Of a stretch of 57,523 nucleotides of DNA, positions 1 through 57,523 are shown one piece after another. Numbering within the stretch: the first letter of the stretch is position 1; every line of letters starts with the position of its first letter. This stretch comes from Patescibacteria group bacterium. GTDB taxonomy: Bacteria; Patescibacteriota; Gracilibacteria; JAHISY01. The notes under the pieces were generated by a model. That model searched no databases, had not been told where the DNA came from, and saw nothing but the letters and a program-made list of their open reading frames with translations. Location: the NCBI GenBank assembly GCA_043797545.1, contig JAZDPN010000073.1:1-57523 (forward strand), read 5' to 3'. Position numbers and translations under genes: made by a program.

Positions 1-2
1 CA

Positions 3-263
3 AAATCGGGATTCCAATTTTTCGCGACGACGCTCTCGATCTCGCCGCACAAAAACGCCAACTGGTTGAACGAGATTGGTCGCGAATTGTCAAGCAGGCA
101 CGGTGTGAAATTTTTGGAAGCCGATTGGAAAAAATGCGATGGTTTCAAAAAATCACTCGGGCTCTCGAAAGATGCCAAGCTCGTCCGCCAAAATTACTGC
201 GGCTGTGTCTACTCACAACGTGCCAGTAGACAACTAGTAGACACGAGTAGACAAAATGACTAG
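3..263 (+). CDS. queH: epoxyqueuosine reductase QueH (DUF208), 3' fragment entering from the left edge
   Basis: Frame 3 is open from the window edge. The translation ...TTLSISPHKNANWLNEIG...LVRQNYCGCVYSQ ends in the QueH-type YCGC motif. The last 14 codons (RASRQLVDTSRQND) are encoded by the GTAGACA repeat module. Confidence 0.6.
   Translation, partial: KSGFQFFATTLSISPHKNANWLNEIGRELSSRHGVKFLEADWKKCDGFKKSLGLSKDAKLVRQNYCGCVYSQRASRQLVDTSRQND
225..254. repeat. GTAGACA heptamer-array module, copy A (AGTAGACAACTAGTAGACACGAGTAGACAA)
   Basis: Three GTAGACA heptamers spaced 10-11 nt apart. Near-identical to 1436-1465. Forms the C-terminal extension of queH. Confidence 0.9.
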
Positions 264-981
264 ACAACTCCCCCATCGCGCTTCGGAAAAAATGTCCACT
301 CGACAGCCGTTTTTTTGGGGCAAGACGAGTAGACAGGTTGTCGACATTCTCGGTTCCCCGCTCGACAACTTTGAGCAGCTGAATGAGCGCGCTTTGACGC
401 GCAATCGACAGACTCAGACAACTTCGCGCGATCTGCCTTTTAAATTTTGGCCGAAAGACAAAAATTGGAGCCTCGTTCAGCTCGCCGATCAGACTTTTGG
501 CTGGCTGCCGAATCGATATATAGTGAAACAAAAAAGCGCTAATTATTGGGAAAAAATTAAATTAGCGCCGAAAAACAAGCTGACTCCCCTGCTTTGCCCG
601 ACTCCAGCTAAATTTGAGAAATTTTTGAATCAGTTTAAAGGCGTTCCCTATCTCTGGGGCGGCACAACGAAGTCTGGGATAGACTGCTCGTCTTTCGCGC
701 AGAAACTGTTTTTCGAGCTTGGCGGAATTCTCTTACCGCGCAATTCGCGTGAGCAAAAAAAATGCGGGCTATCTGTCCAGTCGACAAAGCTGTGTCCACT
801 CGATTTACTTTTCTTTGTCCACTCGACAACTGGTCGTCACCATGTCGGTGTCTACTGGAATGATGAAGTTGTCCACTTCTGTCTAGACAAGCGTGGTTTG
901 TCTACTGAGTCGCTCGATTCGATGCAGAAACGCTATAATCACATCGCTACTCGGCGCATTTTCAAACTTCGAAATGCTTAA
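256..981 (+). CDS. NlpC/P60 family cell-wall peptidase with an SH3-like N-terminal part
   Basis: Contains VPYLWGGTTKSGIDCSSFAQKLF (catalytic Cys) and GRHHVGVYW (His). The start codon is uncertain because the N-terminus runs through repeat-derived sequence (TRQ/STRQ/TSRQ). Confidence 0.7.
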   Translation: MTRQLPHRASEKMSTRQPFFWGKTSRQVVDILGSPLDNFEQLNERALTRNRQTQTTSRDLPFKFWPKDKNWSLVQLADQTFGWLPNRYIVKQKSANYWEKIKLAPKNKLTPLLCPTPAKFEKFLNQFKGVPYLWGGTTKSGIDCSSFAQKLFFELGGILLPRNSREQKKCGLSVQSTKLCPLDLLFFVHSTTGRHHVGVYWNDEVVHFCLDKRGLSTESLDSMQKRYNHIATRRIFKLRNA

Positions 982-2554
982 GCAAATCAAGGCTGCGAAA
1001 AATATTCACGTCGTCGGAGTGAGCGGCACCGAGGGTGCGGCTGTGGCCCTTTTTTTGACAAAACTCGGACTCAAATATACGGCTCATGACTTCAGTGAAG
1101 AAGCTAAATTTCAGAAAAATTTTCTAGCGAGTCATCTCGGTTATTCGCCTGCAGAAAGAGAAAAAACACTTAAAGTGATTTTCAAAAATAGCTCTCTTAA
1201 CTTCAAGGAGAATTATCTCAAAGAGATTGAAAGTGCCGATCTGGTTTTCGTCTCCCAAAACTGGGAAGCCTACTCACCTAATCAAAAGTTGCGGAAAATT
1301 TTTGCCAAAAACCCGAGGAAATTCATGACGATCACTCAGCTTTATTTTGGAATTTTCCCGGGAAAGATTTTGGCTGTGACCGGAACGAACGGTAAATCGA
1401 CAACCACTAAGCTGATCGCTGAAATTATGTTCGCCAGTAGACAACCAGTAGACACGAGTAGACAATTAGCAGCGAAGTCCGCCGAAGCCTTGGTGAAGGC
1501 GGAACAACGGGTAGACAGTCGTGTTTATTTTACCGGCAATGACCGTCGTAATATCCAAATTCTCGACCAATTCGACAAATGGAAAAAGTCGGATTGGCTC
1601 GTGATCGAGGTATCCAACCGCCAGCTAAAATTTCCGCTTGGTCGCGCACCAGAAATCGGAGTGATTACGAATGTCACCCCGAATCATGTTGATGAATATA
1701 TAGATGGTTTTTCGGCTTACAAAAAGGGAAAATTTGCCTTGGTCGCTGGCCAAAAAAATAATGATATATGTGTGTTGAATTATGACAATATAATCACGCA
1801 CAGCTTTGCGAAAAAGGTAAAATCAAGAGTCGTTTTCTTCTCTGCTAAGAAGAAGTTGTCTACTGGCCTGTCCGCCGTAGCCTCCGCGAAGGCGGGTGTC
1901 TACATCGATGCTGGTTGGATAGTAGACAAAAACCAATCTGTCGACTCGCCAGCTAAAGTTTGCCTGCGCGCCGAAGCCAAAGTGGCAAAGGTGTGTCTAC
2001 TCGACAAGGTAAAATTGATCGGGGAACACAACTTTGAGAATGTTTTGGCGGCAGTCGCCGCGACTCGTGCGGCCGGAGTGAGCGCAAAGATAATTTGCCA
2101 AACGATCGAGCAATTTCGCGGCATCCCACAAAGACTGGAAGTTGTTTTCGAGAAAAACGGTGTGAAATTTATCAATGACTCAGCTTCGACAACGCCCGAA
2201 TCAACCATCGCGGCGTTGCAAAGTTTTCCAAAAAAATCGGTCAATTTGATCGCAGGCGGGGAGTCCAAAGGCATGGATTTTGCCAAGTTGGCACGTGAAA
2301 TTCGGACTCAAAAAACGCGAGTTATTCTACTCGAAAGTCCGCTCGCAAAAAGTTTGGCAAACGAATTGCGAAAATTAAAAGTTGGTTTTGAAATTGTGAA
2401 AGATTTGCGCACGGCTGTCGAGCTTTCCGCTCGCAATGCGCAAAAAGGCGACATCGTGCTCTTATCTCCGGCGGGTGCGTGGTTTTGCTATTTCTCAGGA
2501 AAAATCCCGCTCGGCGGCAGGGGATTCGAGCAATTTGCCAAAGCCCTGGCTTAA
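974..2554 (+). CDS. murD: UDP-N-acetylmuramoylalanine--D-glutamate ligase (Mur ligase family, MurD-like)
   Basis: N-terminal Rossmann motif VVGVSGTEGAAVALFL, P-loop GTNGKSTTT, and the C-terminal motifs NDSASTTPESTIAAL and GGESKGMDF. The ATG at 974 overlaps the stop of the previous gene. Three in-frame repeat insertions are present. Confidence 0.8.
   Translation: MLKQIKAAKNIHVVGVSGTEGAAVALFLTKLGLKYTAHDFSEEAKFQKNFLASHLGYSPAEREKTLKVIFKNSSLNFKENYLKEIESADLVFVSQNWEAYSPNQKLRKIFAKNPRKFMTITQLYFGIFPGKILAVTGTNGKSTTTKLIAEIMFASRQPVDTSRQLAAKSAEALVKAEQRVDSRVYFTGNDRRNIQILDQFDKWKKSDWLVIEVSNRQLKFPLGRAPEIGVITNVTPNHVDEYIDGFSAYKKGKFALVAGQKNNDICVLNYDNIITHSFAKKVKSRVVFFSAKKKLSTGLSAVASAKAGVYIDAGWIVDKNQSVDSPAKVCLRAEAKVAKVCLLDKVKLIGEHNFENVLAAVAATRAAGVSAKIICQTIEQFRGIPQRLEVVFEKNGVKFINDSASTTPESTIAALQSFPKKSVNLIAGGESKGMDFAKLAREIRTQKTRVILLESPLAKSLANELRKLKVGFEIVKDLRTAVELSARNAQKGDIVLLSPAGAWFCYFSGKIPLGGRGFEQFAKALA
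1436..1518. repeat. Composite repeat copy B: heptamer array + hairpin TCCGCCGAAGCCTTGGTGAAGGCGGA + terminal GTAGACA
   Basis: Positions 1436-1465 match copy A in 29 of 30 nt. The hairpin at 1478-1503 is almost identical to 3498-3523. Translated in frame as SRQPVDTSRQLAAKSAEALVKAEQRVDS. Confidence 0.9.
1857..1903. repeat. Short hairpin element flanked by direct TGTCTAC heptamers (opposite orientation)
   Basis: Layout is TGTCTAC(1857-1863) - CCGCCGTAGCCTCCGCGAAGGCGG - TGTCTAC(1897-1903). Translated inside murD as STGLSAVASAKAGVY. Confidence 0.75.
1921..2001. repeat. 81-bp element with 8-bp terminal inverted repeats AGTAGACA / TGTCTACT and a central hairpin TTTGCC...GGCAAA
   Basis: The inverted termini are at 1921-1928 and 1994-2001. 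The central stem is 1959-1964 / 1984-1989 and contains a GCCGAAGCC core as in the other copies. In frame inside murD. Confidence 0.7.
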
Positions 2555-2707
2555 TTATTTTTCCTCGTCGACCGGCTCATATTTGAGCGGTTTGAGCGAA
2601 GTAATCAGGATCTCGCAACCGCAATTTTCGCATTCGACAACTTCGCCAGCCTCGCTCGGCTCGTGCTCAATTTTGGTCTTACAATCTGGGCAAATAATCG
2701 TTATCAT
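2555..2707 (-). CDS. LysW-like zinc-ribbon amino-group-carrier-type protein (50 aa)
   Basis: The sequence MITIICPDCKTKIEHEPSEAGEVVECENCGCEILITSLKPLKYEPVDEEK has the CPxC...CxxCG ribbon, the GE-V-EC spacing and the acidic tail of LysW/ArgW. The C-terminus is DEEK rather than the canonical EDWGE. Confidence 0.6.
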   Translation of the reverse strand: MITIICPDCKTKIEHEPSEAGEVVECENCGCEILITSLKPLKYEPVDEEK

Positions 2708-2720
2708 TTGCGAGGATTTT

Positions 2721-3761
2721 ATGAATTTAATTTTGAATGTCAACCAAAATTTTGCGAATTTTTTGGACGAGTCGCGGCGCGACATTTGGCGCTACGCGAA
2801 AATTTTGAGCGATTCGAAAATTGTGAATTTTGTCGACCCGCTGCAAAAAGATTTCACGAAAATCGAGCGAATAGGGGATTTTTGGGTGAAACGGGAAGAC
2901 GAGAGCGCAGTCGGCTCACACAAATTTCGTGCACTCGCGTTCCAAATTTCCCAACTTCTAGAAGCGAAAATCGACCGTGCTGTCCTCTCAAGCTCTGGTA
3001 ATGCTGCAATCGCGGCCTCGCAAATCTTGCCAGAAAATACGAATTTGAAGCTCTTTGTGTTTTTGTCGAAGAAGACACCACCCGCCAAGTTGGCCGGGCT
3101 GAAATTTTCGAAAAACCTTGTTCCGATCCTCTCCGAGCGCCCATTGCGGATGGCGAAATATGCCGCGAAACACTTTGATTTAAGAGATTTACGTCCGTCA
3201 GTCGATCCTAACGCTGCTGTTGGTTTTTGCTCGCTCGGCTTCGAGATTTTCGAGCAAAAACCAGCTATTGAGAATATTTTCAGCTTCGCGACGAGCTTCG
3301 CGAGCGTCCGCGGCATCGCCGAGGCGTTTAAGTTTTTAGTCAAAATCGGTGCTCGGCAAAAAATGCCGAAGATTTTCGCGGTCACCTCGAGTGGAAGGCT
3401 GGCTGGCGAGTTGAGCAGGCAACGAGTAGACACGAGTAGACAAGCAAAAGTTGTCCAGTGGACAGAAGTAGACACAAGTGGACAACGAGTAGCGAAGTCC
3501 GCCGAAGCCTCGGCGAAGGCGGAACAGCTGGTAAATATCTCTGATGCAGAAATTTTGGCGACTCGTCAGAAACTGCCCGAGCTGAAAACTTCGAATGAAG
3601 GTTTGGCGAGTCTCGCCGCCGCCACGAAAATCAAACCGCAAGGGGAGACTTTGGTGATTTTGACGGGACGAGCTTGGCCGGACAAAAATGTTGATCTGGA
3701 TAAATTTGAAGAAGCTGACAATTTTGCAGAAGCTGATAAAATGGTCGCTCGTCATGGCTAA
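2721..3761 (+). CDS. PLP-dependent enzyme, fold type II (TrpB/ThrC/cysteine-synthase-like)
   Basis: Contains the lysine motif ESAVGSHKFRA, the SSSGNAAIAAS segment, and a glycine-poor TSSG loop. Carries repeat copy C in frame. The ATG at 2721 lies 13 bp from the divergent lysW-like start. Confidence 0.6.
   Translation: MNLILNVNQNFANFLDESRRDIWRYAKILSDSKIVNFVDPLQKDFTKIERIGDFWVKREDESAVGSHKFRALAFQISQLLEAKIDRAVLSSSGNAAIAASQILPENTNLKLFVFLSKKTPPAKLAGLKFSKNLVPILSERPLRMAKYAAKHFDLRDLRPSVDPNAAVGFCSLGFEIFEQKPAIENIFSFATSFASVRGIAEAFKFLVKIGARQKMPKIFAVTSSGRLAGELSRQRVDTSRQAKVVQWTEVDTSGQRVAKSAEASAKAEQLVNISDAEILATRQKLPELKTSNEGLASLAAATKIKPQGETLVILTGRAWPDKNVDLDKFEEADNFAEADKMVARHG
3425..3527. repeat. Composite repeat copy C (heptamer array, TGTCCAGTGGACA palindrome, hairpin TCCGCCGAAGCCTCGGCGAAGGCGGA)
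   Basis: GTAGACA occurs at 3426, 3436 and 3468, and GTGGACA variants are also present. The hairpin at 3498-3523 differs from 1478-1503 at 2 nt. Translated as SRQRVDTSRQAKVVQWTEVDTSGQRVAKSAEASAKAEQ. Confidence 0.9.
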
Positions 3762-4791
3762 TCTCCCCCGCAAAACGATTCATCTAGTCTCGCCTGACCC
3801 GCGCAAAATCGAGGGGTTGGAGCTGGCGTGGCCGCATTTCAAAATCTTCGTCTCGAAAATGAGTCCAGCGCTGCGCAAGGCCGAAAGAGCTGGCGCTGAA
3901 ATCGTGAATTTGAAGCTGCCAAAAATCAAGACTACGAGCGATTTATTGGTCGAATTAATCGGCCGGAAATTGGTGCGCAAGGGGAACCGGGTTTTGGTTT
4001 TCAAAAACCTGCCGAAAATCGAGCGGCTCGCCGCGAAACACAAATTCGAAATCCTAATGCCCGGATCGAGCTTTTTGAATTTGCTCGAAGACAAAATCAA
4101 CTTCGTGGATTTTTGTCACGAATTCGCGCTGCCGATTTTGCCGACGACGATTCGCGAGCTAAATCTCGTGCGCTTTCTCGAACCGGTCGTGATTCAGACG
4201 CGACGCGGACACGCCGGTGAGTCGACTTTTTTTATCCGCTCGCCCAAAGAGCTGGACAATTTGAAACGCAAAATAGGGGACTGGCCGGTCAAAATCACGC
4301 CGCTCAAAAAACTGCCTACTTTCACGCTCGATTTTTGTGTCACTGCGAACGGGATTTACGCGACGCAGCCGTTTTTCCAAATCACGGGCGATCCGAAATT
4401 GAATCCGCTGCCAGGCGGGACGGGCGGAATTGATTTCGACATCGCGGCGAAATTGTCGGACGCGACGAAAGGACGCATCGGCGCGCTCGTCGAGCTCGTC
4501 GGCGCAGCTTTGGAAAAAATCGGCTACCGCGGAATCGCGGGAATCGATTTCCTCGTCGATGACGCCAGCTCGAAAATTTGGCTGCTCGAGCTCAATCCGC
4601 GGCTGCTGAGCAATCTCGGTTTCGTGACACGGAAACAAGTCGAGGCGGGGGAGATTCCCCTTTTACAAATCCATCTTTTGGAATTTTTGGGTGAGGATTT
4701 ACGGAAATTCGATGCGCCAAAATTGAGCCGCGTGAATTCGGGAAGATTTGAAAATCCGCACCCGGACGCGCGGATGTTGATCGAAATTTAG
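3754..4791 (+). CDS. ATP-grasp family ligase
   Basis: The C-terminal GYRGIAGIDFLVDDASSKIWLLELNPRL is a typical ATP-grasp Mg/ATP motif. The ATG at 3754 overlaps the stop of the PLP gene (ATGGCTAA). Confidence 0.65.
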   Translation: MANLPRKTIHLVSPDPRKIEGLELAWPHFKIFVSKMSPALRKAERAGAEIVNLKLPKIKTTSDLLVELIGRKLVRKGNRVLVFKNLPKIERLAAKHKFEILMPGSSFLNLLEDKINFVDFCHEFALPILPTTIRELNLVRFLEPVVIQTRRGHAGESTFFIRSPKELDNLKRKIGDWPVKITPLKKLPTFTLDFCVTANGIYATQPFFQITGDPKLNPLPGGTGGIDFDIAAKLSDATKGRIGALVELVGAALEKIGYRGIAGIDFLVDDASSKIWLLELNPRLLSNLGFVTRKQVEAGEIPLLQIHLLEFLGEDLRKFDAPKLSRVNSGRFENPHPDARMLIEI

Positions 4792-4799
4792 TTTTTGGA

Positions 4800-5336
4800 A
4801 TGAATGAACTCGACAAAAATCGCAAAATTTTGCACGAGACTTTCGAGTTGGGGATTTTGGTAAAAGGGATCGATGGTATTTTGGAAGTCATCGGCGGGGC
4901 GCTTTTGCTTTTGCTCCAGCCGGCGCAAATCAATTCGCTAATTGTCTGGCTGACGCAACACGAACTCGCGCAAGACTCGCACGATTTGCTCGCAAATTAC
5001 CTCGTGAAATTGGGGAGTAATCTTTCGCTCGACGCGCAAGTTTTTGGCGCGATTTATCTGCTGATTCACGGAGTGATCAAAGTCGCGCTGATTTTGGGTT
5101 TGTGGAAAAAGAAATTAATCGCGTATCCGCTCGCGATTATTTTTCTCGCGCTTTTTATCGTTTATCAAATCTACAGATATGTTCAACAGCCCGCGCTGTG
5201 GCTAGTTATTTTAAGCGTTTTCGACGCCGCGATGATCTTCCTGACTTGGGCTGAGTATCGACAAGTCAAAAAGAAATTGGTGTTTCTAGAACTTGAAGAT
5301 CGACAACAGAATACTGGCTTTTCAACCAGGGTTTGA
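4800..5336 (+). CDS. DUF2127-like integral membrane protein
   Basis: Four predicted TM helices. The overall pattern (LGILVKGIDGILEVIGGALLL ... WKKKLIAYPLAII ... IYRYV) resembles DUF2127. Confidence 0.5.
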   Translation: MNELDKNRKILHETFELGILVKGIDGILEVIGGALLLLLQPAQINSLIVWLTQHELAQDSHDLLANYLVKLGSNLSLDAQVFGAIYLLIHGVIKVALILGLWKKKLIAYPLAIIFLALFIVYQIYRYVQQPALWLVILSVFDAAMIFLTWAEYRQVKKKLVFLELEDRQQNTGFSTRV

Positions 5337-5571
5337 TATGGTAAATTCCGCCCCTTTAATTTTTAAGAGGTGGAAACATCCGGAAAAAAATCATCCTTGC
5401 TCGAAAGGATGCTGCCCAAAAAATTACTTTGGTTGGCGCAAGTAGTGCGAGAAGAAGTCGTGTACGCAATCATTAATTTTCGCGCAAAAAAGTCCAAGCC
5501 TCTTAAGCCTGGATTGCCCGGAGCTTTACATTTGACAGGAATTTCTTCGGTAAAGCCAAAGAAAAAAATAA

Positions 5572-6570
5572 TTACTTCTCGTTAATCGTCTCTTTCACTT
5601 TCACGCCGAAATGTCGGCCAGCGTCCTCGACGAACGCGAGAACCTCGTCGCCTTTTTTCAGTTTCGTGATCGAGATCGGTTTACCGTTCGGCTGAGTCAG
5701 GCGAATTGTTTCGGCATTTTGCATCACGAGCGAAATCGGCTTCGTGCCAACTTTGCCACGGACATGGAGCATCGGCCGTTTTTCGATTTTCGCGCGACCA
5801 ACCGCGAGTGGAAAAGTGTTGCCCTTTTCATCGCAAATCAAAATCTGTTTGCCCGCGCCAACTTCGTTGAGATAGCCGGTTTTGTTGTCTGGGAGACGCA
5901 CATACGCGTGCACCGCGCCGACATTCACGCGAAACGGACGCGGATCGCAATACGGACTTTCGACATTTTCGTTGAAAACGAGAAACATCGCCGAGCTGGA
6001 ATCTCCCGCGAGAATTCCCTGTCCGGGAGTGAGAATCGCGGTCGTGTCGACACACACGCGGTCGGCGACACCGACCGGCTCGGTCGACTCAATCTTCGCG
6101 CGAACGAGCTGCAATTTTTCGTTGTTCGCCTCACGGACGACTTTTCCCGTTGCGACGATCTCGGCGGGTTTCGCGGTTTCGAGGAGGATTCCATCCGCGC
6201 CGACTTCCATCGTCGTGAGCGCGAGTTTCGCTTTTTGCGCGTTCGGGACGGATTGAATGATTTTGGTGGTTTTGGAGATCAAATTCTCGAGCGGAATGAT
6301 CGACCAGTCCTTGTTGCGAATAATCTTCCAAACGCGCTCTCCGGCCGCGACAACGTCATTCTCGACCTCTTTCGCGGTGATCGTGAACTCGCGGACATCT
6401 TTGCCAATTTTCAAATCCCCGTCTTCGGCGACGATCTGGATCAGCCCCAATTCTTTCGCTTTCTTCGCAAAACCTTTCGGCAAAACAAGCGCGTCGGCTC
6501 CGGACTCGATCGCGGTCGTGACCAAATTTTTGTTCCATTTCGGGATGGAAACCCAAAAAAGTTTTTTCAT
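5572..6570 (-). CDS. 3-dehydroquinate synthase II (archaeal-type DHQS, AroB-prime)-like
   Basis: N-terminus KKLFWVSIPKWNKNLVTTAIESGADALVL, later VHAYV and ETIRL segments, and a length of about 330 aa fit my recollection of the PF01959 family. Assigned from memory only. Confidence 0.5.
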   Translation of the reverse strand: MKKLFWVSIPKWNKNLVTTAIESGADALVLPKGFAKKAKELGLIQIVAEDGDLKIGKDVREFTITAKEVENDVVAAGERVWKIIRNKDWSIIPLENLISKTTKIIQSVPNAQKAKLALTTMEVGADGILLETAKPAEIVATGKVVREANNEKLQLVRAKIESTEPVGVADRVCVDTTAILTPGQGILAGDSSSAMFLVFNENVESPYCDPRPFRVNVGAVHAYVRLPDNKTGYLNEVGAGKQILICDEKGNTFPLAVGRAKIEKRPMLHVRGKVGTKPISLVMQNAETIRLTQPNGKPISITKLKKGDEVLAFVEDAGRHFGVKVKETINEK

Positions 6571-6638
6571 AAATGAATTAGGACTCGGAAATTTTAGCAT
6601 CTCTTGAATTTGAGGGGGAGTGCGCTAAACTCGTCGGG

Positions 6639-7208
6639 ATGCAAATTTCTTACTTTGGCCAGCTCGGCTTTCTTTTGAAAGGATCGGACGCCTCGGTCGC
6701 TCTGGCTCTGCCTGCCGACAAAATCGGGGAAGCCGAAATCGTGATCACCGCGACCGAAGATGAGGTCATCAAGGCTAGCAGCAAACAAACTGTTTTCGAT
6801 TGGCCGGGAGAATACGAATCCAAGGGCGTGAGCGTGGCTCTGATTCCTGTCGGCAAAGACAAACCTTCCCGTATCGCCAAAGTTATCATTGACGGAATCG
6901 CGCTAGTCCATCTCGACGGAGTGAGCGAACCGCTAACCGAAAAGGAAGAAGAAAAGATCGGGAATGTTGATTTGCTTTTAATTTCGATTGGCAAAAATGC
7001 CACTCTCGACGCCAAGCAAATTAAAAATACCATCGAAGCGCTTGAGCCGAAAATCGTAATTCCGATGAATTTCGCGGACGGCGAGGAAAAAGAATTCGCG
7101 AAACAGCTCGGTTTCGGCGAGGCCGAAGCGGAAAACGATTTGAAATTGAAAGCGAGCAGTCTGCCGTCTGACCGGATGGAGCTCAAAATTTTGAGGTCGA
7201 GGAAATAG
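6639..7208 (+). CDS. UPF0173/MBL-fold hydrolase-like protein lacking the HxHxDH metal motif
   Basis: MQISYFGQLGFLLKG..., PGEYESKGV, VDLLLISIG and PKIVIPMNF align with the family pattern. The position of the His motif reads EIVITATEDE. Confidence 0.45.
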   Translation: MQISYFGQLGFLLKGSDASVALALPADKIGEAEIVITATEDEVIKASSKQTVFDWPGEYESKGVSVALIPVGKDKPSRIAKVIIDGIALVHLDGVSEPLTEKEEEKIGNVDLLLISIGKNATLDAKQIKNTIEALEPKIVIPMNFADGEEKEFAKQLGFGEAEAENDLKLKASSLPSDRMELKILRSRK

Positions 7209-7296
7209 GGAGTGGGTGAAGATTTTTAACCTACTCTAAAATTCACAAGTGTTTTTGCGTTGCACATTACACATTGATAATTAATAATTGATTCAC

Positions 7297-7371
7297 GGCC
7301 CCGTAGTTCAATGGATAGAACAATTCCGTCCTAAGGAAGAAATGTAGGTTCGATTCCTGCCGGGGCCACCA
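7297..7371 (+). tRNA. tRNA-Arg (anticodon CCT), CCA encoded
   Basis: Hand-folded cloverleaf: acceptor GGCCCCG/CGGGGCC, D stem GTTC/GAAC, anticodon loop GTCCTAA, T arm GTAGG-TTCGATT-CCTGC. Confidence 0.85.
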
Positions 7372-7378
7372 AAATGTT

Positions 7379-7403
7379 CTCCGCTGCAAGCGGAGGTTAT
7401 TTT
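7379..7403 (+). terminator. Intrinsic terminator after tRNA-Arg
   Basis: Stem CTCCGC/GCGGAG with loop TGCAA, followed by GTTATTTT. Confidence 0.6.
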
Positions 7404-7532
7404 GGTGATTGCGGTGGGTGAGAAATACAAAAGCTCGTGCTTTGTTTTTCGAAAAACATTTCGGCGCGCGCCGCCACAAAGTGGCCCCTTCGGGGCGAAA
7501 TAATTTAAAATTCGCACGCGCTCGCAGCGAAT

Positions 7533-7555
7533 TTCGATTCCTGTCGGGGCCACCA
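7533..7555 (+). repeat. Direct copy of the 3' 23 nt of tRNA-Arg(CCT)
   Basis: TTCGATTCCTGTCGGGGCCACCA versus 7349-7371 TTCGATTCCTGCCGGGGCCACCA (22 of 23). The upstream sequence cannot form a T stem, so this is not a second tRNA. Confidence 0.9.
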
Positions 7556-7556
7556 A

Positions 7557-9032
7557 TTAAAAATTCAATTCGCGAATCGCCTGCCAGCGCCCAACCGACC
7601 AAATCGGACCTCGAGTAATTGTTTGAATTTGGGTAAAAAGTTTTTGCAACTGCGAATCAGTCAGTAAATTTTTATTTTGTGAAAGCGAATCGAGATAGTC
7701 GGTCGGCAGCTCGCGCGCGAAATGCCCGATACGCCAATTCGGCGTGGCGGGAAGGCGCGCGAGAAATGCATCAGTGAGCGCATATTCATCGATGATCACG
7801 CAATCACGTGGCGCAAGAAATCCGTAAATGCCGACATTTGCGAACGATCGAATGCCGTGACATTCGCCCTGGTTTTTCGGCGCCCAAGAGTGATTTTCGA
7901 TACCGCCGAGACGAATCATCGCGAACAAAGAATTTTCTGATTCGAAAAATTCGCGCTCATCCGCGATGCCGAAATCGTTGATTGTTTTTGCCGCGATCGG
8001 ACTGCCCGAAAAATTAATTCCCCAGCCGACAACCGCGAACAGCAAAATAATTTTGGCGAATTTTTTGAGCTGAACAAGGTCGGGGATTTGTCCGAGCAAA
8101 ATTACCGAGCCGAAAAAAAGTGGGGCGAGGAAACGACCGGACATGAAGTCGCCGCCGATTTTGAGAATATAAATTAGATACAAACACAGTCCCGCCGCGA
8201 GGCCGAGCAGTTTTTTCGAGCGAGAAACGAGCGACCAAACGAACGCAGCGAAAATCGTCGCGAGCGTGAGCGGATCGCGAATGAAAGAGTCGATTAAATA
8301 TTTGCCGCCCTGCGCGAGCAAAGCGAGCGGCGCGATTCCGGTCGCGAGTTTCGCGTAAAAAGTATTTGGGAAAGGAAAACCGAAATAAATCAGCGCGAAA
8401 AATTCCCACAGAATGAGTGGCGTGTAGCCGAGCAAAATTTGACCGAACGCTTTTGCTTTGTGCGGCGCGGCGAAAAATTCCCAGAGCAAGACCGGAACGA
8501 AAAGCAAAATCGTGTCGAGGCGATTGACCGTGGCGAGTGCGGCGACGAAGGAAAGCGCAAGCAGTTTTCGCGGCGAATCTTTTTGGAAAAAAATGAAAAC
8601 GAAAAGCGCGAACAAAAGATTGGTCAGCGGATTTTCGAGGCCGGAAGTCGCGAAATCGAGAAAAGCGTGCGAAAAAAACAGAAGCGCGAGTACGAAAATT
8701 TTGGCGAAGTCGCGCGAGATTAATTTGCGCAATACGAGCGCGAGCGCGGCGCAGCTCGTCAAAAACGAGACGCTCAAAGTCGTGAAGTACGCTTCGCGGG
8801 TGAGGAAATAAAACGGCGTGAGCAGAAATAACCAAAGCGGGTGAGTGAAAACTTGGACACGCTCGACGACATTCCAGCGCAAGCCGAAACCGTGCACGAA
8901 GTTGTCGATCACGCGCAAGGTAATAAATGCGTCGTCGGAGATCCACGCTCGCGCGACGAGACGGACAAGTAAAAACCCGAGCAAAATTCCGATCCCGATT
9001 CGCAGCCAAGTTCGTTTTTTGAGTGCGTTCAT
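7557..9032 (-). CDS. GT-C fold membrane glycosyltransferase (ArnT/PMT/arabinofuranosyltransferase-like)
   Basis: About 12 TM helices and an N-terminal loop motif WISDDAFITLR typical of GT-C enzymes. Confidence 0.55.
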   Translation of the reverse strand: MNALKKRTWLRIGIGILLGFLLVRLVARAWISDDAFITLRVIDNFVHGFGLRWNVVERVQVFTHPLWLFLLTPFYFLTREAYFTTLSVSFLTSCAALALVLRKLISRDFAKIFVLALLFFSHAFLDFATSGLENPLTNLLFALFVFIFFQKDSPRKLLALSFVAALATVNRLDTILLFVPVLLWEFFAAPHKAKAFGQILLGYTPLILWEFFALIYFGFPFPNTFYAKLATGIAPLALLAQGGKYLIDSFIRDPLTLATIFAAFVWSLVSRSKKLLGLAAGLCLYLIYILKIGGDFMSGRFLAPLFFGSVILLGQIPDLVQLKKFAKIILLFAVVGWGINFSGSPIAAKTINDFGIADEREFFESENSLFAMIRLGGIENHSWAPKNQGECHGIRSFANVGIYGFLAPRDCVIIDEYALTDAFLARLPATPNWRIGHFARELPTDYLDSLSQNKNLLTDSQLQKLFTQIQTITRGPIWSVGRWQAIRELNF

Positions 9033-9060
9033 CGCGAAAATTTTACGCTAAAATCGCGCC

Positions 9061-9543
9061 GTGAAAATTGCGCTTATTTCAGATTCGCACGGCGCGCTCG
9101 ATCGACTCGAGGAAGTTTTGCACAATTTCGACACGGCTGGGATTCGCGAAATCGTGCACGCGGGGGATTTCGCGCTTGGAGAAATCGTGGAACTTTTGTC
9201 TAATTTTCCACAGTTGAGTTTCCGGATCGCACGGGGAAACTGCGATGTTGATACTGAGAAAATTTTGGCAATTGCGAATTTACCGAATGTCGAACTCGAG
9301 GAAATTTTGGAGTTCGAGCTCGGCGGACGGCGCATCGCGGTCGCGCATCGGATTCGAGATTTAGCCAATTCAGACGCGCCAATCTTGATTTCTGGACACA
9401 CGCATATTCCGAGCGCGAAAGCGGTGAATGGAAAATTATTTTTGAATCCGGGCTCGCTGATGGATGACGGCGGCTATTTCATTTTGGATTTGGCGAATTT
9501 AATTGTTGAGCGCAAGCTTTTTTCTGACAAAGCTCTGGCTTAA
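9061..9543 (+). CDS. YfcE/MJ0936-family metallophosphoesterase
   Basis: Motifs ISDSHG, HAGDF, GNCD and SGHTH. GTG start. Confidence 0.75.
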   Translation: MKIALISDSHGALDRLEEVLHNFDTAGIREIVHAGDFALGEIVELLSNFPQLSFRIARGNCDVDTEKILAIANLPNVELEEILEFELGGRRIAVAHRIRDLANSDAPILISGHTHIPSAKAVNGKLFLNPGSLMDDGGYFILDLANLIVERKLFSDKALA

Positions 9544-9567
9544 AATTGGGCTGCGCTATTTGGAAAC

Positions 9568-10083
9568 ATGGACCGAATCGAAGTTCACAAAACGATCGCC
9601 ATCGTCACTATCAAGCTAATGATTTTGCAGCTGTTTTTTGCCTTGGTATATTTGGCGACATCTTTGATTAGTGATTCTGTTGATCTATACAACAACGGCA
9701 CTTTTATGAATCTAATCGCTTACGACAGTCTGACTTTTATAATTATTGCTTTGGTGCATTTGGCAATCACTTCGTATATTTTTTTGCAGTGGACGATGGA
9801 AAAATACATTCTCCTGCCCGACAAAATCCGCCATCAGTGGGGGATTCTTTTGCGGCAGACCAATTCTTGGGACATTAGCAATATCGAAACTGGCTATATC
9901 ACCGAAAGCGTAGTCGCGCGGCTTTTTGGTTATGGCACGATTACCTTTCACAGCCCGACTTTGGAAACGCGCGTTGTTTTGCGCGATGTTCCCTCGCCTT
10001 CTTTGGTCACGAATTACATTGAGAAAAATTTGGCTTTGCTTGGTAAATCGCCAATTAAGTATTTGAAAGCTGATTCTAAATAA
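9568..10083 (+). CDS. Membrane protein with a bacterial PH (YdbS/YdbT-like) domain
   Basis: Two N-terminal TM helices, then a WDISNIETGYITESVVARLFGYGTITFHS pattern. Confidence 0.45.
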   Translation: MDRIEVHKTIAIVTIKLMILQLFFALVYLATSLISDSVDLYNNGTFMNLIAYDSLTFIIIALVHLAITSYIFLQWTMEKYILLPDKIRHQWGILLRQTNSWDISNIETGYITESVVARLFGYGTITFHSPTLETRVVLRDVPSPSLVTNYIEKNLALLGKSPIKYLKADSK

Positions 10084-10142
10084 AAAATAATGTTGCATTT
10101 AGCTAACTTTGAGTTAGAATTAGCTCACTTTAATTTTTAAAA

Positions 10143-10523
10143 ATGCAGTACAAAAGATATCGCTCGCTCAAAATCGGACTTGTGATGCTACTCGCTGCGA
10201 CTGTCGGTGGCTTCGTCAGTCAGGGAAATTTTGTGATTCCGCTGGTCGCTTTTGCGATCGCCGCAGGAACAATTTTTCTAGTCAGTCGTCACGTTGATTC
10301 CGTTCAAAATGATGAGCGCATCGAAAAAATCGGCGGCAAAGCGGCGCGCTGGATACTCGCGATTTTTGCAATCGGAGGCGCGATCGCGAGCATCGTCCTC
10401 ACCGCGCTCGCCAAAGATAATCCGATTTATCAAATTCCGGCCTATATTTTTTCGGGTCTAGTTTGGTTTGTCTTGGTTGGACATCTGGTTTTGTTTTATT
10501 ATTTCAATCGCAAAGGCGAATGA
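10143..10523 (+). CDS. DUF2178-like membrane protein
   Basis: Four TM helices. Translationally coupled (ATGA) to a small XRE regulator, which is the usual DUF2178 context. Confidence 0.4.
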
Positions 10524-10714
10524 AAAACCGGATCAAAATTTTTCGCGCACAGTTTGATTTGACACAGAACGCACTCGCGGAAAAAGTCGGCGTGCGTCGC
10601 GAGACGATCGTTTTTCTCGAACAAGGAAAATACAATCCCTCGCTCGAGCTCGCTTTTCGCATCGCGAAAGTTTTTGGCGAACCGCTGGAAAATGTTTTTA
10701 TTTGGGAAAAATAA
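10520..10714 (+). CDS. XRE-family HTH transcriptional regulator (YozG-like)
   Basis: The sequence [48 protein letters not shown] is a canonical Cro/C1 HTH. Confidence 0.8.
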
Positions 10715-10717
10715 ATC

Positions 10718-10740
10718 TGGCGGAGGGAGAGAGATTCGAA
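10718..10740 (-). repeat. Direct copy of the 3' 23 nt of tRNA-Ser(GGA)
   Basis: TGGCGGAGGGAGAGAGATTCGAA versus 10881-10903 TGGCGGAGGGAGGGGGATTCGAA (21 of 23), in the same orientation as the tRNA. Confidence 0.9.
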
Positions 10741-10880
10741 GCTGGCTTCAAGTTCTGTTTTTAATTTGAGATTGTCGGCGGCGCGCGCCGAAATGGTTCG
10801 CGAAATACGGAACGCGAGCTACCAGGTGTCTCACCCACTCCCCGCGCCAAAAAATTCGCCTGTGCGGGGGCAATTTTTCG

Positions 10881-10970
10881 TGGCGGAGGGAGGGGGATTC
10901 GAACCCCCGAGGCAGTTGCCCGCCTACCCGCTTTCCAAGCGAGCGCACTCGGCCACTATGCGATCCCTCC
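10881..10970 (-). tRNA. tRNA-Ser (anticodon GGA), long variable arm, CCA encoded
   Basis: The reverse complement folds with acceptor GGAGGGA/TCCCTCC, anticodon loop TTGGAAA, an extra arm GGCGGGCAACTGCC, and T arm GGGGG-TTCGAAT-CCCCC. Confidence 0.85.
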
Positions 10971-11034
10971 GTTTTAGCGAAATTTCAAAACTGGGCGAGG
11001 CAACCCTCACCCCGATTTGCGAAGTGAGGTTGAA

Positions 11035-11247
11035 TTATTTTTCGGAGGAGGACTCCGCCGCCACATTCTTTTCTTTGGTCGGCTTTTGCAAAGTCCGCAG
11101 ACAGCTCGTGCAAATCACGACTTTCACACCGGAAAATTTCTTCGAAATTAAATTCGGGAGAAAGCGGCGGCGTGTGCGACGTTTGGAGTGGGAAACTTGA
11201 TTTCCGACTCCTGGTTTTTTGCCACAAAGATTGCAAACTTTACTCAT
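11035..11247 (-). CDS. rpmB: 50S ribosomal protein L28
   Basis: [33 protein letters not shown] is the conserved L28 N-terminus. Confidence 0.9.
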
Positions 11248-11293
11248 TGGGGAATGTTAAAATTAACCGAGCCGGGGGATTTTACGAGAAAAA

Positions 11294-11920
11294 ATGTTTT
11301 TACTCAACCTTTCGCCTTTCGAAATCCTGTCCTGGGTGGTCGGCTTCTTGGTCGCGCTCTCGGTCCATGAGGCTGCTCACGCTGCTGCTGCGAATTACCT
11401 CGGTGATCCAACCGCGAAATTTGCAGGCCGGATGAGCCTGAATCCCTTGAGACACCTTGATCCGGTTGGAACTTTGTTTTTAATTTTCGCAGGTTTCGGC
11501 TGGGGCCGACCAGTGCCTGTCAATCCGGCCAATTTCGCGAATCCACGCGCCGGAGAGATTTTAACTTCGCTAGCTGGGCCGCTCGCGAACTTCGTAATAG
11601 CGCTCGCCCTGGCGATTCCTCACAATCTGCTTGACCCCGGGTCGCTCGGCTTTCTTTTTGTGCAGAATGTAATGTTTGTGAATATAGTTTTGATGGTTTT
11701 CAATCTCCTGCCTATCCCGCCACTGGATGGAGGCGGTGTCGCGGTGAATTTCTTACCGATTGAGCTGGGCGAGAAATACCGCCGCAACGGTCCGATTTTG
11801 CTATTTGCTTTGATTGCGTTCGATTGGGTCTTTAAAACAAGTCTTTTGTGGGGCATCCTCGGAAAATTGGTCAATATCGTGTTTGTAGCGATTAACCTAA
11901 GCACAACATTTGGGGGCTAG
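11294..11920 (+). CDS. Site-2 protease family (peptidase M50) membrane metalloprotease
   Basis: HEAAH zinc motif and NLLPIPPLDGG motif within a polytopic membrane protein. Confidence 0.8.
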   Translation: MFLLNLSPFEILSWVVGFLVALSVHEAAHAAAANYLGDPTAKFAGRMSLNPLRHLDPVGTLFLIFAGFGWGRPVPVNPANFANPRAGEILTSLAGPLANFVIALALAIPHNLLDPGSLGFLFVQNVMFVNIVLMVFNLLPIPPLDGGGVAVNFLPIELGEKYRRNGPILLFALIAFDWVFKTSLLWGILGKLVNIVFVAINLSTTFGG

Positions 11921-12203
11921 TTTGGACGAAAACAAGGCGTGAAAATAATTTCAAATGTAGCGCAACTCGATTTGATTGCACACAAAATTTGTTCGGGTAA
12001 ATTGGAGCCAATTCTTTCACATTCCCCCAAAGGGGAGCCGACTAAACATCGGTTCGCGAACTCGTCGCGAGGCCAAATCGCTCACAAAATTTAAGGGGCT
12101 TCGTACATTCTCTCGGTCAAATACGATCGCGGGAAGAAACCCCACCTGAATTACAGGATTGCTGCTTTCCGGAGCAGACGGTGTGAAAGAAGAATATCGA
12201 GAA

Positions 12204-12232
12204 CCTTCCCGATGCCTATCGGGAGGGTTTTT
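12204..12232. terminator. Hairpin CCTTCCCGAT-GCCT-ATCGGGAGG + TTTTT (possibly bidirectional)
   Basis: A 10-bp stem followed by a T run on the + strand. It sits directly after the stop of the minus-strand gene that ends at 12236. Confidence 0.55.
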
Positions 12233-12235
12233 GTC

Positions 12236-13144
12236 TTACCTGAAAGCAATCAAAGTGCCATACATAGTATGGGGAGCGTATTTTGCATTTTGCGCGAGCA
12301 AACCCTTTTCAAAAGTCTCCTTTACTGAGTTATCCGACCCGAAATTCAACTCCTCGGCCGTGACTGGTGGAATCGGCTGAATCTCGTTTGTGTTATTGGT
12401 TCTTTTAATCCCGACATAACCCAACTCGCTGTCAATCACCCGACCAGGATATTCGTGACGGTAACTAGTCTTCACGTCCTCGTCGAGCTCACTCATTTTT
12501 TTCATCTCTTGATCGCTGCCCAACTCGCCCCACTTGCCGTTTTTTTGACCACAAAAATACGAGTTCAAATTCTTTTCGCGAGCGGCGGCGAGAAAATTTT
12601 TGACCGCAGCGGGATTGTGCGAAATCGCGACAAACGCATCGACATTTTGCGAAAAGAAAAGTTGGTTGAGCTCTTTCGCGATCGGCGTCCCGCGCGAATT
12701 GGGATCGACGACGGTCAGCATCAAATCGGCGACGTGCGAATTTTGCGGCCCATCGGAAGTCAAACTGCTCGCGAAACCGACAGCTTTGCCATCTTTCATC
12801 GCGACAAAAATACGATCCGACTCGCAAATTTCATTGAGATTGGCGACTGCTTCTTGATAAATTTTTGGGTCTGTCGGATTCCAATTAATTTTTCTATCGC
12901 GCGGCGCAAATGCGACGGTCGACAACTTGCCGAAAAGTCGCACCAATGAATTTTCGTTTGCTTGTGACTTCCAAATTTCCGAATCAGTCACATCAATCTG
13001 CAAAACTTCATAACCCGGCAGATTCGCGGTTTCCAGTTTTTTGATTTTGCAACCGAGTGGACTCGACAAAACATTGGTGATTTCTCTTCGCCCGGAACGA
13101 GAAATTGGAGATTCGGAATTTGGTTTATGCTGATCGACCATCAC
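12236..13144 (-). CDS. Hypothetical protein, possible GNAT-like central region
   Basis: Long ORF with ordinary composition. The segment FVAMKDGKAVGFASSL...VVDPNSRGTPIAKEL is reminiscent of an acetyltransferase fold. Confidence 0.4.
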   Translation of the reverse strand: MMVDQHKPNSESPISRSGRREITNVLSSPLGCKIKKLETANLPGYEVLQIDVTDSEIWKSQANENSLVRLFGKLSTVAFAPRDRKINWNPTDPKIYQEAVANLNEICESDRIFVAMKDGKAVGFASSLTSDGPQNSHVADLMLTVVDPNSRGTPIAKELNQLFFSQNVDAFVAISHNPAAVKNFLAAAREKNLNSYFCGQKNGKWGELGSDQEMKKMSELDEDVKTSYRHEYPGRVIDSELGYVGIKRTNNTNEIQPIPPVTAEELNFGSDNSVKETFEKGLLAQNAKYAPHTMYGTLIAFR

Positions 13145-13189
13145 AAAAATCCGCCAATTTTAGCAGAAATATAAGCTAAAAACAATTCG

Positions 13190-13232
13190 TTTTATTTCAA
13201 ATACTCATCCCACGCCTTGATCGGCAACTCGA
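13190..13232. repeat. Direct repeat, left copy: duplicate of the last 13 codons, stop codon and 3 downstream nt of carB
   Basis: GTTTTATTTCAAATACTCATCCCACGCCTTGATCGGCAACTCGA matches 14560-14602 with one mismatch. Confidence 0.9.
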
Positions 13233-13280
13233 CTAACAATCCATCACTTTACTCGAACGTATTTCAATTTTTTATAAAAT

Positions 13281-13475
13281 ATGTTAAAATGCGCAGAAAC
13301 AAAAACTATGAAATCCAAACAAAAATCACTCCTGCCGCTTGCGGCTGAGATGCTGCAAACGCTCGACGCGGCACAAGAAAAAGAATTGGCACGCAAAAAA
13401 ATACTCGCGAAACGAACCGAGGAACTTTCTTCGCGAATCGAAGATTTCGAACAAACACAAAAACTTTTGGGTTAA
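13281..13475 (+). CDS. Small coiled-coil protein (64 aa), cassette gene 1
   Basis: ORF in an AT-rich segment. Its stop overlaps the next start (TAATG). Confidence 0.4.
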   Translation: MLKCAETKTMKSKQKSLLPLAAEMLQTLDAAQEKELARKKILAKRTEELSSRIEDFEQTQKLLG

Positions 13476-14560
13476 TGTCAATCGAAAACAAAGACCGACC
13501 ACCTGTTGCCAAAACAGAAACTGAGCTTGAGCGTTTAATGCCCGAGTACGCCGAAATGCGTGATGCGATTATTAATGTAGAGGTGGCCGCAAACAAAATG
13601 GAGCTGCAAAAAAGACAAGCCGACGATATTAACAATGAAATCGTTGATCGTCTGTCAACAATTAAAGTGAAAATAGATCAGCTCGCCAAAAAATATCCCG
13701 ACAACGATAGTCTGCGGATACTTATGGATATGTACGAAGATATTAGTCAGGATTTTATTTACAGTAGGAAAACTCGGGTTGACACAAGTTTGCAAAAAAG
13801 ATTGGCGGAAGTGCAAAAATCTGTCGTCGATGCTGGAATTACTACCGTTCCCTCGGAAAATATTGATAACCCGAAAACAAAAGAATTGGTCGCAAAGATG
13901 CAGCAACTCGGAATCCCGATTGAACGAGTCACAACTCGCCCAAACGCAGACCGAACTGTGATTCTGATAGTCTGGGCCCATCCCAATCCCGGGATGAATG
14001 AGGAAGTAAGAAAGGAGTTCGGCATCTTTGAAAGTCAAAACAAAGTTAATGATTATATTGCCAAATTATCTCAAGCTGGAATTTCAAATCATGTACTTAC
14101 CGAGGGAATTCCGGCCAATATAAGTCCTGAGCTTAAGGCAAAAGTCTTAGCTGAAATGGCCCAAAATGGGTTTCCGTTTATAAATTTAACAAATATTTCT
14201 ATTGAGGGTGTCGAAAACAAAGCTTTTTTGCTAAAAACAGCAACCGATTTAAGTTCAGCTAATTACCAAATCAGGGCAACTATCAACAATATAGTCATGG
14301 CTCACAACATCGAAAATTCTATGCGGTCTGGAGAGGTTTCGATCGCCGTCATGGGCGCGGCTCACGAATTTGAAATCGATCAGAGCGAACATCAATTGTC
14401 TTACTCGCAGGCCACCTCTTTCGAAGCTAATGCTAATGTGATTGTCATAAATACGGCAAGGGAGTTCTACGAAGCTACTCGCGACCCTAAAAAAATGGAG
14501 CTCATGAAGCAAGCAGCAGCCAATTTTCAGGCAGGGATTAAAGAACAGTTTTCGAAATAG
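13475..14560 (+). CDS. Hypothetical protein (361 aa), cassette gene 2
   Basis: Long AT-rich ORF with an N-terminal coiled coil. The C-terminal half carries VWAHPNP and VMGAAHEFE motifs. I can assign no family with confidence. Confidence 0.55.
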   Translation: MSIENKDRPPVAKTETELERLMPEYAEMRDAIINVEVAANKMELQKRQADDINNEIVDRLSTIKVKIDQLAKKYPDNDSLRILMDMYEDISQDFIYSRKTRVDTSLQKRLAEVQKSVVDAGITTVPSENIDNPKTKELVAKMQQLGIPIERVTTRPNADRTVILIVWAHPNPGMNEEVRKEFGIFESQNKVNDYIAKLSQAGISNHVLTEGIPANISPELKAKVLAEMAQNGFPFINLTNISIEGVENKAFLLKTATDLSSANYQIRATINNIVMAHNIENSMRSGEVSIAVMGAAHEFEIDQSEHQLSYSQATSFEANANVIVINTAREFYEATRDPKKMELMKQAAANFQAGIKEQFSK

Positions 14561-14602
14561 TTTTATTTCAAATACTCATCCCACGCCTTGATCGGCAGCT
14601 CG
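14560..14602. repeat. Direct repeat, right copy (functional 3' end of carB)
   Basis: See 13190-13232. Confidence 0.9.
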
Positions 14603-17600
14603 AGATCGCGATATTGCTCGAGCGAATCGACAACCAATTTCGCAACCTGCGGATTGACGAACAACGGAATGCCGAAGTCCGTCGCGCGGCGGCGAATCAG
14701 ATAGCCGTTCGTCATTTCCTCGGCTTGATAATTTTTCGGAATATTCACGACCATGCCAATTTGTTTTTGGGCAAAAAGGTCGAGGACGTTTGGCTTCTGC
14801 TTCTCGAGCGGAAAATGCACCAAAGTATTCGCCACACCGTTGTCGGTCAAAAAGCGAGAAGTGCCCGGCGTCGCGAAAAGTTTGAAACCCATCGCGATCA
14901 GTTTTTGCGCGGAGGGGAGGAAGGCCAATTTCGAATCAATCGATCCAGTCGAGATGAGAATATTTTTCTTCGGCAAACGGAAGCCGACCGCGATCTGCGC
15001 TTTGAGAAAAGCTTCGTGCAAATTCTCGCCGAAACACGCGACTTCGCCGGTCGACGCCATCTCGACGCCGAGCGTCGGATCCGCACCTTTGAGCCGCGAG
15101 AAAGAAAACTGCGCGGCTTTCACGCCGACGTGATTGAGGTCGAGAGTTTGGTAGTTTTGTTTCCGCCACGCTTTCGGCGCGACTTTGCCGAGCATCGCCT
15201 CGATCGCGATCGCGATGAAATTGTGCCCGGCAGTTTTGGAAACGAACGGGAACGAGCGGCTAGCTCGTAAATTTAACTCTATGACCGCGACACGATTTTC
15301 TTTCGCGAGAAATTGAATGTTGAATGGGCCAGTGATTTTGAGTTCCGCGGCCAATTTTTTCGCGATAATTTTGATGCGTTTAATCGTCTCGAGATAAGTT
15401 TTTTGCGGCGGCAAAACCAAAGTCGCGTCGCCCGAGTGGACGCCAGCATTTTCGACATGCTCGGAAACCGCGAAAATTACGAGCTTCCCGTCGGCGGCGA
15501 CTCCGTCGAAATCGATTTCGCGCGCGCCTTCTTCAAATTTCGAAATCACGACGGGCGCGTCGGTTGAAATTTTCGTGGCCTTGGCCAGATAATTTTGGAG
15601 CTGCTCGGCGGTGAACGCGACGGACATCGCCGCGCCGGAGAGAACATAACTCGGACGAACGAGCACCGGGTAGCCGACTTTTTTCGCGAATGACATCGCG
15701 TCAGAATTTTGGGTGAACTCGGACCACTGCGGTTGGTCGATCTCGAGCGAATCGCAAAGCTGCGAGAATTTTTCGCGCGACTCGGCGCGGTCGATCGAAA
15801 CCGGGGAAGTTCCGAAAATCGGAACTTTTTCCGCCGCCAATTTTCCGACGAGATTATTCGGAATTTGTCCGCCCGTCGAGACGACGACGCCTTTCGGTTT
15901 CGTGAAATCGAGAATGTCGAGGACGCGCTCGACGGAAAGCTCGTCGAAATAAAGTTGGTCGCAGGAGTCGTAATCCGTCGAAACAGTCTCGGGATTGTAA
16001 TTGATCATGATTGTCTCGAAACCGTTTTTCGCTAAAGTTTGGACGGCGGAGACACAGCACCAATCGAATTCGACGGACGAACCAATGCAGTACGCGCCGC
16101 TTCCCAAAACAACCGCGCGGGGCCGTAGCCCGCCGAAGCTCGAAGAGCGAAGGCCGGGTTTTTTGGAGAATTTAATTTCGTCGCTCGTATCGCCGTGGTA
16201 GGTCAAATAAAGATAATTTGTTTTCGCGGGAAACTCCGCAGCAAAAGTGTCGATTTTTTTGACGACCGGGAGAATACCGAATTTTTTGCGGCGTTTGCGA
16301 ATTTCCAATTCTCCGACGCCCGCACGCCACGCGATTTGCGAATCGGAAAAGCCCAATTTTTTTGCACGGGAAAACTCGTCTTTCGACAATTTTCCTTTTT
16401 GGGCTTTGAGAATGTCGCGCTCGAAGTCGGCGATGTTTTTGCATTTTTCGAGAAACCACTCGTCGATGCCGGTCAGTTTTTTAATTTTTGCGACCGACCA
16501 ACCGTCGCGCAGCGCGCGCGCGATCGCGAAAATTCTTTCCGGCGTCGGCTTGGAAATAACTTTTTCGAGCGAGTCGAATTTGAAATTGGCGTGACTGAAA
16601 CCGTACGCGCCGACCTGCAACATGCGCAGCGCTTTTTGCAAAACTTCCTCGAACGAGCGACCGATCGCCATCACTTCGCCGACCGATTTCATTTCGCTGC
16701 CAATCTCGGCGGAAACTTTACGGAATTTTTGGAGATCCCAGCGCGGGATTTTGAGAACGAGATAATCGAGCGCCGGTTCGAAACACGCGGTCGTGTTGCC
16801 GGTCACCGCATTCGGGACTTCGTCGAGTCTTTTGCCGAGCGCGAGTTTCGCAGCGACATGCGCGAGCGGATAGCCGGTCGCTTTCGACGCGAGCGCGGAG
16901 GAGCGCGACAAGCGCGCATTTACTTCGATCACACGATAATCAATTTTGTGCGGATCGGTCGGATTCGGATGCAGCGCGTATTGAATATTGCATTCGCCGA
17001 CGATGCCGAGGTGTCGAATCACGCGAATCCCGATTTCGCGGAGCGCGTGATATTCGTAATTGTTCAAAGTTTGCGACGGCGCGACGACGATCGACTCGCC
17101 GGTGTGAATGCCGAGCGGATCGAAATTTTCCATGTTACAAACCGTCAAACAGGTGTCGGCGGAATCGCGAACGACTTCGTATTCGATTTCTTTCCAGCCG
17201 CGCAAATCTTCTTCGATCAAAACTTGCGGCGACGCCGAGAACGCGACTTCGAGTAATTTTTTCAGCTCGGCAGGATTTTGAGCGAAGCCCGAGCCTTTGC
17301 CACCGAGCGCGTATGCTGCGCGAACAATCACCGGGAAACCAATTTTTTTGGCGGCGGCGATTCCTTCAGCTTCGTTGCGCACGGCTTGCGCACGCGCGGT
17401 CGTCACTCCAATTTCGTTTAATTTTTTGACGAAAAGTTCGCGGTCTTCGGTCGCCTCGATCGCAGAAATTTGCGTGCCGAGAACTCGAACTTTGTGTTTT
17501 TTGAAAACACCGCGCTTTTCCAGCTCAACTCCGCAATTGAGCGCGGTCTGACCACCGAAAGCTAGCAAAATTCCGTCCGGCTTTTCTTTTTCGATGATCC

Positions 17601-17838
17601 GCTCGACAAAGCGGGGGGTGACCGGGAGGAAATAAACGCGGTCCGCCACCCCGGCTGAAGTTTGATTCGTAGCAATGTTCGGATTGACCAAAATCGTTTC
17701 GATTTTTTCTTCTTTCAGGGCTTTGATGGCTTGACTACCAGAATAATCGAATTCCCCTGCCTCGCCGATTTTTAGAGCGCCAGAACCGAGTACGAGAACC
17801 TTTCGAACTTTCTCCGAATAGGCCTTTTTGAGCTTCAT
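14563..17838 (-). CDS. carB: Carbamoyl-phosphate synthase large subunit
   Basis: Duplicated ATP-grasp architecture: KVLVLGSGALKIGEAGEFDYSG and a second VVLGSGAYCIGSSVEFDWCCV. The C-terminal domain is MGS-like. Length 1091 aa. Confidence 0.9.
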   Translation of the reverse strand: MKLKKAYSEKVRKVLVLGSGALKIGEAGEFDYSGSQAIKALKEEKIETILVNPNIATNQTSAGVADRVYFLPVTPRFVERIIEKEKPDGILLAFGGQTALNCGVELEKRGVFKKHKVRVLGTQISAIEATEDRELFVKKLNEIGVTTARAQAVRNEAEGIAAAKKIGFPVIVRAAYALGGKGSGFAQNPAELKKLLEVAFSASPQVLIEEDLRGWKEIEYEVVRDSADTCLTVCNMENFDPLGIHTGESIVVAPSQTLNNYEYHALREIGIRVIRHLGIVGECNIQYALHPNPTDPHKIDYRVIEVNARLSRSSALASKATGYPLAHVAAKLALGKRLDEVPNAVTGNTTACFEPALDYLVLKIPRWDLQKFRKVSAEIGSEMKSVGEVMAIGRSFEEVLQKALRMLQVGAYGFSHANFKFDSLEKVISKPTPERIFAIARALRDGWSVAKIKKLTGIDEWFLEKCKNIADFERDILKAQKGKLSKDEFSRAKKLGFSDSQIAWRAGVGELEIRKRRKKFGILPVVKKIDTFAAEFPAKTNYLYLTYHGDTSDEIKFSKKPGLRSSSFGGLRPRAVVLGSGAYCIGSSVEFDWCCVSAVQTLAKNGFETIMINYNPETVSTDYDSCDQLYFDELSVERVLDILDFTKPKGVVVSTGGQIPNNLVGKLAAEKVPIFGTSPVSIDRAESREKFSQLCDSLEIDQPQWSEFTQNSDAMSFAKKVGYPVLVRPSYVLSGAAMSVAFTAEQLQNYLAKATKISTDAPVVISKFEEGAREIDFDGVAADGKLVIFAVSEHVENAGVHSGDATLVLPPQKTYLETIKRIKIIAKKLAAELKITGPFNIQFLAKENRVAVIELNLRASRSFPFVSKTAGHNFIAIAIEAMLGKVAPKAWRKQNYQTLDLNHVGVKAAQFSFSRLKGADPTLGVEMASTGEVACFGENLHEAFLKAQIAVGFRLPKKNILISTGSIDSKLAFLPSAQKLIAMGFKLFATPGTSRFLTDNGVANTLVHFPLEKQKPNVLDLFAQKQIGMVVNIPKNYQAEEMTNGYLIRRRATDFGIPLFVNPQVAKLVVDSLEQYRDLELPIKAWDEYLK
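16119..16158. repeat. GC-rich hairpin element related to the murD/PLP hairpins, inside the carB inter-half linker
   Basis: GGGGCCGTAGCCCGCCGAAGCTCGAAGAGCGAAGGCCGGG shares CCGTAGCC..GCCGAAGC..GCGAAGGC with 1868-1896 and 1478-1503. It encodes GLRSSSFGGLRP just before the second GSG motif. Confidence 0.5.
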
Positions 17839-17993
17839 CTGGTGGATTTTAGCGAATTTTTGGGGAAATTCCATAACTTGACAAAAAAACACGATAATTT
17901 CAATAAATGTCTATTTTCATTGAAAAACAAGCCCGATTCTGCTAAAATACCCAGATTCCTTTTCTAAAGGGAGCAAGTTTAAAAAAAATAAAA

Positions 17994-18500
17994 TTGAATC
18001 CCAAAACCCAAACCGCACTCGCCCAAGTCCACCACGGCGAGATTCGCCACACCTTTTACTCGCCTGACTTTTTGGAATATCAGCGCGGCCCGGTCTGGTA
18101 TCTGGTCGCCGGATTTGTCGGCCTGGGAATCATTGCTCTCGGCATCCTGACTCATGCCATTAGTCTGACTCTAGCTTTTCTGACTTTTCTGGGCGTTTAC
18201 TGGCTGATTCACAATCGTGAGCCGAAAATTTTGGAAATCGCGATTACCCAGAATGGTTTTCGTATTGAGGGTGAACCGTTCATTCCTTTCGGCGAAATTA
18301 CCGAATTTTGGTTAATTTACAATCCACCTTTTGTCGCCGACCTGAAATTGCGCATCAAGCAAAGCTGGAACTCCGTGCGCACGATTCACATCTTCGGCCA
18401 AGATCCGGAAGAATTGAGACGCTTGCTCGCACCGCACATCACAGAGGTCTCGAAGGAAGAGGAGTTGAGCGATTTAATCGTGCGCGCTCTCAGACTTTAA
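17994..18500 (+). CDS. Hypothetical membrane protein (2 TM + soluble domain)
   Basis: ORF with a TTG start, two TM helices, and 1 nt spacing to the next gene. Confidence 0.5.
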   Translation: MNPKTQTALAQVHHGEIRHTFYSPDFLEYQRGPVWYLVAGFVGLGIIALGILTHAISLTLAFLTFLGVYWLIHNREPKILEIAITQNGFRIEGEPFIPFGEITEFWLIYNPPFVADLKLRIKQSWNSVRTIHIFGQDPEELRRLLAPHITEVSKEEELSDLIVRALRL

Positions 18501-18501
18501 A

Positions 18502-19956
18502 ATGAGCTATGGAACCCCAAATCTCGAACATCCCCGCTTGACGCGACCGCTTACCGAGTCGCGACAAGACCCTGAAGCCCGCAGAAATCCCGAGGCTGAA
18601 AAGTCTGTCGGCAAACAGCTAGAAGCTCTGAAAGAAGAGGTCGAATCGACTAAACGGGCGCAGGAGTTCGTGGTGAAAAACAGTTTGGATTTGGAAATCG
18701 AAACGCGCATCGGCGCGCTGAGCGCAGCGCCAGATTTCCCTTTTCGCAAAAATATTTACGAACGCATGATGTTCGGACAAAAGTGCATTCTCAAAAATAA
18801 TTTAGTGGCCGGACTGAGAAAGGCCATCGAAAAAAATCGGAAGATTGATGATGCCGAGCTGGAAAAAATTGCCCGGGAGACCATCGAGAATTGGCTGGGC
18901 GAATTGAAAAAACTCGACCGGAATGGTGACAAAAAGATAACCTACACTGAGCTCATTCCAAAAACCAAAGAGGCGAAAGAATTTATCGAGCGCGTTTTCG
19001 TGACCAATGAGTTTTTTGTTGAAATGGAAAACAGTCCGCTCTTCCAAGGTGAGCCGAAAGTCGACGAGAACGTTCCCAAAAAAAGTGCTTTCGTAAAAGA
19101 TTATGTTTCGCGGTTTGCAAAAAGCTTGATTCGGGTCGGAAAAGACGGCCAGACCGTCGAAGCTGTTCCTGGTAGCGGCCTGCAGCTGGGCCAGCTTTTG
19201 CAATCCATCAGCCTAAGCGTAGTCGGAGGGAAATTCTTAACCAATAAGGATTTCGGGAAAGCTTGGGAGGAGCTCAAAACTCAAGATGCGAACGTAGCCA
19301 AAGTTTTCGCCGAAGGCGAAAAGCAAAATGCGCAAGAGAAATTTGAAAAGATGCTCGAAAAAACGAGTGAGCAGATTCGTGCGATGCGAATGGGTGCAGA
19401 TGCCGATCAGCGAAAACTCTTGCAACTAGAAGCGTCCAATCCGCACGGCTTCACCTTGCGAAAGTTTGGCGACATGACCAGCATCATAATGTATTACGGC
19501 TCAAATCTGCTTTTCGCCACGATCGGCGTGAATGCTGTCTTGTCGGGATTCAATCCTGAGGCCATGCTGAAAAATCCAGTCATGTGGGCGATGGCCGCCG
19601 GAATTTTGGCAGCCAAAAAACACCTCAATCCCGAATTCATGAGCGGCACGCCGCCGATTCAGAAAGTCGAACAAAACGAACTGAAAGAGCGCTTCGCGAA
19701 AGCTGCGCCCGCAGTCCAGGAATGGCTGACAAAATTTTCGAAAGGTGACCTCGGGCCGAAAGAGAAAATAGGCAAGCTATTAGCTGAAGAAGGTCGGTAC
19801 GAAATTAATTCAGCCGAAATCGAGAATTTCGTGAAGCCGGAAAATCGACCCGCATCGAAAGTCCTAGCTAATTCGTCTGAGGCGCGCGAACTATTTTTAT
19901 TTTTCCAAGCCTGCCAACAGCGCGACTTTAATCCTAAAAAACTAGCCGATGCCTAA
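18502..19956 (+). CDS. Hypothetical protein with a canonical EF-hand loop and two C-terminal TM helices
   Basis: DRNGDKKITYTE (aa 139-150) fits the 12-residue EF-hand loop. Hydrophobic segments lie at about aa 335-375. Confidence 0.55.
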   Translation: MSYGTPNLEHPRLTRPLTESRQDPEARRNPEAEKSVGKQLEALKEEVESTKRAQEFVVKNSLDLEIETRIGALSAAPDFPFRKNIYERMMFGQKCILKNNLVAGLRKAIEKNRKIDDAELEKIARETIENWLGELKKLDRNGDKKITYTELIPKTKEAKEFIERVFVTNEFFVEMENSPLFQGEPKVDENVPKKSAFVKDYVSRFAKSLIRVGKDGQTVEAVPGSGLQLGQLLQSISLSVVGGKFLTNKDFGKAWEELKTQDANVAKVFAEGEKQNAQEKFEKMLEKTSEQIRAMRMGADADQRKLLQLEASNPHGFTLRKFGDMTSIIMYYGSNLLFATIGVNAVLSGFNPEAMLKNPVMWAMAAGILAAKKHLNPEFMSGTPPIQKVEQNELKERFAKAAPAVQEWLTKFSKGDLGPKEKIGKLLAEEGRYEINSAEIENFVKPENRPASKVLANSSEARELFLFFQACQQRDFNPKKLADA

Positions 19957-21970
19957 ACTCCTCAAGCTTTTCGCGAAAATTTCGCGCTGGATCTTGCCGG
20001 TCGCCGGTTTGTTTTTGATCGGCTTCTTGCTCGCCCAGCCCACTCTAGCGGCAGAGCCAGCCGCGCAAAGAAGTCTGATCGATACTTCGGTAAGCGGATT
20101 GATGGGCATCTTTTCTTTCATAATTATAATTATCGTTTTTCTCTCTTATCTCTTCGCCTTTTTGGCGGGAGACTTGATGGACAGCACCTACATCCTCGAT
20201 AGCGGTATGGGCGATACCCTGCACCTCATTTGGAATGTGATGCGCAATTTTGTAAATATTGCTTTTGTTCTGCTTTTGCTAGTTATCGCCGCACGGGTAA
20301 TCTTCGGCGGAAGCGGTGACAATAAAGGCCTGGGCTTACTAAAGAAGGTTTTGCCTAAGTTTGTGCTTGCGCTTGTTTTGGTGAATCTAACTTTCTTCGC
20401 CGCACGCTTCGTCCTCTCGGCCAATGACGTCATGACGACTGTGATCTTCACGCTCCCGAGAACCGTCTCTGGTGACAAAATGATCAAGATCCCCTGCTCG
20501 GCGACTGATCCGACTACCTGCCGCGACCAAATTTGGCAAAGAATAAAGGGTGATGGTCAAGCGTTAGGAGCAACCAGCGCAGGCAGCACGACTGCAAATG
20601 GTACTGACCCGCAAGCCTCGGCGGACACGAAAGAAAAATTAAAAAAAATGGTTGACTCTCTAATGAGGGGCAGCGTCTACCACCGTATTTCTGACATGGT
20701 CGATCGCAAGAGTGTCACGCTCGTCCTGCTGACGGGTATGCTTGATCTAGAACATCTCGTCTATACCAAAGGCGTGACTGGTGATAGCTGGGACGCGATC
20801 ATCGGCGGACTCGGCGCGATGATCACGGCTGGCGCGATCGGCATAGTGATCTTCATGCTTTTCCTCGCGCTCGTAGTCAGGATGGTCGTGCTGTGGCTCT
20901 GTATCGCCGTCTCACCAGCAGCAGCATTGGCGATGGTCCTATCCGACGTCGTTCCCAAAGCCGACACGAAAAGTTTTGATGTCTTATCGATTTTTCTGAA
21001 GCACGCTTTCATGCCGACGATGGTCGCGATTCCGCTCTCAGTCGGACTGATCATGATCTTCGCGAACAATTCAGTCGATTACAATTACTCTTTGAATTCG
21101 CTCTTTTCGTTTAGTGATTCTGGGCATGCTGGTAATTTCCACGCGATTTTGTGGTGGGTCGCTTCGATCGCGATCATCTGGGTCGGCACGAATAAGATGA
21201 TCTCGGCTTCGAGCGAATACGCCAAGGGTATCACTGAGAAAATCCACGGCGGTGTAAATAAATTCGTCAAAGGTACGGCTGGCTTAGCGGCCTACGCGCC
21301 GATTATTCCGAGCTTCGGAACCACCAAGATGAGCCTTAAAGACGTGGGCAGATTACCGGGCGAGTTCCAAGGAAGGCTAGAGGGCATGAGTCGCGCTGGT
21401 AGAGATGCTGTTGTCAATGAAGTATTTGGTGGGCCTCCGACTCCTCCGCCAGTCAATGATCTGGCTACTAGGGTTCACGCTGATGTAAATGATCCGGCAA
21501 CCAATAACGATCTAGCCGCACGACTGAGAAAGGTGCTGGACTCGTTTACCCAACACGCCAATGGGCGTGGCGATGGTAACGCGAATATCGGTGATCGTCT
21601 TGCTGATGATCTCGCAAGCCTGCCCGGTATGAGGGGGAGAATTAACGGGAACATGACTCTCAACCAAGCCTTGAATGAACTCCGGCAAGCGCATCACAGC
21701 CATGCAGGAGATATTGATCGTGTCTTGGGTTTATTCGCTCAAAATGCACGGCAAGCTAGCGGCAATCCTGCGGTCACCACGCCTGCAGCTCCTGCTGCTA
21801 ACAACCATCCTGCTGGCACTCCAGCTCCTGCTGGTACTCCCGCTGCACCTACACAACCTGCCCCGGCTCCTGCTGGTGCTCCCGCTGCACCTGCTGCACA
21901 ACCTGCCCCGGCTGCTGGTACTCCTCCTCCAGCCGGTAATCCTCCGGCTACCCCAGCTCCAACTAGGTAA
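19949..21970 (+). CDS. Polytopic membrane protein with a Pro/Ala-rich C-terminal tail (TrbL/VirB6-like topology, unverified)
   Basis: Signal/TM at the N-terminus, at least 8 TM helices, and a C-terminal 70 aa of PAxPA repeats. The ATG overlaps the previous stop (ATGCCTAA). Confidence 0.55.
   Translation: MPKLLKLFAKISRWILPVAGLFLIGFLLAQPTLAAEPAAQRSLIDTSVSGLMGIFSFIIIIIVFLSYLFAFLAGDLMDSTYILDSGMGDTLHLIWNVMRNFVNIAFVLLLLVIAARVIFGGSGDNKGLGLLKKVLPKFVLALVLVNLTFFAARFVLSANDVMTTVIFTLPRTVSGDKMIKIPCSATDPTTCRDQIWQRIKGDGQALGATSAGSTTANGTDPQASADTKEKLKKMVDSLMRGSVYHRISDMVDRKSVTLVLLTGMLDLEHLVYTKGVTGDSWDAIIGGLGAMITAGAIGIVIFMLFLALVVRMVVLWLCIAVSPAAALAMVLSDVVPKADTKSFDVLSIFLKHAFMPTMVAIPLSVGLIMIFANNSVDYNYSLNSLFSFSDSGHAGNFHAILWWVASIAIIWVGTNKMISASSEYAKGITEKIHGGVNKFVKGTAGLAAYAPIIPSFGTTKMSLKDVGRLPGEFQGRLEGMSRAGRDAVVNEVFGGPPTPPPVNDLATRVHADVNDPATNNDLAARLRKVLDSFTQHANGRGDGNANIGDRLADDLASLPGMRGRINGNMTLNQALNELRQAHHSHAGDIDRVLGLFAQNARQASGNPAVTTPAAPAANNHPAGTPAPAGTPAAPTQPAPAPAGAPAAPAAQPAPAAGTPPPAGNPPATPAPTR
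21824..21928 (+). repeat. Tandem 42/45-nt coding repeat (Pro/Ala-rich tail)
   Basis: GCTCCTGCTGGTACTCCCGCTGCACCTACACAACCTGCCCCG is followed by GCTCCTGCTGGTGCTCCCGCTGCACCTGCTGCACAACCTGCCCCG and a partial third unit. Confidence 0.85.
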
Positions 21971-22019
21971 AATTGAAGAATCTCTTTCTGCTCGGTAAAA
22001 TCGGAGAAAGATTCTCCTG

Positions 22020-22577
22020 ATGTCCGCCCAAAAAGATTTTTATTCGATTACCCGCGAGGAAGCCGCTGAAAAATTGGGTATTTCGACACGCACGCTCGAC
22101 CGCTATTTGAAGCGCGGAAAATTGAAATTCAAACTCTCGCCGAGTCGGCAAGTTTTGATTCACGCCCAGGATTTGGAAAGGGTCGCGAAAATTTTGGCGA
22201 AAATTCCTGCGCCAAAAAAGGTCAGCCCGAAAGAAAAAACTTTTGCGGCCTCGGCCGAGGCCGAAGCTTTTGAGATCCCAACCGAGGCCGTCGAGGAAAA
22301 AATTTTTCGCGAGCTGTACGAGGAGGCGAATAAGGATTTAAAAGCGAAACAGGAAAAACTTGAAGCAGCGAGCTTCCGCGTCGGTCAGCTCGAGGCGCAG
22401 CTCAAAAGCTCAGTTCCTTTGCTTGAACACAAACAAAAAGAACAGGAGATGCATAGTGAAAATTCACGCCTTAAGGAAAAACTCGTCGGGGCCATCCTGA
22501 AGAGTTGGGTTTTCCTCGGCATAGCCATATTCGCGACGATCGTCGCAGTCGTTTTGGGTTTCTTGAATTATCTGTAA
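22020..22577 (+). CDS. HTH (excisionase/MerR-like) - coiled coil - C-terminal TM anchor protein
   Basis: ITREEAAEKLGISTRTLDRYLKRGKL is an HTH_17-type motif. It is followed by a long coiled coil and a terminal hydrophobic helix. Confidence 0.55.
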   Translation: MSAQKDFYSITREEAAEKLGISTRTLDRYLKRGKLKFKLSPSRQVLIHAQDLERVAKILAKIPAPKKVSPKEKTFAASAEAEAFEIPTEAVEEKIFRELYEEANKDLKAKQEKLEAASFRVGQLEAQLKSSVPLLEHKQKEQEMHSENSRLKEKLVGAILKSWVFLGIAIFATIVAVVLGFLNYL

Positions 22578-22622
22578 ATCACAAGATTCTTAGTCTGGGT
22601 TTCTTGGTTCATGTTCCGCGTC

Positions 22623-24161
22623 TTATTCTTCTTCGGCCTTTTCGATCAGCTCGTGAAAACGAATATACTCGGTCAAGCGCAAGCCTGTGAATTTACCGAG
22701 CATCGCGTCAAAAGCGATGAAGAGAAGGATGATCTCGGAGTGCGCCAACATCAAAGTCTGGAAATCGCTCCACTCGCCGACGACGAGATAGCAGGCTAGG
22801 GAAACGAGCAGCAGCTCGGCAAACATTTGAACTGCGGGCCGAGAACCTTGCTCGCTTTGAATCGAGACGAACTTTTCGGCCAAGGTGCTCATGATGAGCA
22901 TGGGAAAAATCGAGGCAGCGATCAGATCCGCCACGCGGAAGTATGAACCGAATGGCGCAAGCCAAGTCAGTAGCACGATGGAAGCAAAGATCGCGAAAGC
23001 GACGAAGGAAAGGACGATCGCCAGCCGCGGCGTGTAGGCCAAGCGGTAGCGCCGCAAAATTTTGCGGATCAAAACCGAGGAGGCAACCACGACAAGGAGA
23101 ATCGCGATGCCCAGCTTCCAGCCGATTGCCAGGAAAGAAAGTGTCAAAACCGAAGGCGTATAGACTCCGAAAGTCGTGATGCCGATAATCTGCTTGAGAA
23201 AAGCGACCAGCGTCGCGATGACTGGCAGCATCAGCACGAGCAGAATGACGGAAGAGGGTATGCCCGCAGCGATAAGGTAATTGACAAGGAAAGAAAGTGG
23301 CGCCGTCAGAGAAAATTTTTCCAGTCCGGAATCAAGCAAACGAAAAGGAATTGCTTGCTGTTCCAACTTGGTCGCGATCTCGGCTGGATTCTCGGCCAGG
23401 ATAATTTCACGCAGCGCATCTGGCTGGGTCAGTAAAATCTCGCGCGGAGCGAGTGAACCGAACGTACCGCGCGCGATGCGCGCCAGTGAGTCAAGACTTT
23501 CGTCGGAAATCACAACAATCTCTTTGGCGGAAAAATCCAGACGCGGATTGAGCTTCTGGACAAAATTGGTCAGACCATTGAGTCCATCGCTACCGCTCGT
23601 CCAAAGTGCAATCAAATCCGTCGAGCGCAGTGTTTCAAATTTTTCCTGCAGGGCGGCTGTCAGCGTATTTTCCTCGGCGAGAAAACCAGCCTGCTCGTCC
23701 GTCGCCCAGGCCGTCTCGAGTAGAATATTTTTTTCCTTAGCTGCCGCCGCGAGCGCAGCAATCTTATTCTCATAAAGCAGCGAATCTGTCAGCAAAAGAA
23801 TATTTTTTTGAAAAACAAAAAGCGGGAAGCTGGCCTCCGCGGAGTCCCGACCGGACTGCATTTTAAGTTTGATTTCGTAGACTCCAGGCGTGCGAAAAGC
23901 GTGGGAAACTGATTCGCCGCTCGCGATCGAGCCGTCTCCGAAATTCCAGCTGAAAACGGCTGGCCGCTCAGTGAAAGGATTGAGTGAATGGGCCGCCGAG
24001 AATTCAGCGTTCGTCTCAACTTTGACCGACGGATCGGCTGAAATCACGGCCTGCAGCTCCGATTCAGCAGCCTGAGATGAAGCTGCCAAAGCCGGACCAG
24101 CGAGCCAAACCACTGCCAAAAACGCGAGTAAAATCTTTGGGAAAATTCGTTGAAAATTCAT
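22623..24161 (-). CDS. PKD-domain protein fused to a 7-TM membrane domain
   Basis: Signal peptide, PKD motif FSWNFGDGSIASGESVSHAFRTPGVYEIKL, and a C-terminal 7 TM helices. Confidence 0.6.
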   Translation of the reverse strand: MNFQRIFPKILLAFLAVVWLAGPALAASSQAAESELQAVISADPSVKVETNAEFSAAHSLNPFTERPAVFSWNFGDGSIASGESVSHAFRTPGVYEIKLKMQSGRDSAEASFPLFVFQKNILLLTDSLLYENKIAALAAAAKEKNILLETAWATDEQAGFLAEENTLTAALQEKFETLRSTDLIALWTSGSDGLNGLTNFVQKLNPRLDFSAKEIVVISDESLDSLARIARGTFGSLAPREILLTQPDALREIILAENPAEIATKLEQQAIPFRLLDSGLEKFSLTAPLSFLVNYLIAAGIPSSVILLVLMLPVIATLVAFLKQIIGITTFGVYTPSVLTLSFLAIGWKLGIAILLVVVASSVLIRKILRRYRLAYTPRLAIVLSFVAFAIFASIVLLTWLAPFGSYFRVADLIAASIFPMLIMSTLAEKFVSIQSEQGSRPAVQMFAELLLVSLACYLVVGEWSDFQTLMLAHSEIILLFIAFDAMLGKFTGLRLTEYIRFHELIEKAEEE

Positions 24162-24165
24162 ATTT

Positions 24166-25095
24166 TCATTTTACAAAAGTGAGCCACTTTTTGTATTTCG
24201 GAATTTCTCCGGCCGCCGCCGCGAGAAAAGCCTGTCTCAGCTTTTGCGTAAATTGGCCGCTCTGGCTTCTGCCAATTTTCTTATTGTCTAGCGAGCCGAT
24301 CGGCTGCACCTCGGCAGCCGTACCGGTGAAGAAAACTTCTTCGGCCGAGTAAAAATCCTTGAGCCGGTAATTACCCTCCTTGGTCTTGAGTCCGAATTCT
24401 TTGGCGGCCAGCTCGACGACTGAGAGACGCGTGATGCCAGCAAGAATCGAACCGAGTTTCGGAGTATGCAAAACACCTTTCTTGAGGAAGAAAATATTTT
24501 CACCCGGACCTTCAGCCACAAAACCGCGATGGTCGAGAAAAAGCGCCTCATCGTATTTCGCTTTTTTGATCTCGAGCGAAGCAAGGATGGAATTAATATA
24601 GTGGCCGCAAACTTTGGCATCGCCCACGACTGAGTCGGGATGCAGGCGGATGAATTTGGAAGTCTTGACGCGAATCGGCTTGCCGCCGAGATAAGAGTCC
24701 CAGGGCCAGCAGGCAATCGCGAGCGAAACTGGCGCACCGACTGGATTGAGCCCCATCTTGCCGTAGTCGAAAAATGCAATCGGCCGAATATATCCCGCTG
24801 GAATTTTATTCGCGGCGACGGTTTGGCAAATCGCTTTGGCAACCGCACTTTGGGAGTAAGGGATTTTCATCTCGAGCGCGCGAGCTGAATAAAAAAGACG
24901 TGCGACATGTTCCTTGAGGCGAAAAACTGCCGGACCGTTTTTGGTTTTGTAAAAACGGATGCCCTCAAAAACGCCCGAGCCGTAATGCAAGGCGTGTGAA
25001 AGAACGTGAACATTCGCATTCTGCCAAGCAGTCAAATGGCCATTGAGCCAAATCTTTTTGGTGATTTGGAAAGAAGCTTTGGGAAGTTTGGACAT
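24166..25095 (-). CDS. ilvE: Branched-chain amino acid aminotransferase (class IV)
   Basis: Family signatures: WLNGHL...A.V.VLSHALHYGSGVFEGIR, EGPGENIFF and TPKLGSILAGITR. Confidence 0.85.
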   Translation of the reverse strand: MSKLPKASFQITKKIWLNGHLTAWQNANVHVLSHALHYGSGVFEGIRFYKTKNGPAVFRLKEHVARLFYSARALEMKIPYSQSAVAKAICQTVAANKIPAGYIRPIAFFDYGKMGLNPVGAPVSLAIACWPWDSYLGGKPIRVKTSKFIRLHPDSVVGDAKVCGHYINSILASLEIKKAKYDEALFLDHRGFVAEGPGENIFFLKKGVLHTPKLGSILAGITRLSVVELAAKEFGLKTKEGNYRLKDFYSAEEVFFTGTAAEVQPIGSLDNKKIGRSQSGQFTQKLRQAFLAAAAGEIPKYKKWLTFVK

Positions 25096-25120
25096 GCTCG
25101 GATTTTAACTTTTGGGAGAG

Positions 25121-26986
25121 TTAATTTCCAATTCTCTGATTCTTCCAGTAAAGAATGTTGTAGCCTTTTTCGAACGCCGCAATCGCGGCCGTCAGAATGT
25201 CTGGCGAGTTGGCGCGCGAGACGACCGAATTTTGTTCGGCGTCTTCCAGCTTCATGCGGACTTCGGTCGTCGCATCAGTTCCATTCGCATCGACGAAAAC
25301 CGCAAAATCCGTCAGTCGCGGTTCGAAGCTTTTGCCGGTCAGAGTTTTGCGGATCGCAGAAATAATAGCATCGACTGGCCCGACGCCTTGGCTCTCGGCC
25401 TGGAATTTTTGGCCGAGGAACTCAACCACGACTTTGGCGCGCGGCGGCTTTTTTTTGCGGACTGCCAGCTCATAATCCAAAACGCGCAGTGCGCGCCGGT
25501 CGGAGGTCAGGTCGGCCAACGCCTCTTCAATCAAGCTTTGGAGGTCGGACTTGGCGACCGCCTTGCCTTTGGCGAGAAAAGTTTCGATCGCGAAACGAAC
25601 TTCTTTTAGGTGCGAGCTTTTGAGATCAGCAGCAAATTCTTTTTTGAGGGTTTTTTGCAGCTCGGACAAAGTCGGCGTTTTTTGAAAAAGAATTTTGTGG
25701 CGCTCGGCAAAACCAGCGGAGCGAATGGCGTAGAGTTTGTATTTCAGGAAGCGGTCGATTTCGGCGATTTTCGGCTCGACCGCAGGCGGGATAGGGTGTG
25801 CGTCCAAAGCCGAGCGAGGATCTTTGAGGCCGTTACCAGTCGCGACCAAGACGACCGAATCAGACTTTTTGAGAATCTTTTTTTGTCTCAGTTGGCGCAG
25901 CGCAGCTAGAGGCAGCGCGCCGCTCGGTTCGGTGAAAATTGCTTCGCGTGCGCCTAGGTTTTTCTGTGCCTCGGCCAGCTCAGAATCACTAACCGCAATC
26001 GCCGTCCCGCCCGAATCGCGGATTGCAGCCAAGGCTTTGACGTCATCCAATGGTCTGCCGATCCCAACCGCCGAGCAAATCGTGTCCGGGTGAGCAACGA
26101 ACGGAGCTTTTTTTAATTTCTGCTGAAAAGCAGCCACCACTGTAGAGCAGCCGCTCGGCTGAACCGCAATCATTTTGGGTAATTTTTTGGTAAAGCCGAG
26201 CTGTTTAAATTCGAGGAAGCCTTTCCAAATCGCGGCCAGATTCGTCCCGCAGCCAACCGGCACAATCACAAAATCGGGGATGCGCCAATCCAGCTGCTCA
26301 ATGACTTCAAAGGCGATTGTCTTTTGTCCCTCGCTCCGGAAAACATAATCGCCCGCAAGATAGAAGTGATACTTTGCGGCCATCTTTGCGGCCAAGTCGC
26401 AGCAGTCAGCATAGGTTCCGCGAATCGAGAGAACGCGCGCGCCGTAACTCATCGCCTGCGCGAGTTTGCCGAGTGGCGTGTTCTCTGGAATGAGAACGTA
26501 GCAGGGTAGGCCGGCCAGCGCAGAGTACGCCGCGACCGATGCGGCCATATTGCCAGTCGAAGCAACTACAATCGCTTTGGCTTTTAGCTCGAGAGCTTTG
26601 GAGATTTCGACCAGCGAACCGCGATCTTTGAAAACGCCTGTTGGATTCAGGCCTTCGTTTTTGACGAATAAATTCGGTTGACCGAGTTCTTGCGCGATTT
26701 TATAAATTTTGACCAAAGGTGTTCCGCCCTCTGCCAAAGAAATGATTTTGGCGGTCGAAGCTAGCGGAAAAAACGCAAGGTATTTCTTGGCTGAAAGCGG
26801 AGTGTTTTTTTTGAATTCGCGGGCGACCTGTTTTTTCAGTGCGGAAAAATCGAACTCGAGATCAAGCGCTTCGCCGCAGCTTGGGCAAGCCGAGACCGAA
26901 TCTTGCTCGTCCACGACTTGACGACAAGCAACGCAGCGCAATTTATAATTCGCGTTTTTCAAATTCCAAAAAGATAACGCCACCAT
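25121..26986 (-). CDS. thrC: Threonine synthase fused to a C-terminal LeuA/CimA-type regulatory (LeuA_dimer) domain
   Basis: N-terminal zinc ribbon CVAC...CPSCG and PLP lysine motif NPTGVFKDRGS. The C-terminal 120 aa (VLDYELAV...GVGPVDAIISAIRK...LTDFAV...ILYWK) align with the C-terminus of the cimA gene in this same window (VLDYFVLN...GNGPVNALDLATRR...LKDYKV...YAIWK). Confidence 0.8.
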   Translation of the reverse strand: MVALSFWNLKNANYKLRCVACRQVVDEQDSVSACPSCGEALDLEFDFSALKKQVAREFKKNTPLSAKKYLAFFPLASTAKIISLAEGGTPLVKIYKIAQELGQPNLFVKNEGLNPTGVFKDRGSLVEISKALELKAKAIVVASTGNMAASVAAYSALAGLPCYVLIPENTPLGKLAQAMSYGARVLSIRGTYADCCDLAAKMAAKYHFYLAGDYVFRSEGQKTIAFEVIEQLDWRIPDFVIVPVGCGTNLAAIWKGFLEFKQLGFTKKLPKMIAVQPSGCSTVVAAFQQKLKKAPFVAHPDTICSAVGIGRPLDDVKALAAIRDSGGTAIAVSDSELAEAQKNLGAREAIFTEPSGALPLAALRQLRQKKILKKSDSVVLVATGNGLKDPRSALDAHPIPPAVEPKIAEIDRFLKYKLYAIRSAGFAERHKILFQKTPTLSELQKTLKKEFAADLKSSHLKEVRFAIETFLAKGKAVAKSDLQSLIEEALADLTSDRRALRVLDYELAVRKKKPPRAKVVVEFLGQKFQAESQGVGPVDAIISAIRKTLTGKSFEPRLTDFAVFVDANGTDATTEVRMKLEDAEQNSVVSRANSPDILTAAIAAFEKGYNILYWKNQRIGN

Positions 26987-27390
26987 TTTTGGGGCGGGGT
27001 GAGTAGCTCCAGACTTTTTTCCGCCTCAGGATTAAACGTTGGCAAAAAATCCTGAACTGATTGTGAATCATTAGTAATGACGATCACTTCTTCGCCCGGC
27101 TCCTTTTGACCTAATAATTCTTTCGCGACCTTCTCGCGATAACGCGGTGACTGAGCGTAAGCCAGCTCGCTTGGTTTTTGGGCCAGCTCGGCCTTTTGTT
27201 CTTCGATCGAGGTTGAGGAAGTCTTGATATAAGTCCCGACTTGAAAAAGATCGCGATAGGTCGAGCGCGCTAGAGCAAAAAGCATGAAAATGATTACCGA
27301 GAAGCTCGCACCCAGGACGATTTTGAAATAAAGCGGCTGATTTTTATTCGAATTGTTCAAATTGTTGAAATTGTTAGAAACCCGAATCAC
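26959..27390 (-). CDS. FtsB/DivIC-like septum formation initiator
   Basis: One TM, a coiled coil, and the C-terminal pattern YREKVAKELLGQKEPGEEVIVI typical of the family. GTG start. Confidence 0.55.
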   Translation of the reverse strand: MIRVSNNFNNLNNSNKNQPLYFKIVLGASFSVIIFMLFALARSTYRDLFQVGTYIKTSSTSIEEQKAELAQKPSELAYAQSPRYREKVAKELLGQKEPGEEVIVITNDSQSVQDFLPTFNPEAEKSLELLTPPQKWWRYLFGI

Positions 27391-27559
27391 TAAATCATTT
27401 TAGTGGCTTATGGGCAAAGTTTCGAAGTCCCAATTTACAAAATAATTTTCAAACCTCAAGCTTTTCTGTGTAGTTTTTGTTGCTGAGAACATGAAAATTG
27501 TAATTTATTTGAAAATTTGGGGCCTTGTAATTTTTTTAGGATAACTCGGATGCTTCGGA

Positions 27560-28660
27560 CTAAATCTTTAACGGCATGATTAAGTGCAAATAGTCTTTAA
27601 TCTTGGCTGGGCGAATCACCGCGGGCACCATTTTTTCACCAAGCTCAAGCTCGAGATCACTTGTCCCAAGTGCGGAAAGCGCTTCTAGCAAGTAGTTGGC
27701 ATTGAGCGCGACTATGTTGGGCGCGCCCGCAATCGTCGCGGCAACCTCGGCCTCTTCTTCACCGATCTGGGTCGCATCCGAGAGAATGCGTAATTTCTTG
27801 TCCGCTGAGACTTCAATCTTGACTGAGTGCGAATCACGGGTGAAGAGGTTGACTCTTTTTACTGCGGTCGCAATTTCTTCTGTCTTGACTGAGATCGTGG
27901 TCGTATGTTTTTTCGGAACAATCTGCTCGTAATCAGGATAGCTACCTTCAATCAACCTCGAAGCCAGCTCGACATTTTTGTAAAGGAATAAAACCTGGTT
28001 CGCGGAGATATCGAGCGAGATTGTTTCTTTGCCTTTTTCGAGAATACGCGCCAGCTCCTGAACGGTCCGGGTCGGAATGATAATCGAAACATCTTTCTCT
28101 GGCGGAGTCAGTGGTTTAAGAATTTTTTCCGAAAGACGGTAGGAATCAGTCGCGGCCAGTCGAACCTCTTTTTTGGTCGCGCGGAGATGAACTCCGGCCA
28201 GAACCGGCCGAACCATGTCGCGCGCGGCAGCAAAGGCGACTTGATTAATCGCGTCGAGCAAATCGCCTGCAGCCAAGGTCAGGGAAACTTCTTTTTTGAC
28301 CTGAGGAATCAAGGGGAATTCGTCCGCGGAAATACCTTTGATCCTAGTCTTAGACTTGGCCGATGAAATCTGCAGGTCGAGACCTTCTGAGTTTTTTAGC
28401 TCAACCTTGCCTGAGCTGAGCAGACCGACGTAATTCGTAAAAAGTCGGGCCGGGATCGTGAGTGCGCCTTCGTTTTTGATTTCAGATTTAATCGAAGTCG
28501 TGATCGCGATTTCCAGATTCGTCGCTGCGAAAGTCAGCTTCTTGTTCTCGGCTTTGAGGAGAATGTTGTTGAGAACCGGCAGGGTCGAATTCAAATTAAC
28601 CGCCTTGGAAACGGTCGTGAGCGCGGCGAGAAGATCTTTCTGTTCACAGGAGAGCAGCAT
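27560..28660 (-). CDS. dnaN: DNA polymerase III beta sliding clamp
   Basis: 366 aa. The N-terminal L..AL..V.KAV......PVLNNILL pattern and the three-domain length fit the family. Confidence 0.85.
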   Translation of the reverse strand: MLLSCEQKDLLAALTTVSKAVNLNSTLPVLNNILLKAENKKLTFAATNLEIAITTSIKSEIKNEGALTIPARLFTNYVGLLSSGKVELKNSEGLDLQISSAKSKTRIKGISADEFPLIPQVKKEVSLTLAAGDLLDAINQVAFAAARDMVRPVLAGVHLRATKKEVRLAATDSYRLSEKILKPLTPPEKDVSIIIPTRTVQELARILEKGKETISLDISANQVLFLYKNVELASRLIEGSYPDYEQIVPKKHTTTISVKTEEIATAVKRVNLFTRDSHSVKIEVSADKKLRILSDATQIGEEEAEVAATIAGAPNIVALNANYLLEALSALGTSDLELELGEKMVPAVIRPAKIKDYLHLIMPLKI

Positions 28661-28732
28661 TTGAGCAGTTTTTTAATTCAGCTGGATTTTAAAGGTTTTG
28701 CGGTAGAGCGACAACTCGCCTAAAATCCTGAC

Positions 28733-29116
28733 ATGACTAAAAAATTGTTCGCTTTTTTGTTCGCTTTGGGAATTTTGGCTGGCTGTCAATCGGTCGACTC
28801 TACGATCGAAAACGCCCAGGATTTGCAAGCAAGCGTGGTCTCCAAGGTTGCCGAAGTCAAGGCCGGAGTCAAGAACGTGGTCGCCAAAACTCAGGATGCC
28901 TATGCGACTCTAGTCGAGAAGAAAAAACAGCTTGAGGAAACCATCGCCCAAATCAATGCGGCGATCGAAGCGACGAATAAATTGCTCGGGCGAGAAGATT
29001 CTGAAGTGAAAAATGCCGAGCTGACGAAAACTGTAAACGAACTGCAAGCTTCGCTGGCTGAAGCGCAGCAGGCTCTGGCTGAAGCCAACAAAACTGAAAC
29101 CGAGCCAGCTCAATAA
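28733..29116 (+). CDS. Lipoprotein with a coiled-coil body
   Basis: Lipobox LAGC after a signal peptide. Confidence 0.6.
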   Translation: MTKKLFAFLFALGILAGCQSVDSTIENAQDLQASVVSKVAEVKAGVKNVVAKTQDAYATLVEKKKQLEETIAQINAAIEATNKLLGREDSEVKNAELTKTVNELQASLAEAQQALAEANKTETEPAQ

Positions 29117-29138
29117 AACAACTTAATTAAATTTTTTT

Positions 29139-30020
29139 ATGGCTGAACTGAGAGGTAGCTTTGTCGCCCTCGTCACCCCGTTTGAAAAAAACTCGCTCGA
29201 GCTTGATGAGGCGAAATTGCGCGAGCTGGTAGATTGGCAAATCGCAGCTGGGACAGACGGGATCGTCGCGGTCGGGACGACTGGTGAGTCGGCAACTTTG
29301 AGTAAAACCGAACACCGCCGCGTTCTCGAAATTGTGATCGACGAGGTCAAGGGCCGTGTTCCGGTCATCGCCGGAACAGGCTCAAACGCGACTCGCGAGG
29401 CAGTCAGCTTGACTGAGTTTGCCAAAGACAAAGGTGCTGATTTCGGTTTGGCAATTTCACCTTATTACAATAAGCCGACCCAGGACGGTATTATCGCCCA
29501 CTATTCCAAAATCGCGGAAATCGGACTACCGACCGTTCTTTATAATGTTCCGGGGCGAACGAGTCGGAATGTCGAGGCCGCTACAACTCTTGAATTAGCC
29601 AAGAATCCGAACCTGGTTGGAATCAAAGAGGCGAGCGGCGACCTCAAGCAAATTAAGGAAATTTGTGAAAAGAAGCCGCACGATTTCGCCGTCATTTCGG
29701 GCGAAGACAGCCAGACTTTGGAAATCATGAAAATAGGTGGTGTCGGGCTGATCGGCGTAATCGTGAATGAAATCCCGGCCGAGATGAAAAAGATGGTCGA
29801 CCTAGCCTTGGCGGGAGATTTCGCGGAGGCTGAGAAAATCAACCAGAAGTTCGCTGGTTTGATGGCTCTGAATTTCGCTGACAACAATCCGATTGACGTG
29901 AAATGGGCGCTCGCCGAGATGGGTAAAATCGACTATGCTGTGCGTTTGCCTCTGACCCAACCAAGCGAAGCAAACAAGGCGAAAATCAAGGCTGAACTGC
30001 AAAAACTCGGTTTGGCTTAG
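29139..30020 (+). CDS. dapA: 4-hydroxy-tetrahydrodipicolinate synthase
   Basis: Motifs GSFVALVTPF, GTTGESATLS, YNKPTQ and YNVPGRT, with the Lys in GIKEASG. Confidence 0.9.
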   Translation: MAELRGSFVALVTPFEKNSLELDEAKLRELVDWQIAAGTDGIVAVGTTGESATLSKTEHRRVLEIVIDEVKGRVPVIAGTGSNATREAVSLTEFAKDKGADFGLAISPYYNKPTQDGIIAHYSKIAEIGLPTVLYNVPGRTSRNVEAATTLELAKNPNLVGIKEASGDLKQIKEICEKKPHDFAVISGEDSQTLEIMKIGGVGLIGVIVNEIPAEMKKMVDLALAGDFAEAEKINQKFAGLMALNFADNNPIDVKWALAEMGKIDYAVRLPLTQPSEANKAKIKAELQKLGLA

Positions 30021-30063
30021 GCCTGAGGAAAGAATAAACTGCCCCCGCTTTTAATTTTTTGAA

Positions 30064-31746
30064 ATGCAATTTTGGCGCAAAACTTTGGTCGGCTTGGTAA
30101 TTTTCGTTTTGGTTAGTAACCCGACTCTGGCCTGGTTTGATGACGTGAAAGGCGAGCTTTCGCCCGAAGTAATCGAATTTTTACAAAGCAAGGGTGTCGG
30201 CGAAACTGCACAGAATTTTTATCCCAAGCGGCCGATTACCTTGGCCGAATTTATCTCAATGGGTTTTGCCGTCGCCGGCGTAAAAGATCTGCCAGCTAAT
30301 GCCGCGACTCGTTTCAAAGATGTTCCCGGATCGGCTTGGTTCGCGCCAGCAATCGCAGAAGCCGAGGCCCGCGGCTTACTTTCTGATTTTCGCGGAGATA
30401 ACCTTTTGCCCAATCGTCCTCTCAATCGGGGCGAAGCAGCCGCCCTGGGTCTAAAAATCTTCGGTGTTGCTATCCCGCCAAGTCTGTCCGATGAAGAGTT
30501 TGGTTTCCGCGATGTGAATAAAAGCCATCGGCTAGCGCGCTTTGTTTTTCGCGCTGTCAAAATGGGCGTCATTGATCCGATTGCTGAGGATGAGTTCGGA
30601 ATGGTCCAGCGTTTCAGCCGAGCCGATGCCGCTAACCTTTTTTACAACCTCGCGAATTTCACAGAAGAGAACGGTGGGACGATTGTGATTCAAAACGGAC
30701 TCTCGAACATTCCCGGCTGGCCGCTTTTCGAGACAGTCTGGGATGAAACCACTAGTAAGTTTCTTTTTCAAGAAAAACTCGATCAAACCAAGATGCTGCA
30801 TGCTGCGATTCAGGGAATGGTTGAGTCGCTGGGCGATCCTTATTCTGAGTTTTACACGCCGGAACAAACCCAGCTACAGACTGGCGATCTCTCGGGTGAA
30901 ATCGAGGGGATCGGCGTATATGTTGAAAAGGACGAAAAGGATCGCGGCCTGGTCGTCGTCGCGCCGCTCTACAACTCGCCAGCGGAAAAAGCTGGTCTTT
31001 TGCCGGGCGATATTATTACGGCTGTAGATGGTCAACCTTTGGCTGGCTTACCTTTGGCTGAGGCAACCAACCTGACTCGCGGTCCGGCTGGGACGACTGG
31101 GCGATACAAAATCTTACGCGGCGAGAACGAATTCGAGGTGGAGATCCGCCGGGAAAAGATCAAGCTTGATCTAACTTCGCTTGAGTTCCGTAATCAAATC
31201 GCAATCATCGACGTCAATCAATTCACGGCTTCCCTGCCAAGCGATTTCGCGAAGATTGCCGCCCAGATCAAGGAACAGCATCCGCGAGGGATTATTCTCG
31301 ACCTGAGAAATGATGGTGGCGGCTTGGTCAATGCGGCAGTCGACCTCTTGGGTTACTTCTTACCCAAGGGAACTGTGGTCGCGACTCAGGAGTTTCGGGA
31401 TGGTAGCAGCCTGGATTACAAAACTTCGCGCGAGCCAAGCCTGAATGGCATCCGGACTTTAGTTTTGGTTAATAAAGGAAGCGCCTCCGCTAGTGAAATC
31501 GTCACTGCCGCACTCCAAGACACTGGCGCAGCGAGCGTCGTCGGCGAACAGACTTTTGGCAAAGGGGTTGTTCAAGAGATCAGCTTCTTCCAAGACGGGA
31601 CGGCTTTGAAGTTGACTGTGGCGCGCTGGCTTTCACCGAAAAAACAAGCGATTCAAGACAATGGCGTGAAACCGGATTTCGCGGCAATCGACGATCCGGC
31701 CACTCCGGTCGACGAAGCGCTGAATAAAGCACTGGAAATGTTTTGA
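30064..31746 (+). CDS. ctpA: S41 C-terminal processing peptidase with N-terminal SLH-type repeats
   Basis: PDZ segment SPAEKAGLLPGDIITAVDG and catalytic region LDLRNDGGG / GSASASEI. Confidence 0.8.
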   Translation: MQFWRKTLVGLVIFVLVSNPTLAWFDDVKGELSPEVIEFLQSKGVGETAQNFYPKRPITLAEFISMGFAVAGVKDLPANAATRFKDVPGSAWFAPAIAEAEARGLLSDFRGDNLLPNRPLNRGEAAALGLKIFGVAIPPSLSDEEFGFRDVNKSHRLARFVFRAVKMGVIDPIAEDEFGMVQRFSRADAANLFYNLANFTEENGGTIVIQNGLSNIPGWPLFETVWDETTSKFLFQEKLDQTKMLHAAIQGMVESLGDPYSEFYTPEQTQLQTGDLSGEIEGIGVYVEKDEKDRGLVVVAPLYNSPAEKAGLLPGDIITAVDGQPLAGLPLAEATNLTRGPAGTTGRYKILRGENEFEVEIRREKIKLDLTSLEFRNQIAIIDVNQFTASLPSDFAKIAAQIKEQHPRGIILDLRNDGGGLVNAAVDLLGYFLPKGTVVATQEFRDGSSLDYKTSREPSLNGIRTLVLVNKGSASASEIVTAALQDTGAASVVGEQTFGKGVVQEISFFQDGTALKLTVARWLSPKKQAIQDNGVKPDFAAIDDPATPVDEALNKALEMF

Positions 31747-31825
31747 TCTCTTGTTGATCAAGAAAAACCATGTTTGCCTTTTTTATTCTAAAATGTTAAA
31801 ATAATAAGCGCAAACCCAAACACAA

Positions 31826-32608
31826 ATGCCTGCTTACCGCGTTGCCGAACTCAACAAGCTTTACAATTCGACAAAGCTTACGATTGATCTGAAAAAGGCT
31901 CGCGCAGCCGAGGAGGCGCTAGAGCAAACGCGCCAAAATTATGAGCGGCTTTTGCGCGAAACTTTTTTGGCTTCTTATCTTGATAATTATCGGGTCACGA
32001 TTTTCGGCAGCTCACGGATCGAGCCAGGATCCGAAACTTTTAATTTCGTCCGAAACTTAGCCCAAAAACTAGGAACCGAAATGGACTTGGACGTCGTGAC
32101 TGGTGGCGGGGGCGGCTTAATGTTGGCAGCCAATCTGGGGCTGAAGAATGCTCGTGCAAAGAAAAAGAACTCACGCGCCAAAAACTTCGGCATCATGGTC
32201 GATCTCGAACACGAGGAAGGGCGGAATGATTGCTTGGATGTGACTCGACGTTTTGAAAATTTCAGTACTCGTCTCGAAAGCTTCATCCGGTCCTCGAATG
32301 CGATTTACCTAGCACCAGGCGGTTTGGGTACCGATCTCGAAGCGGCCATGTTTATGCAATTGAAACAGCTCAAGCGACTTGAGCCGACGTTCCCAATTTT
32401 GGCACACCCTTTCTGGAAACCGATTTTCAATTACGAAAACGGCATCATGTATCACAAACAGCTCAAAATGGGTCGGACGACTTTGATTAGTAAAGACGAT
32501 TTAATCCTGGTTCATTTCACCGACAACCTGAAAGAGATTGGCCACATCCTGAAAGCCAGCTACGACGGCTGGCTGGCTGAACGCGCCAAAGTTAAATTTA
32601 TCAATTAA
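31826..32608 (+). CDS. LOG/TIGR00730 family (cytokinin riboside 5'-monophosphate phosphoribohydrolase-like)
   Basis: Motifs IFGSSR, VVTGGGGGLMLAAN and PGGLGTDLE. Confidence 0.75.
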   Translation: MPAYRVAELNKLYNSTKLTIDLKKARAAEEALEQTRQNYERLLRETFLASYLDNYRVTIFGSSRIEPGSETFNFVRNLAQKLGTEMDLDVVTGGGGGLMLAANLGLKNARAKKKNSRAKNFGIMVDLEHEEGRNDCLDVTRRFENFSTRLESFIRSSNAIYLAPGGLGTDLEAAMFMQLKQLKRLEPTFPILAHPFWKPIFNYENGIMYHKQLKMGRTTLISKDDLILVHFTDNLKEIGHILKASYDGWLAERAKVKFIN

Positions 32609-32618
32609 CTCTTCCGTA

Positions 32619-35045
32619 ATGAAAACCCAAACAAAAACCAAGCCTTTCATCCTCTGGTTCGACCAGCTCGGAATCGAGGACGTCCCGAGCGTGGGCGGCA
32701 AAAATGCTTCACTCGGCGAGATGTACCGCAACCTTTCTAAAAGGGGCGTGCGTGTACCAAACGGTTTCGCGATCACGGCGCACGCTTACCATTATTTGCT
32801 TGAAAAAGGTGGCGTGAAAAATGCGATCAAAAAAGCGCTCACTGGTCTCGACACACGTGATGTCGCCGATCTCGCGCGGCGCGGCGCGAAAGTTCGGGAA
32901 ATAATTTTGGCGACGCCTTTTCCGGCCGATCTCGCCGAGGAAATCAAAATCGCGTACAAAAAACTTTCGCAAAATTACAAAAGGGTGAATGTCGATGTCG
33001 CGGTACGCAGCAGCGCAACGGCGGAAGATTTGCCGGATGCGAGCTTCGCTGGCCAGCAAGAAACTTATTTGAATATTTCCGGCCCGACCCAGTTGATTGA
33101 AGCTTGTCAAAAATGTTTCGCTTCGCTTTTCACGAATCGCGCGATCAGCTACCGCGAAGACAAACATTTTGATCATTTTTCCATCGGACTCTCGATCGCA
33201 GTGCAAAAAATGGTGCGCTCCGACTTAGCTTGCAGCGGCGTGATGTTTTCGATCGATACGGAGAGTGGTTTCCGCGAGTCAGTGTTAATCAACGGTTCGT
33301 GGGGTTTGGGTGAGAATGTCGTGCAAGGTGCAGTCACACCAGATGAGTTTTTTGTTTTTAAGCCGACACTAAAAAAAGGGAAGCGCCCAATCTTGTCGAA
33401 AAAAGTCGGCAGCAAAACGATCAAGATGGTTTACGCGACCGATGGAAATAAACCGACTGTGAATATCAAAACGCCGACTGAGGAACGCAAAAAATTGGTT
33501 TTGAACGACGATGAAGTTTTGCAGCTCGCACGCTGGGCCTGCATCATCGAAGATCATTATTCGGCGAAAGCCGGGCACTTCAAACCGATGGACATGGAGT
33601 GGGCGAAGGACGGCCAAACGGGACAACTTTTCATCGTCCAGGCGCGACCGGAAACAGTCCAGTCGCGTCGCGATTTGTCCGTCCTAGAAACTTATGAGCT
33701 GAAAAAGGGGGGCACTGTGATTGTCGAGGGTGCACCCGTCGGCGAAAAAATCGGAGCAGGCAAAGCCAAGATCATCAAGAGCGCCCATGAAATCGGGCAG
33801 TTCAAAAAGGGTGAGGTTTTGGTAACCGACATTACCGATCCGGACTGGGAGCCGATCATGAAAATCGCAAGCGCAATCGTGACGAATCGCGGCGGTCGAA
33901 CTTGTCACGCGGCGATTGTCTCGCGCGAACTCGGGATTCCGTGCGTCGTCGGGACGCGCGACGCGACCGCGAAAATTAAAACTGGTAAAGATATCACGGT
34001 TTCTTGTTCCGAAGGCGAGATCGGCAAGGTCTATGCTGGAAAATTGCCGTTTGAGATTAAAAAAGTGAATCTCAAAAATCTGCAACGGCCGAAAACTAAA
34101 ATGATGATGAATCTCGCTTCGCCGGACGAAGCTTTTTCTCAGTCGTTCGTGCCTAATGACGGAGTAGGACTGGCGCGGGAAGAATTCGTGATTAACTCGT
34201 ATATCAAAATTCATCCGCTCGCGCTTTTGAATTTCGAGAAATTGAAAGATGCTGACGCGAAAAAACAAATCGCCGAACTGACTTACGGTTACAAAAATAA
34301 AGCCGATTATTTTGTCGAAAAACTCGCCCAGGGAATTTCGATGATCGGCGCGGCGTTTTACCCGAAAGATGTGATCGTCCGGCTTTCCGATTTCAAATCG
34401 AATGAATACGCGAATTTGATCGGCGGCCGCGAATTCGAACCGCACGAGGAAAATCCGATGATCGGCTGGCGCGGCGCGAGTCGCTATTACGATCCGAAAT
34501 ATCGTGACGCTTTCGCACTGGAGTGCAAGGCTTTGAGAAAAGTCCGGGAAGAAATGGGCCTGACGAACGTGAAGATTATGATTCCGTTTTGTCGGACGGT
34601 CGAGGAAGGTGAAAAAGTCCAGGCCGAGATGAAAAAGCACGGTTTGGAACGCGGTAAGAATGGTTTGCAGATTTATGTGATGTGCGAGATCCCTTCGAAT
34701 GTGATTCTCGCGGAAGACTTCTGTAAAATTTTTGACGGTTTCTCGATCGGTTCGAATGACCTCACGCAATTAACTTTGGGCGTCGATCGCGATAGCCAAT
34801 TGGTCAGTCATGTTTACAACGAACGCAATGCGGCCGTGAAAAATTTAATTTCGCACGTCATAAAAGTCGCCAAGAAAAACAAACGCAAAATTGGCATTTG
34901 TGGACAAGCGCCGAGCGATTTCCCAGACTTCGCGCGATTTTTGGCGAAGGAGGGAATCGATTCGATTTCGCTAACCCCAGATTCTCTGCTAAAAACTACG
35001 ATCGACATCGCCAAGCTGGAAAAGCGAAAATCTAGCGGAAAATAA
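32619..35045 (+). CDS. ppsA: Phosphoenolpyruvate synthase
   Basis: Motifs VGGKNASLGEM, phosphohistidine GGRTCHAAIVSRELGIPCVVG, and the C-terminal PEP-utilizer TIM barrel GSNDLTQ. Confidence 0.9.
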   Translation: MKTQTKTKPFILWFDQLGIEDVPSVGGKNASLGEMYRNLSKRGVRVPNGFAITAHAYHYLLEKGGVKNAIKKALTGLDTRDVADLARRGAKVREIILATPFPADLAEEIKIAYKKLSQNYKRVNVDVAVRSSATAEDLPDASFAGQQETYLNISGPTQLIEACQKCFASLFTNRAISYREDKHFDHFSIGLSIAVQKMVRSDLACSGVMFSIDTESGFRESVLINGSWGLGENVVQGAVTPDEFFVFKPTLKKGKRPILSKKVGSKTIKMVYATDGNKPTVNIKTPTEERKKLVLNDDEVLQLARWACIIEDHYSAKAGHFKPMDMEWAKDGQTGQLFIVQARPETVQSRRDLSVLETYELKKGGTVIVEGAPVGEKIGAGKAKIIKSAHEIGQFKKGEVLVTDITDPDWEPIMKIASAIVTNRGGRTCHAAIVSRELGIPCVVGTRDATAKIKTGKDITVSCSEGEIGKVYAGKLPFEIKKVNLKNLQRPKTKMMMNLASPDEAFSQSFVPNDGVGLAREEFVINSYIKIHPLALLNFEKLKDADAKKQIAELTYGYKNKADYFVEKLAQGISMIGAAFYPKDVIVRLSDFKSNEYANLIGGREFEPHEENPMIGWRGASRYYDPKYRDAFALECKALRKVREEMGLTNVKIMIPFCRTVEEGEKVQAEMKKHGLERGKNGLQIYVMCEIPSNVILAEDFCKIFDGFSIGSNDLTQLTLGVDRDSQLVSHVYNERNAAVKNLISHVIKVAKKNKRKIGICGQAPSDFPDFARFLAKEGIDSISLTPDSLLKTTIDIAKLEKRKSSGK

Positions 35046-37407
35046 GCGTCGCAATAATTCGGCCGTCGGAACTTTGCGCTAAACCAATTGCGACTTTGGT
35101 TTTGGCGGAATCAGTAAAAGTCGTTTCGCTTAAACCCTCTACGATTTGAGCAAGCTGTCCAGCCGAGACGATGAAGCTCGCGAAACCACCCGAATATCCC
35201 GCCGCTCGGACGAAGTTTTCGAGGGAGTCATTGTCTTTTGTGAAAGCTGTAAAATTTTCGGCGACCATCTTGGCACTCCACGCTTGAGCAGACGGCTCGA
35301 GTAAAGAATCAGTCGCAAAAGCGGAGGCGCTATTTTCCGCACGACGCGCGTTGATTAAGCCCAAGAGCTGTGATTTGAATTCGGACAAGTTTTGGGCTGT
35401 CAGGGGATCGGCTGAAAATTCTTGGACGAAAATAAGACGGCCGAGCGGGTCTTTGGCAACGCCCAGCCCGACCCGAGTCCATTCCGGAGCGAGGATATTT
35501 TCGCGATGAGCGGGCGAGCGCAACAAGCCTTCGTGGGCGTATTCTGTCTTGGAATCGCGCGCTAGATTTTCGCCGACAGGAAGTGCCAATCCGGCCAGTT
35601 TGCGGCGCGCCTCGGGATCGCGACCGGCCGGATCGATGTGGCCGAAGAAATTTTGGCTGGCCATTTGATCGGCATAATTTTGGGCGAAAGCGGAAAGCTG
35701 CTCGTCTAGATTAACTTTGGAAAGTTGCTGTTGGGCGCGGAAATCGTTAACTAATTTCAGCCAAACTGCACGCTCGCGGGTCAGAGAAATTTTGGCATCC
35801 GGATCGGGCTGTTCGCGTAAATCATCGAAGTCCGGCAAGAGGGGTAATTCGCCGGGAAAATACAAAGGGTGATTGAGGACGGCAATCCCGTTCGTGCCGT
35901 TAATTTCAAGGAAATAAATTCCTTCTTCGGGAAGTTGCAAGTTGAGACCAAAAGTTTCCCCGGCTGAAATTTTGTCTGCGTCGACGATTGGTACGACCTC
36001 GACTTTGCCGCGGGGATTAATCAGGTAGGCTTCGCTTTCAAGGTCGGTTTTGGCGGTCGCGGAAAGAGAAAGGCGCGGCGAGCGATAAGTTGGCAGGTTA
36101 GAAATCACAAGTTTGTCTTGGTCAAAAGTTGAAAAATAGTGTCGGCCGAGATTGACCGTCGCGATCTCTCCAGCAAGCCAATCACTGCGTGGCTCGAAGC
36201 TCCAGCCGTTGGTTGAGCGTGCGCTGAAAACCTGGAACGTGGCCGATCCCGTTGTGAAATTTCGGAAATCAGCTGGGTCAAGTGCAACCGAGTTTTGCCC
36301 GACCGAGATTAATTTCTCGACTCTATTTTGGCCTTGGCGAATCACAAGACGGAAAATGTTGTTACCCGAACCGACCCAGGAAATCGTCGGCTTATTGTCG
36401 ACCAGGCTGGTAGTGAGACTAATCGGTGGTGAACCACTCACGGCTGCCGTTGCAGGAGCACACTCGCGAGGCAAGACGTCAATCGTAACGGCCGAATTGG
36501 AGTTGGTGGTCACCGGAATGACTGAAAAATTATAGCTACCGGGCGCGGCGAAGCTGATTGGGACTGCGAAATTCAGGTCAGCAGAACTAGCGGTAAAGTG
36601 TTTTTGGGTTTTGTCGGCGCGACTTTCGAGAACAGCGGAAACGCTGTCGGCTGGGCTGGCGAGCGAACCGCGCAGGATAAAAATCTCGTTTTCGTAAAAA
36701 ACATTGGGGAGTTCTGTCGCGAGAGTCAACCCGCGAAAATAGCTTGGGGAAATTGTATGGGCATTCCCGAGCATTCTCGGACAGGCATTTTCGATCCGTG
36801 TGCGAAAACGGTAAACGATTTCGGCGAGGGCACCACGCGTGAGCGGAGTGGCCGGAAAAACCTTATTGTGGGCGTCGGGATCAACCAGCTCGAAAGTTTG
36901 GGCGTAAAAAAGAAACGGATTGTACCAGGCATTTTTTTCGGAATCCGCAAAAAGCTGGTAGCTAACTGAATAATTTTCAAGCGGAACCGAGTTCGCGTTG
37001 AGAAGGATTTTCAAAGCCTCGACCAGGTTGACGGTTTGCTCCGGACGAAAGGTGCCATCGGGATAACCGGCAACGACAGAGCTTTGGCGGCCGGAAAAAA
37101 CGAAGGGGGCGAACCAGGCGCTTTTGGGAACATCGGGGAAAACATCCTGGGAAGGGTTTTGTATTCCGGCTCCGCTCGCTAGTAAAAGAATTTTAAGCGC
37201 TTCGGCACGATTGACTGAATTTTCTGGCCGGAACGTGCCGTCAGGATAGCCTGAAATAATTCCCTCTCGAGAAAGGTAGTCGATTGCTACAGCGTTTGGG
37301 TTGTCGCCTACAACGTCAGGAAAAACTGCTGCCTGTGCTAAAGCAGCGCTCGCGAAGAAAAACAGCGCCCCAAAAAGGGAGTTTCGAAAAGCGTTGGTTT
37401 TTATCAC
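35032..37407 (-). CDS. Secreted SLH-domain protein with a C-terminal CAP/SCP domain
   Basis: Signal peptide, three FPDV...GYPDGTFRPE SLH repeats, and a C-terminal FGHIDPAG...HRENIL CAP motif. Confidence 0.7.
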   Translation of the reverse strand: MIKTNAFRNSLFGALFFFASAALAQAAVFPDVVGDNPNAVAIDYLSREGIISGYPDGTFRPENSVNRAEALKILLLASGAGIQNPSQDVFPDVPKSAWFAPFVFSGRQSSVVAGYPDGTFRPEQTVNLVEALKILLNANSVPLENYSVSYQLFADSEKNAWYNPFLFYAQTFELVDPDAHNKVFPATPLTRGALAEIVYRFRTRIENACPRMLGNAHTISPSYFRGLTLATELPNVFYENEIFILRGSLASPADSVSAVLESRADKTQKHFTASSADLNFAVPISFAAPGSYNFSVIPVTTNSNSAVTIDVLPRECAPATAAVSGSPPISLTTSLVDNKPTISWVGSGNNIFRLVIRQGQNRVEKLISVGQNSVALDPADFRNFTTGSATFQVFSARSTNGWSFEPRSDWLAGEIATVNLGRHYFSTFDQDKLVISNLPTYRSPRLSLSATAKTDLESEAYLINPRGKVEVVPIVDADKISAGETFGLNLQLPEEGIYFLEINGTNGIAVLNHPLYFPGELPLLPDFDDLREQPDPDAKISLTRERAVWLKLVNDFRAQQQLSKVNLDEQLSAFAQNYADQMASQNFFGHIDPAGRDPEARRKLAGLALPVGENLARDSKTEYAHEGLLRSPAHRENILAPEWTRVGLGVAKDPLGRLIFVQEFSADPLTAQNLSEFKSQLLGLINARRAENSASAFATDSLLEPSAQAWSAKMVAENFTAFTKDNDSLENFVRAAGYSGGFASFIVSAGQLAQIVEGLSETTFTDSAKTKVAIGLAQSSDGRIIATLIFR

Positions 37408-37467
37408 CTGGGAATTTTCTCAAATTTTTTTGTCGCGGTAAAATTCTGGCAACTTAACCCCAACCTC

Positions 37468-37716
37468 ATGCTAAAACCAGTCTCGCTCGGTTTGGCGTTC
37501 GGGATTTTGTGGGGCGCCGCTTTGGCGATCTGCATCATCCTCACCAAACTCACCGGCTATCCGGGAGCGGCGTTTTACGCACCCCTACAGGCTATTTACT
37601 TTGGTGTGGAAATTTCGTGGCTCGGCGCGCTCTTCGGCGCCCTTTGCGGGTTTGTCGACGGGTTTTTCGGCGGACTAATTTTCGGTTGGCTTTACAATTT
37701 GTTCGCTCGCAAATAA
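37468..37716 (+). CDS. Small membrane protein (3 TM, Gly-rich)
   Basis: ORF with clear TM helices. No family assigned. Confidence 0.45.
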   Translation: MLKPVSLGLAFGILWGAALAICIILTKLTGYPGAAFYAPLQAIYFGVEISWLGALFGALCGFVDGFFGGLIFGWLYNLFARK

Positions 37717-37719
37717 TTA

Positions 37720-37968
37720 TTATTTGCGCGAAAAGACCCAAGGCGGAAGCAGGAGGGCAAGCAAGACGAACCAGCCGTTTTGGAAATAAATCGCGGCCGC
37801 GATCGCGGCGAAAAACGTGATTGAGGCGAGCAGGCAGTTGCGCTTCAATTTTTCGAGACCTGTCGTAAAAATTTTGAACTGCGGCGGCACAGAATTTTTT
37901 GGCGGCGATTTTTTTTCGAGCGTCGAGCCGACGACTTCACCTTCGAGAATTTCTGAATCTTGATTCAT
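37720..37968 (-). CDS. Small membrane protein
   Basis: 82-aa ORF with two TM helices. Its stop overlaps the methyltransferase gene context (ATGA-type overlap at 37965-37968). Confidence 0.4.
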   Translation of the reverse strand: MNQDSEILEGEVVGSTLEKKSPPKNSVPPQFKIFTTGLEKLKRNCLLASITFFAAIAAAIYFQNGWFVLLALLLPPWVFSRK

Positions 37969-38624
37969 TTTTCAGCAAGAACGATTAAATTGCGACCGCG
38001 CAGAAAGTTAGATTTTTGGGCGTGTCGCGCGTAAAGAATTCTAATCTTTTTGAATCCGGCACTCGCGAAAAGTTCGCGGAGTTCGGATTTTGTGAATGCA
38101 TACACCCGACGCGCACTTTTTCCCGCGAACGGAATTTCGAGTTCGCGCGATTTTTGGACAAGAAAATATTTCCAAAAACGCGGCTGCCACAAATTCCAAG
38201 TCGTGAGAAAAATTTTCCCACCCGGGCGCAAGCTGTCGTGAAGATTTTGGAGCGCCTTTTTTTGGTCAGCGGAATTTTCGAGATGGTGCAAAACGGCGAT
38301 ACAAAAAACCGCGTCGGCCGTATTTTTTTGCTGTAAATCTAGGATGTTTTGCGTAGCGAATTTTTGACGCGGAAAATTTTTCTTGGCCAGCGCGATTAAT
38401 TTTTTGGAAGAATCGAAGCCGAAATACGCGCCGCGAAACTTATTTTTCTGCAGCCAAAAATTGAGCCGGCCGTTGCCGCAACCGGCGTCCAGAATTTTTT
38501 TAGAACGCAAAAGGTCTTTGGCGAACTCGAATTCGCCCCAAGCGTTTTGGCGCGAAGCGTCCCAGTTTTTTGCGTTAAAATCGTAAAAATTGGATGGCAA
38601 AAGTATGAATTTCGACAAAATCAT
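37965..38624 (-). CDS. Class I SAM-dependent methyltransferase
   Basis: Motif I ILDAGCGNGR and the post-I/II pattern. Confidence 0.75.
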   Translation of the reverse strand: MILSKFILLPSNFYDFNAKNWDASRQNAWGEFEFAKDLLRSKKILDAGCGNGRLNFWLQKNKFRGAYFGFDSSKKLIALAKKNFPRQKFATQNILDLQQKNTADAVFCIAVLHHLENSADQKKALQNLHDSLRPGGKIFLTTWNLWQPRFWKYFLVQKSRELEIPFAGKSARRVYAFTKSELRELFASAGFKKIRILYARHAQKSNFLRGRNLIVLAEK

Positions 38625-40115
38625 TTTAGAAGCGATTGCGAAAAAAGTCGCGACCGAAAAAGATTTGCGCGAGTTGAAAATCCGGTCGGCCGGAAATTCC
38701 GGGCGACTCGCGAAAAATTCTGAATTGGTCGAGGCTTATTTAAGTTTGTTGAAAAAGCGGAAAATCAAGGTGAATCCGGTTTTGGAAAAGCTTTTGAAAA
38801 AGGCGCGCATCCGCACTTTGTCCGGCGTCGCGCCGATCGCGGTGCTCACCGCACCGATGGGCTGCCCGGGAAAATGCGTTTTTTGTCCGACGGAAGAACG
38901 CATGCCAAAAAGTTATTTGTCGAATGAACCGGCCGTGATGCGCGCGGTTCGCGCAAAATTCGATCCGTTTCGCCAGGTGAAAGATCGGCTGAAAGCGCTC
39001 GAAAGTTGCGGCCACCCGACTGAGAAAATCGAATTGATCGTGATGGGCGGAACTTTTTCGGCACATCCGCGGAAATACCAAACTTGGTTTGTGAAAAGAT
39101 GTTTCGCGGCGCTGAATTCGCGAAAAGCGAAATCAAATTCGACCGAGGACCTGAAGTCAGCGAATGAAAAATCGAAACATCGGTTGGTCGGGTTGACGCT
39201 CGAGACACGCCCGGATTTTTTGGACGCAGCCGAAATAAAAAGATTTTTGGAGCTCGGTGCGACGCGCGTCGAGATCGGCGTGCAAAACTTGGACGACCGG
39301 ATTTTGAAAATTTCGAAACGCGGCCACGATGCGGCAGCTTCGGCGCGAGCGATCGCGCTTTTGAAAAAAAACGGACTGAAGATCGGAATTCATATGATGC
39401 CGAATTTGCCCGGCGCGACACCACAAAGTGATTTCAAAATGTTTCGTGAAATTTTTGAGAATGAAAAGTGGCGGCCGGACCAAATCAAAATTTATCCGAC
39501 TGTGCTCGTCGCGAATACTGAACTCGAAAAACTTTGGCGCGCCGGAAAATGGAGGCCTTATTCGGACGAAGTTTTGACTGGGCTTTTGGTCAAAGTTAAA
39601 GCGCTCGTGCCGCCGTGGGTGAGATTAACGCGAGTGATTCGCGACATTCCGGCCGAGTCGATTTTGGCGGGCAGCAAACTCACGAATTTGCGGCAAATTT
39701 TGCAGCAAAAAAAGTTGTTTGTGCGTGCATTCGTTGTCGGGAAATCCGCGGCGAAAATTTTGATGCGAAAAAAGTCAAGCTCGTGCAGCGCGAATATCGG
39801 GCAAGCGGCGGCACGGAAATTTTTTTGAGTTTCGAGCTCGGCGAAAAATTGATTTCGCTTTTGCGCTTGAGGCTGGACGAAAAAGCGACGATCCGCGAGC
39901 TGCACACTTTTGGCGAAGAAGTCGGAATTTCTCAGGCAGGTAATTCACAGCATCGCGGCTTTGGAAAAAGGTTGATCGCGGAAGCTGAACGAATTGCTAA
40001 AAAATCTGGCTTCGAAAAATTGCGCATCATTTCGGGAATCGGCGTCCGACCGTATTACCGTAAATTGGGCTATCGCCTCGATCGGGCTAAAATTTTTGTC
40101 GAGAAAAGCTTATGA
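38605..40115 (+). pseudogene. elp3: Elp3-like radical SAM/GNAT tRNA-modification enzyme, reading frame broken at an A7 run (39707-39713)
   Basis: Radical SAM CPGKCVFCP and RVIRDIPA in frame 1. CIRCREIRG...YRASGGTEIFLSFE...QHRGFGKRLI (GNAT) continues in frame 3. The two parts overlap at GCAGCAAAAAAAGTTG. Confidence 0.75.
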
Positions 40116-40978
40116 AACTTTTTGCTAAACAAATCGCCGAGTTAAATTTGCGAAATCGCGAATACCGCGATTTTGTCGCGAAATTACTGGGTTTTTTATT
40201 GAAAGCCGATTTGGGGGAAGGCGACCTGACGACAAAATTATTGTCTCGGCCGCGACAAAAAGTTCGCGCGCGCGTCGTCGCGAAGTCGAGTGGAATTTTG
40301 GCGGGCGTCGCCGAGTTGAAATTTTTTTGGGAGCAAAACGGCATCCGAATTTTGTCCGCGAAAAAAGATGGAGCAAAAATCAAAAAAGGCGATTTGGTTT
40401 TGGAAATCGCTGGCCCGGCTGAAAAAATTCTAGCGGCGGAACGAGTCGGCCTGAATCTGCTCGGCAGAATGTCGGGCGTCGCGACCGCGGCGGAAAAACT
40501 CGCGCGGAAAATCGGACGCGGAAAATTCGCGGCGACACGCAAAACTCCGCTCGGAATTTTGGATTCGCGCGCGGTCGTCGTCGGCGGCGGACTTCCACAC
40601 CGGCTGAATTTGGGTGATCAAATTTTGGTGAAAGAAAATCACCGCGCAGTCGAAGCAAATTGTTGGCAAAAAATTCCGACGGGGAATGTTTTTGAAATCG
40701 AGGCGGATTCACCGAAGTTGGCACTCGAAATTGCGACGCGTTTCGCAAACGCGAAAAATCTAATTTTGATGCTCGACAATTTTTCGATTGCACAGTTTCG
40801 GAAAACGGCTGTTGCGATTCGGAAAATAAACCCGCGGATAATTTTGGAGGCGAGCGGCGGGGTTGATGAAAAATCCGCCGGGAAATTTTTGCGCGCTGGG
40901 GCAGATTTTGTCTCGCTCGGGAAACTAACGAATTCTGTCGCGGTTGTCGATTTTAGTTTAAAAATTTTGACAAAATGA
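40112..40978 (+). CDS. nadC: Nicotinate-nucleotide pyrophosphorylase (carboxylating)
   Basis: Motif TRKTPLGILDSRAVVVGGGLPHRLNLGDQILVKENH. ATGA overlaps on both sides. Confidence 0.85.
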   Translation: MKLFAKQIAELNLRNREYRDFVAKLLGFLLKADLGEGDLTTKLLSRPRQKVRARVVAKSSGILAGVAELKFFWEQNGIRILSAKKDGAKIKKGDLVLEIAGPAEKILAAERVGLNLLGRMSGVATAAEKLARKIGRGKFAATRKTPLGILDSRAVVVGGGLPHRLNLGDQILVKENHRAVEANCWQKIPTGNVFEIEADSPKLALEIATRFANAKNLILMLDNFSIAQFRKTAVAIRKINPRIILEASGGVDEKSAGKFLRAGADFVSLGKLTNSVAVVDFSLKILTK

Positions 40979-42390
40979 AAACTGATTTTCTCGTCGTCGG
41001 CTCTGGAATCGCCGGACTCACTTCGGCCTTATTCCTGGCGAAAAAGGGCAATGTGCTGATCGCAACGAAAAAAAATTTACTCGAGTCGTCGTCGCGCTTT
41101 GCACAAGCTGGCGTCGCTGCCGTGCGCAATTTCAAGTGGGATTCGTTCGACGAACATTTCGCCGACACGCTCGTCGCCGGCTGCCAAGTCAATGACCGAA
41201 AGGCGACGCGCTTTTTGGTCGAAAATGCGCCGAAATTGGTCGACTGGCTTGAGTCGGAAATCGGCGTGAAATTCGCGAAAGAGCCGACACGCGAAGCGGC
41301 GCACTCTCACTCGCGCGTATGGAACACGAACGATTCGACTGGCGAAACGATCGAAAAAGCGCTCGCGCGAAAAGTTCGCGCAAATCGGAGAATTCGCGTT
41401 TTGGAAAAAACGACTTTACTAGATTTGATTTTGGAAAAAGGAATTTGCCGCGGTGCGTGGCTACTGCGAAACGGAAAAGTTGAATCTGTTTTCGCAAGCA
41501 AGGTAATTCTCGCAACAGGTGGTTTCGGGCAGCTTTTCGCGAAATCGACAAATCCGGAGGTTTCAGTCGGCGACGGGATCGCGGCAGCCGCACGCGCCGG
41601 CGCAAAATTAAAAGATTTGGAATTTATTCAATTTCACCCGACCGCACTCGTCGGCAAACAAACGCGGCTGACTTTGTTTTCGGAAAGTCTCCGCGGGGAA
41701 GGCGCGGTACTGCGCAACTCGCGCGGCGAAAGATTTTTGCCGAGTTATCATCCCGCCGCCGAACTCGCCCCGCGCGATGTAGTCGCGCGCGCGATTTTCG
41801 CGGAATTGAAAAATGGTCCGGTTTTTCTCGACTTCACGCGCGCGAGCGCAAAGTTCTTATCAAATCGCTTTCCGTTAATTTGGGGCGAAGTGAAGAAAGC
41901 CGGCTTCGACTTGTCGAAAGATTTGATCCCAATTTTCCCGGTCGCGCATTACTCCTGCGGCGGTGTCGCAGTAAATTTGCGTGGCGAAACGTCAGTGTCG
42001 AATTTGCTCGCGGTCGGCGAAGTCGCACGTACCGGATTGCATGGCGCGAACCGACTCGCTTCGAATTCGCTCGCTGAGGCGCTCGTTTTCGGAAAATTTT
42101 TGGGCGAAACGGCGCAACTTTCGAAAGTTGACGAATTTAAAGTCAGGCCGCCAAAATTTACTTTCAGCCTGAAAGAAGATTTGAAAATCCGGCAAAAAGT
42201 CCGGGGAATAATGTGGGAAAAGGTCGGAATCGTCCGCACGAAAAAAGGACTCGCGGCGGCAGTCGCCGAGCTCGGGAAGCTGCGACCAAAAAGTTTAGTT
42301 GCGCGAAATGCAGTGCTCGTTGCGTCGCTCGTCGCGAATTCAGCAAAAAAACGAACAAAAAGCCTCGGGACGCATTTTTTGGCGAAATAA
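40975..42390 (+). CDS. nadB: L-aspartate oxidase
   Basis: FAD motif DFLVVGSGIAGL plus the RFAQAGVAAV, HPT and HYSCGGV motifs. Confidence 0.85.
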   Translation: MKTDFLVVGSGIAGLTSALFLAKKGNVLIATKKNLLESSSRFAQAGVAAVRNFKWDSFDEHFADTLVAGCQVNDRKATRFLVENAPKLVDWLESEIGVKFAKEPTREAAHSHSRVWNTNDSTGETIEKALARKVRANRRIRVLEKTTLLDLILEKGICRGAWLLRNGKVESVFASKVILATGGFGQLFAKSTNPEVSVGDGIAAAARAGAKLKDLEFIQFHPTALVGKQTRLTLFSESLRGEGAVLRNSRGERFLPSYHPAAELAPRDVVARAIFAELKNGPVFLDFTRASAKFLSNRFPLIWGEVKKAGFDLSKDLIPIFPVAHYSCGGVAVNLRGETSVSNLLAVGEVARTGLHGANRLASNSLAEALVFGKFLGETAQLSKVDEFKVRPPKFTFSLKEDLKIRQKVRGIMWEKVGIVRTKKGLAAAVAELGKLRPKSLVARNAVLVASLVANSAKKRTKSLGTHFLAK

Positions 42391-42399
42391 TCGCAAAAA

Positions 42400-42417
42400 T
42401 GGTGCGCCCGGCAGGAT
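42400..42417 (-). repeat. Direct copy of the 3' 18 nt of tRNA-Arg(TCG)
   Basis: TGGTGCGCCCGGCAGGAT is identical to 42593-42610, in the same orientation. Confidence 0.9.
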
Positions 42418-42555
42418 AAATTCGCCATGGGCGAATTGGGCTGCTGCGTCGCTCGCGCACGACAAACAGCTACGCTGTTGTCGCGACTCGCTATCCTCGC
42501 AGAACGAACCTCGCTTGCTTCGCTGCGCGGCAAATTTTCACCACGCCCGACAACC

Positions 42556-42582
42556 ACGCAAAACCTGCCCGCTTCGCGGGTC
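42556..42582 (-). terminator. Intrinsic terminator after tRNA-Arg(TCG)
   Basis: On the minus strand: CCCGC-GAA-GCGGG followed by CAGGTTTT. Confidence 0.5.
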
Positions 42583-42592
42583 AGAACTTGCG

Positions 42593-42669
42593 TGGTGCGC
42601 CCGGCAGGATTCGAACCTGCAACCCCCGGTTCCGAAGACCAGTGCTCTATCCAGTTGAGCCACGGGCGC
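42593..42669 (-). tRNA. tRNA-Arg (anticodon TCG), CCA encoded
   Basis: The reverse complement folds with acceptor GCGCCCG/CGGGCGC, D arm GCTCAACTGGATAGAGC, anticodon loop CTTCGGA, and T arm GCAGG-TTCGAAT-CCTGC. Confidence 0.85.
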
Positions 42670-42779
42670 GCGCCGCGATTTTAGCATTTTTACTGGGAAA
42701 TAATCCTTGATTTTGGCAAGTCTTCGTGATTGAGGAAAATGCTTAAAAATGCTAAAATGTCCGGATTTAAAAGCCAAAA

Positions 42780-45092
42780 ATGCAAACAAAAATCATCGCG
42801 AGCCTGCTCGGAATGATCAGCTTAATTTGCTTGGCAAATCCGGCTTTGGCAAGCCAAGTGCCTGCTGGATACGTCCTCGTCCCAGCCGATGTTTTCTTCG
42901 GACAAGGCTCAAGTGTTATCGCTCCGAACACCACTGTGGCCGAGGTTTCGACTAGCAAATCGAGTGTCCGGGTCAACGACGAAATTGGTTATGTCGGTGA
43001 AAAATACTCAGTCGCAACCGTCACTCTGCGCGACGAGGCGAATCGACCAGTCGCCGGGGAAAGCGTAACCCTGATTTCTTCGCGGGCAACCGACTCAATC
43101 AAGGCTTTGCAAAACGAAACAAATTCCAATGGTGAAGCCTCTTTCCAGGTTTTAGCCAAAGGAGAAGGTGTTAGCTCTCTGACAGCTCTCGCGGGCAATC
43201 AAACAATTCTCGAACGACCACGCATTGTCTTTTTGCAGAAGGCCGGAGGCATCGGTGGAAACCTCTTACGAGCTGACGTCGTGACGGCCAGCGCACCGAC
43301 AAAAAAAACGGTTGCAGCAACGCTAACTACTAATCAGGTTTTTGCGGATTTCCCCAATACAATCAAGGCCGACACACCAACCGACATTACGGTCACAATC
43401 AAAGATGCTGACGGGAAAATCGTAGAGGATTTTCGCGGAACGATTAATTTCCAGAGTTCCGACTCGCTTGCGATTCTGCCCAAAGAATATACGTTCGGCG
43501 AACTCGACCGTGGTTCACATAATTTTGCTAATGCTGTCACCATGCTGACGGCAGGCGACCAAACAATCACAATTGCTGGCGACACAAATCTGGGTTCGCA
43601 GGAGGTTCCTGTGAAAGTCTTGGACGGAGTGGGCGGAGTCGCGACACCCGTAATCACCAGCCCGACTGACGGCGCACTTTTGAATAAGACAGTCTTGCTC
43701 GAAGGACTCGCTCCGGTAAACTCAAATCTTGTTGTTTTCACGGATGGCCAATTTTTGAAAAATGGGCAATCTGACGGCGACGGTAAGTTTTTGATCGATG
43801 CTGACTTAGTAGACGGACAGCACGAAATTACGGTCGGTGTTTTGAAAAACGACAGCTCTGTCGGAGCTGTCTCGGAAGCTATTAGGGTTAATCTTGATAA
43901 AACCAAGCCTGTTTTGGAAGATGTTTCTCTCGACCCGGGCAACCGCGTCGTGAGCGGCCAGCTCGTGAAAATAACCGTTAAAAGTGAGTCTGCTCTCGCC
44001 GGAGCGCAGTTCCGGATTGAGAATGAATCCGATGATTTGATTGAGTCATCGGTCGCCGGAACATACACTGGCGAATTCACCGCTCCGGCCGACGGTGCTT
44101 ATTTCGTAAGCGTCGAGTTGACTGATAAGGCCGGGAATATTGGCTCTTTCCCGGAAGCAACCAGCATCCTTGTCGAAGTACCGATTACAATTGAAAAAGT
44201 CGAAACTACACCCCGCGATGGTCGAGTGGATTTACGCTGGGATGCACCGGCGAATACGGCTAGCATCGCGCATTACGAAATTTTTTACGGGACGGATAAA
44301 GAACAGCTCGACAAGAAATTCACGACGACAGATAATCGCACGGCCTGGTTTATTGATAACCTAAACAACAACACAAAATACTTTTTTCGCGTCGTTTCGG
44401 TCGACGCTGACAGCAAGCAAAATGGTGGCAGCGAGATTGTCCAGGCGACTCCGACCGCTATGGTCGCAGCAACCGGTTGTGATTCAAAAATTATTTTAAG
44501 CTGGCAGACGCCGACTAATTCCAAGATCGCTAATTATCGACTCGACTACGGAGTCGCAAGCGGTGATTACGCCGAGAGTCGATTACTTTCGGGTGGCAAA
44601 AAATTAAAACAGTGGGAGGTGCGTGATCTCGTGAATGGTTCACCTTATTTTTTCGCTTTGCGCGGAGTCGATGACTTCGGCGAAGTCGTCGCCGATATGG
44701 GTGAGGTCAGCGCGACTCCGACCGCGGGCGAGGTCTGCGGCTCGATCGAACCAATTCAGCTTTTTCAGAAAAGAGATGCTGCTGGCAACATTTTCCTGGT
44801 TTGGAACCCTGTTGCCGGTGCGACCAGTTATCGGATTTACGCCGGGACGCAGCCAAATGTCTTTGATCTACCAACAGTCGAGGTCGCCGCAAATGCTTTT
44901 CAGCCTAAAGGGCTCGCCAAAAACACTGATTACTATTTTGCGGTAAGCGCGGTTTTTTCCGGAGTCCACAACGCCGCGACCCTGTCAAACGTCACCAAGG
45001 TCGAGGTCGGGCCAGCCGAAATAATTTTCATCTCCCTGATCGCGGCCTTCGTGGGCAGCCTCCTGATTAGGCGAAAATTTTCCCGGAGCTAA
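42780..45092 (+). CDS. Large surface protein with Ig-like (Big) and fibronectin type III repeats and a C-terminal TM anchor
   Basis: Signal peptide, invasin-like SVTLISSRATD...NGEASFQV, several FN3-like W..P modules, and a terminal hydrophobic helix plus RRKFSRS. Confidence 0.65.
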   Translation: MQTKIIASLLGMISLICLANPALASQVPAGYVLVPADVFFGQGSSVIAPNTTVAEVSTSKSSVRVNDEIGYVGEKYSVATVTLRDEANRPVAGESVTLISSRATDSIKALQNETNSNGEASFQVLAKGEGVSSLTALAGNQTILERPRIVFLQKAGGIGGNLLRADVVTASAPTKKTVAATLTTNQVFADFPNTIKADTPTDITVTIKDADGKIVEDFRGTINFQSSDSLAILPKEYTFGELDRGSHNFANAVTMLTAGDQTITIAGDTNLGSQEVPVKVLDGVGGVATPVITSPTDGALLNKTVLLEGLAPVNSNLVVFTDGQFLKNGQSDGDGKFLIDADLVDGQHEITVGVLKNDSSVGAVSEAIRVNLDKTKPVLEDVSLDPGNRVVSGQLVKITVKSESALAGAQFRIENESDDLIESSVAGTYTGEFTAPADGAYFVSVELTDKAGNIGSFPEATSILVEVPITIEKVETTPRDGRVDLRWDAPANTASIAHYEIFYGTDKEQLDKKFTTTDNRTAWFIDNLNNNTKYFFRVVSVDADSKQNGGSEIVQATPTAMVAATGCDSKIILSWQTPTNSKIANYRLDYGVASGDYAESRLLSGGKKLKQWEVRDLVNGSPYFFALRGVDDFGEVVADMGEVSATPTAGEVCGSIEPIQLFQKRDAAGNIFLVWNPVAGATSYRIYAGTQPNVFDLPTVEVAANAFQPKGLAKNTDYYFAVSAVFSGVHNAATLSNVTKVEVGPAEIIFISLIAAFVGSLLIRRKFSRS

Positions 45093-45532
45093 AAAGGTAA
45101 ATCGTCGATCTTCACCTCTTCTTCGTCTGTTTGTGCCGGAGCGCTTTGCGGCGCGGATTTGGCGGCCGGAGCGGAACCAGCGGAGAATGAGCCGCCGCCA
45201 CGCGAATCGAGCATGATCATGTTCTCAGCTATGATCTCGGTACGGTAATTCTTCTTGCCGTCAGGGTCTTCCCAAGAACGAGTCTTGAGTCGGCCTTCGA
45301 AATAAGTCTTGGCGCCTTTTTTTAAATACTGTTGGCAAATCTCGGCTAGCTTGCCCCAAACAACCACATTGTGAAATTCGGCCTCTTCTTGGAGTTCGCC
45401 AGCCGCGTTTTTCCATTTCCGGTTTGTGGCAATCCCAATCGTCGCAACGGTCTGGCCATTCGGCGTCTGACGCACCTCCGGGTCGCGTGTGAGGTTGCCG
45501 ATTACTTGGACTTTGTTGAGAGAGCTGGCCAT
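45089..45532 (-). CDS. ssb: Single-stranded DNA-binding protein (canonical, acidic tip DDLPF)
   Basis: OB fold LNKVQVIGNLTRDPEVR, a Gly/Ala-rich linker, and the C-terminal IDDLPF. Confidence 0.9.
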   Translation of the reverse strand: MASSLNKVQVIGNLTRDPEVRQTPNGQTVATIGIATNRKWKNAAGELQEEAEFHNVVVWGKLAEICQQYLKKGAKTYFEGRLKTRSWEDPDGKKNYRTEIIAENMIMLDSRGGGSFSAGSAPAAKSAPQSAPAQTDEEEVKIDDLPF

Positions 45533-45661
45533 GGCAAAAGGAGTTATTAAAGCGCTGCGATTTTAACAAATCCTAAAACATACCAAGCATTTTTTATTGA
45601 ACGCGCAAGCCAATTTTTGGACCCTTACTTTGGGTGAATCTGCTAAAATTTGGCTCTCAAA

Positions 45662-46924
45662 ATGCAAGCCCTCCTCCTCGCAGCCGGTCGTTCGCGGCGC
45701 TTTCAGCCGCTCGGTGATAAAAATTTTTTTCGGATTGGCGGTCAATTTTTGATCGAAAAGGCAGTCGCGAGTTTGCAAAAAGCCGGCGCAAAAAAAATTG
45801 TGATTGTCGCGAACACAGAGAACGAAAAAGGAATCGCGCAGCTTTTTCCGAAGGCGAAAGTTTTGGTGCAGCAAAGGCTGGAAGACGGAATGGCTGGCGC
45901 GGTTTTGACCGCGCCAAAATTTTTGACCGAGCCGACTTTGATCGCCTCGACAAACGATTTGGTCGAGCCGAGCGAGATTCGCAAAGTTTTGACTGCGCGG
46001 AATTGCGACGGCGCGCTGCTCGCGCAAAAAGTCGTGGAATATTTTCCGGGCGGTTATTTGAAAATCGCGGGCGGAAAAATTGTCGACATCGTCGAAAAAC
46101 CCGCGCCGAAAAAAGTGCCAAGTGATCTTGTGAATCTCGTTTTTCATTTTTTCCGCGAGCCGAAACTTTTGGTTGCCGAACTCGAAAAAGTTTCGAATAA
46201 AAAAGATGACGGCTATGAGCTCGCGCTCGCGAAACTGTTCAAAACAGGCAAATTTATCGCGGTCGAGAATAAAAAAACTTGGCGCGCGGTTAAATTTCCG
46301 TGGCACGCGCTCGATTTAATTTCGGATTTCACGAGCAAGCTGAAAAATAAAGTTTCGCCAAAAAGTTCGATCGCCAAAACTGCGGTCGTCGCAAATTCCG
46401 TAATTTCACCTGGCGCGAAAATTTTTGATTTTGCGATTGTCCGCAATTCTTTCGTCGGGCGGAACGCCGTCGTCGGTTCACATTCACTTGTCCGCGATTC
46501 GCAAATTTTGGAAAACGCGGTCGTCGGAAGCTCGAGCGAAGTCGCGCGCAGCTCGATTGAAAAAAACTCATGGCTGCACCGGAATTATGTTGGCGATTCG
46601 ATAATCGCGGAAAATGTTTCGCTCGGCTCGGGAGCGGTTTGTGCGAATTTACGACTCGATGAGGGTGAAATTTTTACGGAAATTGAAAATAAGAAAATCG
46701 GTTCGGGGCGCAATAAATTCGGCGCGGTGATTGGAGAAAATTCGCGGATCGGTGTGAATACGAGCGTTATGCCGGGCGTTTCTATCGGTAAAAATTGTTT
46801 TGTCGGCAGCGGAATCGTCGTCGCGGCGAACTTGAAAAGTAATCAGTTCTTGGATGCTTTGTGGAAAACTAAAACTCGCGCGAATAAAAAGTCAGTTGAG
46901 GCTCGCGCAAAATTCCAAAAATAG
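45662..46924 (+). CDS. Sugar-phosphate nucleotidyltransferase with a C-terminal left-handed beta-helix (GlmU-like)
   Basis: LLLAAGRSRRF nucleotide-binding motif and hexapeptide repeats in the C-terminal half. Confidence 0.65.
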   Translation: MQALLLAAGRSRRFQPLGDKNFFRIGGQFLIEKAVASLQKAGAKKIVIVANTENEKGIAQLFPKAKVLVQQRLEDGMAGAVLTAPKFLTEPTLIASTNDLVEPSEIRKVLTARNCDGALLAQKVVEYFPGGYLKIAGGKIVDIVEKPAPKKVPSDLVNLVFHFFREPKLLVAELEKVSNKKDDGYELALAKLFKTGKFIAVENKKTWRAVKFPWHALDLISDFTSKLKNKVSPKSSIAKTAVVANSVISPGAKIFDFAIVRNSFVGRNAVVGSHSLVRDSQILENAVVGSSSEVARSSIEKNSWLHRNYVGDSIIAENVSLGSGAVCANLRLDEGEIFTEIENKKIGSGRNKFGAVIGENSRIGVNTSVMPGVSIGKNCFVGSGIVVAANLKSNQFLDALWKTKTRANKKSVEARAKFQK

Positions 46925-47122
46925 TTTTCCAAAAAATTATTTAAATAATTTTTTAAATTTTCTTTCTCTTAATTTCAATTCTTAAATTCTTTTAAAAAAC
47001 ACCACTTTCCAAAATCTTTTCCAAAATTTATCCACAAAATTTCTTACTTATTCTTAAAAACTAATTATTCAACCATTTTTCGCTTAAATGAATCAACTAG
47101 TTCTTACTTATTAATTAAAAGA
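46925..47122 (+). promoter_or_regulatory. 198-bp AT-rich leader upstream of cimA with a 12-nt direct repeat and one consensus DnaA box
   Basis: TTCTTACTTATT occurs at 47041-47052 and 47101-47112. TTATCCACA is at 47028-47036. TTTCCAAAA words recur. Confidence 0.4.
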
Positions 47123-48682
47123 ATGAATAAACCTATAAAGATATACGACACGACTCTACGTGATGGATCTCAGATGGAAGGTGTGAATTTTTCAATTGAA
47201 GACAAAATTAGGATTACAGAAAAATTAAATGATTTTGGTGTGCACTTTATTGAAGGTGGTTGGCCGGGAAGCAACCCAAAAGATGAAAAGTTTTTTCAAG
47301 AAGTAAAAAAGAAAAAGATAAAAAGTGAAGTTGTGGCTTTTTCAGCGACAGTTTTAAAAGATAAAAATCCAGCGAGTGATGTTTTAATTCAAAAGGTGCT
47401 TGATGCGAAAACGAATTGGGTGACGGTTTTTGGAAAAACTTGGGATCTTCATACGCGGGAAATTTTAAAGATTTCTAATTCAGCCGCGCTTGATTTAATT
47501 CAAAAAACTATTCAATTTTTAGTAAAAAACAAAAGGAAAGTAATTTTTGATGCAGAGCATTTTTTTGACGGTTTTAAAAGCAATCCACAATTCGCACTGG
47601 ATTGTCTAAGGGTTGCGGCAAAAAGCGGCGCGGAGAATTTGAGTTTGTGCGACACAAATGGAGGAACTCTCCCAGGAGAAATTCGCGCAATTTTTCAAGA
47701 AGTTAAAAAAGAGATTAAAACTCCGCTCGGAATTCACGCACACAACGATTCCGGGACAGCGGTCGCGAATTCACTCGTCGCCGCGGCGGAAGGCGCAGAA
47801 ATAATTCAAGGCACGTTTGGCGGGCTCGGCGAGCGCGCGGGAAACGCCGACCTCGGTGCGATCATTGCTGATCTGCAAATTAAAAAACAGCAAAAAATCG
47901 TCGCGCCGGAAAAGCTCAAAAAACTCACCCAACTCACGAATTTTATTTTTGAAACTGCGAATCTTCCCGCGCCGAAAAATTTGCCATTCGTCGGTGCAAA
48001 TGCGTTCACACACAAAGGCGGAATTCACGCCTCGGCCGTTCAAAAAAATCCGAAAAGCTACGAACATATTTCGCCAGAGTCGGTCGGGAATTTTTCACGC
48101 ATCACGATTTCCGAACTTTCCGGGAAATCGAATGTCGTCGCGGTCGCGAAAAGACTAGGTTTCAATTTAAAAGCCGATGCTTCACAAACTCGGGAAATTC
48201 TCTCGCAGGTGAAGTCGCTCGAAAACGCGGGTTTTTATTTCGAAACTGCGGAGGCGAGTTTCGCGCTTCTCGTTCTTCGCGCGCAAAAAAATTACCGCGC
48301 GCCATTCGAGGTTTTGGATTATTTTGTTTTGAATGAAAAAAGCGGGGAGGCGAAAGCGACTGTGCGGCTGAAAGTTGGTTCGGAAATTCGCGAGTACGCT
48401 GCGAGCGGCAACGGGCCGGTGAACGCGCTCGATCTCGCTACGCGCCGGGCGGTCGCGAAATTTTTTCCTGCGATTCGCAATGTTGAGCTGAAAGATTATA
48501 AAGTTCGGATTCTCGATTCGGACGCAGCGACCGCGGCAAAAACACGCGTTTTGATTGAATCATTCAACGGTCGTGAAAACTGGGCGACGGTCGGCTGTTC
48601 GGAAAACATCATCGCGGCGAGCTGGCAGGCTTTGACCGACAGCCTAGAGTACGCGATCTGGAAGACGAGCAGAGGTGAATAA
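47123..48682 (+). CDS. cimA: (R)-citramalate synthase / 2-isopropylmalate synthase family
   Basis: IYDTTLRDGSQMEGVNFS and HAHNDSGTAVANSL motifs plus a C-terminal LeuA_dimer domain. The 519-aa size fits the CimA type. Confidence 0.8.
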   Translation: MNKPIKIYDTTLRDGSQMEGVNFSIEDKIRITEKLNDFGVHFIEGGWPGSNPKDEKFFQEVKKKKIKSEVVAFSATVLKDKNPASDVLIQKVLDAKTNWVTVFGKTWDLHTREILKISNSAALDLIQKTIQFLVKNKRKVIFDAEHFFDGFKSNPQFALDCLRVAAKSGAENLSLCDTNGGTLPGEIRAIFQEVKKEIKTPLGIHAHNDSGTAVANSLVAAAEGAEIIQGTFGGLGERAGNADLGAIIADLQIKKQQKIVAPEKLKKLTQLTNFIFETANLPAPKNLPFVGANAFTHKGGIHASAVQKNPKSYEHISPESVGNFSRITISELSGKSNVVAVAKRLGFNLKADASQTREILSQVKSLENAGFYFETAEASFALLVLRAQKNYRAPFEVLDYFVLNEKSGEAKATVRLKVGSEIREYAASGNGPVNALDLATRRAVAKFFPAIRNVELKDYKVRILDSDAATAAKTRVLIESFNGRENWATVGCSENIIAASWQALTDSLEYAIWKTSRGE

Positions 48683-48707
48683 ATTGCCGCGCTGAGGCAT
48701 AAAGATT

Positions 48708-49085
48708 CTATTTATCACCGGGCTCTTCCACATTCACTTCGTTGTTGCCGGATTCACCTTTGCCCCACTTGAGGATGTTGAGCGTGTCGAGAACGACCTC
48801 AGTGATGGTTCTTTTTTGTCCTTCTTTCTCGAATTGGCTATTGTGCAGGCGGCCTTCCACGAAGACGCCCATACCCTTTTTGAGCCACTTTTCAGCAGTT
48901 TCCGCGAGATGTCCCCAGGCGGTGATCCGGTGGAAGTCGGTATATTGCCTTTTTTCGCCATCGACAGTCCGGTCGTAGTTCGTGGCGATGGAAAAACTGG
49001 CGACCTTTTTGCCAGCCTTAGTCTCGCGCACTTCGGGGTCGCCAGTGAGGTGACCGATGAGGATTACTCGATTGATGCTGCGCAT
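48708..49085 (-). CDS. Second SSB paralog lacking the acidic C-terminal tip
   Basis: OB fold INRVILIGHLTGDPEVRETKAGKKVASFSIATN. It ends in VEEPGDK with no D-D-(I/L)-P-F. Confidence 0.75.
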   Translation of the reverse strand: MRSINRVILIGHLTGDPEVRETKAGKKVASFSIATNYDRTVDGEKRQYTDFHRITAWGHLAETAEKWLKKGMGVFVEGRLHNSQFEKEGQKRTITEVVLDTLNILKWGKGESGNNEVNVEEPGDK

Positions 49086-49338
49086 GATAAAAAAATTAAA
49101 AGATTAGACCAGTATTTTTATAAACTAAACGAAGCCGGACAAGGCCGCATCATTAAACCTTAATTAAGCTAGACGCATTAATTCTGGGACAAAAAACGAC
49201 GAGCAGTATTTGCTCGCAGGCTAAATCCAGTCCAGCTTTGAGCGCGACTAGGCATGCAAATTTCGCTAAGCCAAATATTTAGCTGTTTTTCGTTCGACGA
49301 AAAATTAATTTTAAACCAAGAATATTTAAATAAACGCT

Positions 49339-49755
49339 TCACGCCAATTTAAAAGGGTTTCCAAATGCTTTAGGGTTTCTCTCAAGAGCTTCAAATATTT
49401 TTCTTGTCGCAGGTGTTGCTTTACCCCTTTCTATAACCTCCTCGTAAACAAGCTTCATTCTTTTGCAGCGGTCTTGCCAAAATTTTTGCGAGCAGAATTC
49501 ATCTCTTTTTTTAGGCATTCCTTTTAAAAAAACAAAGAGCATGTTTTGTATTACCCGAAAAGCGCTTCGAGTTCTTTCTTTGTGCCAATCATTTTGGGTG
49601 GCTTCATTTTTAAAAATCTCGCCAGAACGAAGTTTTTCTAAAAAAGCCAAAAACACAAGAGCCTGTTTTTGCGCCGTTATCATTTTTCTTTCGCGATCTT
49701 CGCTGTTGTTTTCAGGAGTGCCGAATAAAAGCAACGCGGCATCTCGAGATAACAT
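49339..49755 (-). CDS. Hypothetical protein (138 aa) in an AT-rich segment
   Basis: An ORF only. Helical, with no recognised motif. Confidence 0.35.
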   Translation of the reverse strand: MLSRDAALLLFGTPENNSEDRERKMITAQKQALVFLAFLEKLRSGEIFKNEATQNDWHKERTRSAFRVIQNMLFVFLKGMPKKRDEFCSQKFWQDRCKRMKLVYEEVIERGKATPATRKIFEALERNPKAFGNPFKLA

Positions 49756-49758
49756 TCT

Positions 49759-49980
49759 TTAAATAAGATTAAGCGATATTTCGCCGTTGAGCGCCCCATT
49801 CCTAATCTCTTGCAACGCCCCTCGCGCAAGCGCTACCTCTCGTCGTAAATTTTTAAACGCCCTCACGTGCGCTGGCGTTTGATTTATAAAAGCCCGCGGA
49901 GCATCTTTTGCCCACCGTTTTCCTCTCTGAGTGTTGCTTACATGAGGCTCACCGCAATTTTTTTGAGATGCATATCGCAT
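49759..49980 (-). CDS. Hypothetical small basic protein (73 aa)
   Basis: An ORF only, 3 nt upstream of the previous one. Confidence 0.3.
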   Translation of the reverse strand: MRYASQKNCGEPHVSNTQRGKRWAKDAPRAFINQTPAHVRAFKNLRREVALARGALQEIRNGALNGEISLNLI

Positions 49981-50033
49981 AGAAGGTCACATTCTAGTAA
50001 AAAATTCGACATAGTCAAACGGTGTAATCGGAA

Positions 50034-50120
50034 TTAATTTTCCGCGCCGCAACATTTTTTGTATTTCTTCCCCGAGCCGCCCACCTTCGTTCGTTGTGAC
50101 GAACTACGGTGGGCTTCGCT
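50034..50120 (-). pseudogene. Relic of a SEC-C metal-binding motif (…KVGGSGKKYKKCCGAEN*) directly downstream of secA
   Basis: The minus-strand translation of 50034-50081 gives GGSGKKYKKCCGAEN-stop. There is no start codon and the first Cys pair is missing. The secA terminal codons read [14 protein letters not shown]. Confidence 0.6.
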
Positions 50121-50135
50121 AAATTTAAAATTTAA

Positions 50136-52898
50136 TCAGCTGTTTCCCCCGCAACAATTTTTATATTTCTTCGGGCTGCCATCTTCTTTTGTCGCTCCGC
50201 ACGGGCACGGATCGTTGCGCCCGACTTCTCTCAGCTCGGAAGTTTTATCAGCCGAGACCTTGATGATAGTCGGCTGCTCAGCTGGAGCGACTTTGACTTC
50301 GTCCTCGGCCCGAATTTTTACAACACCATCTTTCCCGAGATTTTGAATTTCCGGGTTGGCTTGGAGAAATTTCTGTGCGGTTTCAGCAATCGTTTTTTGT
50401 TCGTCAGGGGTGAACTCCTCCCGGTCGCCCGTCAGGATGTCTTCGACAGCATCTTCGTTGGTCAAAATTTTGCCGGGGAGATTGCTAGGTGGCGGTGGAG
50501 TAGTGGTCTCGACCTTAAGCCGGAAAAGCGCGCGCAAGGTGTTGGCGCGGATATTGCCCAATAATTCCTCAAAGGACAAAAAGGCCTCATTTTTGTATTC
50601 GACTAAGGGGTCGCGCTGACCGAAACCGCGCAAAGAAACTTTTTCACGCAAATGGCGCATGTTTTCCAGATGCTCCATCCAGAGCCGATCAATAGTCGAA
50701 AGATAAACTTGGCGCTCGGCGAAACGGAGGGCGGTGCGATCGGGCAAACTTTCTTCACGGTGGCGGTAAGCATTTTTCAAAAACTCAACCGCGAATTTTT
50801 CAAGTTCGGCCTGAGTTAAAAATTCACCTAACTTCTCGCCATCCAAATCCGCTGGGTTTTCGACAATCGCACCCAGCTGTTTCGCGATCTCGGCCAAATC
50901 CCAGTCGTCCCTTTTGCGGTCGGCCGAAAAAGCTTTCACGATGCTGCGCGCCTCTTCTTCCAAAATTCTCTGGATCTCGTCAGCAATGTTTTCGTGTACA
51001 AGGATTTTTTTGCGACGACCATAGACGATTTCGCGCTGGCGATTCATAACATCGTCGTATTCGACGAGATGTTTGCGAATGTCAAAATGGTGCGCTTCGA
51101 CTTTTTTCTGCGCGCTCTCGATCGACCGCGAAATCATTTTGTTTTCGATCGGCTGGTCGTCGGGGACTTTGAGGAAGTCCATCATGCGCTGCATTTTTTC
51201 GCCGCCAAAAAGTCGCATCAAACTATCTTCCATCGAAACGAAAAACTGGCTCGCACCCGGGTCGCCCTGGCGGCCCGCCCGCCCGCGCAGCTGGTTATCA
51301 ATCCTTCTCGATTCATGCCGCTCCGTTCCGAGAATAAAAAGTCCGCCGAGTTCTTCGACGCCTTTCTCCAATTTGATATCCGTTCCGCGACCGGCCATAT
51401 TGGTCGCGATCGTGACAGCACCTTTTTCGCCCGCTCGCGCGACAATCTCAGCTTCTTTTTCGTGGTGCTTGGCATTCAAAACTTTGTGCGGAATACCGCT
51501 ACGCAAAAGCATTTGTGACAGTCTTTCGGACTTCTCGATCGTGATCGTGCCGACCAAGACAGGCTGGCCTTTTTCGTGCAACTCTTTAATCTTTCCGACC
51601 GTTGCCAAAAATTTCCCCGGTTCGTTTTTGTAAACCGAATCCGGTAAATCGGTTCGCGAGACTGGACGATTGGTTGGGATTTCCAAACAGTCCAAATTAT
51701 AAATTTTGGCAAACTCTTCTGCCTCGGTCAGAGCCGTCCCGGTCATGCCTGCCAGCTTCCCGTAAAGGCGAAAATAATTTTGCAGCGTGATGGTCGCTAG
51801 AGTTTTTGACTCGCGACGCACCTCGACTTTTTCCTTGGCTTCCAAGGCTTGGTGTAATCCGTCGGAATAGCGTCGTCCCGGCATGAGCCGGCCAGTGAAT
51901 TCGTCCACAATCAAAATCTCGCCATCTTTGACGACGTAGTCCTTGTCGCGCTGGTAAACAGCTCGTGCCTTGAGCGAAGCTTCGATGTGGTGAACCTCAC
52001 TAAAACCGGCTTCAGTGTAAATATTCTCTAGTCCAAGCAAGCCTTCCATTTTTTTGATGCCAGCTTCCGTCAGGGTCGCTGCTTTGGCCTTCTCGTCCAA
52101 TTCGTAGTCAACACCCTTTTCGAGCTGCTGGACGAGCTGAGAATACTTTGCATATTTGCTGGTCGACTCCTCGGCCGGAGCAGAAATGATCAAAGGCGTT
52201 CGAGCCTCGTCGATTAAAATAGAATCGACCTCATCGACAATCGCGTAATTCAAATCACGCTGGACTAGGTCTTCCTGGCGACGTGCCATATTGTCGCGCA
52301 AATAATCAAAACCAAACTCGGTATTCGTCCCGTAGGTAATGTCGCAATTGTAGGCCGCGCGCCTTTCCTCGGGCGGAATGCCGTGGTCGATTACGCCGAC
52401 CGTCATTCCTAAAAATCGGAAGAGGCCGCCCATCCACTCTGCATCGCGTCGTGCCAAGTAGTTATTCACAGTGACGAGATGACAGCCCTTACCCGTTAAG
52501 GCGTTCAAATAAAGGGGGAGCGTACAAACCAAGGTTTTGCCCTCTCCAGTTTTCATCTCAGCGATCTTGCCCTGATGGATCACGATTCCTCCGACCAGCT
52601 GGACGTCGTAGGGAATCATGTCCCATTTTACGTCGTTGCCTCGGACATCCCAGGAGCGGCCGACCAATCGGCGACAAGCGTTTTTCACGACCGCAAAAGC
52701 TTCCGGCAAAAGCTCGTCCAGAGTCGTGCCGTTTTTCAGTCGCTCACGAAATTCGGCCGTTTTGGCCTGCAGCTCGGCCTCGCTCAGGTTTTGGAAGCCC
52801 TTTTCGAGCGAATTGATTTGGTCGATTGTCGCGCCGAGTTTTTTGATCTCGCGCGCATTCGCATCGCCGACGAGAGCGGAAAGTAATTTTCGTAGCAC
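50136..52898 (-). CDS. secA: Preprotein translocase ATPase SecA
   Basis: Motifs [10 protein letters not shown], the [22 protein letters not shown] motor, and the C-terminal CPCG...KKYKNCCG zinc motif. GTG start. Confidence 0.95.
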
Positions 52899-53096
52899 CG
52901 GATTGATTTAAATCTGGCTAACTTTAGCGCTTCCGGCTTAAAAATTGAAGTCAAAAGAATTTGAAGTTAAACTCAATCATCCAAAGCATCCATTCGCAAC
53001 CCCATTTTGATTGATTCCTGACGCCAAAGCTGATATATTGGGGGTTGTCGCTAAAACAAACACAATATATTGGGTTTCTTTAATTTCCCACCCCAG

Positions 53097-55211
53097 ATGG
53101 CCGCCCACAAAATTCAGAAACGCAACGGTGCAATTGTTGACTTCGACATCGCCAAGATCGAGAAAGCGATTTTTGCGGCCGCGAAGGCGGCTGGTGGGAG
53201 TGATTTGGCTGAAGCGAAAAGACTGGCGAATCAGGTTGTAGCCGAACTGGAAAAAGAAGACAAAGTTCCAACCGTCGAAGAAGTTCAAGACTTGGTTGAA
53301 AAAATTCTAGTTCGCGCCGGCCATCCGACAACCGCGAAGGTCTATATTCTTTACCGGGAGAAACGCGCCGAGGCGCGCGCTGACCGCGATGTCGTCGTCG
53401 AGGTCGAAAAGACAATGTCCGAATATTTGAACCGTCTTGATTGGCGGGTAAACGCGAATTCGAATCAGGGTTATTCTCTTGGCGGCATGATTCTGAATAC
53501 CGCCGGGAAAGTGACCGCGAATTACTGGCTCTCGCACATTTATCCAAAAAATGTCGGCGACGCGCACCGCAACGGCGATTATCATATTCACGATCTCGAC
53601 ATGTTCTCGGGCTACTGCGCTGGTTGGTCGCTGCGCGCGCTGCTCGAAGAGGGCTTCAACGGTTTAATGGGTAAAACTGAATCACACCCGCCGAAACATT
53701 TGTCATCCGCGGTTTCACAAATGGTCAACTTCCTTGGTTCGCTCCAAAACGAGTGGGCAGGCGCGCAAGCGTTCAGCTCGTTCGACACCTATCTTGCGCC
53801 TTTCGTCAAAAAATATGCTCTCGAGGTCGAAGAAGCGATCGAAAAAACCGGAGCGCAGTTCGAGACGCCCGAGGCGCGCCAAAGCTACATCGACCGCAAG
53901 ACCTACAACTACGTTTACCAAAACGTCCAATCTTTCGTTTTTAACCTCAATGTTCCGAGTCGCTGGGGGACACAAACACCCTTTACGAATGTCACACTGG
54001 ATTGGGTTTGCCCGGCCGATTTACGCGAGAAAAGACTACAGCTTGGCGGCCAACCCTTCGAATTTAAATTTGGCGAACTCGAAAAAGAAATGGCGATCCT
54101 CAACCGCGCCTTCATCGAAGTCATGACGGCTGGCGACGCGCGCGGCCGCGTTTTCACTTTCCCGATTCCGACCTACAACATCACGCCAGACTTCGACTGG
54201 GACGGCGAAAATACAGATCTGCTTTTCGAAATGACGGCAAAATATGGCATGCCCTATTTCCAAAACTTCATTAATTCCGACCTCAACCCGGGGGATGTAC
54301 GCTCGATGTGTTGCCGGCTGCAGCTCGACCTCAACGAGCTAAAAAAACGCGGCAATGGTCTCTTTGGCTCGGCCGAGATGACAGGCTCGATCGGGGTCGT
54401 CACTATCAATTCTGCGCGCATCGGCTACAACTCAAAAGGTGACAAGCAGAAGCTGCTTGACAGGATTGGTCACCTCATGGAGCTGGCCAAGACCTCGCTC
54501 GAAATCAAACGCAAAGAAATTCAAAAATGGATTGATCGAGGCCTCTTTCCTTTCACCAAGCGATATCTTGGCCACCTCAACAATCATTTCTCCACGATCG
54601 GCGTCAACGGTGTGAACGAGTGCGTTCTCAATTTTTCCAGCGGTAAATACGACATCGCCTCGCCGGAAGGTCGGCAGCTCGCGATCGATATTCTCGACTT
54701 CATGCGTTCCAAGCTGACCGAATTCCAAAACGAGACCGGCAACCTTTACAATCTCGAAGCGACGCCGGCCGAGGGGACGACTTACCGCTTCGCGAAAGAA
54801 GATCGCAAGCGCTATCCAGATATTATTCAGGCTGGCACGACCGAGGCGCCCTACTACACGAATTCTTCTCAGCTGCCAGTCGAATACACTGACGATGCCT
54901 TCGCGGCGCTAGAACATCAGGACGATTTGCAAAAAATGTACACCGGCGGGACGGTCCTCCACCTCTACATGGGCGAGCGGATTTCCGACTCCGTTGCCTG
55001 CAAAAATCTCGTGCGCAAGGTGCTGACTAATTTCCGTTTACCCTACATTACGATTACGCCAACCTTTTCGATTTGTCCCAAGCACGGCTATCTGGCCGGA
55101 GAGCACGATTTCTGTCCGCTCTGCGATGAGGAAATCGGCTATGATGGGTCCGACCGCGACTCCGAGCTGCGCGAACAATTCATTTCCTCGGCAGCCAAAC
55201 AAAAGCTGTAA
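53097..55211 (+). CDS. nrdD: Anaerobic (class III) ribonucleoside-triphosphate reductase, large part without the glycyl-radical loop
   Basis: N-terminal ATP-cone, catalytic barrel motifs, and C-terminal zinc-ribbon cysteines ICPKHG...FCPLC. A stop codon comes before any RxxGY motif. Confidence 0.85.
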   Translation: MAAHKIQKRNGAIVDFDIAKIEKAIFAAAKAAGGSDLAEAKRLANQVVAELEKEDKVPTVEEVQDLVEKILVRAGHPTTAKVYILYREKRAEARADRDVVVEVEKTMSEYLNRLDWRVNANSNQGYSLGGMILNTAGKVTANYWLSHIYPKNVGDAHRNGDYHIHDLDMFSGYCAGWSLRALLEEGFNGLMGKTESHPPKHLSSAVSQMVNFLGSLQNEWAGAQAFSSFDTYLAPFVKKYALEVEEAIEKTGAQFETPEARQSYIDRKTYNYVYQNVQSFVFNLNVPSRWGTQTPFTNVTLDWVCPADLREKRLQLGGQPFEFKFGELEKEMAILNRAFIEVMTAGDARGRVFTFPIPTYNITPDFDWDGENTDLLFEMTAKYGMPYFQNFINSDLNPGDVRSMCCRLQLDLNELKKRGNGLFGSAEMTGSIGVVTINSARIGYNSKGDKQKLLDRIGHLMELAKTSLEIKRKEIQKWIDRGLFPFTKRYLGHLNNHFSTIGVNGVNECVLNFSSGKYDIASPEGRQLAIDILDFMRSKLTEFQNETGNLYNLEATPAEGTTYRFAKEDRKRYPDIIQAGTTEAPYYTNSSQLPVEYTDDAFAALEHQDDLQKMYTGGTVLHLYMGERISDSVACKNLVRKVLTNFRLPYITITPTFSICPKHGYLAGEHDFCPLCDEEIGYDGSDRDSELREQFISSAAKQKL

Positions 55212-55228
55212 AATTAACCCAAGCAACT

Positions 55229-55423
55229 ATGAGCACTCAAAACTTCACCGCGAACCAAAGTTCGACCGCGACCGGACAAAAGACTAGAACACGCTGCGAA
55301 GTCTGGACGCGCGTGATGGGTTATCACCGCCCAGTTCAAAATTTTAACGTCGGCAAAAAGGCGGAACACTATTCGCGCTGCCATTTTTCTGAGGCCAAGA
55401 CTTGTGCCGCAGTTTCCAAATAA
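55229..55423 (+). CDS. Stand-alone glycyl-radical segment of NrdD (64 aa)
   Basis: CEVWTRVMGYHRPVQNFNVGKKAEHYSR corresponds to the conserved C-terminal EV.SR..GY.RPV..WN.GK..E...R glycyl-radical site. It starts 17 nt after the nrdD stop, in another frame. Confidence 0.7.
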   Translation: MSTQNFTANQSSTATGQKTRTRCEVWTRVMGYHRPVQNFNVGKKAEHYSRCHFSEAKTCAAVSK

Positions 55424-55425
55424 GT

Positions 55426-55668
55426 TTGCAGTATCTTCTTTTTACGACGACGACCTGTCCCAAGTGCCCTGCGGTTAAGAGCTTTGTTGCCGAGCAAATG
55501 CCTTTCGACGGCAGGACGCTTGACAATAGCGCACCGGATTTCGTCGCGCAGATCCAAAAGTTCGGAGTTCAAAATGCGCCGACACTGATCGTGCTCGACG
55601 ACGCGAATCAAGAAATTTTTCGGGGGAATGAGGTTGCGGAGATTGAGGAATTTTTGAACAGAAAGTAA
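55426..55668 (+). CDS. Thioredoxin/NrdH-like small redoxin (CPKC)
   Basis: LLFTTTTCPKCPAVK...NAPTLIVLD is the thioredoxin-fold pattern. The probable TTG start is at 55426. The ORF track starts at 55402. Confidence 0.6.
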   Translation: MQYLLFTTTTCPKCPAVKSFVAEQMPFDGRTLDNSAPDFVAQIQKFGVQNAPTLIVLDDANQEIFRGNEVAEIEEFLNRK

Positions 55669-55728
55669 ATCGCTGTTTTCTCGCTGTCGCGAGGACGCTG
55701 CTTTTTTGGCGGCAAAATTGCCGATCGT

Positions 55729-55757
55729 GTAGGGGCGGGTTTTAAACCCGCCCCTAC
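55729..55757. repeat. Perfect GC-rich palindrome GTAGGGGCGGGTTTTAAACCCGCCCCTAC (REP-like)
   Basis: Stem of 11-14 bp. Two further palindromes follow at 55821-55836 (CCTGTC GGCA GACAGG) and 55869-55885 (GCGCGGC TTTG CCGCGC). Confidence 0.85.
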
Positions 55758-55914
55758 ATTTCGCCCGTCGACCGCTGATGCAAAATTCTACGAATTTTTC
55801 CACGCAGACTCGCAAGCCTGCCTGTCGGCAGACAGGTCGCCGCCCCAATTTTTTCGAATGGCTGGAAAGCGCGGCTTTGCCGCGCCCTCTCCAAAAATTC
55901 TGTAAAATTCAGCA

Positions 55915-56637
55915 ATGCAAATCGCTGCGCTGCAAAAACTTACGCTTTTGGATTTTCCCGGTCGGACGGCCTGCACGGTTTTCACGCTCGGCTGCAATTT
56001 TCGCTGCGGCTTTTGTCACAATCCCGAATTAGTTTTGCCGGAAAAATTTCCCAAATTAATTCTCGAAGAAAAATTTTTCGAATTTCTTGATCGCCGCAAA
56101 GGCTTACTCGACGGCGTATGCATCACGGGCGGTGAGCCGACTTTGCAAAAAGATTTACTCGAATTCTGTAAAAAAATTCGCAAGCGCGGTTTCACGGTGA
56201 AGCTCGATACGAACGGTTCGCAGCCGGAAATTTTGGAAAAACTTTTTCGCGCGGGTTTACTCGACTATGTCGCGCTGGACATCAAAGCGTCGCCGGAAAA
56301 TTATTCCAAAATTGCGGGCGTCGACCAACCTTCGCCAAGGCTACGGCAGGCAAGTATTTTCGAAAAAGTGCGCGCCTCCAAAAATTTGATCGCGCAGTCG
56401 GGTGTCGAATACGAACTGCGCACGACCGTGATTCGCGAATTGCACGATGAAAAAGAATTACAAAAAATTCTTGAATTCATCCGCGGTGCGCCAAAATATT
56501 TTCTCCAAAATTTTTCCAATCGCGGCGGTTGTCTCAATCCGGCTTTCGAAAAACTGCACGGCTTCACGAATTCTGAATTGGAAAAAATGTGCGAGCGTGC
56601 GCGTGAGTTTGTGGGGGAGTGCGGAATTCGAAATTAA
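55915..56637 (+). CDS. nrdG: Anaerobic ribonucleotide reductase activating protein (radical SAM)
   Basis: GCNFRCGFCHNP cluster motif and GGEPTL. Confidence 0.85.
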   Translation: MQIAALQKLTLLDFPGRTACTVFTLGCNFRCGFCHNPELVLPEKFPKLILEEKFFEFLDRRKGLLDGVCITGGEPTLQKDLLEFCKKIRKRGFTVKLDTNGSQPEILEKLFRAGLLDYVALDIKASPENYSKIAGVDQPSPRLRQASIFEKVRASKNLIAQSGVEYELRTTVIRELHDEKELQKILEFIRGAPKYFLQNFSNRGGCLNPAFEKLHGFTNSELEKMCERAREFVGECGIRN

Positions 56638-56670
56638 AAAAGCCCTACTTGCGCAGGGCCTTTTTAATTT
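56636..56670. terminator. Bidirectional hairpin terminator between nrdG and the Lys-rich ORF
   Basis: AAAAAGCCCT-ACTTGCGC-AGGGCCTTTTT, with A and T runs on both sides. Confidence 0.6.
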
Positions 56671-56679
56671 TTGATTGAA

Positions 56680-56772
56680 CTATTTCTTCTTTTTGGCGAC
56701 CTTCTTTTTGGCCGCTTTTTTTGCCGGTTTTTTGGCAACCTTTTTTTTGGCTGCCTTCTTTTTTGCTGGCAT
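56680..56772 (-). CDS. 30-aa lysine/alanine-rich basic peptide (histone H1/HC2-like composition)
   Basis: MPAKKKAAKKKVAKKPAKKAAKKKVAKKKK. It begins at an ATG inside the longer track ORF and has a terminator just downstream. Confidence 0.35.
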   Translation of the reverse strand: MPAKKKAAKKKVAKKPAKKAAKKKVAKKKK

Positions 56773-57396
56773 TTTAAGGGGGGTTAAAGAATAAAAAAAC
56801 CTCACACGAGCTTTCGCGCGAGGAGGCCGGTTGAGTTTTGAATTTTGTAGATCAAGATATTTTTTGTGAGTGCAACTAGATTTTATTTTTTTGTAGAAGA
56901 AAGTCAATGGAAAAAAAGAATTAAAAAATTTTTATTGCGGCGAACAAAATTCATTACAGCAAAATTATTTTGAAAGAGCTGGGAAAAATTGCGGAAAAAT
57001 CTTAGCGCGAAATCCAGAATCATTTTCTAGATGTGAAATAGTATGAATTCGTCGTGATGCGTTCAGGAAAAAATTTTTGTTCCCTACAAAAAGCGCGGCC
57101 CAGGTTCTGTTTCTTTGATCATCCGCGGATTCAAAATCGGCGCAACAAAACGGGCGTGTCAAAACCCCGAAATTTATTCGGCCGAGTAAAAATAATTCTA
57201 CGATCGTCAGGTTTGCGGTGAAGACGAATCAAGCTGCACCCACTGATAAAAACTGGCAAACCAGGAGGAGGGACGAGGAAAAATTAAAATAAACGAATTC
57301 GCTTATCCGATATCCGAGAAATCCGGACAGTTCAACCCAAAAGAGGCTGGAAGGTAAAACGAGAATCAAAACTCCACACATCAAAAAGCTCCTCAG

Positions 57397-57514
57397 TCTT
57401 GGCGACGGCCTACTCTCACACACCCAGAGGATGCATTACCATCGGCGCTGGCGGGCTTAACTTCCGTGTTCGGAATGAGAACGGGTGTACCCCCACCGCT
57501 AGAGCCACCAAGAC
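57397..57514 (-). rRNA. rrf: 5S ribosomal RNA
   Basis: The reverse complement reads TCTTGGTGGCTCTAGCGGTGGGGGTACACCCGTTCTCATTCCGAACACGGAAGTTAAGCCCGCCAGCGCCGATGG...GAGAGTAGGCCGTCGCCAAGAC, with the universal CCGAAC/GAAGTTAAG core and closing helix I. Confidence 0.9.
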
Positions 57515-57523
57515 TCAAGAGCT

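Follow-up and report, generated by a model that had tools for sequence, protein, structure and literature searches.

The part of a tRNA gene that runs from the T-loop to the CCA end is the usual core of tyrosine-integrase att sites, and Williams reportedly distinguished sublocation classes of tRNA-gene integration in 2002. ICESt1 and ICESt3 integrate in the 3' end of fda, bringing a replacement end with them. Casposons are directed to tRNA 3' ends, where they duplicate ~14–15 bp of target; they are marked by terminal inverted repeats and by an integrase of the Cas1 family. MITEs also have terminal inverted repeats, with a target duplication that is short and fixed in length, while IS110 bridge-RNA elements and group II introns encode a recombinase or a reverse transcriptase of their own and have a distinctive RNA architecture, with a 2-nt core duplication in IS110. 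Patescibacteria (CPR) genomes are thought to be streamlined and integrase-poor, and to our knowledge their mobile DNA is poorly charted.

Two described systems are closest to the locus studied here. In mycobacteriophage Ms6, a 26-base attP core is identical to the tRNA 3' end, strand exchange probably takes place in the 7-base T-loop, and the phage can be retargeted to other tRNAs through editing of the core (PMC1762012). CIMEs have lost the integration genes and kept attL and attR; those of Firmicutes are decayed ICEs or IMEs, kilobases long, whose descent from a known ICE sharing their att sites is demonstrable (PMC5704250).

We analyzed a stretch of 57,523 nt (the window) of contig JAZDPN010000073.1 from a Peribacteria-like lineage of the Patescibacteria (CPR), using related loci (labeled with L-numbers: L006, L007, L032, L033, L035, L039, L041 and L042) for comparison. 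An earlier note on this DNA had claimed that three tRNA genes, carB and secA each have a copy of their own 3' end downstream, a pattern that it considered typical of elements entering gene ends and bringing a new end along.

Five Gene 3' Ends Are Duplicated Downstream

For each of 52 features, the last 60 nt plus 8 nt served as a query against the 3-kb region that follows it. A same-sense copy of the feature's own 3' end was found for 5 of the 52, namely carB, secA and all three tRNA genes of the window. These five scored 41, 21, 18, 18 and 17, with a next best score of 12 and a median of 9; upstream and reverse-complement controls reached at most 14–15, which leaves the flagged range of 17–41 above a background maximum of 12–15 among the features of the window. 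Related loci gave background scores throughout, save at two occupied tRNA sites.

The repeats range from 18 to 45 nt and agree well with the earlier description. The tRNA copies do measure 18–23 nt. At carB, where 43 nt had been claimed, the two copies (14555-14603 and 13184-13232, 1371 bp apart) are 94% identical over 49 nt and share a 44-nt core with one mismatch. The diverged SEC-C copy downstream of secA proved to be a 24-nt repeat of 92% identity (50149-50172 and 50047-50070, 102 bp apart) accompanied by a remnant of the canonical tail.

Occupied and empty sites were then compared, and syntenic relatives supplied an empty site at each of the five positions: at tRNA-Arg(cct) in L007, L035 and L041, at tRNA-Ser(gga) in L007 and L035, and at both tRNA-Arg(tcg) and secA in L033 and L042, while the insert downstream of carB is missing in L006, L007, L039 and L041. 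Since the sites are empty in these relatives, the five repeats mark insertions that entered genes at the 3' end and brought a new end with them, as the earlier note had proposed. The positions are hot spots, with cargo genes that differ from relative to relative. An assembly artefact is ruled out as the source of the repeats, because E3 and E2-like elements (see below) were found again in independent assemblies. The coordinates of all features are collected in Table 1.

Table 1. Genes, inserts and repeats at the five duplicated gene ends of the window.
Feature	Position	Strand	Evidence or remark
tRNA-Arg(cct)	7297..7371	+	ARAGORN, Rfam; last 23 nt (T-loop to CCA) form the left repeat
E1, 161-bp non-coding insert	7372..7532	+	Sequence, alignment, motif searches, terminator scan
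E1 hairpin A	7378-7396	+	Terminator-like, followed by a T-run
E1 box GTGGGTGAGA	7414-7423	+	
E1 block CATTTCGGCGCGCGCCGCC	7457-7475	+	
E1 hairpin B	7509-7515 with 7527-7533	+	
Right repeat, downstream copy of the tRNA-Arg(cct) 3' end	7533..7555	+	22/23 identical
tRNA-Ser(gga)	10881..10970	-	ARAGORN, Rfam; last 23 nt form the left repeat
E2, 140-bp non-coding insert, homologous to E1	10741..10880	-	Sequence, alignment, motif searches
E2 box, same as E1 box GTGGGTGAGA	10838-10829	-	
E2 19-mer, same as E1 block CATTTCGGCGCGCGCCGCC	10795-10777	-	
Downstream copy of the tRNA-Ser 3' end	10718..10740	-	21/23 identical, one exact run of 12
carB	14563-17892	-	Pfam-confirmed
carB gene-proximal repeat	14560..14603	-	Last 13 codons, stop codon, 3-4 further bases
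Insert between the carB repeats, 1.33 kb	13233..14559	+	Low GC, 0.43-0.45
carB-insert ORF	13281/13309-13475	Opposite to carB	
carB-insert ORF, 361 aa	13475-14560	Opposite to carB	Uncharacterised family
Displaced carB 3' end (distal repeat)	13188..13232	-	
tRNA-Arg(tcg)	42593..42669	-	ARAGORN, Rfam
E3, 175-bp non-coding insert	42418..42592	-	Diverged member of the E family; sequence, alignment, nhmmer
Downstream copy of the tRNA-Arg(tcg) 3' end	42400..42417	-	18/18 identical
secA	50136-52898	-	Pfam-confirmed
Present secA tail, variant	50136..50195	-	Holds the proximal 24-nt repeat 50149-50172
Spacer between new and old secA tails, 21 nt	50115-50135	-	
Hairpin between new and old secA tails, 36 nt	50079-50114	-	GCCCACC...GGTGGGC
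Canonical secA tail remnant	50034..50078	-	GSGKKYKKCCGAEN*

One Family of Non-Coding Elements Occupies the Three tRNA Sites

Alignment and nhmmer place E1, E2 and E3 in one homologous, collinear non-coding family of 163–193 bp including the repeat. Being homologous and collinear, they are not independent decay products, and for the tRNA elements the earlier suggestion that larger islands had decayed repeatedly finds no support. The other suggestion, small non-autonomous passengers, suits these three inserts. All E elements share a terminator-like hairpin and common boxes, and hairpin A was scored as an intrinsic terminator in a terminator scan. The 10-nt and 19-nt blocks are identical in E1 and E2 and lie at an identical spacing of 35 nt, the spacer between them being diverged. 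No ORF was detected inside the elements, no terminal inverted repeats at their termini, and no older outer repeats that would record accretion.

The three tRNA genes are intact, and the repeats are much better conserved than the element bodies. In E1, E2 and an E2-like element in L041 the repeat begins with the first base of the T-loop and ends with CCA, and in E3 it comprises the last 18 nt. The E2 repeat is closer to the T-stem allele of the empty sites (CCCTC) than to the resident tRNA (CCCCC), which fits replacement of the resident end.

The distribution of the family is patchy. E2-like elements occur in two other lineages: in L041, where the repeat matches the tRNA-Ser acceptor variant of L041 itself, and in L039, where both the copy and its repeat are decayed. 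Where different lineages carry a copy at the same tRNA, these copies are 53–60% alike, no more than those at different tRNAs. At tRNA-Arg(tcg), L032 has an E3 copy that is 98% identical to that of the window amid flanks only 60–85% identical, which suggests, from the sequences compared, mobility or recent transfer of E3. The block of 98–99% identity begins in the region upstream of the tRNA and stops exactly at the repeat.

The carB and secA Inserts Are Unrelated to the tRNA Elements

The carB islet encodes two ORFs, and its 361-aa product has no recombinase fold. At secA, an alternative C-terminal tail has displaced the canonical one, so that a foreign tail serving as replacement is seen directly. 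The downstream copy encodes the canonical SEC-C tail and is the ortholog of the tail still live in L033 (90% over 41 nt); the variant tail is sporadic among relatives. By nhmmer, the carB insert, the secA insert and the E elements have no detectable similarity to one another, and the idea of the earlier note that one system served all five sites finds no backing in this comparison.

A Proposed Trans-Acting Recombinase and att-Type Insertion at Gene Ends

The scanned ORFs of the window contain no integrase, resolvase, other recombinase or transposase domain and no Cas1, in line with the earlier note, and the rest correspond to syntenic housekeeping genes of relatives. A larger or autonomous parent with E-like ends was found neither in the window nor in 13 related loci, and scans of genome contigs and viral contigs that required exact motifs returned chance matches only. 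The 23-mers of the tRNA repeats stand alone in phage contigs, with a Phage_integrase gene at most 1 kb from the 23-mer in 3/3 phage contigs tested.

The reading we favor, whose chances we consider evenly balanced, is that a recombinase in trans carried out att-type integration at the gene ends, with integrase-less, CIME-like mini-elements at the tRNAs; we infer the enzyme and the order of events. The five repeats would be recombinational insertion scars at the extreme 3' end of conserved genes, the incoming DNA having brought its own version of the gene end and shifted the resident end downstream. The E elements may thus be miniature att-flanked elements lacking an integrase, comparable to CIMEs, which a recombinase encoded elsewhere would have put in place. 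They could then have spread or persisted via homologous recombination between arms provided by the tRNA and the repeat, and each brings a terminator-like hairpin to the rebuilt tRNA. The carB site has received an unrelated 1.37-kb two-ORF islet, and at secA the SEC-C tail has been swapped for an alternative allele. As the carB and secA inserts have no E feature, a mechanism common to all five sites is assumed, not shown.

Like elements inserted at the T-loop by tyrosine integrases, the E elements are flanked by a repeat of the tRNA 3' end from the T-loop, regenerate the tRNA, and occupy a hot-spot site with presence/absence polymorphism. Such elements, however, contain an integrase gene, whereas the short E elements are non-coding and none was detected within the 57.5 kb. 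With CIMEs they share intact or nearly intact att-like repeats at a gene 3' end, the lack of integration and transfer genes, and a presumable need for a recombinase in trans; they differ in having no known parent, in combining three target genes with one backbone, and in their CPR host. The carB and secA inserts resemble ICESt1/ICESt3 in regenerating the gene end and displacing the old one downstream, but the carB islet holds just two ORFs, and the secA insert measures ~100 bp and gives the protein a tail that is itself a naturally occurring alternative. Several points weigh against the att reading: no recombinase was detected among the scanned ORFs, the 361-aa product included, no parent came up in the scans, older outer repeats are lacking, and E copies at one tRNA are no more alike between lineages than copies at different tRNAs. 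Moreover, three different cores on one backbone need a permissive integrase or repeated retargeting, and the integrated unit of ~190 bp is far below the size of any described CIME.

An integrase-free origin appears unlikely to us. DNA taken up from relatives, anchored by a conserved gene, would have been joined by homology-facilitated illegitimate recombination, reportedly described in Acinetobacter by de Vries and Wackernagel in 2002, or by a Campbell-type crossover. The second junction would form at short homology in the recipient gene end, or a circular fragment would enter by a single crossover, the gene end being duplicated either way; the repeat, once made, could provide the second stretch of homology with which the insert might spread through ordinary recombination. 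Such a route would account for repeats that vary in length yet always end at the gene end, where homology between strains stops, for the absence of a recombinase from the scanned ORFs, and for unrelated, heterogeneous cargo at the five sites. The variant secA tail resembles an allele imported from a relative, and the limits of the block shared with L032 are those expected with the tRNA and the repeat as arms. The route leaves unexplained, however, the homologous E elements at three different tRNAs and the shared start of the tRNA repeats at the first T-loop base, and arms of 18–23 nt are barely long enough for RecA-dependent exchange.

RNA Tests and the Possible Function of the E Elements

In Rfam 15, only tRNAs and 5S rRNA pass, and permissive scans of E1 and E3 gave nothing credible. 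In the RNAalifold prediction, the G-rich box region forms a helix with the 3' copy that has 87% pairing and seven pairs changed on both sides; 0/500 shuffles match it, and there are 26 G.U pairs against 4 A.C mismatches. The energy is weak (-9 kcal/mol). A duplex test was cognate-specific for the tRNA-Ser elements only; the best site of E1 lies elsewhere, and E3 gave no signal. The complementarity of the E elements to the tRNA end is partial and heterogeneous.

These results bear on a reading that we regard as quite improbable, in which E is a selected, tRNA-linked functional RNA or DNA module, such as a terminator, an insulator or a small RNA whose 3' end resembles that of a tRNA. The copied tRNA end downstream would then be a working part, for example a pairing partner or a processing signal. 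The predicted helix and the terminator score of hairpin A speak for it, as do the identical blocks around a diverged spacer, the conservation of the repeats far above the element bodies, and the fact that E3 and the tRNA promoter form the most conserved 400 bp of an 11-kb comparison. Yet E is missing at all three tRNAs in close relatives and is therefore dispensable, the L039 copy is decaying together with its repeat, and neither the Rfam result, the restricted duplex signal nor the weak folding energy favors a module.

The same complementarity would gain another meaning if the E elements were an undescribed class of non-coding miniature mobile elements at CPR tRNA 3' ends whose target is set by nucleic-acid matching, a prospect that strikes us as rather remote. 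Each copy would combine the sense tRNA 3' end with a G.U-tolerant antisense segment to the same end; a single backbone could therefore move among tRNAs via a host or trans-acting enzyme, or via DNA uptake and recombination, with no recombinase of its own.

Transposition with a long target-site duplication is very improbable in our estimate. An 18–23-bp staggered cut, in the T-loop and after CCA, would make both copies host-derived, so that E would need no matching core, and its segment complementary to the tRNA end might guide targeting. One backbone at three tRNAs, each flanked by its own tRNA end, the match of the L041 repeat to L041's own acceptor-stem variant, the possible antisense complementarity to the cognate end and the casposon precedent all agree with this. 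MITEs, like E, are small and present in several copies, and casposons likewise target tRNA 3' ends with duplication; however, both have terminal inverted repeats, MITEs a duplication of fixed length and casposons a Cas1, whereas the E repeat varies in length and is set by the gene end, and neither terminal inverted repeats nor a Cas1 or transposase gene was detected. The allele of the E2 repeat fits end replacement, and the proximal copy at secA is a different allele, so the secA repeat cannot be a target duplication. An IS110-type element or group II intron was rejected, given the lack of an ORF and of an Rfam intron or ribozyme match and repeats of 18–23 nt.

Meaning for the Patescibacteria

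The E elements bear a classical integration signature, but form an unusual family of miniature non-coding inserts without a nearby recombinase. In 57 kb, each of the three tRNA genes has an element of ~170 bp at its 3' end. The elements recur patchily in related lineages and are near-identical between otherwise well-diverged genomes, which suggests that DNA insertion in this clade follows an active route that standard integrase-based island finders would overlook. If an ordinary integrase is encoded elsewhere, they would be neat but conventional att scars; if the enzyme is host-encoded or targeting is sequence-guided, they would be of mechanistic interest and of possible use as a tool. The five sites are entry hot spots for strain-specific genes, examples being a toxin-like orphan protein and the alternative zinc-finger tail of SecA.

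Duplicated 3′ ends of tRNA and protein-coding genes

All three tRNA genes detected in the window by ARAGORN are followed by a same-sense copy of their own 3′ end, and carB and secA carry such copies as well. The 3′ ends of 52 features were each compared with their own downstream 3 kb, using upstream and reverse-complement sequence as controls. The five features flagged in the earlier note scored 41, 21, 18, 18 and 17, while the rest reached at most 12 and the controls at most 15. With scores above both the feature background and the controls, the 3′-end duplication signature is genuine and non-random.

Duplicated 3′ ends and associated features of the window (nt)
Feature	Position	Strand	Source	Details
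tRNA-Arg(cct)	7297-7371	+	ARAGORN	3′-end copy 7533-7555, 22/23 identical
tRNA-Ser(gga)	10881-10970	-	ARAGORN	3′-end copy 10740-10718, 21/23 identical
tRNA-Arg(tcg)	42593-42669	-	ARAGORN	3′-end copy 42417-42400, 18/18 identical
carB	14563-17892	-	Pfam	13184-13232 duplicates 14555-14603 (49 nt, 94% identity, offset 1371 bp)
secA	50136-52898	-	Pfam	50047-50070 duplicates 50149-50172 (24 nt, 92% identity, offset 102 bp)
361-aa protein ORF	13475-14560	+		orphan-like
G-rich segment, E1	7408-7426			after first hairpin; predicted partner, repeat
G-rich segment, E2	10844-10826			after first hairpin; predicted partner, repeat
G-rich segment, E3	42552-42534			after first hairpin; predicted partner, repeat

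Empty sites in related genomes

For both carB and secA, the best-matching relatives are MAGs with the labels Patescibacteria, Candidatus Peribacteraceae or Peregrinibacteria. Querying window proteins for exact protein matches gave none. We compared syntenic contigs of nine relatives: L006 and L032, which are one NCBI contig (carB protein identity 96%), and L007, L033, L034, L035, L039, L040, L041 and L042. A metagenome search with the M50 peptidase yielded four loci, one of which, L035, was usable.

The tRNA-Arg(cct) site is empty in L007, L035 and L041, where other DNA directly follows the tRNA, the tRNA-Ser site in L007 and L035, and the tRNA-Arg(tcg) site in L033 and L042. The carB 3′-end copy is absent from L006, L007, L039 and L041, in which the next genes differ or are missing. 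Directly after secA, L042 has leuA, L033 an AAA_15 gene, and L032 a small SSB gene. Since empty sites exist at all five positions, the duplications mark insertions, which supports the proposal of the earlier note that the inserted DNA supplies a replacement gene end. The differing neighbours indicate that the cargo at each position varies between genomes.

A family of small elements behind the tRNA genes

The non-coding inserts after tRNA-Arg(cct), tRNA-Ser(gga) and tRNA-Arg(tcg), designated E1, E2 and E3 (163–193 bp including the repeat), are collinear in alignment. From the tRNA side, they comprise a GC-rich hairpin followed by a T-run, with a terminator-like score in E1 and E2; a box, GTGGGTGAGA; a GC-rich palindromic sequence; and a second hairpin abutting the repeat. 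The outer stem of the first hairpin pairs with the discriminator-CCA end of the tRNA. The 10-nt box recurs unchanged in E1 and E2, as does a 19-mer, CATTTCGGCGCGCGCCGCC, the two being spaced exactly 35 nt apart in both elements; the 19-mer has no other occurrence in the window, and 0.1 matches would be expected by chance. Relatives add an E3 in L032 with 98% identity to that of the window, an E2-like element in L041 whose repeat agrees with L041's own acceptor-stem variant, and an E2-like element in L039 in which both the boxes and the repeat have decayed. The E3 pair excepted, identity within the family is 53–60%, compared with 44% for shuffled sequence.

An nhmmer profile of the six elements recovered no additional copies, the carB and secA inserts being dissimilar, and no Rfam family matched the E elements. 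Searching genome contigs for the pattern GGGTGAGA-N25-45-TTTCGGCGCGCGCC returned five matches, which we attribute to chance because all come from unrelated taxa and have the wrong spacing. Viral-contig pattern searches for E motifs gave GC-rich chance matches or none, and when decayed remnants of earlier outer repeats were sought past the cargo genes, scores did not exceed those of shuffled sequence. Several known arrangements were considered and dropped: tandem tRNA duplication followed by decay, as E1 alone has a 5′ acceptor-like strand spaced as in a tRNA; T-box-like UGGN pairing, as no gene lies downstream for it to regulate; and IS200/IS605, IS110, group II intron and integron attC, whose defining features are absent.

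The surroundings of tRNA-Ser differ in further respects. The contig of the closest relative (L006, JAZDNQ010000026.1) ends exactly at the tRNA-Ser 3′ end (15913–15915), the kind of assembly break that a repeated E-like element at this point would be predicted to cause. Just 5′ of this tRNA, a small GIY-YIG ORF of 83–89 aa (L006 15570–15821, L007 14921–15190) is missing from the window (about 10970–11030), a further indel at tRNA-Ser. The gap between the E2 repeat and a conserved metallophosphoesterase gene is occupied in the window by genes for a DUF2178 membrane protein and an XRE-type HTH protein (10143–10715) and a bPH_2 gene (9568–10083), and in relatives by other genes or none.

Inserts behind carB and secA

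The carB repeats enclose 1.33 kb of low-GC DNA with two ORFs, of 55–64 codons and of 361 aa, both antisense to carB. The 361-aa protein had no Pfam, PHROGs or PDB sequence match, and a word-indexed protein search returned only itself. Its 67 remote relatives form an uncharacterised family with conserved Asp, His and Glu, Asn also being listed as invariant. A confident AlphaFold model (pLDDT 90.7) gave weak Foldseek matches to RRSP and PMT toxin effector domains (E = 0.01, TM = 0.3). This protein is cargo and no recombinase; it may act as a toxin or as an effector hydrolase. A different gene, of 307 aa, occupies the post-carB position in L006. Past it (14500–14545), nine nucleotides, TCGAGTTGC, agree exactly with the beginning of the carB repeat block, within a loosely similar stretch; alone it is not significant, and as a hint only it may be a decayed old repeat.

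C-terminal zinc-finger tails of SecA in this clade (window 50136–50195; proteins P0121–P0159) are of two types, the canonical CPCGSGKKYKKCCG and a longer variant, CPCGA.K.DG..KKYK.CCG, which the Pfam SEC-C model misses. The variant is scattered over lineages 61–82% identical, a distribution that suggests either horizontal tail replacement or an old polymorphism. Window secA ends in the variant tail, followed by 21 nt, a 36-nt hairpin and a canonical-tail remnant; this downstream copy falls in the reading frame GSGKKYKKCCGAEN-stop, and the remnant aligns with the live tail of L033. Because the variant is live and the canonical remnant lies downstream, the variant must have come on the inserted DNA, and the secA repeat cannot be a target duplication. 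Neither L032 nor the distant L040 has a canonical remnant after its variant secA, so the tail replacement is documented in the window only. The ~830 bp at 49290–50114, which include the hairpin and the remnant, are missing from L032; the small ORFs of this stretch, three in number (73, 138 and 54 aa), match no family. Two SSB genes are present in the window, at 48708–49085 and 45089–45532, both on the minus strand. The 125-aa SSB belongs to the variable region 3′ of secA and recurs in some relatives; L033 and L034 have an AAA_15 ATPase gene instead.

Mechanism of insertion at the tRNA genes

The repeats of E1, E2 and the L041 element span from the first T-loop base to CCA, the layout of T-loop-class tRNA att sites. 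In phage Ms6, a 26-base attP core is identical to the tRNA-Ala 3′ end, strand exchange probably occurs within the 7-base T-loop, and core editing retargeted the phage to other tRNAs (PMC1762012). The 23-mers of the window occur many times outside tRNA genes in IMG/VR contigs, and all three contigs examined have a Phage_integrase gene no more than 1 kb from the stand-alone 23-mer. Att-type recombination is accordingly our leading mechanism for the tRNA inserts. Functionally, the E elements fit the description of CIMEs, which retain attL and attR and have lost the integrase (PMC5704250), but they are smaller by an order of magnitude and lack a known parent. The T-stem of the E2 repeat reads CTCTC, one step from the CCCTC of empty-site genomes and two from the CCCCC of the resident tRNA-Ser; being closer to the empty-site allele, it favours replacement of the resident end over pure target duplication.

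An 11-kb alignment of the window with L032 revealed a block at 42790–42400, starting ~120 nt 5′ of tRNA-Arg(tcg) and closing with the final repeat base, that is 98–99% identical, against 60–90% for neighbouring genes and 50–77% for other intergenic regions. This ~400 bp (window 42400–42800, L032 15788–16188) comprises the tRNA upstream region, the tRNA, E3 and the repeat; identity stops exactly at the repeat, and the sequences are unalignable beyond. The block indicates either recent transfer of a tRNA-plus-E3 unit, with the repeat as its boundary or arm, or strong selection. As an alternative to att-type recombination, we regard DNA uptake with homology-driven recombination as a rather unlikely origin of the inserts.

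For the six elements, RNAalifold predicts a helix between the 3′ repeat and the G-rich sequence surrounding the box. Of its cells 87% are paired, and both partners have changed in 7 of the 17 pairs; none of 500 shuffles equalled it, and slid controls gave 47–60%. With 26 G.U pairs against 4 A.C mismatches, the helix would be workable on the tRNA-sense strand only. A direct duplex test was clearly cognate-specific for the three tRNA-Ser elements, favoured a different segment in E1 (GTGGCCCC at 7487–7494) and gave no signal for E3. The predicted pairing is convincing for the tRNA-Ser elements alone. Given this mixed outcome, sequence-guided targeting or an RNA function of the E elements is graded as possible. 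Decay of the L039 copy, together with the number of empty sites, speaks against the elements being indispensable, and that they are functional RNA modules appears quite improbable. Long-stagger or guided transposition is very improbable.

As the earlier note stated, the window has no integrase: no integrase, resolvase, transposase or Cas1 domain was found among the ORFs scanned, and the remaining ORFs are housekeeping genes syntenic in relatives. We infer a recombinase acting on the E elements. That a single system moves many passengers stands up only for the tRNA elements; it is not supported for the carB and secA inserts, which lack similarity to E. All five positions are insertion hot spots at gene 3′ ends.

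Follow-up and report, generated by a model that had tools for sequence, protein, structure and literature searches.

What is the sequence that lies immediately behind the tRNA genes of this Patescibacteria group bacterium, and how did it get there? The original prediction was that the spacers linked to these tRNAs share a conserved core, which might belong to a non-autonomous integrative element, to a tRNA-primed retro-type element or to a structured RNA matured with the tRNAs. We have analysed the whole 57,523-nt stretch of contig JAZDPN010000073.1 (the window), which has a G+C content of about 49%, is about 90% coding and translates well under the standard genetic code. The names given to its closest proteins point to a Peribacteria/Peregrinibacteria-like CPR bacterium. 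Three tRNA genes lie in the window (Arg-CCT, Ser-GGA and Arg-TCG), and all three are followed by the same order of parts: the tRNA, a hairpin that pairs with its NCCA end, a structured spacer and a direct duplicate of the tRNA 3' end (Table 1). The inserts are named A (after Arg-CCT), B (after Ser-GGA) and C (after Arg-TCG), and measure 161, 140 and 175 nt, respectively, from the CCA to the duplicate. Our sample consists of these three loci of one genome, in a clade for which about 46 tRNAs are expected (PMC4736985), and of one orthologous insert in a second genome.

Layout of the inserts and the core common to A and B

Each of the three inserts is bounded by the complete tRNA gene on one side and, on the other, by a direct repeat of that gene's 3' part. 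The duplicates in A and B run from the first T-loop base to A76, 23 nt each, and the exact duplicate in C has 18 nt. All of them lie next to the stop codon of a convergent gene: 1 nt from that of the glycosyltransferase-like gene 7557..9032(-) in A, 3 nt from that of the HTH gene 10463..10714(+) in B, and 9 nt from that of nadB, 40975..42390(+), in C. A T-arm-like inverted repeat around the T-loop is not present in these attR-side stubs.

Table 1. Coordinates of the tRNA genes, inserts and duplicates in the window
Feature	Position	Strand	Details
Extra box 1 copy, GGGAGTGGGTGAAGAT	7208..7223	+	Exact 12-mer in common with core copy B
tRNA-Arg (CCT)	7297..7371	+	Complete, CCA encoded; ARAGORN, Rfam tRNA 61.7 bits
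Insert A left end, terminator-type hairpin, 18 pairs	7367..7408	+	Minimum-free-energy fold
Core copy A	7408..7475	+	47/62 vs copy B
Box 1, GTGGGTGAGA, in copy A	7414-7423	+	
Core hairpin CAAAAGC-TCGT-GCTTTG	7428-7444	+	Followed by T5 at 7445-7449
Palindrome CGGCGCGCGCCG	7462-7473	+	Within the exact 19-mer 7457-7475
Double hairpin, ~23 nt, GCCAC-AAA-GTGGC + CCCC-TTCG-GGGG	7476..7502	+	In A, missing from B (alignment indel); fold
Hairpin AATTCGC-N11-GCGAATT	7509..7533	+	Abuts the duplicate; sequence, folds
Duplicate of tRNA-Arg (CCT) 3' end, T-loop to CCA	7533..7555	+	22/23; sequence comparison
Duplicate of tRNA-Ser 3' end	10718..10740	-	21/23 vs the window's own tRNA; sequence comparison
Insert B right 36 nt	10741..10776	-	Unlike insert A
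Insert B left 104 nt	10777..10880	-	AT-rich hairpin CGCCA/TGGCG (10845-10849), then core copy B (10777-10844)
tRNA-Ser (GGA)	10881..10970	-	Complete; ARAGORN
Duplicate of tRNA-Arg (TCG) 3' end	42400..42417	-	18/18; sequence comparison
Insert C	42418..42592	-	Fold z = -3.95
tRNA-Arg (TCG)	42593..42669	-	Complete; ARAGORN, Rfam

Each insert begins with a hairpin that, in the predicted folds, takes in the end of the tRNA: at all three genes the outer stem is made by the tRNA's own NCCA plus the first trailer bases on one side and by a downstream complement on the other (CACCAAAAT/ATTTTGGTG at Arg-CCT, CGCCA..AAAAATT/AATTTTTTGGCG at Ser, ACCACGCAAG/UUUUGCGUGGU at Arg-TCG). At Arg-CCT it is C72-ACCA plus AAAT that pairs with ATTTTGGTG, and a terminator-like site at 7378-7396 is followed by a T run. 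The downstream arm contains TGGTG (7403-7407) and the corresponding arm at Ser contains TGGCG; as had been pointed out, these are the reverse complements of the last five nucleotides of the cognate tRNAs, and we find each of them exactly 31 nt past the CCA.

Behind this hairpin, inserts A and B share their core. The predicted gapless match of 7414-7475 to the reverse complement of 10777-10838 is borne out, with 47 of 62 positions identical; the remaining ungapped placements over both strands of the window average 15.5 (sd 3.7) and reach 31/62 at most. Extended to 7400-7475 and 10777-10852 (76 nt, 72% identity), the pair is the longest inverted repeat that our repeat search returned for the window. 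Also as predicted, GTGGGTGAGA and CATTTCGGCGCGCGCCGCC are exact in both copies at an offset of 43 nt, and the latter 19-mer has no site in the window besides the two core copies, even when 3 mismatches are allowed. Over the 104 nt between the CCA and the last base of the 19-mer, no indel interrupts the colinearity of A and B, and their similarity is significant only in the core of about 68 nt (local score 52, versus 15 +/- 2.2 in shuffled sequences); outside it, neither the hairpin on the left nor the 36-57 nt on the right are significantly similar. The prediction had the core common to the tRNA-linked spacers, and this stands for two of them: the Arg-TCG insert has no core and no significant similarity to A or B. 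A possible third copy at 51420-51450 is weak and lies inside a coding ORF of 920 aa (50136-52898), and we attribute it to chance. The further box reported upstream of tRNA-Arg is real: GGGAGTGGGTGA is exact at 7208-7219 and at 10831-10842. This extra copy lies 75 nt upstream of the tRNA, directly past the stop codon of the upstream gene, and can form a hairpin with ACCTACTCT.

Copy A is made up, in this order, of box 1, a hairpin with five T residues, CGAAAAACATTTCG and the 12-nt palindrome. Between the two copies the core hairpin differs by two compensatory AU to GC pairs, a comparison of two sequences only, and its G-U pairs are compatible with the tRNA-sense strand alone. On the minus strand the palindrome and AAATGTTTTT score as terminator-like in the direction of the convergent gene. 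The T-run is poorer in copy B. We infer from these features that the core may be a back-to-back pair of intrinsic terminators, situated between genes that converge on it.

Beyond the core, the double hairpin of insert A is 86-89% similar to two intergenic repeats (19116-19143 and 20023-20051) of the related locus L133, and its GTGGCCCC is able to pair with GGGGCCAC in the duplicate; this lineage has further small hairpin repeats between genes as well. The stem AATTCGC/GCGAATT recurs with identical sequence, and in the same place, in the Arg-TCG insert. Insert C is otherwise composed of its ACCACGCAAG/UUUUGCGUGGU hairpin, a GC-rich structured body and a hairpin AATTCGCC-CAT-GGCGAATT. In the right part of insert B, a hairpin TTGAAG-CCAG-CTTCGA overlaps the T-loop of the duplicate. 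In the left 104 nt of the same insert, a base-by-base comparison shows TGGCGCGGGGAGTGGG to be an inverted copy of the tRNA-Ser 3' end at 13 of 16 positions. Complementarity to the tRNA 3' end beyond the five nucleotides falls to 10/16 at Arg-CCT and 8/16 at Arg-TCG; a general rule of post-hairpin complementarity was therefore rejected, since it is strong at Ser only, weak at Arg-CCT and absent at Arg-TCG. We also rejected a pseudo-tRNA at 7483-7555, whose resemblance is limited to GGCCCC and the last 23 nt, and which neither ARAGORN nor Rfam calls.

Related genomes, the variable site and insert C

The syntenic loci of related genomes were reached through the flanking proteins. At six such loci, all Peribacteria-like CPR, the same tRNAs are present with neither core nor duplicate. 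In L133, whose M50 protease is 88% identical, tRNA-Arg-CCT and tRNA-Ser are followed by 72 nt and then by other genes; L122, L125, L138 and L140 have the tRNAs without core and duplicate, and L176 has tRNA-Arg-TCG without insert C. All six thus resemble unoccupied sites, in relatives so distant that exact empty-site junctions are undefinable. Since the relatives' tRNAs have neither core nor duplicate, the inserts are lineage-specific additions, outside the normal context of these tRNA genes.

Three independent assemblies of relatives have contigs that break exactly at the tRNA-Ser 3' end, and the genes between the two convergent tRNAs differ in content in every relative. Taken together, the breaks and the differing gene content suggest strain-variable DNA at the tRNA-Ser 3' end.

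A similar arrangement is seen at carB, where a 49-nt duplicate of the gene's 3' end (13184-13232 and 14555-14603) flanks 1.3 kb missing from the closest relative. From its sequence, this stretch reads as a fourth insert in the window that follows the same logic as the tRNA inserts. Its 361-aa ORF was considered as a recombinase and set aside, the match being only weak and TraB/GumN-like.

Insert C offers the one comparison between orthologous inserts. In GCA_043799575.1, the closest available relative (NadB 92% identical in amino acids), insert C and its duplicate are identical to those of the window at 190 of 193 positions (98.4%), whereas the surrounding 18 kb have a DNA identity of about 79%, with third codon positions at 0.44-0.80 and other intergenic regions at 0.57-0.82. 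The identity stops exactly at the CCA of the duplicate, and the host flanks beyond it are unalignable: between the CCA and the stop codon of nadB, GCA_043799575.1 has 37 nt that include a hairpin, and the window has 9 unrelated nucleotides. The presence of insert and duplicate in this independent NCBI assembly led us to reject an assembly artefact. On the other side of the tRNA, the 110 nt upstream of tRNA-Arg-TCG are 97% identical in GCA_043799575.1; L176, although more distant, conserves this stretch too, and a promoter region under constraint is therefore the probable reason. In the fold predicted for the window's insert C, where 23% of the positions are unpaired, all three substitutions hit unpaired positions, which has a probability of about 0.013. 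Small conserved ORFs in insert C were considered and rejected; the candidates overlap the tRNA or are not preserved. Two readings remain, a recent arrival of insert C in both lineages or a very strong constraint, and under either of them structural constraint of some kind is likely.

Proposed integration into tRNA 3' ends and competing explanations

A complete and a partial tRNA copy at the opposite ends of an insert are a recognised signature of element integration (PMC9897764, citing Reiter 1989 and Williams 2002). Because the tRNA inserts bear this signature, and because the same logic is found at carB, we favour an att-type (Campbell-type) mini-insertion. Our best explanation, to which we would give an even chance of being right, is that the three inserts are attL/attR-type footprints left by integration at tRNA 3' ends, which either shrank to integrase-less mini-inserts or were built as such. 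They may be remnants and not active elements.

We propose that incoming DNA with a copy of the tRNA from the T-loop to the CCA would recombine with the tRNA gene of the chromosome; a site-specific recombinase that targets tRNAs could have done this, or else a Campbell-type single crossover. The working tRNA would thereafter end in insert-borne sequence and be followed by an insert-borne trailer hairpin, and the original 3' end would be displaced downstream, as an attR-like stub beside the old neighbouring gene. What remains between them would be integrase-less, as a minimal non-autonomous unit or as the remnant of a deletion, and in A and B its core could serve as a terminator cassette, with the covarying hairpin and T-run in the tRNA direction and the GC palindrome and T-run in the direction of the convergent gene. 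We further infer that such inserts could pass from genome to genome by DNA uptake and double crossover, in which the tRNA gene and the short duplicate would be the two homology arms, or equally well by a recombinase encoded elsewhere and acting in trans.

The tRNA-Ser site bears on the direction of this exchange. The T-stem of the window's tRNA-Ser is GGGGG/CCCCC; in five of the six relatives compared it is GAGGG/CCCTC, and in L122 it is of the window type. At the same site the duplicate reads CTCTC, against CCCTC in those five relatives and CCCCC (paired with GGGGG) in the working tRNA of the window. The T of the relatives' T-stem, a single informative site, is thus present in the distal duplicate and gone from the working tRNA, the pattern that an imported proximal copy and a distal copy representing the original end of the chromosomal gene would give. 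Over its whole length the duplicate matches the tRNA-Ser of L133, L134, L135, L136 and L140 at 22 of 23 positions. With the flanking duplicates and the relatives devoid of inserts, this allele makes the non-autonomous integrative element the best fitting of the readings first proposed; the recombinase that would mobilise it is missing from the window ORFs scanned.

Pfam searches of about 45 window ORFs (those at 14563-17892, 32619-35045, 35032-37407 and 50136-52898 excluded) returned no integrase, resolvase, transposase, reverse transcriptase or Phage_integrase match, and no Cas1-like gene was found among the ORFs scanned. The inserts themselves contain no credible ORF. A full-length parent element was not found either: the core and insert C are unmatched in phage records and IMG/VR contigs, where a blastn search of phage records with spacers A and B and a search of IMG/VR with two 25-27-mers of insert C gave no match, and where the tRNA 23-mers hit whole tRNA genes only, with no adjoining core. 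Besides the two core copies of the 57.5-kb window there is none in about 170 kb of relatives' DNA. The exact 19-mer gave at least 118 chance matches to high-GC genomes in a collection of genome contigs, the pattern being too unspecific, and the two-box core pattern gave only chance matches in coding DNA in viral contigs and JGI metagenomes.

Double-stranded circles of 160-200 bp are poor recombination substrates, and for this reason the inserts were probably once larger or moved within something else. Had A and B arisen as two independent deletion derivatives of related larger elements, their homology would end at the first deletion junction; the homology observed, from the CCA to a common end point, is compatible with two deletion derivatives or with a true family of mini-elements. 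In addition, insert C is so extremely conserved that a selected function would suit it no less well than a passive scar.

There is a second version of the same idea, which we put forward tentatively and as the more doubtful of the two: the inserts may be no dead scars but a family of self-contained, tRNA-specific, gene-less mini-units of 140-190 nt that persist and move between CPR genomes divergent at the species level and whose structure is under selection. Such a unit would comprise an insert-borne tRNA 3' end with its trailer hairpin, a body with secondary structure and, at its far side, the displaced end of the tRNA; it would move with the 18-23-nt duplicate and the conserved tRNA gene as arms during DNA uptake, or by a recombinase that targets the T-loop in trans, and selection on its structure could concern, for instance, an RNA linked to the tRNA or a cassette that terminates or insulates transcription.

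Could the spacer simply be a functional RNA, transcribed with the tRNA or just after it, processed to a structured small RNA and kept by selection, with the terminal tRNA-end copy as a tRNA-like terminus or as a partner of the upstream complement? We consider this unlikely, yet a live rival on account of the conservation and substitution pattern of insert C. It would account for the conservation of insert C between genomes about 79% identical and for its three unpaired substitutions, and the folds of A (z = -5.3) and C are better than those of shuffled sequences. The compensatory pairs of the core hairpin and its strand-specific G-U pairs point the same way, and RNAalifold pairs the post-hairpin segment with the duplicate in both A and B. 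Yet the same tRNAs lack the insert at six related loci, which implies that it is dispensable; a terminator-type hairpin separates the tRNA from the body, and a search of the spacers for promoter-like sites came up empty. The fold of B is no better than its shuffles (z = -1.55), and C shares no significant sequence similarity with A or B. Searches of Rfam 15 at the gathering score returned tRNA and 5S only, and those at E <= 5 nothing confined to the spacers, the sub-threshold matches overlapping the tRNA or the trailer hairpin. The apparent covariation of the closing stem is mostly due to the segment in B being an inverted tRNA-end copy, and G-U pairs are needed to close it in A. Finally, 98.4% identity without a compensatory change exceeds the conservation usual for structured RNAs at such divergence.

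Two further explanations appear improbable to us, and to the same degree. One is a transposon-type miniature element with a long target-site duplication of fixed length, in which a staggered cut of 23 bp, from the start of the T-loop to after A76, is filled by gap repair. The 23-nt duplicates of A and B have exactly these limits, related cores are found at two different tRNAs, each with its cognate duplicate, and the tRNA would stay intact. Against this, the exact duplicate in C has 18 nt and not 23, and no terminal inverted repeats are seen at the insert ends, whose flanking repeats of 18-23 nt are tRNA-derived. The insert begins with a tRNA-specific trailer hairpin and not with a common end, the difference between the Ser duplicate and its tRNA favours a foreign proximal copy, and neither a transposase nor a Cas1-like gene is among the window ORFs scanned. 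To our knowledge, there is no family with a 23-bp duplication.

The other, which we rate no higher, dispenses with mobility: local template switching or fold-back synthesis at terminator hairpins, together with small tandem duplications, would have produced the spacers, and the core would be an intergenic repeat or terminator motif of the lineage. Inverted partial copies of the tRNA end do flank the hairpins (13/16 at Ser; GTGGCCCC..CGAAAT at Arg-CCT, 7481-7502), the lineage has further small intergenic hairpin repeats, and the known copies of the core are just two. Left unexplained are the direct copies that start within the T-loop at all three tRNAs (at its first base in A and B), the near-identical insert C of a divergent genome with its sharp boundary at the CCA, and the T of five of the six relatives in the Ser duplicate.

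The tRNA-primed retroelement, in which a reverse transcriptase would use TGG(T/C)G, or the 18-23 nt of the opposite strand that are complementary to the tRNA end, as its primer-binding site, is very improbable, even if the pentamer follows the discriminator base of the cognate tRNA and the strand of the convergent gene carries a perfect complement of the tRNA 3' end 1-9 nt past its stop codon: the robust complementarity of the supposed LTR-type site amounts to just 5 nt, where at least 10-18 nt would be expected, these form the outer base of a long terminator-type hairpin made in cis with the tRNA's own end and trailer, the direct DNA duplicate fully accounts for the long complement, and there is neither a reverse transcriptase among the window ORFs scanned nor an LTR-like repeat in a repeat search of the window.

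Known systems and significance of the inserts

The integration footprint at tRNA genes is already known; the size of the inserts, the lack of a recombinase among the window ORFs scanned, the occupation of all three tRNAs, the sharing of a core by A and B and the conservation of insert C lie outside the standard picture. The inserts resemble the islands and prophages that tyrosine integrases place in tRNA genes in having a complete tRNA at one end and a copy from the T-loop region to the CCA at the other, empty sites in relatives and a gene-variable neighbourhood. In contrast to those elements, which are kilobases long, they have 140-175 bp and no integrase or other gene, they occupy three of three tRNAs in 57 kb, and one core is common to two different tRNAs.

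Streptococcal CIMEs (cis-mobilisable elements) are att-flanked, integrase-less derivatives of ICEs, kilobases in length, which presumably rely on a relative that acts in trans or in cis. Attachment-site repeats at the flanks and the lack of recombination genes of their own are common to CIMEs and to the inserts described here; CIMEs, however, have demonstrable parent ICEs, and our inserts are about 20-50 times smaller and without a known parent. Like REP/BIME- and MITE-like repeats, the inserts are short, hairpin-rich, non-coding, capable of termination and located between convergent genes. REP/BIME, ERIC, Correia and Rickettsia palindromic elements occur in many dispersed copies with short target duplications or none, and none of them is known to be bounded by a copy of a tRNA 3' end, whereas here the core is known in two copies and such a copy forms the boundary. 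The RNAs of tRNA 3' external transcribed spacers (for example 3'ETS-leuZ of E. coli) come from short trailers that precede the terminator. Our spacers are likewise non-coding, lie directly downstream of a tRNA and could be released in tRNA processing, but the terminator-type hairpin comes first, and the body closes with the tRNA-end duplicate.

What do the inserts mean for these bacteria? They flag the interval that the two convergent tRNAs enclose as a hot spot where genes turn over, and they coincide with the break points in three independent assemblies of relatives. Annotation can mistake their stubs for tRNA fragments. That insert C is nearly identical in genomes of about 79% identity is a concrete and testable anomaly. 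Should the inserts be working units and not scars, no other att-flanked insert known to us at a tRNA gene would be nearly as small; they would show how DNA without genes can ride on the genes that a genome conserves best, and this in the CPR bacteria, about whose mobile elements little is known.

DNA downstream of tRNA-Ser-GGA and of carB

In relatives of this bacterium, the tRNA-Ser-GGA 3΄ end lies 0–2 nt from a contig end in three independent assemblies, one from NCBI (GCA_043799575.1, the closest relative) and two from Logan runs. Because the contigs of all three stop there, the DNA immediately 3΄ of this tRNA is suggested to be strain-variable or repeated in natural populations. In another relative's contig (L138), just 3΄ of the tRNA, the tRNA end GCCAACC is complemented by GGTTGGC, which comes after a short hairpin and a T-run and is followed by AT-rich, foreign-looking DNA reaching the contig end. 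This DNA is possibly a further insert whose left end likewise pairs with the NCCA end, on a contig too short for any duplicate to be visible. At two further loci that carry the tRNA without core or duplicate, L122 and L140, the CCA is directly followed by TTCGAATC (15/23 to the tRNA 3΄ part) and by TTCGAC, respectively. Both are T-loop-like starts, possibly left over from tandem copies of the tRNA end that have decayed.

At a carB-like gene, the 3΄ end and stop codon are present twice, as a 49-nt direct repeat (94% identical). Between the two copies of the repeat lies a 1.3-kb insert with a 361-aa ORF and a small ORF upstream. The 361-aa product has only a weak TraB/PrgY/GumN-like match. In the closest relative, the M50–carB interval holds another gene instead and lacks the insert. 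The architecture is the same as that of the tRNA inserts, namely the layout that restores the 3΄ end.

Coordinates of the features discussed (L-numbers, loci or contigs of relatives)
Feature	Window	Relatives	Strand, size
Contig end at tRNA-Ser-GGA		L136 1-92; L137 1-88; L139 2-91	
Complement of tRNA-Ser end		L138 330-363	(-)
Sequence after tRNA-Ser CCA		L122 9448-9470; L140 3999-4006	
carB-like gene	14563..17892		(-), 1109 aa
49-nt direct repeat	13184-13232, 14555-14603		
carB-flanked insert	13233-14554		
Double-hairpin motif	7476-7502	L133 19116-19143, 20023-20051; L135 11405-11432	
AGTAGACA-unit repeats	222-254, 1433-1513, 3411-3533		
tRNA-Arg-TCG/fn3-Big_1 spacer	42670-42797	L175 11721-11850; L176 12224-12355	
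103-aa ORF	37509-37820	compared with L175	
Convergent-tRNA interval	7372-10880	compared with L122, L125, L133, one JGI locus	

Small repeats, a conserved spacer and a doubtful ORF

A small double hairpin of the TTCGCCCC-AAGGGG-CCAC-TTYG-TGGC type recurs in the relatives' intergenic regions, where the outer stem varies in sequence among copies and keeps its complementarity (CCCTCCTTT/AAAGGAGGG versus CCCGCC/GGCGGG); one copy lies in the insert behind tRNA-Arg-CCT. Three sites in the first 3.6 kb of the window carry repeats based on AGTAGACA (33–67 nt, 82–97% identical); these lie partly within or adjoining NlpC/P60 and Mur-ligase-like ORFs.

The spacer of 110–130 nt that separates tRNA-Arg-TCG from the divergent fn3/Big_1 surface-protein gene is 97% identical to that of the closest relative and ~80% identical even to that of a distant one, while the gene itself reaches only 66%. 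The spacer looks like a divergent promoter region under strong constraint. For the 103-aa ORF, conservation at the three codon positions is 0.72/0.78/0.94, highest at the third, and the ORF is probably non-coding in this frame; in L175, the relative compared, the corresponding region has gene calls on both strands.

Gene content between the convergent tRNAs

The gene set between the convergent tRNA-Arg-CCT and tRNA-Ser genes was different in every relative compared, the variable genes being glycosyltransferase, bPH, DUF2178 and HTH genes, a cupredoxin/FMN-reductase block and an IVP gene. This interval has the look of a small gene-turnover hot spot, with the two tRNA 3΄ ends as its borders.

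Follow-up and report, generated by a model that had tools for sequence, protein, structure and literature searches.

The stretch of DNA analysed here, which is referred to as the window, comprises 57.5 kb (57,523 nucleotides) and contains three tRNA genes, for Arg(CCT), Ser(GGA) and Arg(TCG). These genes were called with ARAGORN and Rfam was used as confirmation; the two agree, and beyond the tRNAs Rfam yielded one 5S rRNA and nothing else in the window at the gathering score. The intact tRNA-Ser(GGA) gene lies on the minus strand at 10881-10970 (ARAGORN; Rfam tRNA model, 52.3 bits). Its 3' end, which runs from T54 to CCA (TTCGAATCCCCCTCCCTCCGCCA; 10903-10881, minus strand; repeat family D2, pattern search), is found a second time on the same strand at 10740-10718 as an orphan copy of tRNA positions 54-76 (TTCGAATCTCTCTCCCTCCGCCA). 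This recurrence had been claimed in a sequence-only reading of the locus and is confirmed by the ARAGORN boundaries and by the pattern search, with 21 of the 23 nucleotides being identical and both mismatches being C to T changes in the 3' strand of the T-stem. The spacer between the two copies measures 140 nt (10741-10880, minus strand), as that reading had put it. The orphan copy does indeed stand immediately beside the end of an XRE-type ORF on the plus strand (10463-10714), with 3 nt between its TAA (10712-10714) and the copy.

On the minus strand, the spacer starts behind the tRNA with a trailer (10846-10880) in which a terminator scan detected an intrinsic-terminator-like hairpin, with a stem at 10856-10873 that is followed by a U-tract. 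In the MFE fold CUCCGCCA... is paired with ...UGGCGCGGGGAG, and the stem is lengthened by the A-tract and the U-tract into the CCA end of the tRNA. The sequence TGGCGCGGGGAGTGGG (10834-10849, minus strand) repeats the last 16 nt of tRNA-Ser in inverted and imperfect form. It is followed by a conserved core (10777-10838, minus strand) which, according to alignments and motif searches, is common to this cassette and the one behind tRNA-Arg(CCT). At the junction with the orphan copy lies the hairpin TTGAAGC-CA-GCTTCGA (10736-10751, minus strand), which was read from the sequence and corresponds to columns 123-138 of the alifold consensus; the T-loop sequence of the orphan copy supplies its 3' strand.

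A chance match, or an artefact of the conserved T-loop sequence, was excluded by shuffles, by a test free of the T-loop and by a cross-match matrix. With up to three mismatches, the 23-nt Ser repeat has two matches in 57.5 kb and none in 100 dinucleotide shuffles. When the T-loop is left out, the remaining 17 nt match at 15 of 17 positions and this match is unique in the window. In the cross-match each orphan copy fits best with its own tRNA (for Ser 21 versus 13 and 13 of 23). The sequence-only reading had named two outcomes that would speak against it, namely that the repeats are mere T-loop matches and that the layout is confined to the loci of tRNA-Ser(GGA) and tRNA-Arg(CCT). The identity reaches well past the T-loop, and the one remaining tRNA gene of the window, that for Arg(TCG), shows the same layout.

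The sister locus, tRNA-Arg(CCT), is located on the plus strand at 7297-7371 (ARAGORN). Its proximal repeat (7349-7372; repeat family D11) is followed by a spacer of 161 nt (7372-7532) and by an orphan copy of the tRNA 3' end (7533-7556, 23 of 24 nt identical), all on the plus strand, and the orphan copy touches the stop codon (7557-7559) of a convergent glycosyltransferase gene. The spacer contains a terminator at 7378-7396, the core at 7414-7475, an extra hairpin at 7476-7498 and a junction hairpin at 7508-7535. The order of parts is thus the same in both cassettes: behind the intact tRNA come a terminator hairpin and the core, and a junction hairpin then leads over to an orphan that starts from T54. 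The core itself, of about 62 nt, is collinear and reads GTGGGTGAGA-N8-AGCTCG-N19-CATTTCGGCGCGCGCCGCC at 10777-10838 (minus) and at 7414-7475 (plus). The 19-mer CATTTCGGCGCGCGCCGCC, which includes a 12-nt palindrome, is perfect between the two, and GTGGGTGAGA and CATTTCGGCGCGCGCCGCC each occur at these two places of the window only, where 0.06-0.10 occurrences would be expected by chance. The difference in length between the spacers (140 versus 161 nt) is made up by the one extra 23-nt hairpin in the Arg(CCT) cassette. The proposed homology of the two spacers is therefore upheld by the collinear core with its perfect 19-mer, and the view that the same type of event struck another tRNA species agrees with the identical layout and the collinear cores at both loci. 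As no recombinase was found among the 40 of 47 large ORFs of the window that were scanned, this event can be specified as an att-type insertion by inference only.

Two other explanations of the common core were rejected. Overlapping ORFs in the two spacers share WVR...HFGARR, yet of the nine codons that differ in their best common frame a single one is synonymous. Substitutions in the core follow a non-coding pattern, and no credible ORF was found within the 140-175-nt spacers. The two cores also constitute inverted repeats (I1) around 3.3 kb, as in a composite transposon; the genes enclosed by them show synteny with relatives that have no such cores.

The third gene, tRNA-Arg(TCG), lies on the minus strand at 42593-42669 (ARAGORN). 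It is followed on that strand by a spacer of 175 nt (42418-42592) and by an 18-nt orphan copy of the tRNA 3' end (42400-42417, 18/18 identical), which ends 9 nt from the stop of NadB. This spacer is of a different sequence family, so that there are at least two spacer families in the window which are unrelated in sequence; judged in this way, the Ser and Arg(CCT) cassettes are one family and the Arg(TCG) cassette is another.

All three tRNA genes of the window (3/3) are hence followed downstream by a small insert and then by an orphan copy of their own 3' end in direct orientation, with repeat-to-repeat sizes of 163, 184 and 193 bp. The block of identity, which extends to CCA, begins at T54 for Ser and Arg(CCT) and at T-loop position 59 for Arg(TCG). 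The cassettes also have a common order: the tRNA, an A-tract, GC hairpin and U-tract that resemble an intrinsic terminator with a stem reaching into the CCA end, the spacer core, a short hairpin that involves the T-loop strand, the orphan and a convergent stop, the stop codons of the convergent genes lying 0-9 nt beyond the orphan copies at all three loci. Junction hairpins equivalent to that of Ser occur in the Arg(CCT) and Arg(TCG) cassettes and also in the relative L150. As a control, 133 tRNAs in 120 mostly unrelated metagenome loci, which had been fetched with the Ser 3' end, were searched for the same arrangement. The sole orphan copy among them is a tandem duplication in locus L012, where a 114-nt unit is present twice with the trailer included; the other high-scoring downstream matches are neighbouring tRNA-Ser genes.

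Protein searches placed the window in a Peribacteria/Gracilibacteria-like CPR clade with relatives at graded distances. The tRNA-Ser(GGA) cassette is absent in L001/L005, L150 and L152/L153, the tRNA-Arg(CCT) cassette is absent in L004 and L152, and the tRNA-Arg(TCG) cassette is absent in L146 and L147-149, the NadB proteins of which are 79-82% identical to that of the window. The last cassette is present in L145, the closest relative at that locus (NadB 92%). These cassette-free sites identify the cassettes of the window as insertions. Behind tRNA-Arg(CCT), L150 carries a different 60-nt unit twice in tandem, consisting of a 41-nt hairpin spacer and a 19-nt 3' copy, an arrangement to be expected from repeated integration or from unequal exchange among att-like repeats. 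In addition, the genes downstream of these tRNAs vary between the window, L001, L004, L150, L152 and the P0246 contig, and this turnover marks the tRNA 3' flanks as insertion hot spots in the clade.

The two copies of the Ser 3' end can also be compared with the relatives. The T-stem of the tRNA-Ser in the window is GGGGG/CCCCC, in which C64 pairs with G50, and the orphan copy reads CTCTC. In L006, the closest relative, and in L152 the T-stem is GAGGG/CCCTC, so that T64 in the orphan copy is the state of their tRNA-Ser. Because T64 is common to the orphan and the nearest relatives, it seems that the original 3' end was displaced to become the orphan and that the functional one came in with the cassette. 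This argument depends on a single site that is polymorphic in the clade, and a compensatory A50G change is needed as well.

We consider it somewhat better than an even chance (roughly 0.55) that the cassettes are att-type, Campbell-like insertions of miniature, non-autonomous elements that lack an integrase. In such an event, site-specific integration into the T-loop of each tRNA gene would introduce a non-coding cassette of 163-193 bp, counting one repeat, which would bring a T54-to-CCA tRNA segment and, behind it, an intrinsic terminator. Recombination within the T54-CCA segment would restore a complete tRNA gene, the equivalent of attL, and the original 3' end would be moved about 140-175 nt downstream to remain as an orphan beside the convergent gene, the equivalent of attR. 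Since the cassettes encode no protein they must be non-autonomous. They could be mobilised by a recombinase encoded elsewhere, for which a T-loop-class tyrosine integrase is the most plausible candidate; alternatively, occupied alleles might pass between lineages when DNA is taken up and recombined homologously, for which the orphan would offer a short homology arm. The analysis directly shows the duplication, its boundary in the T-loop, the status as insertions relative to related genomes, the homology between cassettes and the ancestral allele of the orphan copy; as no recombinase was found among the ORFs scanned, we can only infer the enzyme, the mobility of the cassette itself and how it spreads. 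Among the points against an att-type insertion, a free circle of 163-193 bp would be sterically unfavourable, and integration by itself does not account for the inverted 3'-end copy of the Ser cassette or for the junction hairpins.

The main rival, which we regard as unlikely, is that spacer and orphan are no scar but a functional and structured 3' trailer that is co-transcribed with the tRNA, in which both the tRNA-like 3' end and the anti-3'-end segment would be under selection. Such a trailer might guide processing, act as a tRNA 3'-end decoy, or separate the convergent genes as an insulator or a bidirectional terminator. One argument for it comes from the Arg(TCG) locus. Between the window and L145, the spacer is identical at 172 of 175 positions (98%), the tRNA at 77/77 and the orphan copy at 18/18, at an identity of 86.6% over all positions of NadB and of 72% at its third codon positions; at the latter rate, such conservation of the spacer would have a probability of about 6e-21. 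All three substitutions seem to spare the predicted pairs, with one lying in a bulge, another in a hairpin loop and the third at a further unpaired site. Taken alone, the 98% identity suggests purifying selection on the Arg(TCG) spacer.

The 110 nt upstream of the tRNA are, however, equally conserved in the same pair (107/110, 97%), which is better accounted for by recent exchange. At a greater distance, towards L146 and L147, this upstream region is 72-79% identical, so that it normally evolves about as fast as NadB, and other intergenic regions of the window and L145 are 56-82% identical. The block that is 97-100% identical with L145 covers about 400 bp, extending from the upstream region over the tRNA and the spacer to the outer end of the orphan, where the identity drops off precisely. 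Since the 97% upstream identity in this one pair is as anomalous as that of the spacer, it points to exchange of the whole occupied allele. The simplest reading of these alignments is that an occupied allele of about 400 bp was probably exchanged recently between the lineages of the window and L145, and that one end point of this exchange was set by the orphan tRNA fragment.

Further support for a selected trailer RNA comes from structure predictions. With the Ser and Arg(CCT) spacers, RNAalifold predicts a hairpin in the core with two fully compensatory pairs (AA/UU versus GG/CC) and a long-range helix in which the segment behind the terminator pairs with the orphan copy, the paired bases covarying with the tRNA identity. 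This helix is predicted on the tRNA strand only, and G-U pairs are used on that strand only. Five alifold pairs are changed on both sides, but this covariation comes from two aligned sequences only, and we therefore treat the predicted helix and its covariation as a lead, not a finding. The segment TGGCGCGGGGAGTGGG, which makes up this helix in the Ser cassette, can pair with the proximal or the distal Ser copy (RNAduplex, -27.6 kcal/mol), and 0 of 300 shuffles reached so low a value. In Arg(CCT), by contrast, the best duplex lies elsewhere, and RNAduplex detected no such anti-3'-end segment in Arg(TCG). The core 19-mer forms a terminator-like hairpin on the opposite strand, and as the convergent genes stop 0-9 nt from the orphan copies, the cassette may terminate both transcripts.

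Against a trailer that is maintained by selection it also has to be considered that the layout is missing at the same tRNAs in relatives of 79-90% protein identity, and it is thus no module of long-standing conservation. Homology does not extend to all three spacers, the z-scores of their folds are modest (-1.3 to -3.0) with little difference between the strands, and the search of the spacers against Rfam 15 gave nothing credible at E<=10. Known RNA families and ribozymes were accordingly rejected, the sX4 match being the tRNA itself. Group I or group II introns were also rejected, as the tRNA is complete and is then followed by a terminator, and their size is a further point against them.

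It is quite unlikely, in our view, that the cassettes are the stumps of islands or prophages that once carried an integrase and decayed by deletion to their attL and attR edges, so that the small unit itself was never mobile. Such decay would explain the same att-type topology and the T-loop boundary, and deletion is to be expected in the streamlined genomes of the CPR. The tRNA 3' flanks of this clade are hot spots of gene turnover, and viral contigs do carry orphan tRNA 3' fragments as attP. However, the Ser and Arg(CCT) cassettes are collinear at 140 versus 161 nt, and independent deletions would need to have both end points in common. The spacers contain no trace of an integrase coding sequence, L150 has two identical 60-nt units in tandem, and a spacer identity of 98% at a neutral-site identity of 72% is unexpected for a decaying remnant. 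Two collinear cassettes of nearly equal size behind different tRNAs argue instead that the small unit itself propagates and that they did not arise by decay of two large elements.

Local duplication of the tRNA 3' ends by replication slippage or unequal exchange, with no foreign DNA, would fit the double 114-nt unit of L012 and the tandem array of L150 but is very improbable for the window, since the trailer should then recur after the second copy, whereas the orphans directly meet the convergent gene (0-9 nt), and since it cannot yield a homologous core behind two different tRNAs and conflicts with the absence of the spacers from the trailers of relatives and with the relatives' allele in the orphan copy.

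A source for the att-type insertions was sought inside and outside the window. No integrase or recombinase was found among the 40 of the 47 large ORFs of the window that were scanned with Pfam. Searches for the core with exact patterns, which are blind to diverged homologues, gave no match for the three-block pattern in genome contigs and none for the two-block pattern in metagenome contigs. In viral contigs and phages the core had chance matches in GC-rich sequences only, and the Arg(CCT) and Arg(TCG) spacers had no blastn match among phages. As the core was found nowhere else, no autonomous parent is known.

The classical att sublocations in tRNA genes are the anticodon loop or the T-loop, from where they run to the 3' end. 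Sublocation classes of the sites that tyrosine integrases use in tRNA and tmRNA genes were reportedly described by Williams in 2002. The cassettes resemble the islands and prophages of tRNA and tmRNA genes in that the tRNA is regenerated, a directly oriented 3' fragment is present, the identity block extends between the T-loop and the 3' end, empty sites exist, and the insert brings a replacement 3' end together with a terminator. They differ from tRNA islands in their size of 0.16-0.19 kb versus 2-200 kb, in having neither an integrase gene nor another ORF, and in that all three tRNAs in 57 kb are occupied, two of them being different tRNA species with collinear inserts. In att-type integration into tRNA genes, the gene that was split is made whole again by the insert, the far end of which is marked by the displaced fragment (PMC4383910). 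Of the 3919 islands in the Islander collection, 3760 have a 3' tDNA fragment and 1836 an attP site in the T-stem region; its size filter is 2-200 kb, and candidates that are shorter than 2 kb or lack an integrase are dropped (PMC4383910). Given these filters, elements like those described here would not enter such a catalogue.

Among other elements, the cassettes share att-like repeats and the lack of a recombination module with CIMEs, but they are roughly of the size of an attP site and have no known helper. CIMEs, or cis-mobilizable elements, and other integrase-less derivatives of integrative elements are flanked by att sites, have no recombination module and presumably rely on the recombinase of another element; known CIMEs are kilobases long and carry genes. 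MITEs and PATEs, which are derivatives of DDE or HUH elements, are similarly small, non-coding, multi-copy, rich in hairpins and non-autonomous in concept. Unlike them, the cassettes have no terminal inverted repeats at their ends and their target is a defined position in a tRNA gene; the duplication is also 18-24 nt long and specific to the tRNA, in contrast to the target site duplications of 2-10 bp in MITEs. As a conserved sequence directly downstream of a tRNA and a candidate RNA, the spacers might be compared with 3'ETS-leuZ of E. coli. We know of no orphan copy of a tRNA end in tRNA 3' spacers of that type.

Several further systems were rejected as their defining features are absent. These are staggered integration of the casposon or CRISPR type, PATEs of the IS200/605 type, bridge or guide RNAs, a retron-like ncRNA and a primer site similar to a PBS. 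TIRs are missing, no RT, Cas1 or TnpB lies nearby, and the third cassette has no anti-3' segment.

It is possible, but to our mind doubtful, that such 'attP-only' mini-elements occupy the majority of tRNA genes in a Peribacteria-like CPR genome and pass from lineage to lineage, as a counterpart of MITEs for integrative elements. Complete genomes of Peribacteria have 46 tRNA genes according to PMC4736985. The elements, gene-less and about 0.16-0.19 kb long, would then be specific to the tRNA and would move either by a recombinase acting in trans or by DNA uptake and recombination, with the orphan fragment as homology arm. Once resident, they might persist since their RNA or their terminators could benefit the tRNA and its convergent neighbour.

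Orphan tRNA 3' fragments are a standard marker for delimiting genomic islands, and gene-less inserts of about 0.2 kb escape the pipelines. If the cassettes do propagate as units, they would constitute a new minimal class of site-specific mobile DNA and a source of replacement for tRNA 3' ends and terminators in streamlined CPR genomes. The block of 98% identity between genomes that are otherwise 13% diverged offers a test case for the spread of tiny non-coding DNA between uncultured lineages and likewise for functional RNA in tRNA trailers. At a practical level, the cassettes may give rise to spurious ORF calls over tRNA genes and may break assemblies. A contig of the closest relative that runs collinear with the window (contig 26 of GCA_043799575.1, JAZDNQ01) ends 2 nt after the CCA of tRNA-Ser; these 2 nt read 'TT' versus 'CG' in the window.

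Another insert of the same topology, this time with a real cargo, was observed in the same genome at the 3' end of carB, where a 46-49-nt repeat of that 3' end flanks 1.3 kb of DNA with 41% GC and an ORF of 361 aa; as a parallel case it speaks for the att-type reading of the cassettes. No sequence link between this insert and the tRNA cassettes was found, and the ORF was rejected as a hidden recombinase, having no match in Pfam, PHROG or NCBIfam. L006 lacks the insert, and it is the L006 allele that the distal copy of the repeat carries, so that the genome of the window demonstrably gains DNA by insertions which restore the 3' end of their target gene.

The strongest conservation across the 22 kb of synteny between the window and the locus L145 of its closest relative is found at tRNA-Arg(TCG), where positions 42394-42804 are 97-100% identical in both. 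Within this block lie the tRNA gene itself with the promoter region upstream of it, the spacer and the orphan 3'-end copy; the block also reaches ~15 nt into the start of the next gene. It has a sharp edge at the orphan copy. The allele looks like the product of a recent exchange.

The spacer behind tRNA-Arg(CCT) differs from the one behind tRNA-Ser by the insertion of a hairpin of 23-30 nt, GCCAC[A/G]AAGTGGCCCCTTCGGGGCGAAA (window 7471-7500). A 97%-identical copy is present in an intergenic region of a relative that is not associated with a tRNA (L152/L153, 17702-17731), suggesting that it may represent a small mobile hairpin.

Other units were found behind the tRNAs of relatives. Downstream of tRNA-Arg(CCT) in L150 (3235-3309), two tandem 60-nt units are located on the minus strand (3115-3234), in each of which a 41-nt hairpin spacer is joined to 19 nt copied from the tRNA 3' end; this spacer family shows no relation to the spacers of the window. 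In addition, the Tobar-lake relatives have in common a T-loop-like trailer motif, TTCGA[A/C]T[C/T]GT[C/T]CTC (L001 9448-9463; in L150 shortly behind both tRNAs), which directly follows the CCA in tRNA-Ser and is placed after AGGG in tRNA-Arg(CCT). The 'TT' which closes the L006 contig of the closest relative may be the beginning of this motif. A true tandem duplication is found in L012, a soil metagenome contig unrelated to the window, in which a 114-nt unit containing the 3' end of tRNA-Ser(TGA) and its trailer is present in two copies (8880-9110). Here the trailer has been duplicated together with the tRNA 3' end, in contrast to the layout seen in the window.

In the closest relative (L006), a gene for a GIY-YIG nuclease, about 300 nt long (about 6675-6995), lies just upstream of tRNA-Ser(GGA) and is flanked by a 19-nt duplication of the tRNA 5' end (AAACGGAGGGATCGCATAG); it is an insertion into the 5' part of the tRNA gene. 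The tRNA-Ser genes of L150 and L153 are likewise flanked by GIY-YIG genes.

Mechanical ORFs of 66-144 aa extend across the tRNA genes and cassettes of the window (7267-7602, 7308-7556, 10748-10948, 10766-11200 and 42299-42684), which gene callers could list as spurious hypothetical proteins. A 164-aa ORF of similar appearance has been called over tRNA-Arg(CCT) in the relative L004.

The gene for the CPSase large subunit, carB (14563-17892, minus strand), has its 3' end repeated directly over 46-49 nt (13184-13232 and 14555-14603), and the two copies enclose a 1.3-kb insert with 41% GC (13233-14554). The 361-aa ORF within it (13475-14560) had no match in Pfam, PHROG or NCBIfam. The closest relative (L006) lacks the insert, and the allele of L006 is present in the distal repeat of the window.

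The protein encoded at 22020-22577 (185 aa) carries an HTH_17 domain of the excisionase/MerR type and showed weak PHROG matches to excisionases; no integrase was found near it.

Finally, members of one repeat family occur at 222-254, 1433-1513 and 3411-3533; they are rich in AGTAGACA, and a GTCCGCCGAAGCC...GGCGGAAC hairpin comes after this part. One copy is located in frame within a Mur-ligase-like gene (893-2554), adding about 27 aa after the P-loop, and relatives carry a shorter version at the same place.

Follow-up and report, generated by a model that had tools for sequence, protein, structure and literature searches.

How did a compact, AT-rich pair of genes come to lie directly behind the carbamoyl-phosphate synthase gene carB of a Patescibacterium, bracketed by two copies of that gene's own 3′ end, and what does the pair encode? 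Our tentative answer, to which we give a probability of about 0.45 as a joint claim, is that host recombination has recently placed two alternative contents of one accessory-gene hot spot in tandem, and that the cargo consists of a TIKI/TraB-like hydrolase and its regulator.

The repeat and the cassette behind carB

The window (i.e. the whole 57.5-kb stretch of DNA that was analysed) belongs to an uncultured Peribacteria/Gracilibacteria-like Patescibacterium of the candidate phyla radiation (CPR). Its carB DNA is ∼75–87% identical to that of most Patescibacteria, Gracilibacteria and Peribacteraceae MAGs, and ∼70% identical to that of the two most distant ones (L027 and L028). The features around the carB end are as follows.

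11921–12235, plus strand: structured RNA-like element, the far edge of the variable region
12236–13144, minus strand: gene for a GNAT-like acetyltransferase of 302 aa (Pfam Acetyltransf_1, E 4e-4), outside the repeats
13189–13232, minus strand: left repeat copy, a displaced, non-functional carB terminus (13 codons, stop, 3 nt)
13233–13307, plus strand: cassette leader, with a promoter-like extended −10 box (TGTTAAAAT, 13282–13290) and the 5′ UTR
13308–13475, plus strand: small partner gene, 55 aa, predicted to be helical (MKSKQKSLLPLAAE...ELSSRIEDFEQTQKLLG)
13475–14560, plus strand: gene for a 361-aa protein, with a predicted N-terminal four-helix region and an alpha/beta domain
14560–14603, minus strand: right repeat copy, the functional carB 3′ end, whose first base is the G of the cassette's TAG stop
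14563–17892, minus strand: carB (carbamoyl-phosphate synthase large subunit; Pfam CPSase_L_D2, D1, D3 and MGS), intact and convergent with the cassette

The direct repeat has the sequence GTTTTATTTCAAATACTCATCCCACGCCTTGATCGGCA(A/G)CTCGA; its two copies are identical at 43 of 44 bp and start 1371 nt apart. An earlier sequence-only reading had given it as 43 bp at 13190–13232 and 14560–14602. The repeat is real, but it is 44 bp long, and those coordinates were one base off at one end of each copy. The sole mismatch (A at 13227, G at 14598) is synonymous for Leu (TTG/CTG) in the carB frame. No third match to the 35-nt core is present in the window with up to 3 mismatches allowed, nor did any of 100 dinucleotide shuffles match it. 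The right copy holds the final 13 carB codons, the stop and 3 further nucleotides (carB ending ...ELPIKAWDEYLK*), and the carB reading frame confirms it as the genuine 3′ end of the gene, as had been proposed. The left copy, with an in-frame stop immediately ahead of it, is a dead fragment; the GTG start of the GNAT-like gene (13144) follows after 44 nt. This copy has a single nucleotide difference from the window's carB end and a single one from that of L019, the closest relative.

The inner repeat boundary falls on the hexamer CTCGAG, and the end of the left copy (...CTCGA) resembles a filled-in C^TCGAG cut. A rough estimate puts this coincidence at ∼1 in 12, and it is possibly due to chance.

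Between the copies lie 1,327 bp of unique DNA that form a compact operon of promoter-like box, 55-aa gene and 361-aa gene. Their GC content is 0.411, compared with 0.491 on average for the window (z = −2.7; within the lowest 2.5% of segments of this size), and GC3 is 0.41 against 0.52–0.62 in nine other genes of the window. The insert is thus as AT-rich relative to its surroundings as had been claimed. It is also trimmed tightly: the promoter region begins ∼50 nt from the left copy, and the stop codon touches the right one. The earlier reading had rightly described this stop at the repeat boundary, as well as the TAATG overlap of the two reading frames. A leader stretch, AAAATATGTTAAAAT(G/A)C(G/A)C(A/T)GAAA(C/T)AAAA, is common to the window cassette and the related cassette of L001, and TGGTATAAT boxes occur at the equivalent position in those of L003 and L004. 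The box at 13282–13290 is a candidate promoter; a generic promoter scan did not list it.

No mobility functions were found at the locus. The ∼45 ORFs of the window (Pfam) and the hot-spot cargos of the relatives contain no integrase or transposase, and the only recombination-related signal in the window is an HTH_17 protein ∼7.5 kb from the site. The cassette ends carry no terminal inverted repeats that pair with each other. It therefore does not resemble a transposon or insertion sequence, lacking both transposase and inverted repeats and being flanked by a duplication of 44 bp. It does not resemble an integron gene cassette either: it has its own promoter-like box, and there is no 3′ palindrome where the second gene ends at the repeat.

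An accessory-gene hot spot between carB and the RNA-like element

Mobile DNA and gene flow are poorly charted in Patescibacteria, and this locus offers a well-bounded example. The region from the carB stop to the RNA-like element is an accessory-gene hot spot whose content varies by genome. Among ∼16 relatives compared, the gap behind carB ranges from 63 bp up to stretches holding unrelated genes, with at least eight different contents, e.g.:

Short gaps: 63 bp (L026), 166 bp (L023), ∼200–240 bp (L020 and L008), 392 bp (L033)
Gaps with a small ORF: ∼470 bp with an ORF of 92–98 aa (L007 and L022), 632 bp with a 133-aa ORF (L027)
Gaps with larger cargo: 1,013 bp with an unrelated 307-aa ORF (L019), 1,578 bp with a DUF5677 gene (L025)

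The window's own gap of ∼2.3 kb holds two accessory units, i.e. the GNAT-like gene and, between it and carB, the cassette. The far flank is constant in every case and consists of the RNA-like element, an M50 peptidase gene, rpmB and tRNA-Ser. The RNA-like element is 70–85% identical in more than 10 relatives; RNAalifold gives it 42 pairs, 7 of them with compensatory changes, and it has no Rfam match.

The GNAT-like gene is close to native in composition (GC 0.468, GC3 0.518). It is absent from 13 relatives, and its protein has no relative in species-representative genomes. A homologue with 48% identity occurs in L038, in the order carB, 59-nt spacer, GNAT homologue and conserved RNA-like element, with no cassette. 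This order bears out the view that the window's arrangement is an insertion relative to a cassette-free one, and it is mirrored by the left repeat copy ahead of the window's GNAT gene. An empty site from the same strain was not found: exact look-ups of the window's cassette protein and carB matched no record.

The cassette itself also lies behind carB in two relatives. In L036/L021 (GCA_043799575.1), it is 71% identical over the 56 visible residues and lies 7 nt from the carB stop; in L005 (JGI 3300039186), it is 45% identical and lies ∼10 nt from the stop. Both contigs break inside the cassette, so that its far boundary is off contig and a distal carB-end copy is possible there. The closest relative, L019, does not have the cassette. 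Its GC content stays at ∼0.41 in the three hosts, whose carB genes have 0.46–0.52.

At six loci outside the carB site (L001, L002, L003, L004, L006 and L037), no repeats flank the pair; in L001–L004, its GC content equals that of the host contig, and no carB-like (att) remnant was found beside family copies elsewhere. Native composition without flanking repeats, which had been named in advance as evidence against an integrated module, is thus largely what is found family-wide. A tblastn search of phage and plasmid records returned nothing. We conclude that the cassette represents accessory cargo of a recombination hot spot and not a demonstrated self-mobile module, because the other loci lack repeats and there is no integrase, transposase, inverted repeat or att remnant. 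The earlier description of a small integrated accessory module stands insofar as the pair is inserted, compositionally deviant and conserved; it does not stand as to self-mobility.

Possible origins of the junction

In our preferred reading, two parental alleles, one in which the GNAT gene comes right after carB and one in which the convergent cassette abuts carB, would recently have been joined in tandem by host recombination. Both arrangements occur in relatives, the former in L038 and the latter in L036/L021 and L005. The joining would need (i) a single homologous exchange within conserved flanking DNA, either in carB or, on the other side, in the RNA-like element and M50 gene, and (ii) one illegitimate join, which we infer at 13232/13233. 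The left 44-bp copy would then be the carB terminus belonging to the carB–GNAT allele, and it would end where the two alleles diverge, 3 nt past the stop. The cassette would encode nothing for its own movement.

The junction appears to be recent because the non-coding left copy has at most one change in 44 nt, while carB differs by 11–16% from those of L019 and L021. It would in fact be very recent, with its scar still carried. No recombination breakpoint was detected in carB in a sliding comparison with L019 and L021; in the last ∼85 nt of the gene, five of eight informative sites favour L021 against 32% overall, a non-significant difference. Bases to the left of the left copy were at one point taken as post-stop homology in L021 and L025. 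This was withdrawn, as they are coding ends of convergent genes there with short AT-rich similarity.

The locus shares with horizontal transfer hot spots flanked by core genes, and with homology-facilitated illegitimate recombination, its constant neighbours (carB on one side; the RNA-like element, M50 peptidase gene and rpmB on the other), a content that differs per lineage and is mostly AT-rich, and the lack of mobility genes; one novel junction suffices. Hot-spot exchange events usually replace or delete recipient DNA, and a clean 44-bp duplication of the anchor end is not their standard outcome. In this respect, the window, with its clean duplication of the carB end, differs from standard hot-spot exchange.

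The main rival, which we consider rather unlikely, takes that duplication as its starting point: the cassette would be a decayed site-specific integrative element that entered at the carB 3′ end through a 44-bp attB × attP reaction of the tyrosine-recombinase type, with the two copies as attL and attR. The integrase would have been supplied in trans or lost by deletion, leaving only the cargo, and the empty site after excision would read ...GATCTCGAGCTGCC...TAAAAC joined to GAATTGTTTTTAGC. Such remnants are known as CIMEs, decayed elements that keep att sites but no recombination or transfer genes, and classical examples measure 1.2–13 kb and lie at the 3′ ends of rpmG, rpsI, fda and rplL (PMC7563491). 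The window's cassette falls within this size range at 1.37 kb, and, like the streptococcal CIMEs, it is a small cargo-only segment without integrase or transfer genes, whose flanking direct repeats contain the 3′ terminus of an intact housekeeping gene (PMC7563491). That the repeat consists of the last 13 codons, the stop and 3 nt and leaves carB intact is the classic form of att duplication at 3′ ends. Site-specific integration would explain both the repeat and the recurrence of this cassette behind carB in three lineages at least as naturally as our preferred reading does. The absence of the cassette from L019 but not from L036 and L005 points the same way, and its deviant GC content, held at ∼0.41 in three hosts, is easier to reconcile with repeated, recent arrivals than with long residence.

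By contrast, no integrase or excisionase occurs beside the site, elsewhere in the window or in the relatives' hot-spot cargos, the distant HTH_17 protein aside, and no ICE, IME or prophage that uses the site was seen. In 14 relatives, no second carB-end copy occurs in the 4 kb downstream, although several of them have other insertions there. The cassette also differs from CIMEs in that there is no tandem accretion, the host is patescibacterial, other cargos of the hot spot lack repeats and the same cargo occurs elsewhere without repeats or a carB-like attP remnant. Should the repeat be an att site, a recombinase system that acts on gene 3′ ends would come to light in this group; if not, the locus is a natural example of illegitimate joins stacking accessory genes at a hot spot. 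Neither outcome would overturn current ideas.

A second alternative, which we regard as improbable, is that the cassette is old and vertically inherited from an ancestor of the window, L021 and perhaps L005, was lost in L019, and acquired the 44-bp copy later through an unrelated local duplication or rearrangement (e.g. when a GNAT gene arrived with a piece of carB, its former neighbour). Cassette divergence does track that of carB (71% protein identity against 84% carB DNA identity in L036; 45% against ∼75% in L005). The adjacency of GNAT gene and carB is old as well, judging from the 48% identity in L038, and the GNAT gene is near native in composition. However, a GC3 of 0.41 would have failed to shift towards the host value over such a time span, and the patchy distribution would require several independent losses. 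This explanation is also the mirror image of the tandem joining of two alleles, with the GNAT gene as the newcomer, and the window alone cannot separate the two.

A transposition-like insertion, in which widely staggered cuts of the kind made by a Cas1-type integrase produced a 44-bp target-site duplication, is very improbable. Cas1-type integrases do make repeat-length duplications by such cuts, the two copies share 3 non-coding nucleotides past the stop, as if from one original target, and the insert is trimmed to its functional unit. Against this, no transposase, casposase, Cas1 or terminal inverted repeat was found, no other locus of the family has any duplication and, to our knowledge, 44 bp lies outside the duplication range of transposases. 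Finally, a chimeric contig that joins two strains via a shared k-mer is likewise very improbable: although the data are metagenomic, strain mixtures do occur, as L019 and L021, with different hot-spot alleles, come from a single MAG bin of the closest relatives, and the relatives' contigs break inside the cassette (L005 and L036), the junction at 13232/13233 needs reads that contain it and cannot be made by a de Bruijn path alone, the repeat copies differ at one base, and each side is matched independently in other samples (carB end and GNAT gene in L038; cassette and carB in L036 and L005).

The encoded protein pair

The two genes form a conserved, translationally coupled unit, as the earlier reading had supposed. 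Immediately ahead of the large gene, and coupled to it, homologous genes of 54–58 aa occur in L001, L002, L003, L004, L006 and L037, i.e. at all six family loci with a readable upstream region. The small protein had been given as 64 aa, which is probably too long because the homologues place the start at ATG 13308 (55 aa), and the alternative ATG at 13281 falls inside the promoter-like box. In the alignment of the small proteins, A5, L8, L40 and F47 are invariant, and the identity to the L001 protein is 47%. The small partner would probably bind the 361-aa protein and regulate or inhibit it.

The 361-aa protein has no Pfam, NCBIfam, PHROG or PADLOC family and no sequence match in the PDB, in line with the earlier statement that its family could not be named. 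Word-indexed protein searches with the single protein or the family profile returned almost nothing, and only an exhaustive HMMER scan recovered the family, which is rare and comprises 67 representative clusters. It is thus a protein family without a model in these four resources, with an obligatory small partner and a probable TIKI-like site. Longer members with extra regions offer no informative fusion; HEAT repeats occur in one only.

The N-terminal four-helix region (∼residues 15–119) carries a conserved acidic motif, YPxDPD...MYxDLxxD. The alpha/beta domain (∼121–336) contains invariant H169, Q188, E210, G245, N272, G294 and H297, together with E298 and R267. Over 44 aligned sequences, H169, E210 and H297 are invariant and E298 is conserved in at least 90%; they were invariant again in a second alignment. 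An AlphaFold2 model built with the family alignment is confident (pLDDT 93.8, pTM 0.92); the alignment was needed, as the single-sequence model was useless (pLDDT 40). In the model, beta strand 160–167 precedes H169, E210 lies within strand 206–213, and strand 288–294 is followed by H297 and E298. A set of two His and two Glu at strand ends is therefore present at the level of sequence and predicted secondary structure.

The best Foldseek match of the model is RRSP (5w6l; E 0.021, probability 0.97), followed by 6a8j and PMT (2ec5, 2ebf and 2ebh); none reaches E ≤ 0.001, and the whole-chain TM is ∼0.3. The Pfam model TraB_PrgY_gumN (PF01963) scores 14.8 bits (E 0.027), below its cut-off of 26.8, covers only residues 271–297 on the GAAHE motif, and appears in 1 of 44 family members. 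Neither the full-length nor the domain profile has sequence relatives in the PDB, and fold matches in BFVD are noise. Because of the invariant His and Glu residues, the confident model, and RRSP and PMT as best fold matches, the protein is probably a TIKI/TraB-like hydrolase, a prediction to be read with these weak Foldseek and sub-threshold Pfam values. The faint resemblance to Tiki/TraB noted earlier fits these results: the VWAHPNP, TEG and MGAAHE motifs on which it was based contain H169, E210 and H297/E298, respectively. The protein would be a cytoplasmic peptidase or esterase similar to the TIKI/TraB superfamily that uses H169, E210, H297 and E298.

The closest known system is the TIKI superfamily (i.e. 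Tiki1/2, TraB/PrgY/GumN of PF01963, the erythromycin esterases Bcr135/136, ChaN, HopBA1 and the C2 domains of RRSP and PMT). Three likenesses are apparent: (i) the predicted parallel strands are each followed by a conserved residue of catalytic type, matching the RRSP-type 2His/2Glu arrangement, as the superfamily has a 2His/2Glu site on a parallel beta-sheet core (PMC6254334); (ii) an N-terminal helical lobe precedes the catalytic lobe, as in RRSP; and (iii) the sole Pfam signal, TraB_PrgY_gumN, falls on the second, GxxH-type motif. In contrast to TIKI proteins, the 361-aa protein has no significant match to Pfam or NCBIfam models or PDB chains, its first motif is HPNPG instead of GxxH, its N-terminal region has its own conserved acidic motif, and it has no signal peptide, membrane anchor or toxin-delivery domain. 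Also, its gene is always paired with the upstream gene of ∼55 aa, which we do not know as a feature of any described TIKI family.

We give little credence to a bolder combination, in which the pair is an integrase-less mobile CPR cassette that homes repeatedly to the 3′ ends of carB and other housekeeping genes (e.g. mraY) via a host or trans-acting recombinase duplicating ∼44 bp, with an addiction or defence module as cargo in which the TIKI-like hydrolase is restrained by its 55-aa partner and which would secure the retention of the cassette. The pair differs from type II toxin–antitoxin systems in having no known toxin, antitoxin or defence domain, in a large protein far bigger than typical toxins and in a small protein without a recognizable DNA-binding domain. 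PADLOC gave no hit for either protein, and Pfam and PHROGs gave only noise for such families. Like type II toxin–antitoxin and other two-gene conflict modules, it has a small upstream gene coupled to that of a larger putative enzyme, is patchily distributed and AT-rich, and in some genomes lies in variable or defence-like neighbourhoods, with a restriction–modification system beside it in L001 and a PIN gene in L004.

The hot spot behind carB

The cassette is carried as cargo at a recombination hot spot and encodes a plausible TIKI-like enzyme. About 16 relatives have, behind carB, a variable gap and then a conserved ∼280-nt non-coding element, an M50 peptidase gene, rpmB and tRNA-Ser. The closest carB loci belong to Patescibacteria, Candidatus Gracilibacteria and Candidatus Peribacteraceae MAGs. 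The corresponding features of the window are:

11921-12235, +: conserved RNA-like element, directly after the M50 peptidase stop codon (∼280 nt non-coding)
12236-13144, -: GNAT-like gene
13189-13232: left repeat copy
13475-14560, +: large cassette gene (361 aa)
14560-14603, -: right repeat copy (last 13 codons of carB, stop and 3 nt)
14563-17892, -: carB, with the full set of carbamoyl-phosphate synthase domains

Gap after carB in the window and in related loci (L numbers denote loci from other genomes)
L026: 63 bp, no content
L023: 166 bp, no content
L020, L008: about 200-240 bp, no content
L033: 392 bp, no content
L007, L022: about 470 bp, a 92-98-aa ORF common to both
L027: 632 bp, 133-aa ORF
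L019 (nearest relative; carB identity 87-89%): 1,013 bp, unrelated 307-aa ORF
L025: 1,578 bp, DUF5677 gene, convergent
Window: about 2.3 kb, cassette and GNAT-like gene

Comparison of these loci identifies the site behind carB as a hot spot, which is of interest as a well-documented case in a poorly known phylum. At L025 (a Peribacteraceae MAG), the gene for a 505-aa DUF5677 protein (5204-6721) is convergent with carB and terminates at the carB stop codon. The GNAT-like gene has a single detectable homologue, at L038 (48% identity), where the order carB, 59 nt, GNAT, conserved element is that of the window minus the cassette; its counterpart in the window is the left repeat copy, a 44-nt spacer and the GNAT gene. 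This is a cassette-free arrangement; an earlier, sequence-only reading had suggested a search for empty-site alleles in related genomes or reads.

The cassette also lies behind carB in two further lineages (L036 and L005), convergent and 7-10 nt from the carB stop. The large protein of L036, which shares its contig with L021, has only its last 59 residues on that contig (71% identity over 56 aligned residues); that of L005 is 45% identical. A related MAG with an empty carB site (L023) carries a cassette elsewhere (L037, 32% identity; JBDRIC010000053.1, 7709-8960), directly after a 1007-aa VirB4/TraG-like ATPase (AAA_10, P-loop_TraG) and ending 21 nt from a convergent mraY; the host is a related Patescibacterium. 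Cassette contexts in L001, L003, L004 and L006 each differ. The bin GCA_043799575.1 holds two carB contigs, L019 (JAZDNQ010000026.1) and L021/L036 (JAZDNQ010000035.1), with different hot-spot contents (the 307-aa ORF vs the cassette), and so mixes two related strains or species. Contig breaks within the cassette fit expectation for a polymorphic region.

The conserved element shows 70-85% identity across more than 10 related genomes, with an inserted hairpin that varies by lineage and a 3' finish of hairpin plus T-run. RNAalifold gives 42 pairs, seven with compensatory double changes. No Rfam family matched at the gathering score or with E <= 1, nor did ARAGORN find a tmRNA. The element probably represents a structured RNA, either undescribed or very divergent.

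The repeat and the origin of the junction

The direct repeat reported by the sequence-only reading exists, but is 44 bp long rather than 43, at 13189-13232 and 14560-14603 instead of starting at 13190 and ending at 14602 (identity 43/44, spacing 1371). Its 35-nt core has only two matches in the 57.5-kb window with three mismatches permitted, and none in 100 shuffles. The right copy is, as proposed, the true carB end, while the left is a fragment with an in-frame stop ahead. The sole mismatch (13227 A vs 14598 G) is a synonymous leucine change (TTG/CTG). No second carB-end copy lies within 4 kb downstream in any of 14 relatives, and flanking repeats and carB-like remnants are absent at all six other cassette loci. 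Compared with the left copy, the carB end differs at 1 nt in the window itself and in L019, at 2 in L021 and at 7-9 in L038 and L005; the left copy therefore stems from a carB within the window's own close clade, which also takes in L019 and L021. By these comparisons the repeat is unique among the loci compared and young, the left copy being non-coding DNA that has had almost no time for drift: a fresh recombination scar.

The only window junction new relative to arrangements elsewhere is 13232/13233; the carB-end-to-GNAT and cassette-to-carB sides each occur independently in other samples. The simplest account of the repeat, to which we give a probability of about 45%, is that recombination joined two hot-spot alleles in tandem. 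This would require one homologous exchange in a conserved flank and one illegitimate join; the left copy would be the carB terminus brought along with a carB-GNAT allele, and either unit, cassette or GNAT gene, could be the newcomer. The window carB shows no mosaic breakpoint.

The main rival, a CIME-like remnant of site-specific integration, fits well in form, with a repeat over an intact housekeeping gene 3' end, 1.37 kb and cargo only (PMC7563491), and would account for the recurrence of the cassette behind carB in three hosts, each time with GC that has not been ameliorated. Against it, no integrase or transposase was found among roughly 45 window ORFs scanned, nor any second repeat-flanked case, and other cassette loci lack an att-like remnant; we hold this origin to be less likely than the tandem join. 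Wide-stagger transposition as the source of the 44-bp duplication, or an assembly chimera as that of the whole structure, is unlikely.

A CTCGAG (XhoI-type) site in carB coincides with the inner end of the repeat (13228-13233 and 14599-14604). The left copy terminates in ...CTCGA, resembling a C^TCGAG cut after fill-in, and across the hybrid junction the sequence is CTCGAC. A restriction break may have left this trace, or the coincidence may be due to chance, whose probability we estimate at roughly 1 in 12.

The two-gene operon and its large protein

The insert is AT-rich, as first noticed: at 0.411, GC of the 1,327 unique bases enclosed by the copies lies below the window value of 0.491 (z = -2.7; within the lowest 2.5% of windows of the same length), and GC3 is 0.41 vs 0.52-0.62 in nine other genes. 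The two ORFs do overlap at TAATG, and the large gene stops at the repeat boundary, the G of its TAG being the first base of the right copy. Six family loci are readable upstream of the large gene (L001, L002, L003, L004, L006 and L037; L001 and L002 carry the same protein, P0002), and each has a coupled gene of 54-58 aa directly before it. The small proteins are homologous (47% identity to the L001 partner; ELSSRIEDF core), which places the start of the window's small gene at ATG 13308 and gives 55 aa, not the 64 aa first proposed. ATG 13281 falls within a conserved promoter-like box, AAAATATGTTAAAAT, common to the window and L001; L003 and L004 have TGGTATAAT at the corresponding position. 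The cargo is thus a genuine, conserved two-gene operon, comprising a putative promoter, the small gene, the large gene and almost nothing besides.

A word-indexed search with the large protein returned only the query; scanning 1.84 billion representatives exhaustively with HMMER gave 67 related clusters (44 below E 1e-10), mostly of 330-400 aa. Residues D93, H169, Q188, E210, G245, N272, G294 and H297 are invariant in the 44-member alignment, and S187, R267 and E298 nearly so. AlphaFold2 on this alignment (pLDDT 93.8, pTM 0.92) predicts an N-terminal group of four helices (about 15-119) followed by an alpha/beta domain, where H169, E210 and H297-E298 sit within or right behind strands 160-167, 206-213 and 288-294. 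The top Foldseek PDB matches are RRSP (5w6l, E 0.021, probability 0.97; 6a8j) and three Pasteurella toxin entries; none reaches E 0.001, with a TM of about 0.3 across the whole chain. RRSP and PMT are TIKI superfamily members; the core of this superfamily is a parallel sheet and its active site a 2His/2Glu set, and RRSP carries a helical lobe at its N-terminus (PMC6254334), where the model has helices too. The sole Pfam signal, TraB_PrgY_gumN on the GAAHE motif, is sub-threshold and seen in 1 of 44 members. NCBIfam, PADLOC and PHROGs gave no match, nor did PDB sequence searches with full-length and domain-only profiles. The Tiki/TraB resemblance first suspected therefore holds in part: the invariant His/Glu residues and the RRSP/PMT fold matches make a TIKI-like hydrolase likely, although formal membership is not established. 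By eye, the sequence shows neither a signal peptide nor a membrane segment, and a cytoplasmic location is therefore probable. Longer family members contain no informative fusions. Part of the interest of the locus is this hitherto undescribed family, whose putative active site is well defined and can be tested.

The sequence-only reading of a small integrated accessory module survives as an accessory insertion, carried as hot-spot cargo rather than as a demonstrated mobile module. In the family at large, the same genes occur elsewhere without repeats and, in L001-L004, with native composition, which that reading had named as evidence against itself.

Surroundings in the window

Gene content in the window is that of ordinary chromosome (mur ligase, type II dehydroquinate synthase, dnaN, secA, nrdD, 5S rRNA). 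A single further stretch, at about 45976-48350, equals the cassette in AT-richness; it holds a 246-aa ORF without Pfam match (45563-46306, -) and sits between SSB paralogues (45089-45532, 48708-49085), beside a LeuA-like gene. About 7.5 kb from the cassette, an HTH_17 (excisionase/MerR-type) domain protein of 185 aa is encoded at 22020-22577 (+). The ORFs between this gene and carB (17994-21970) have no Pfam match; one encodes a multi-pass membrane protein of 673 aa whose tail is rich in Pro and Ala.
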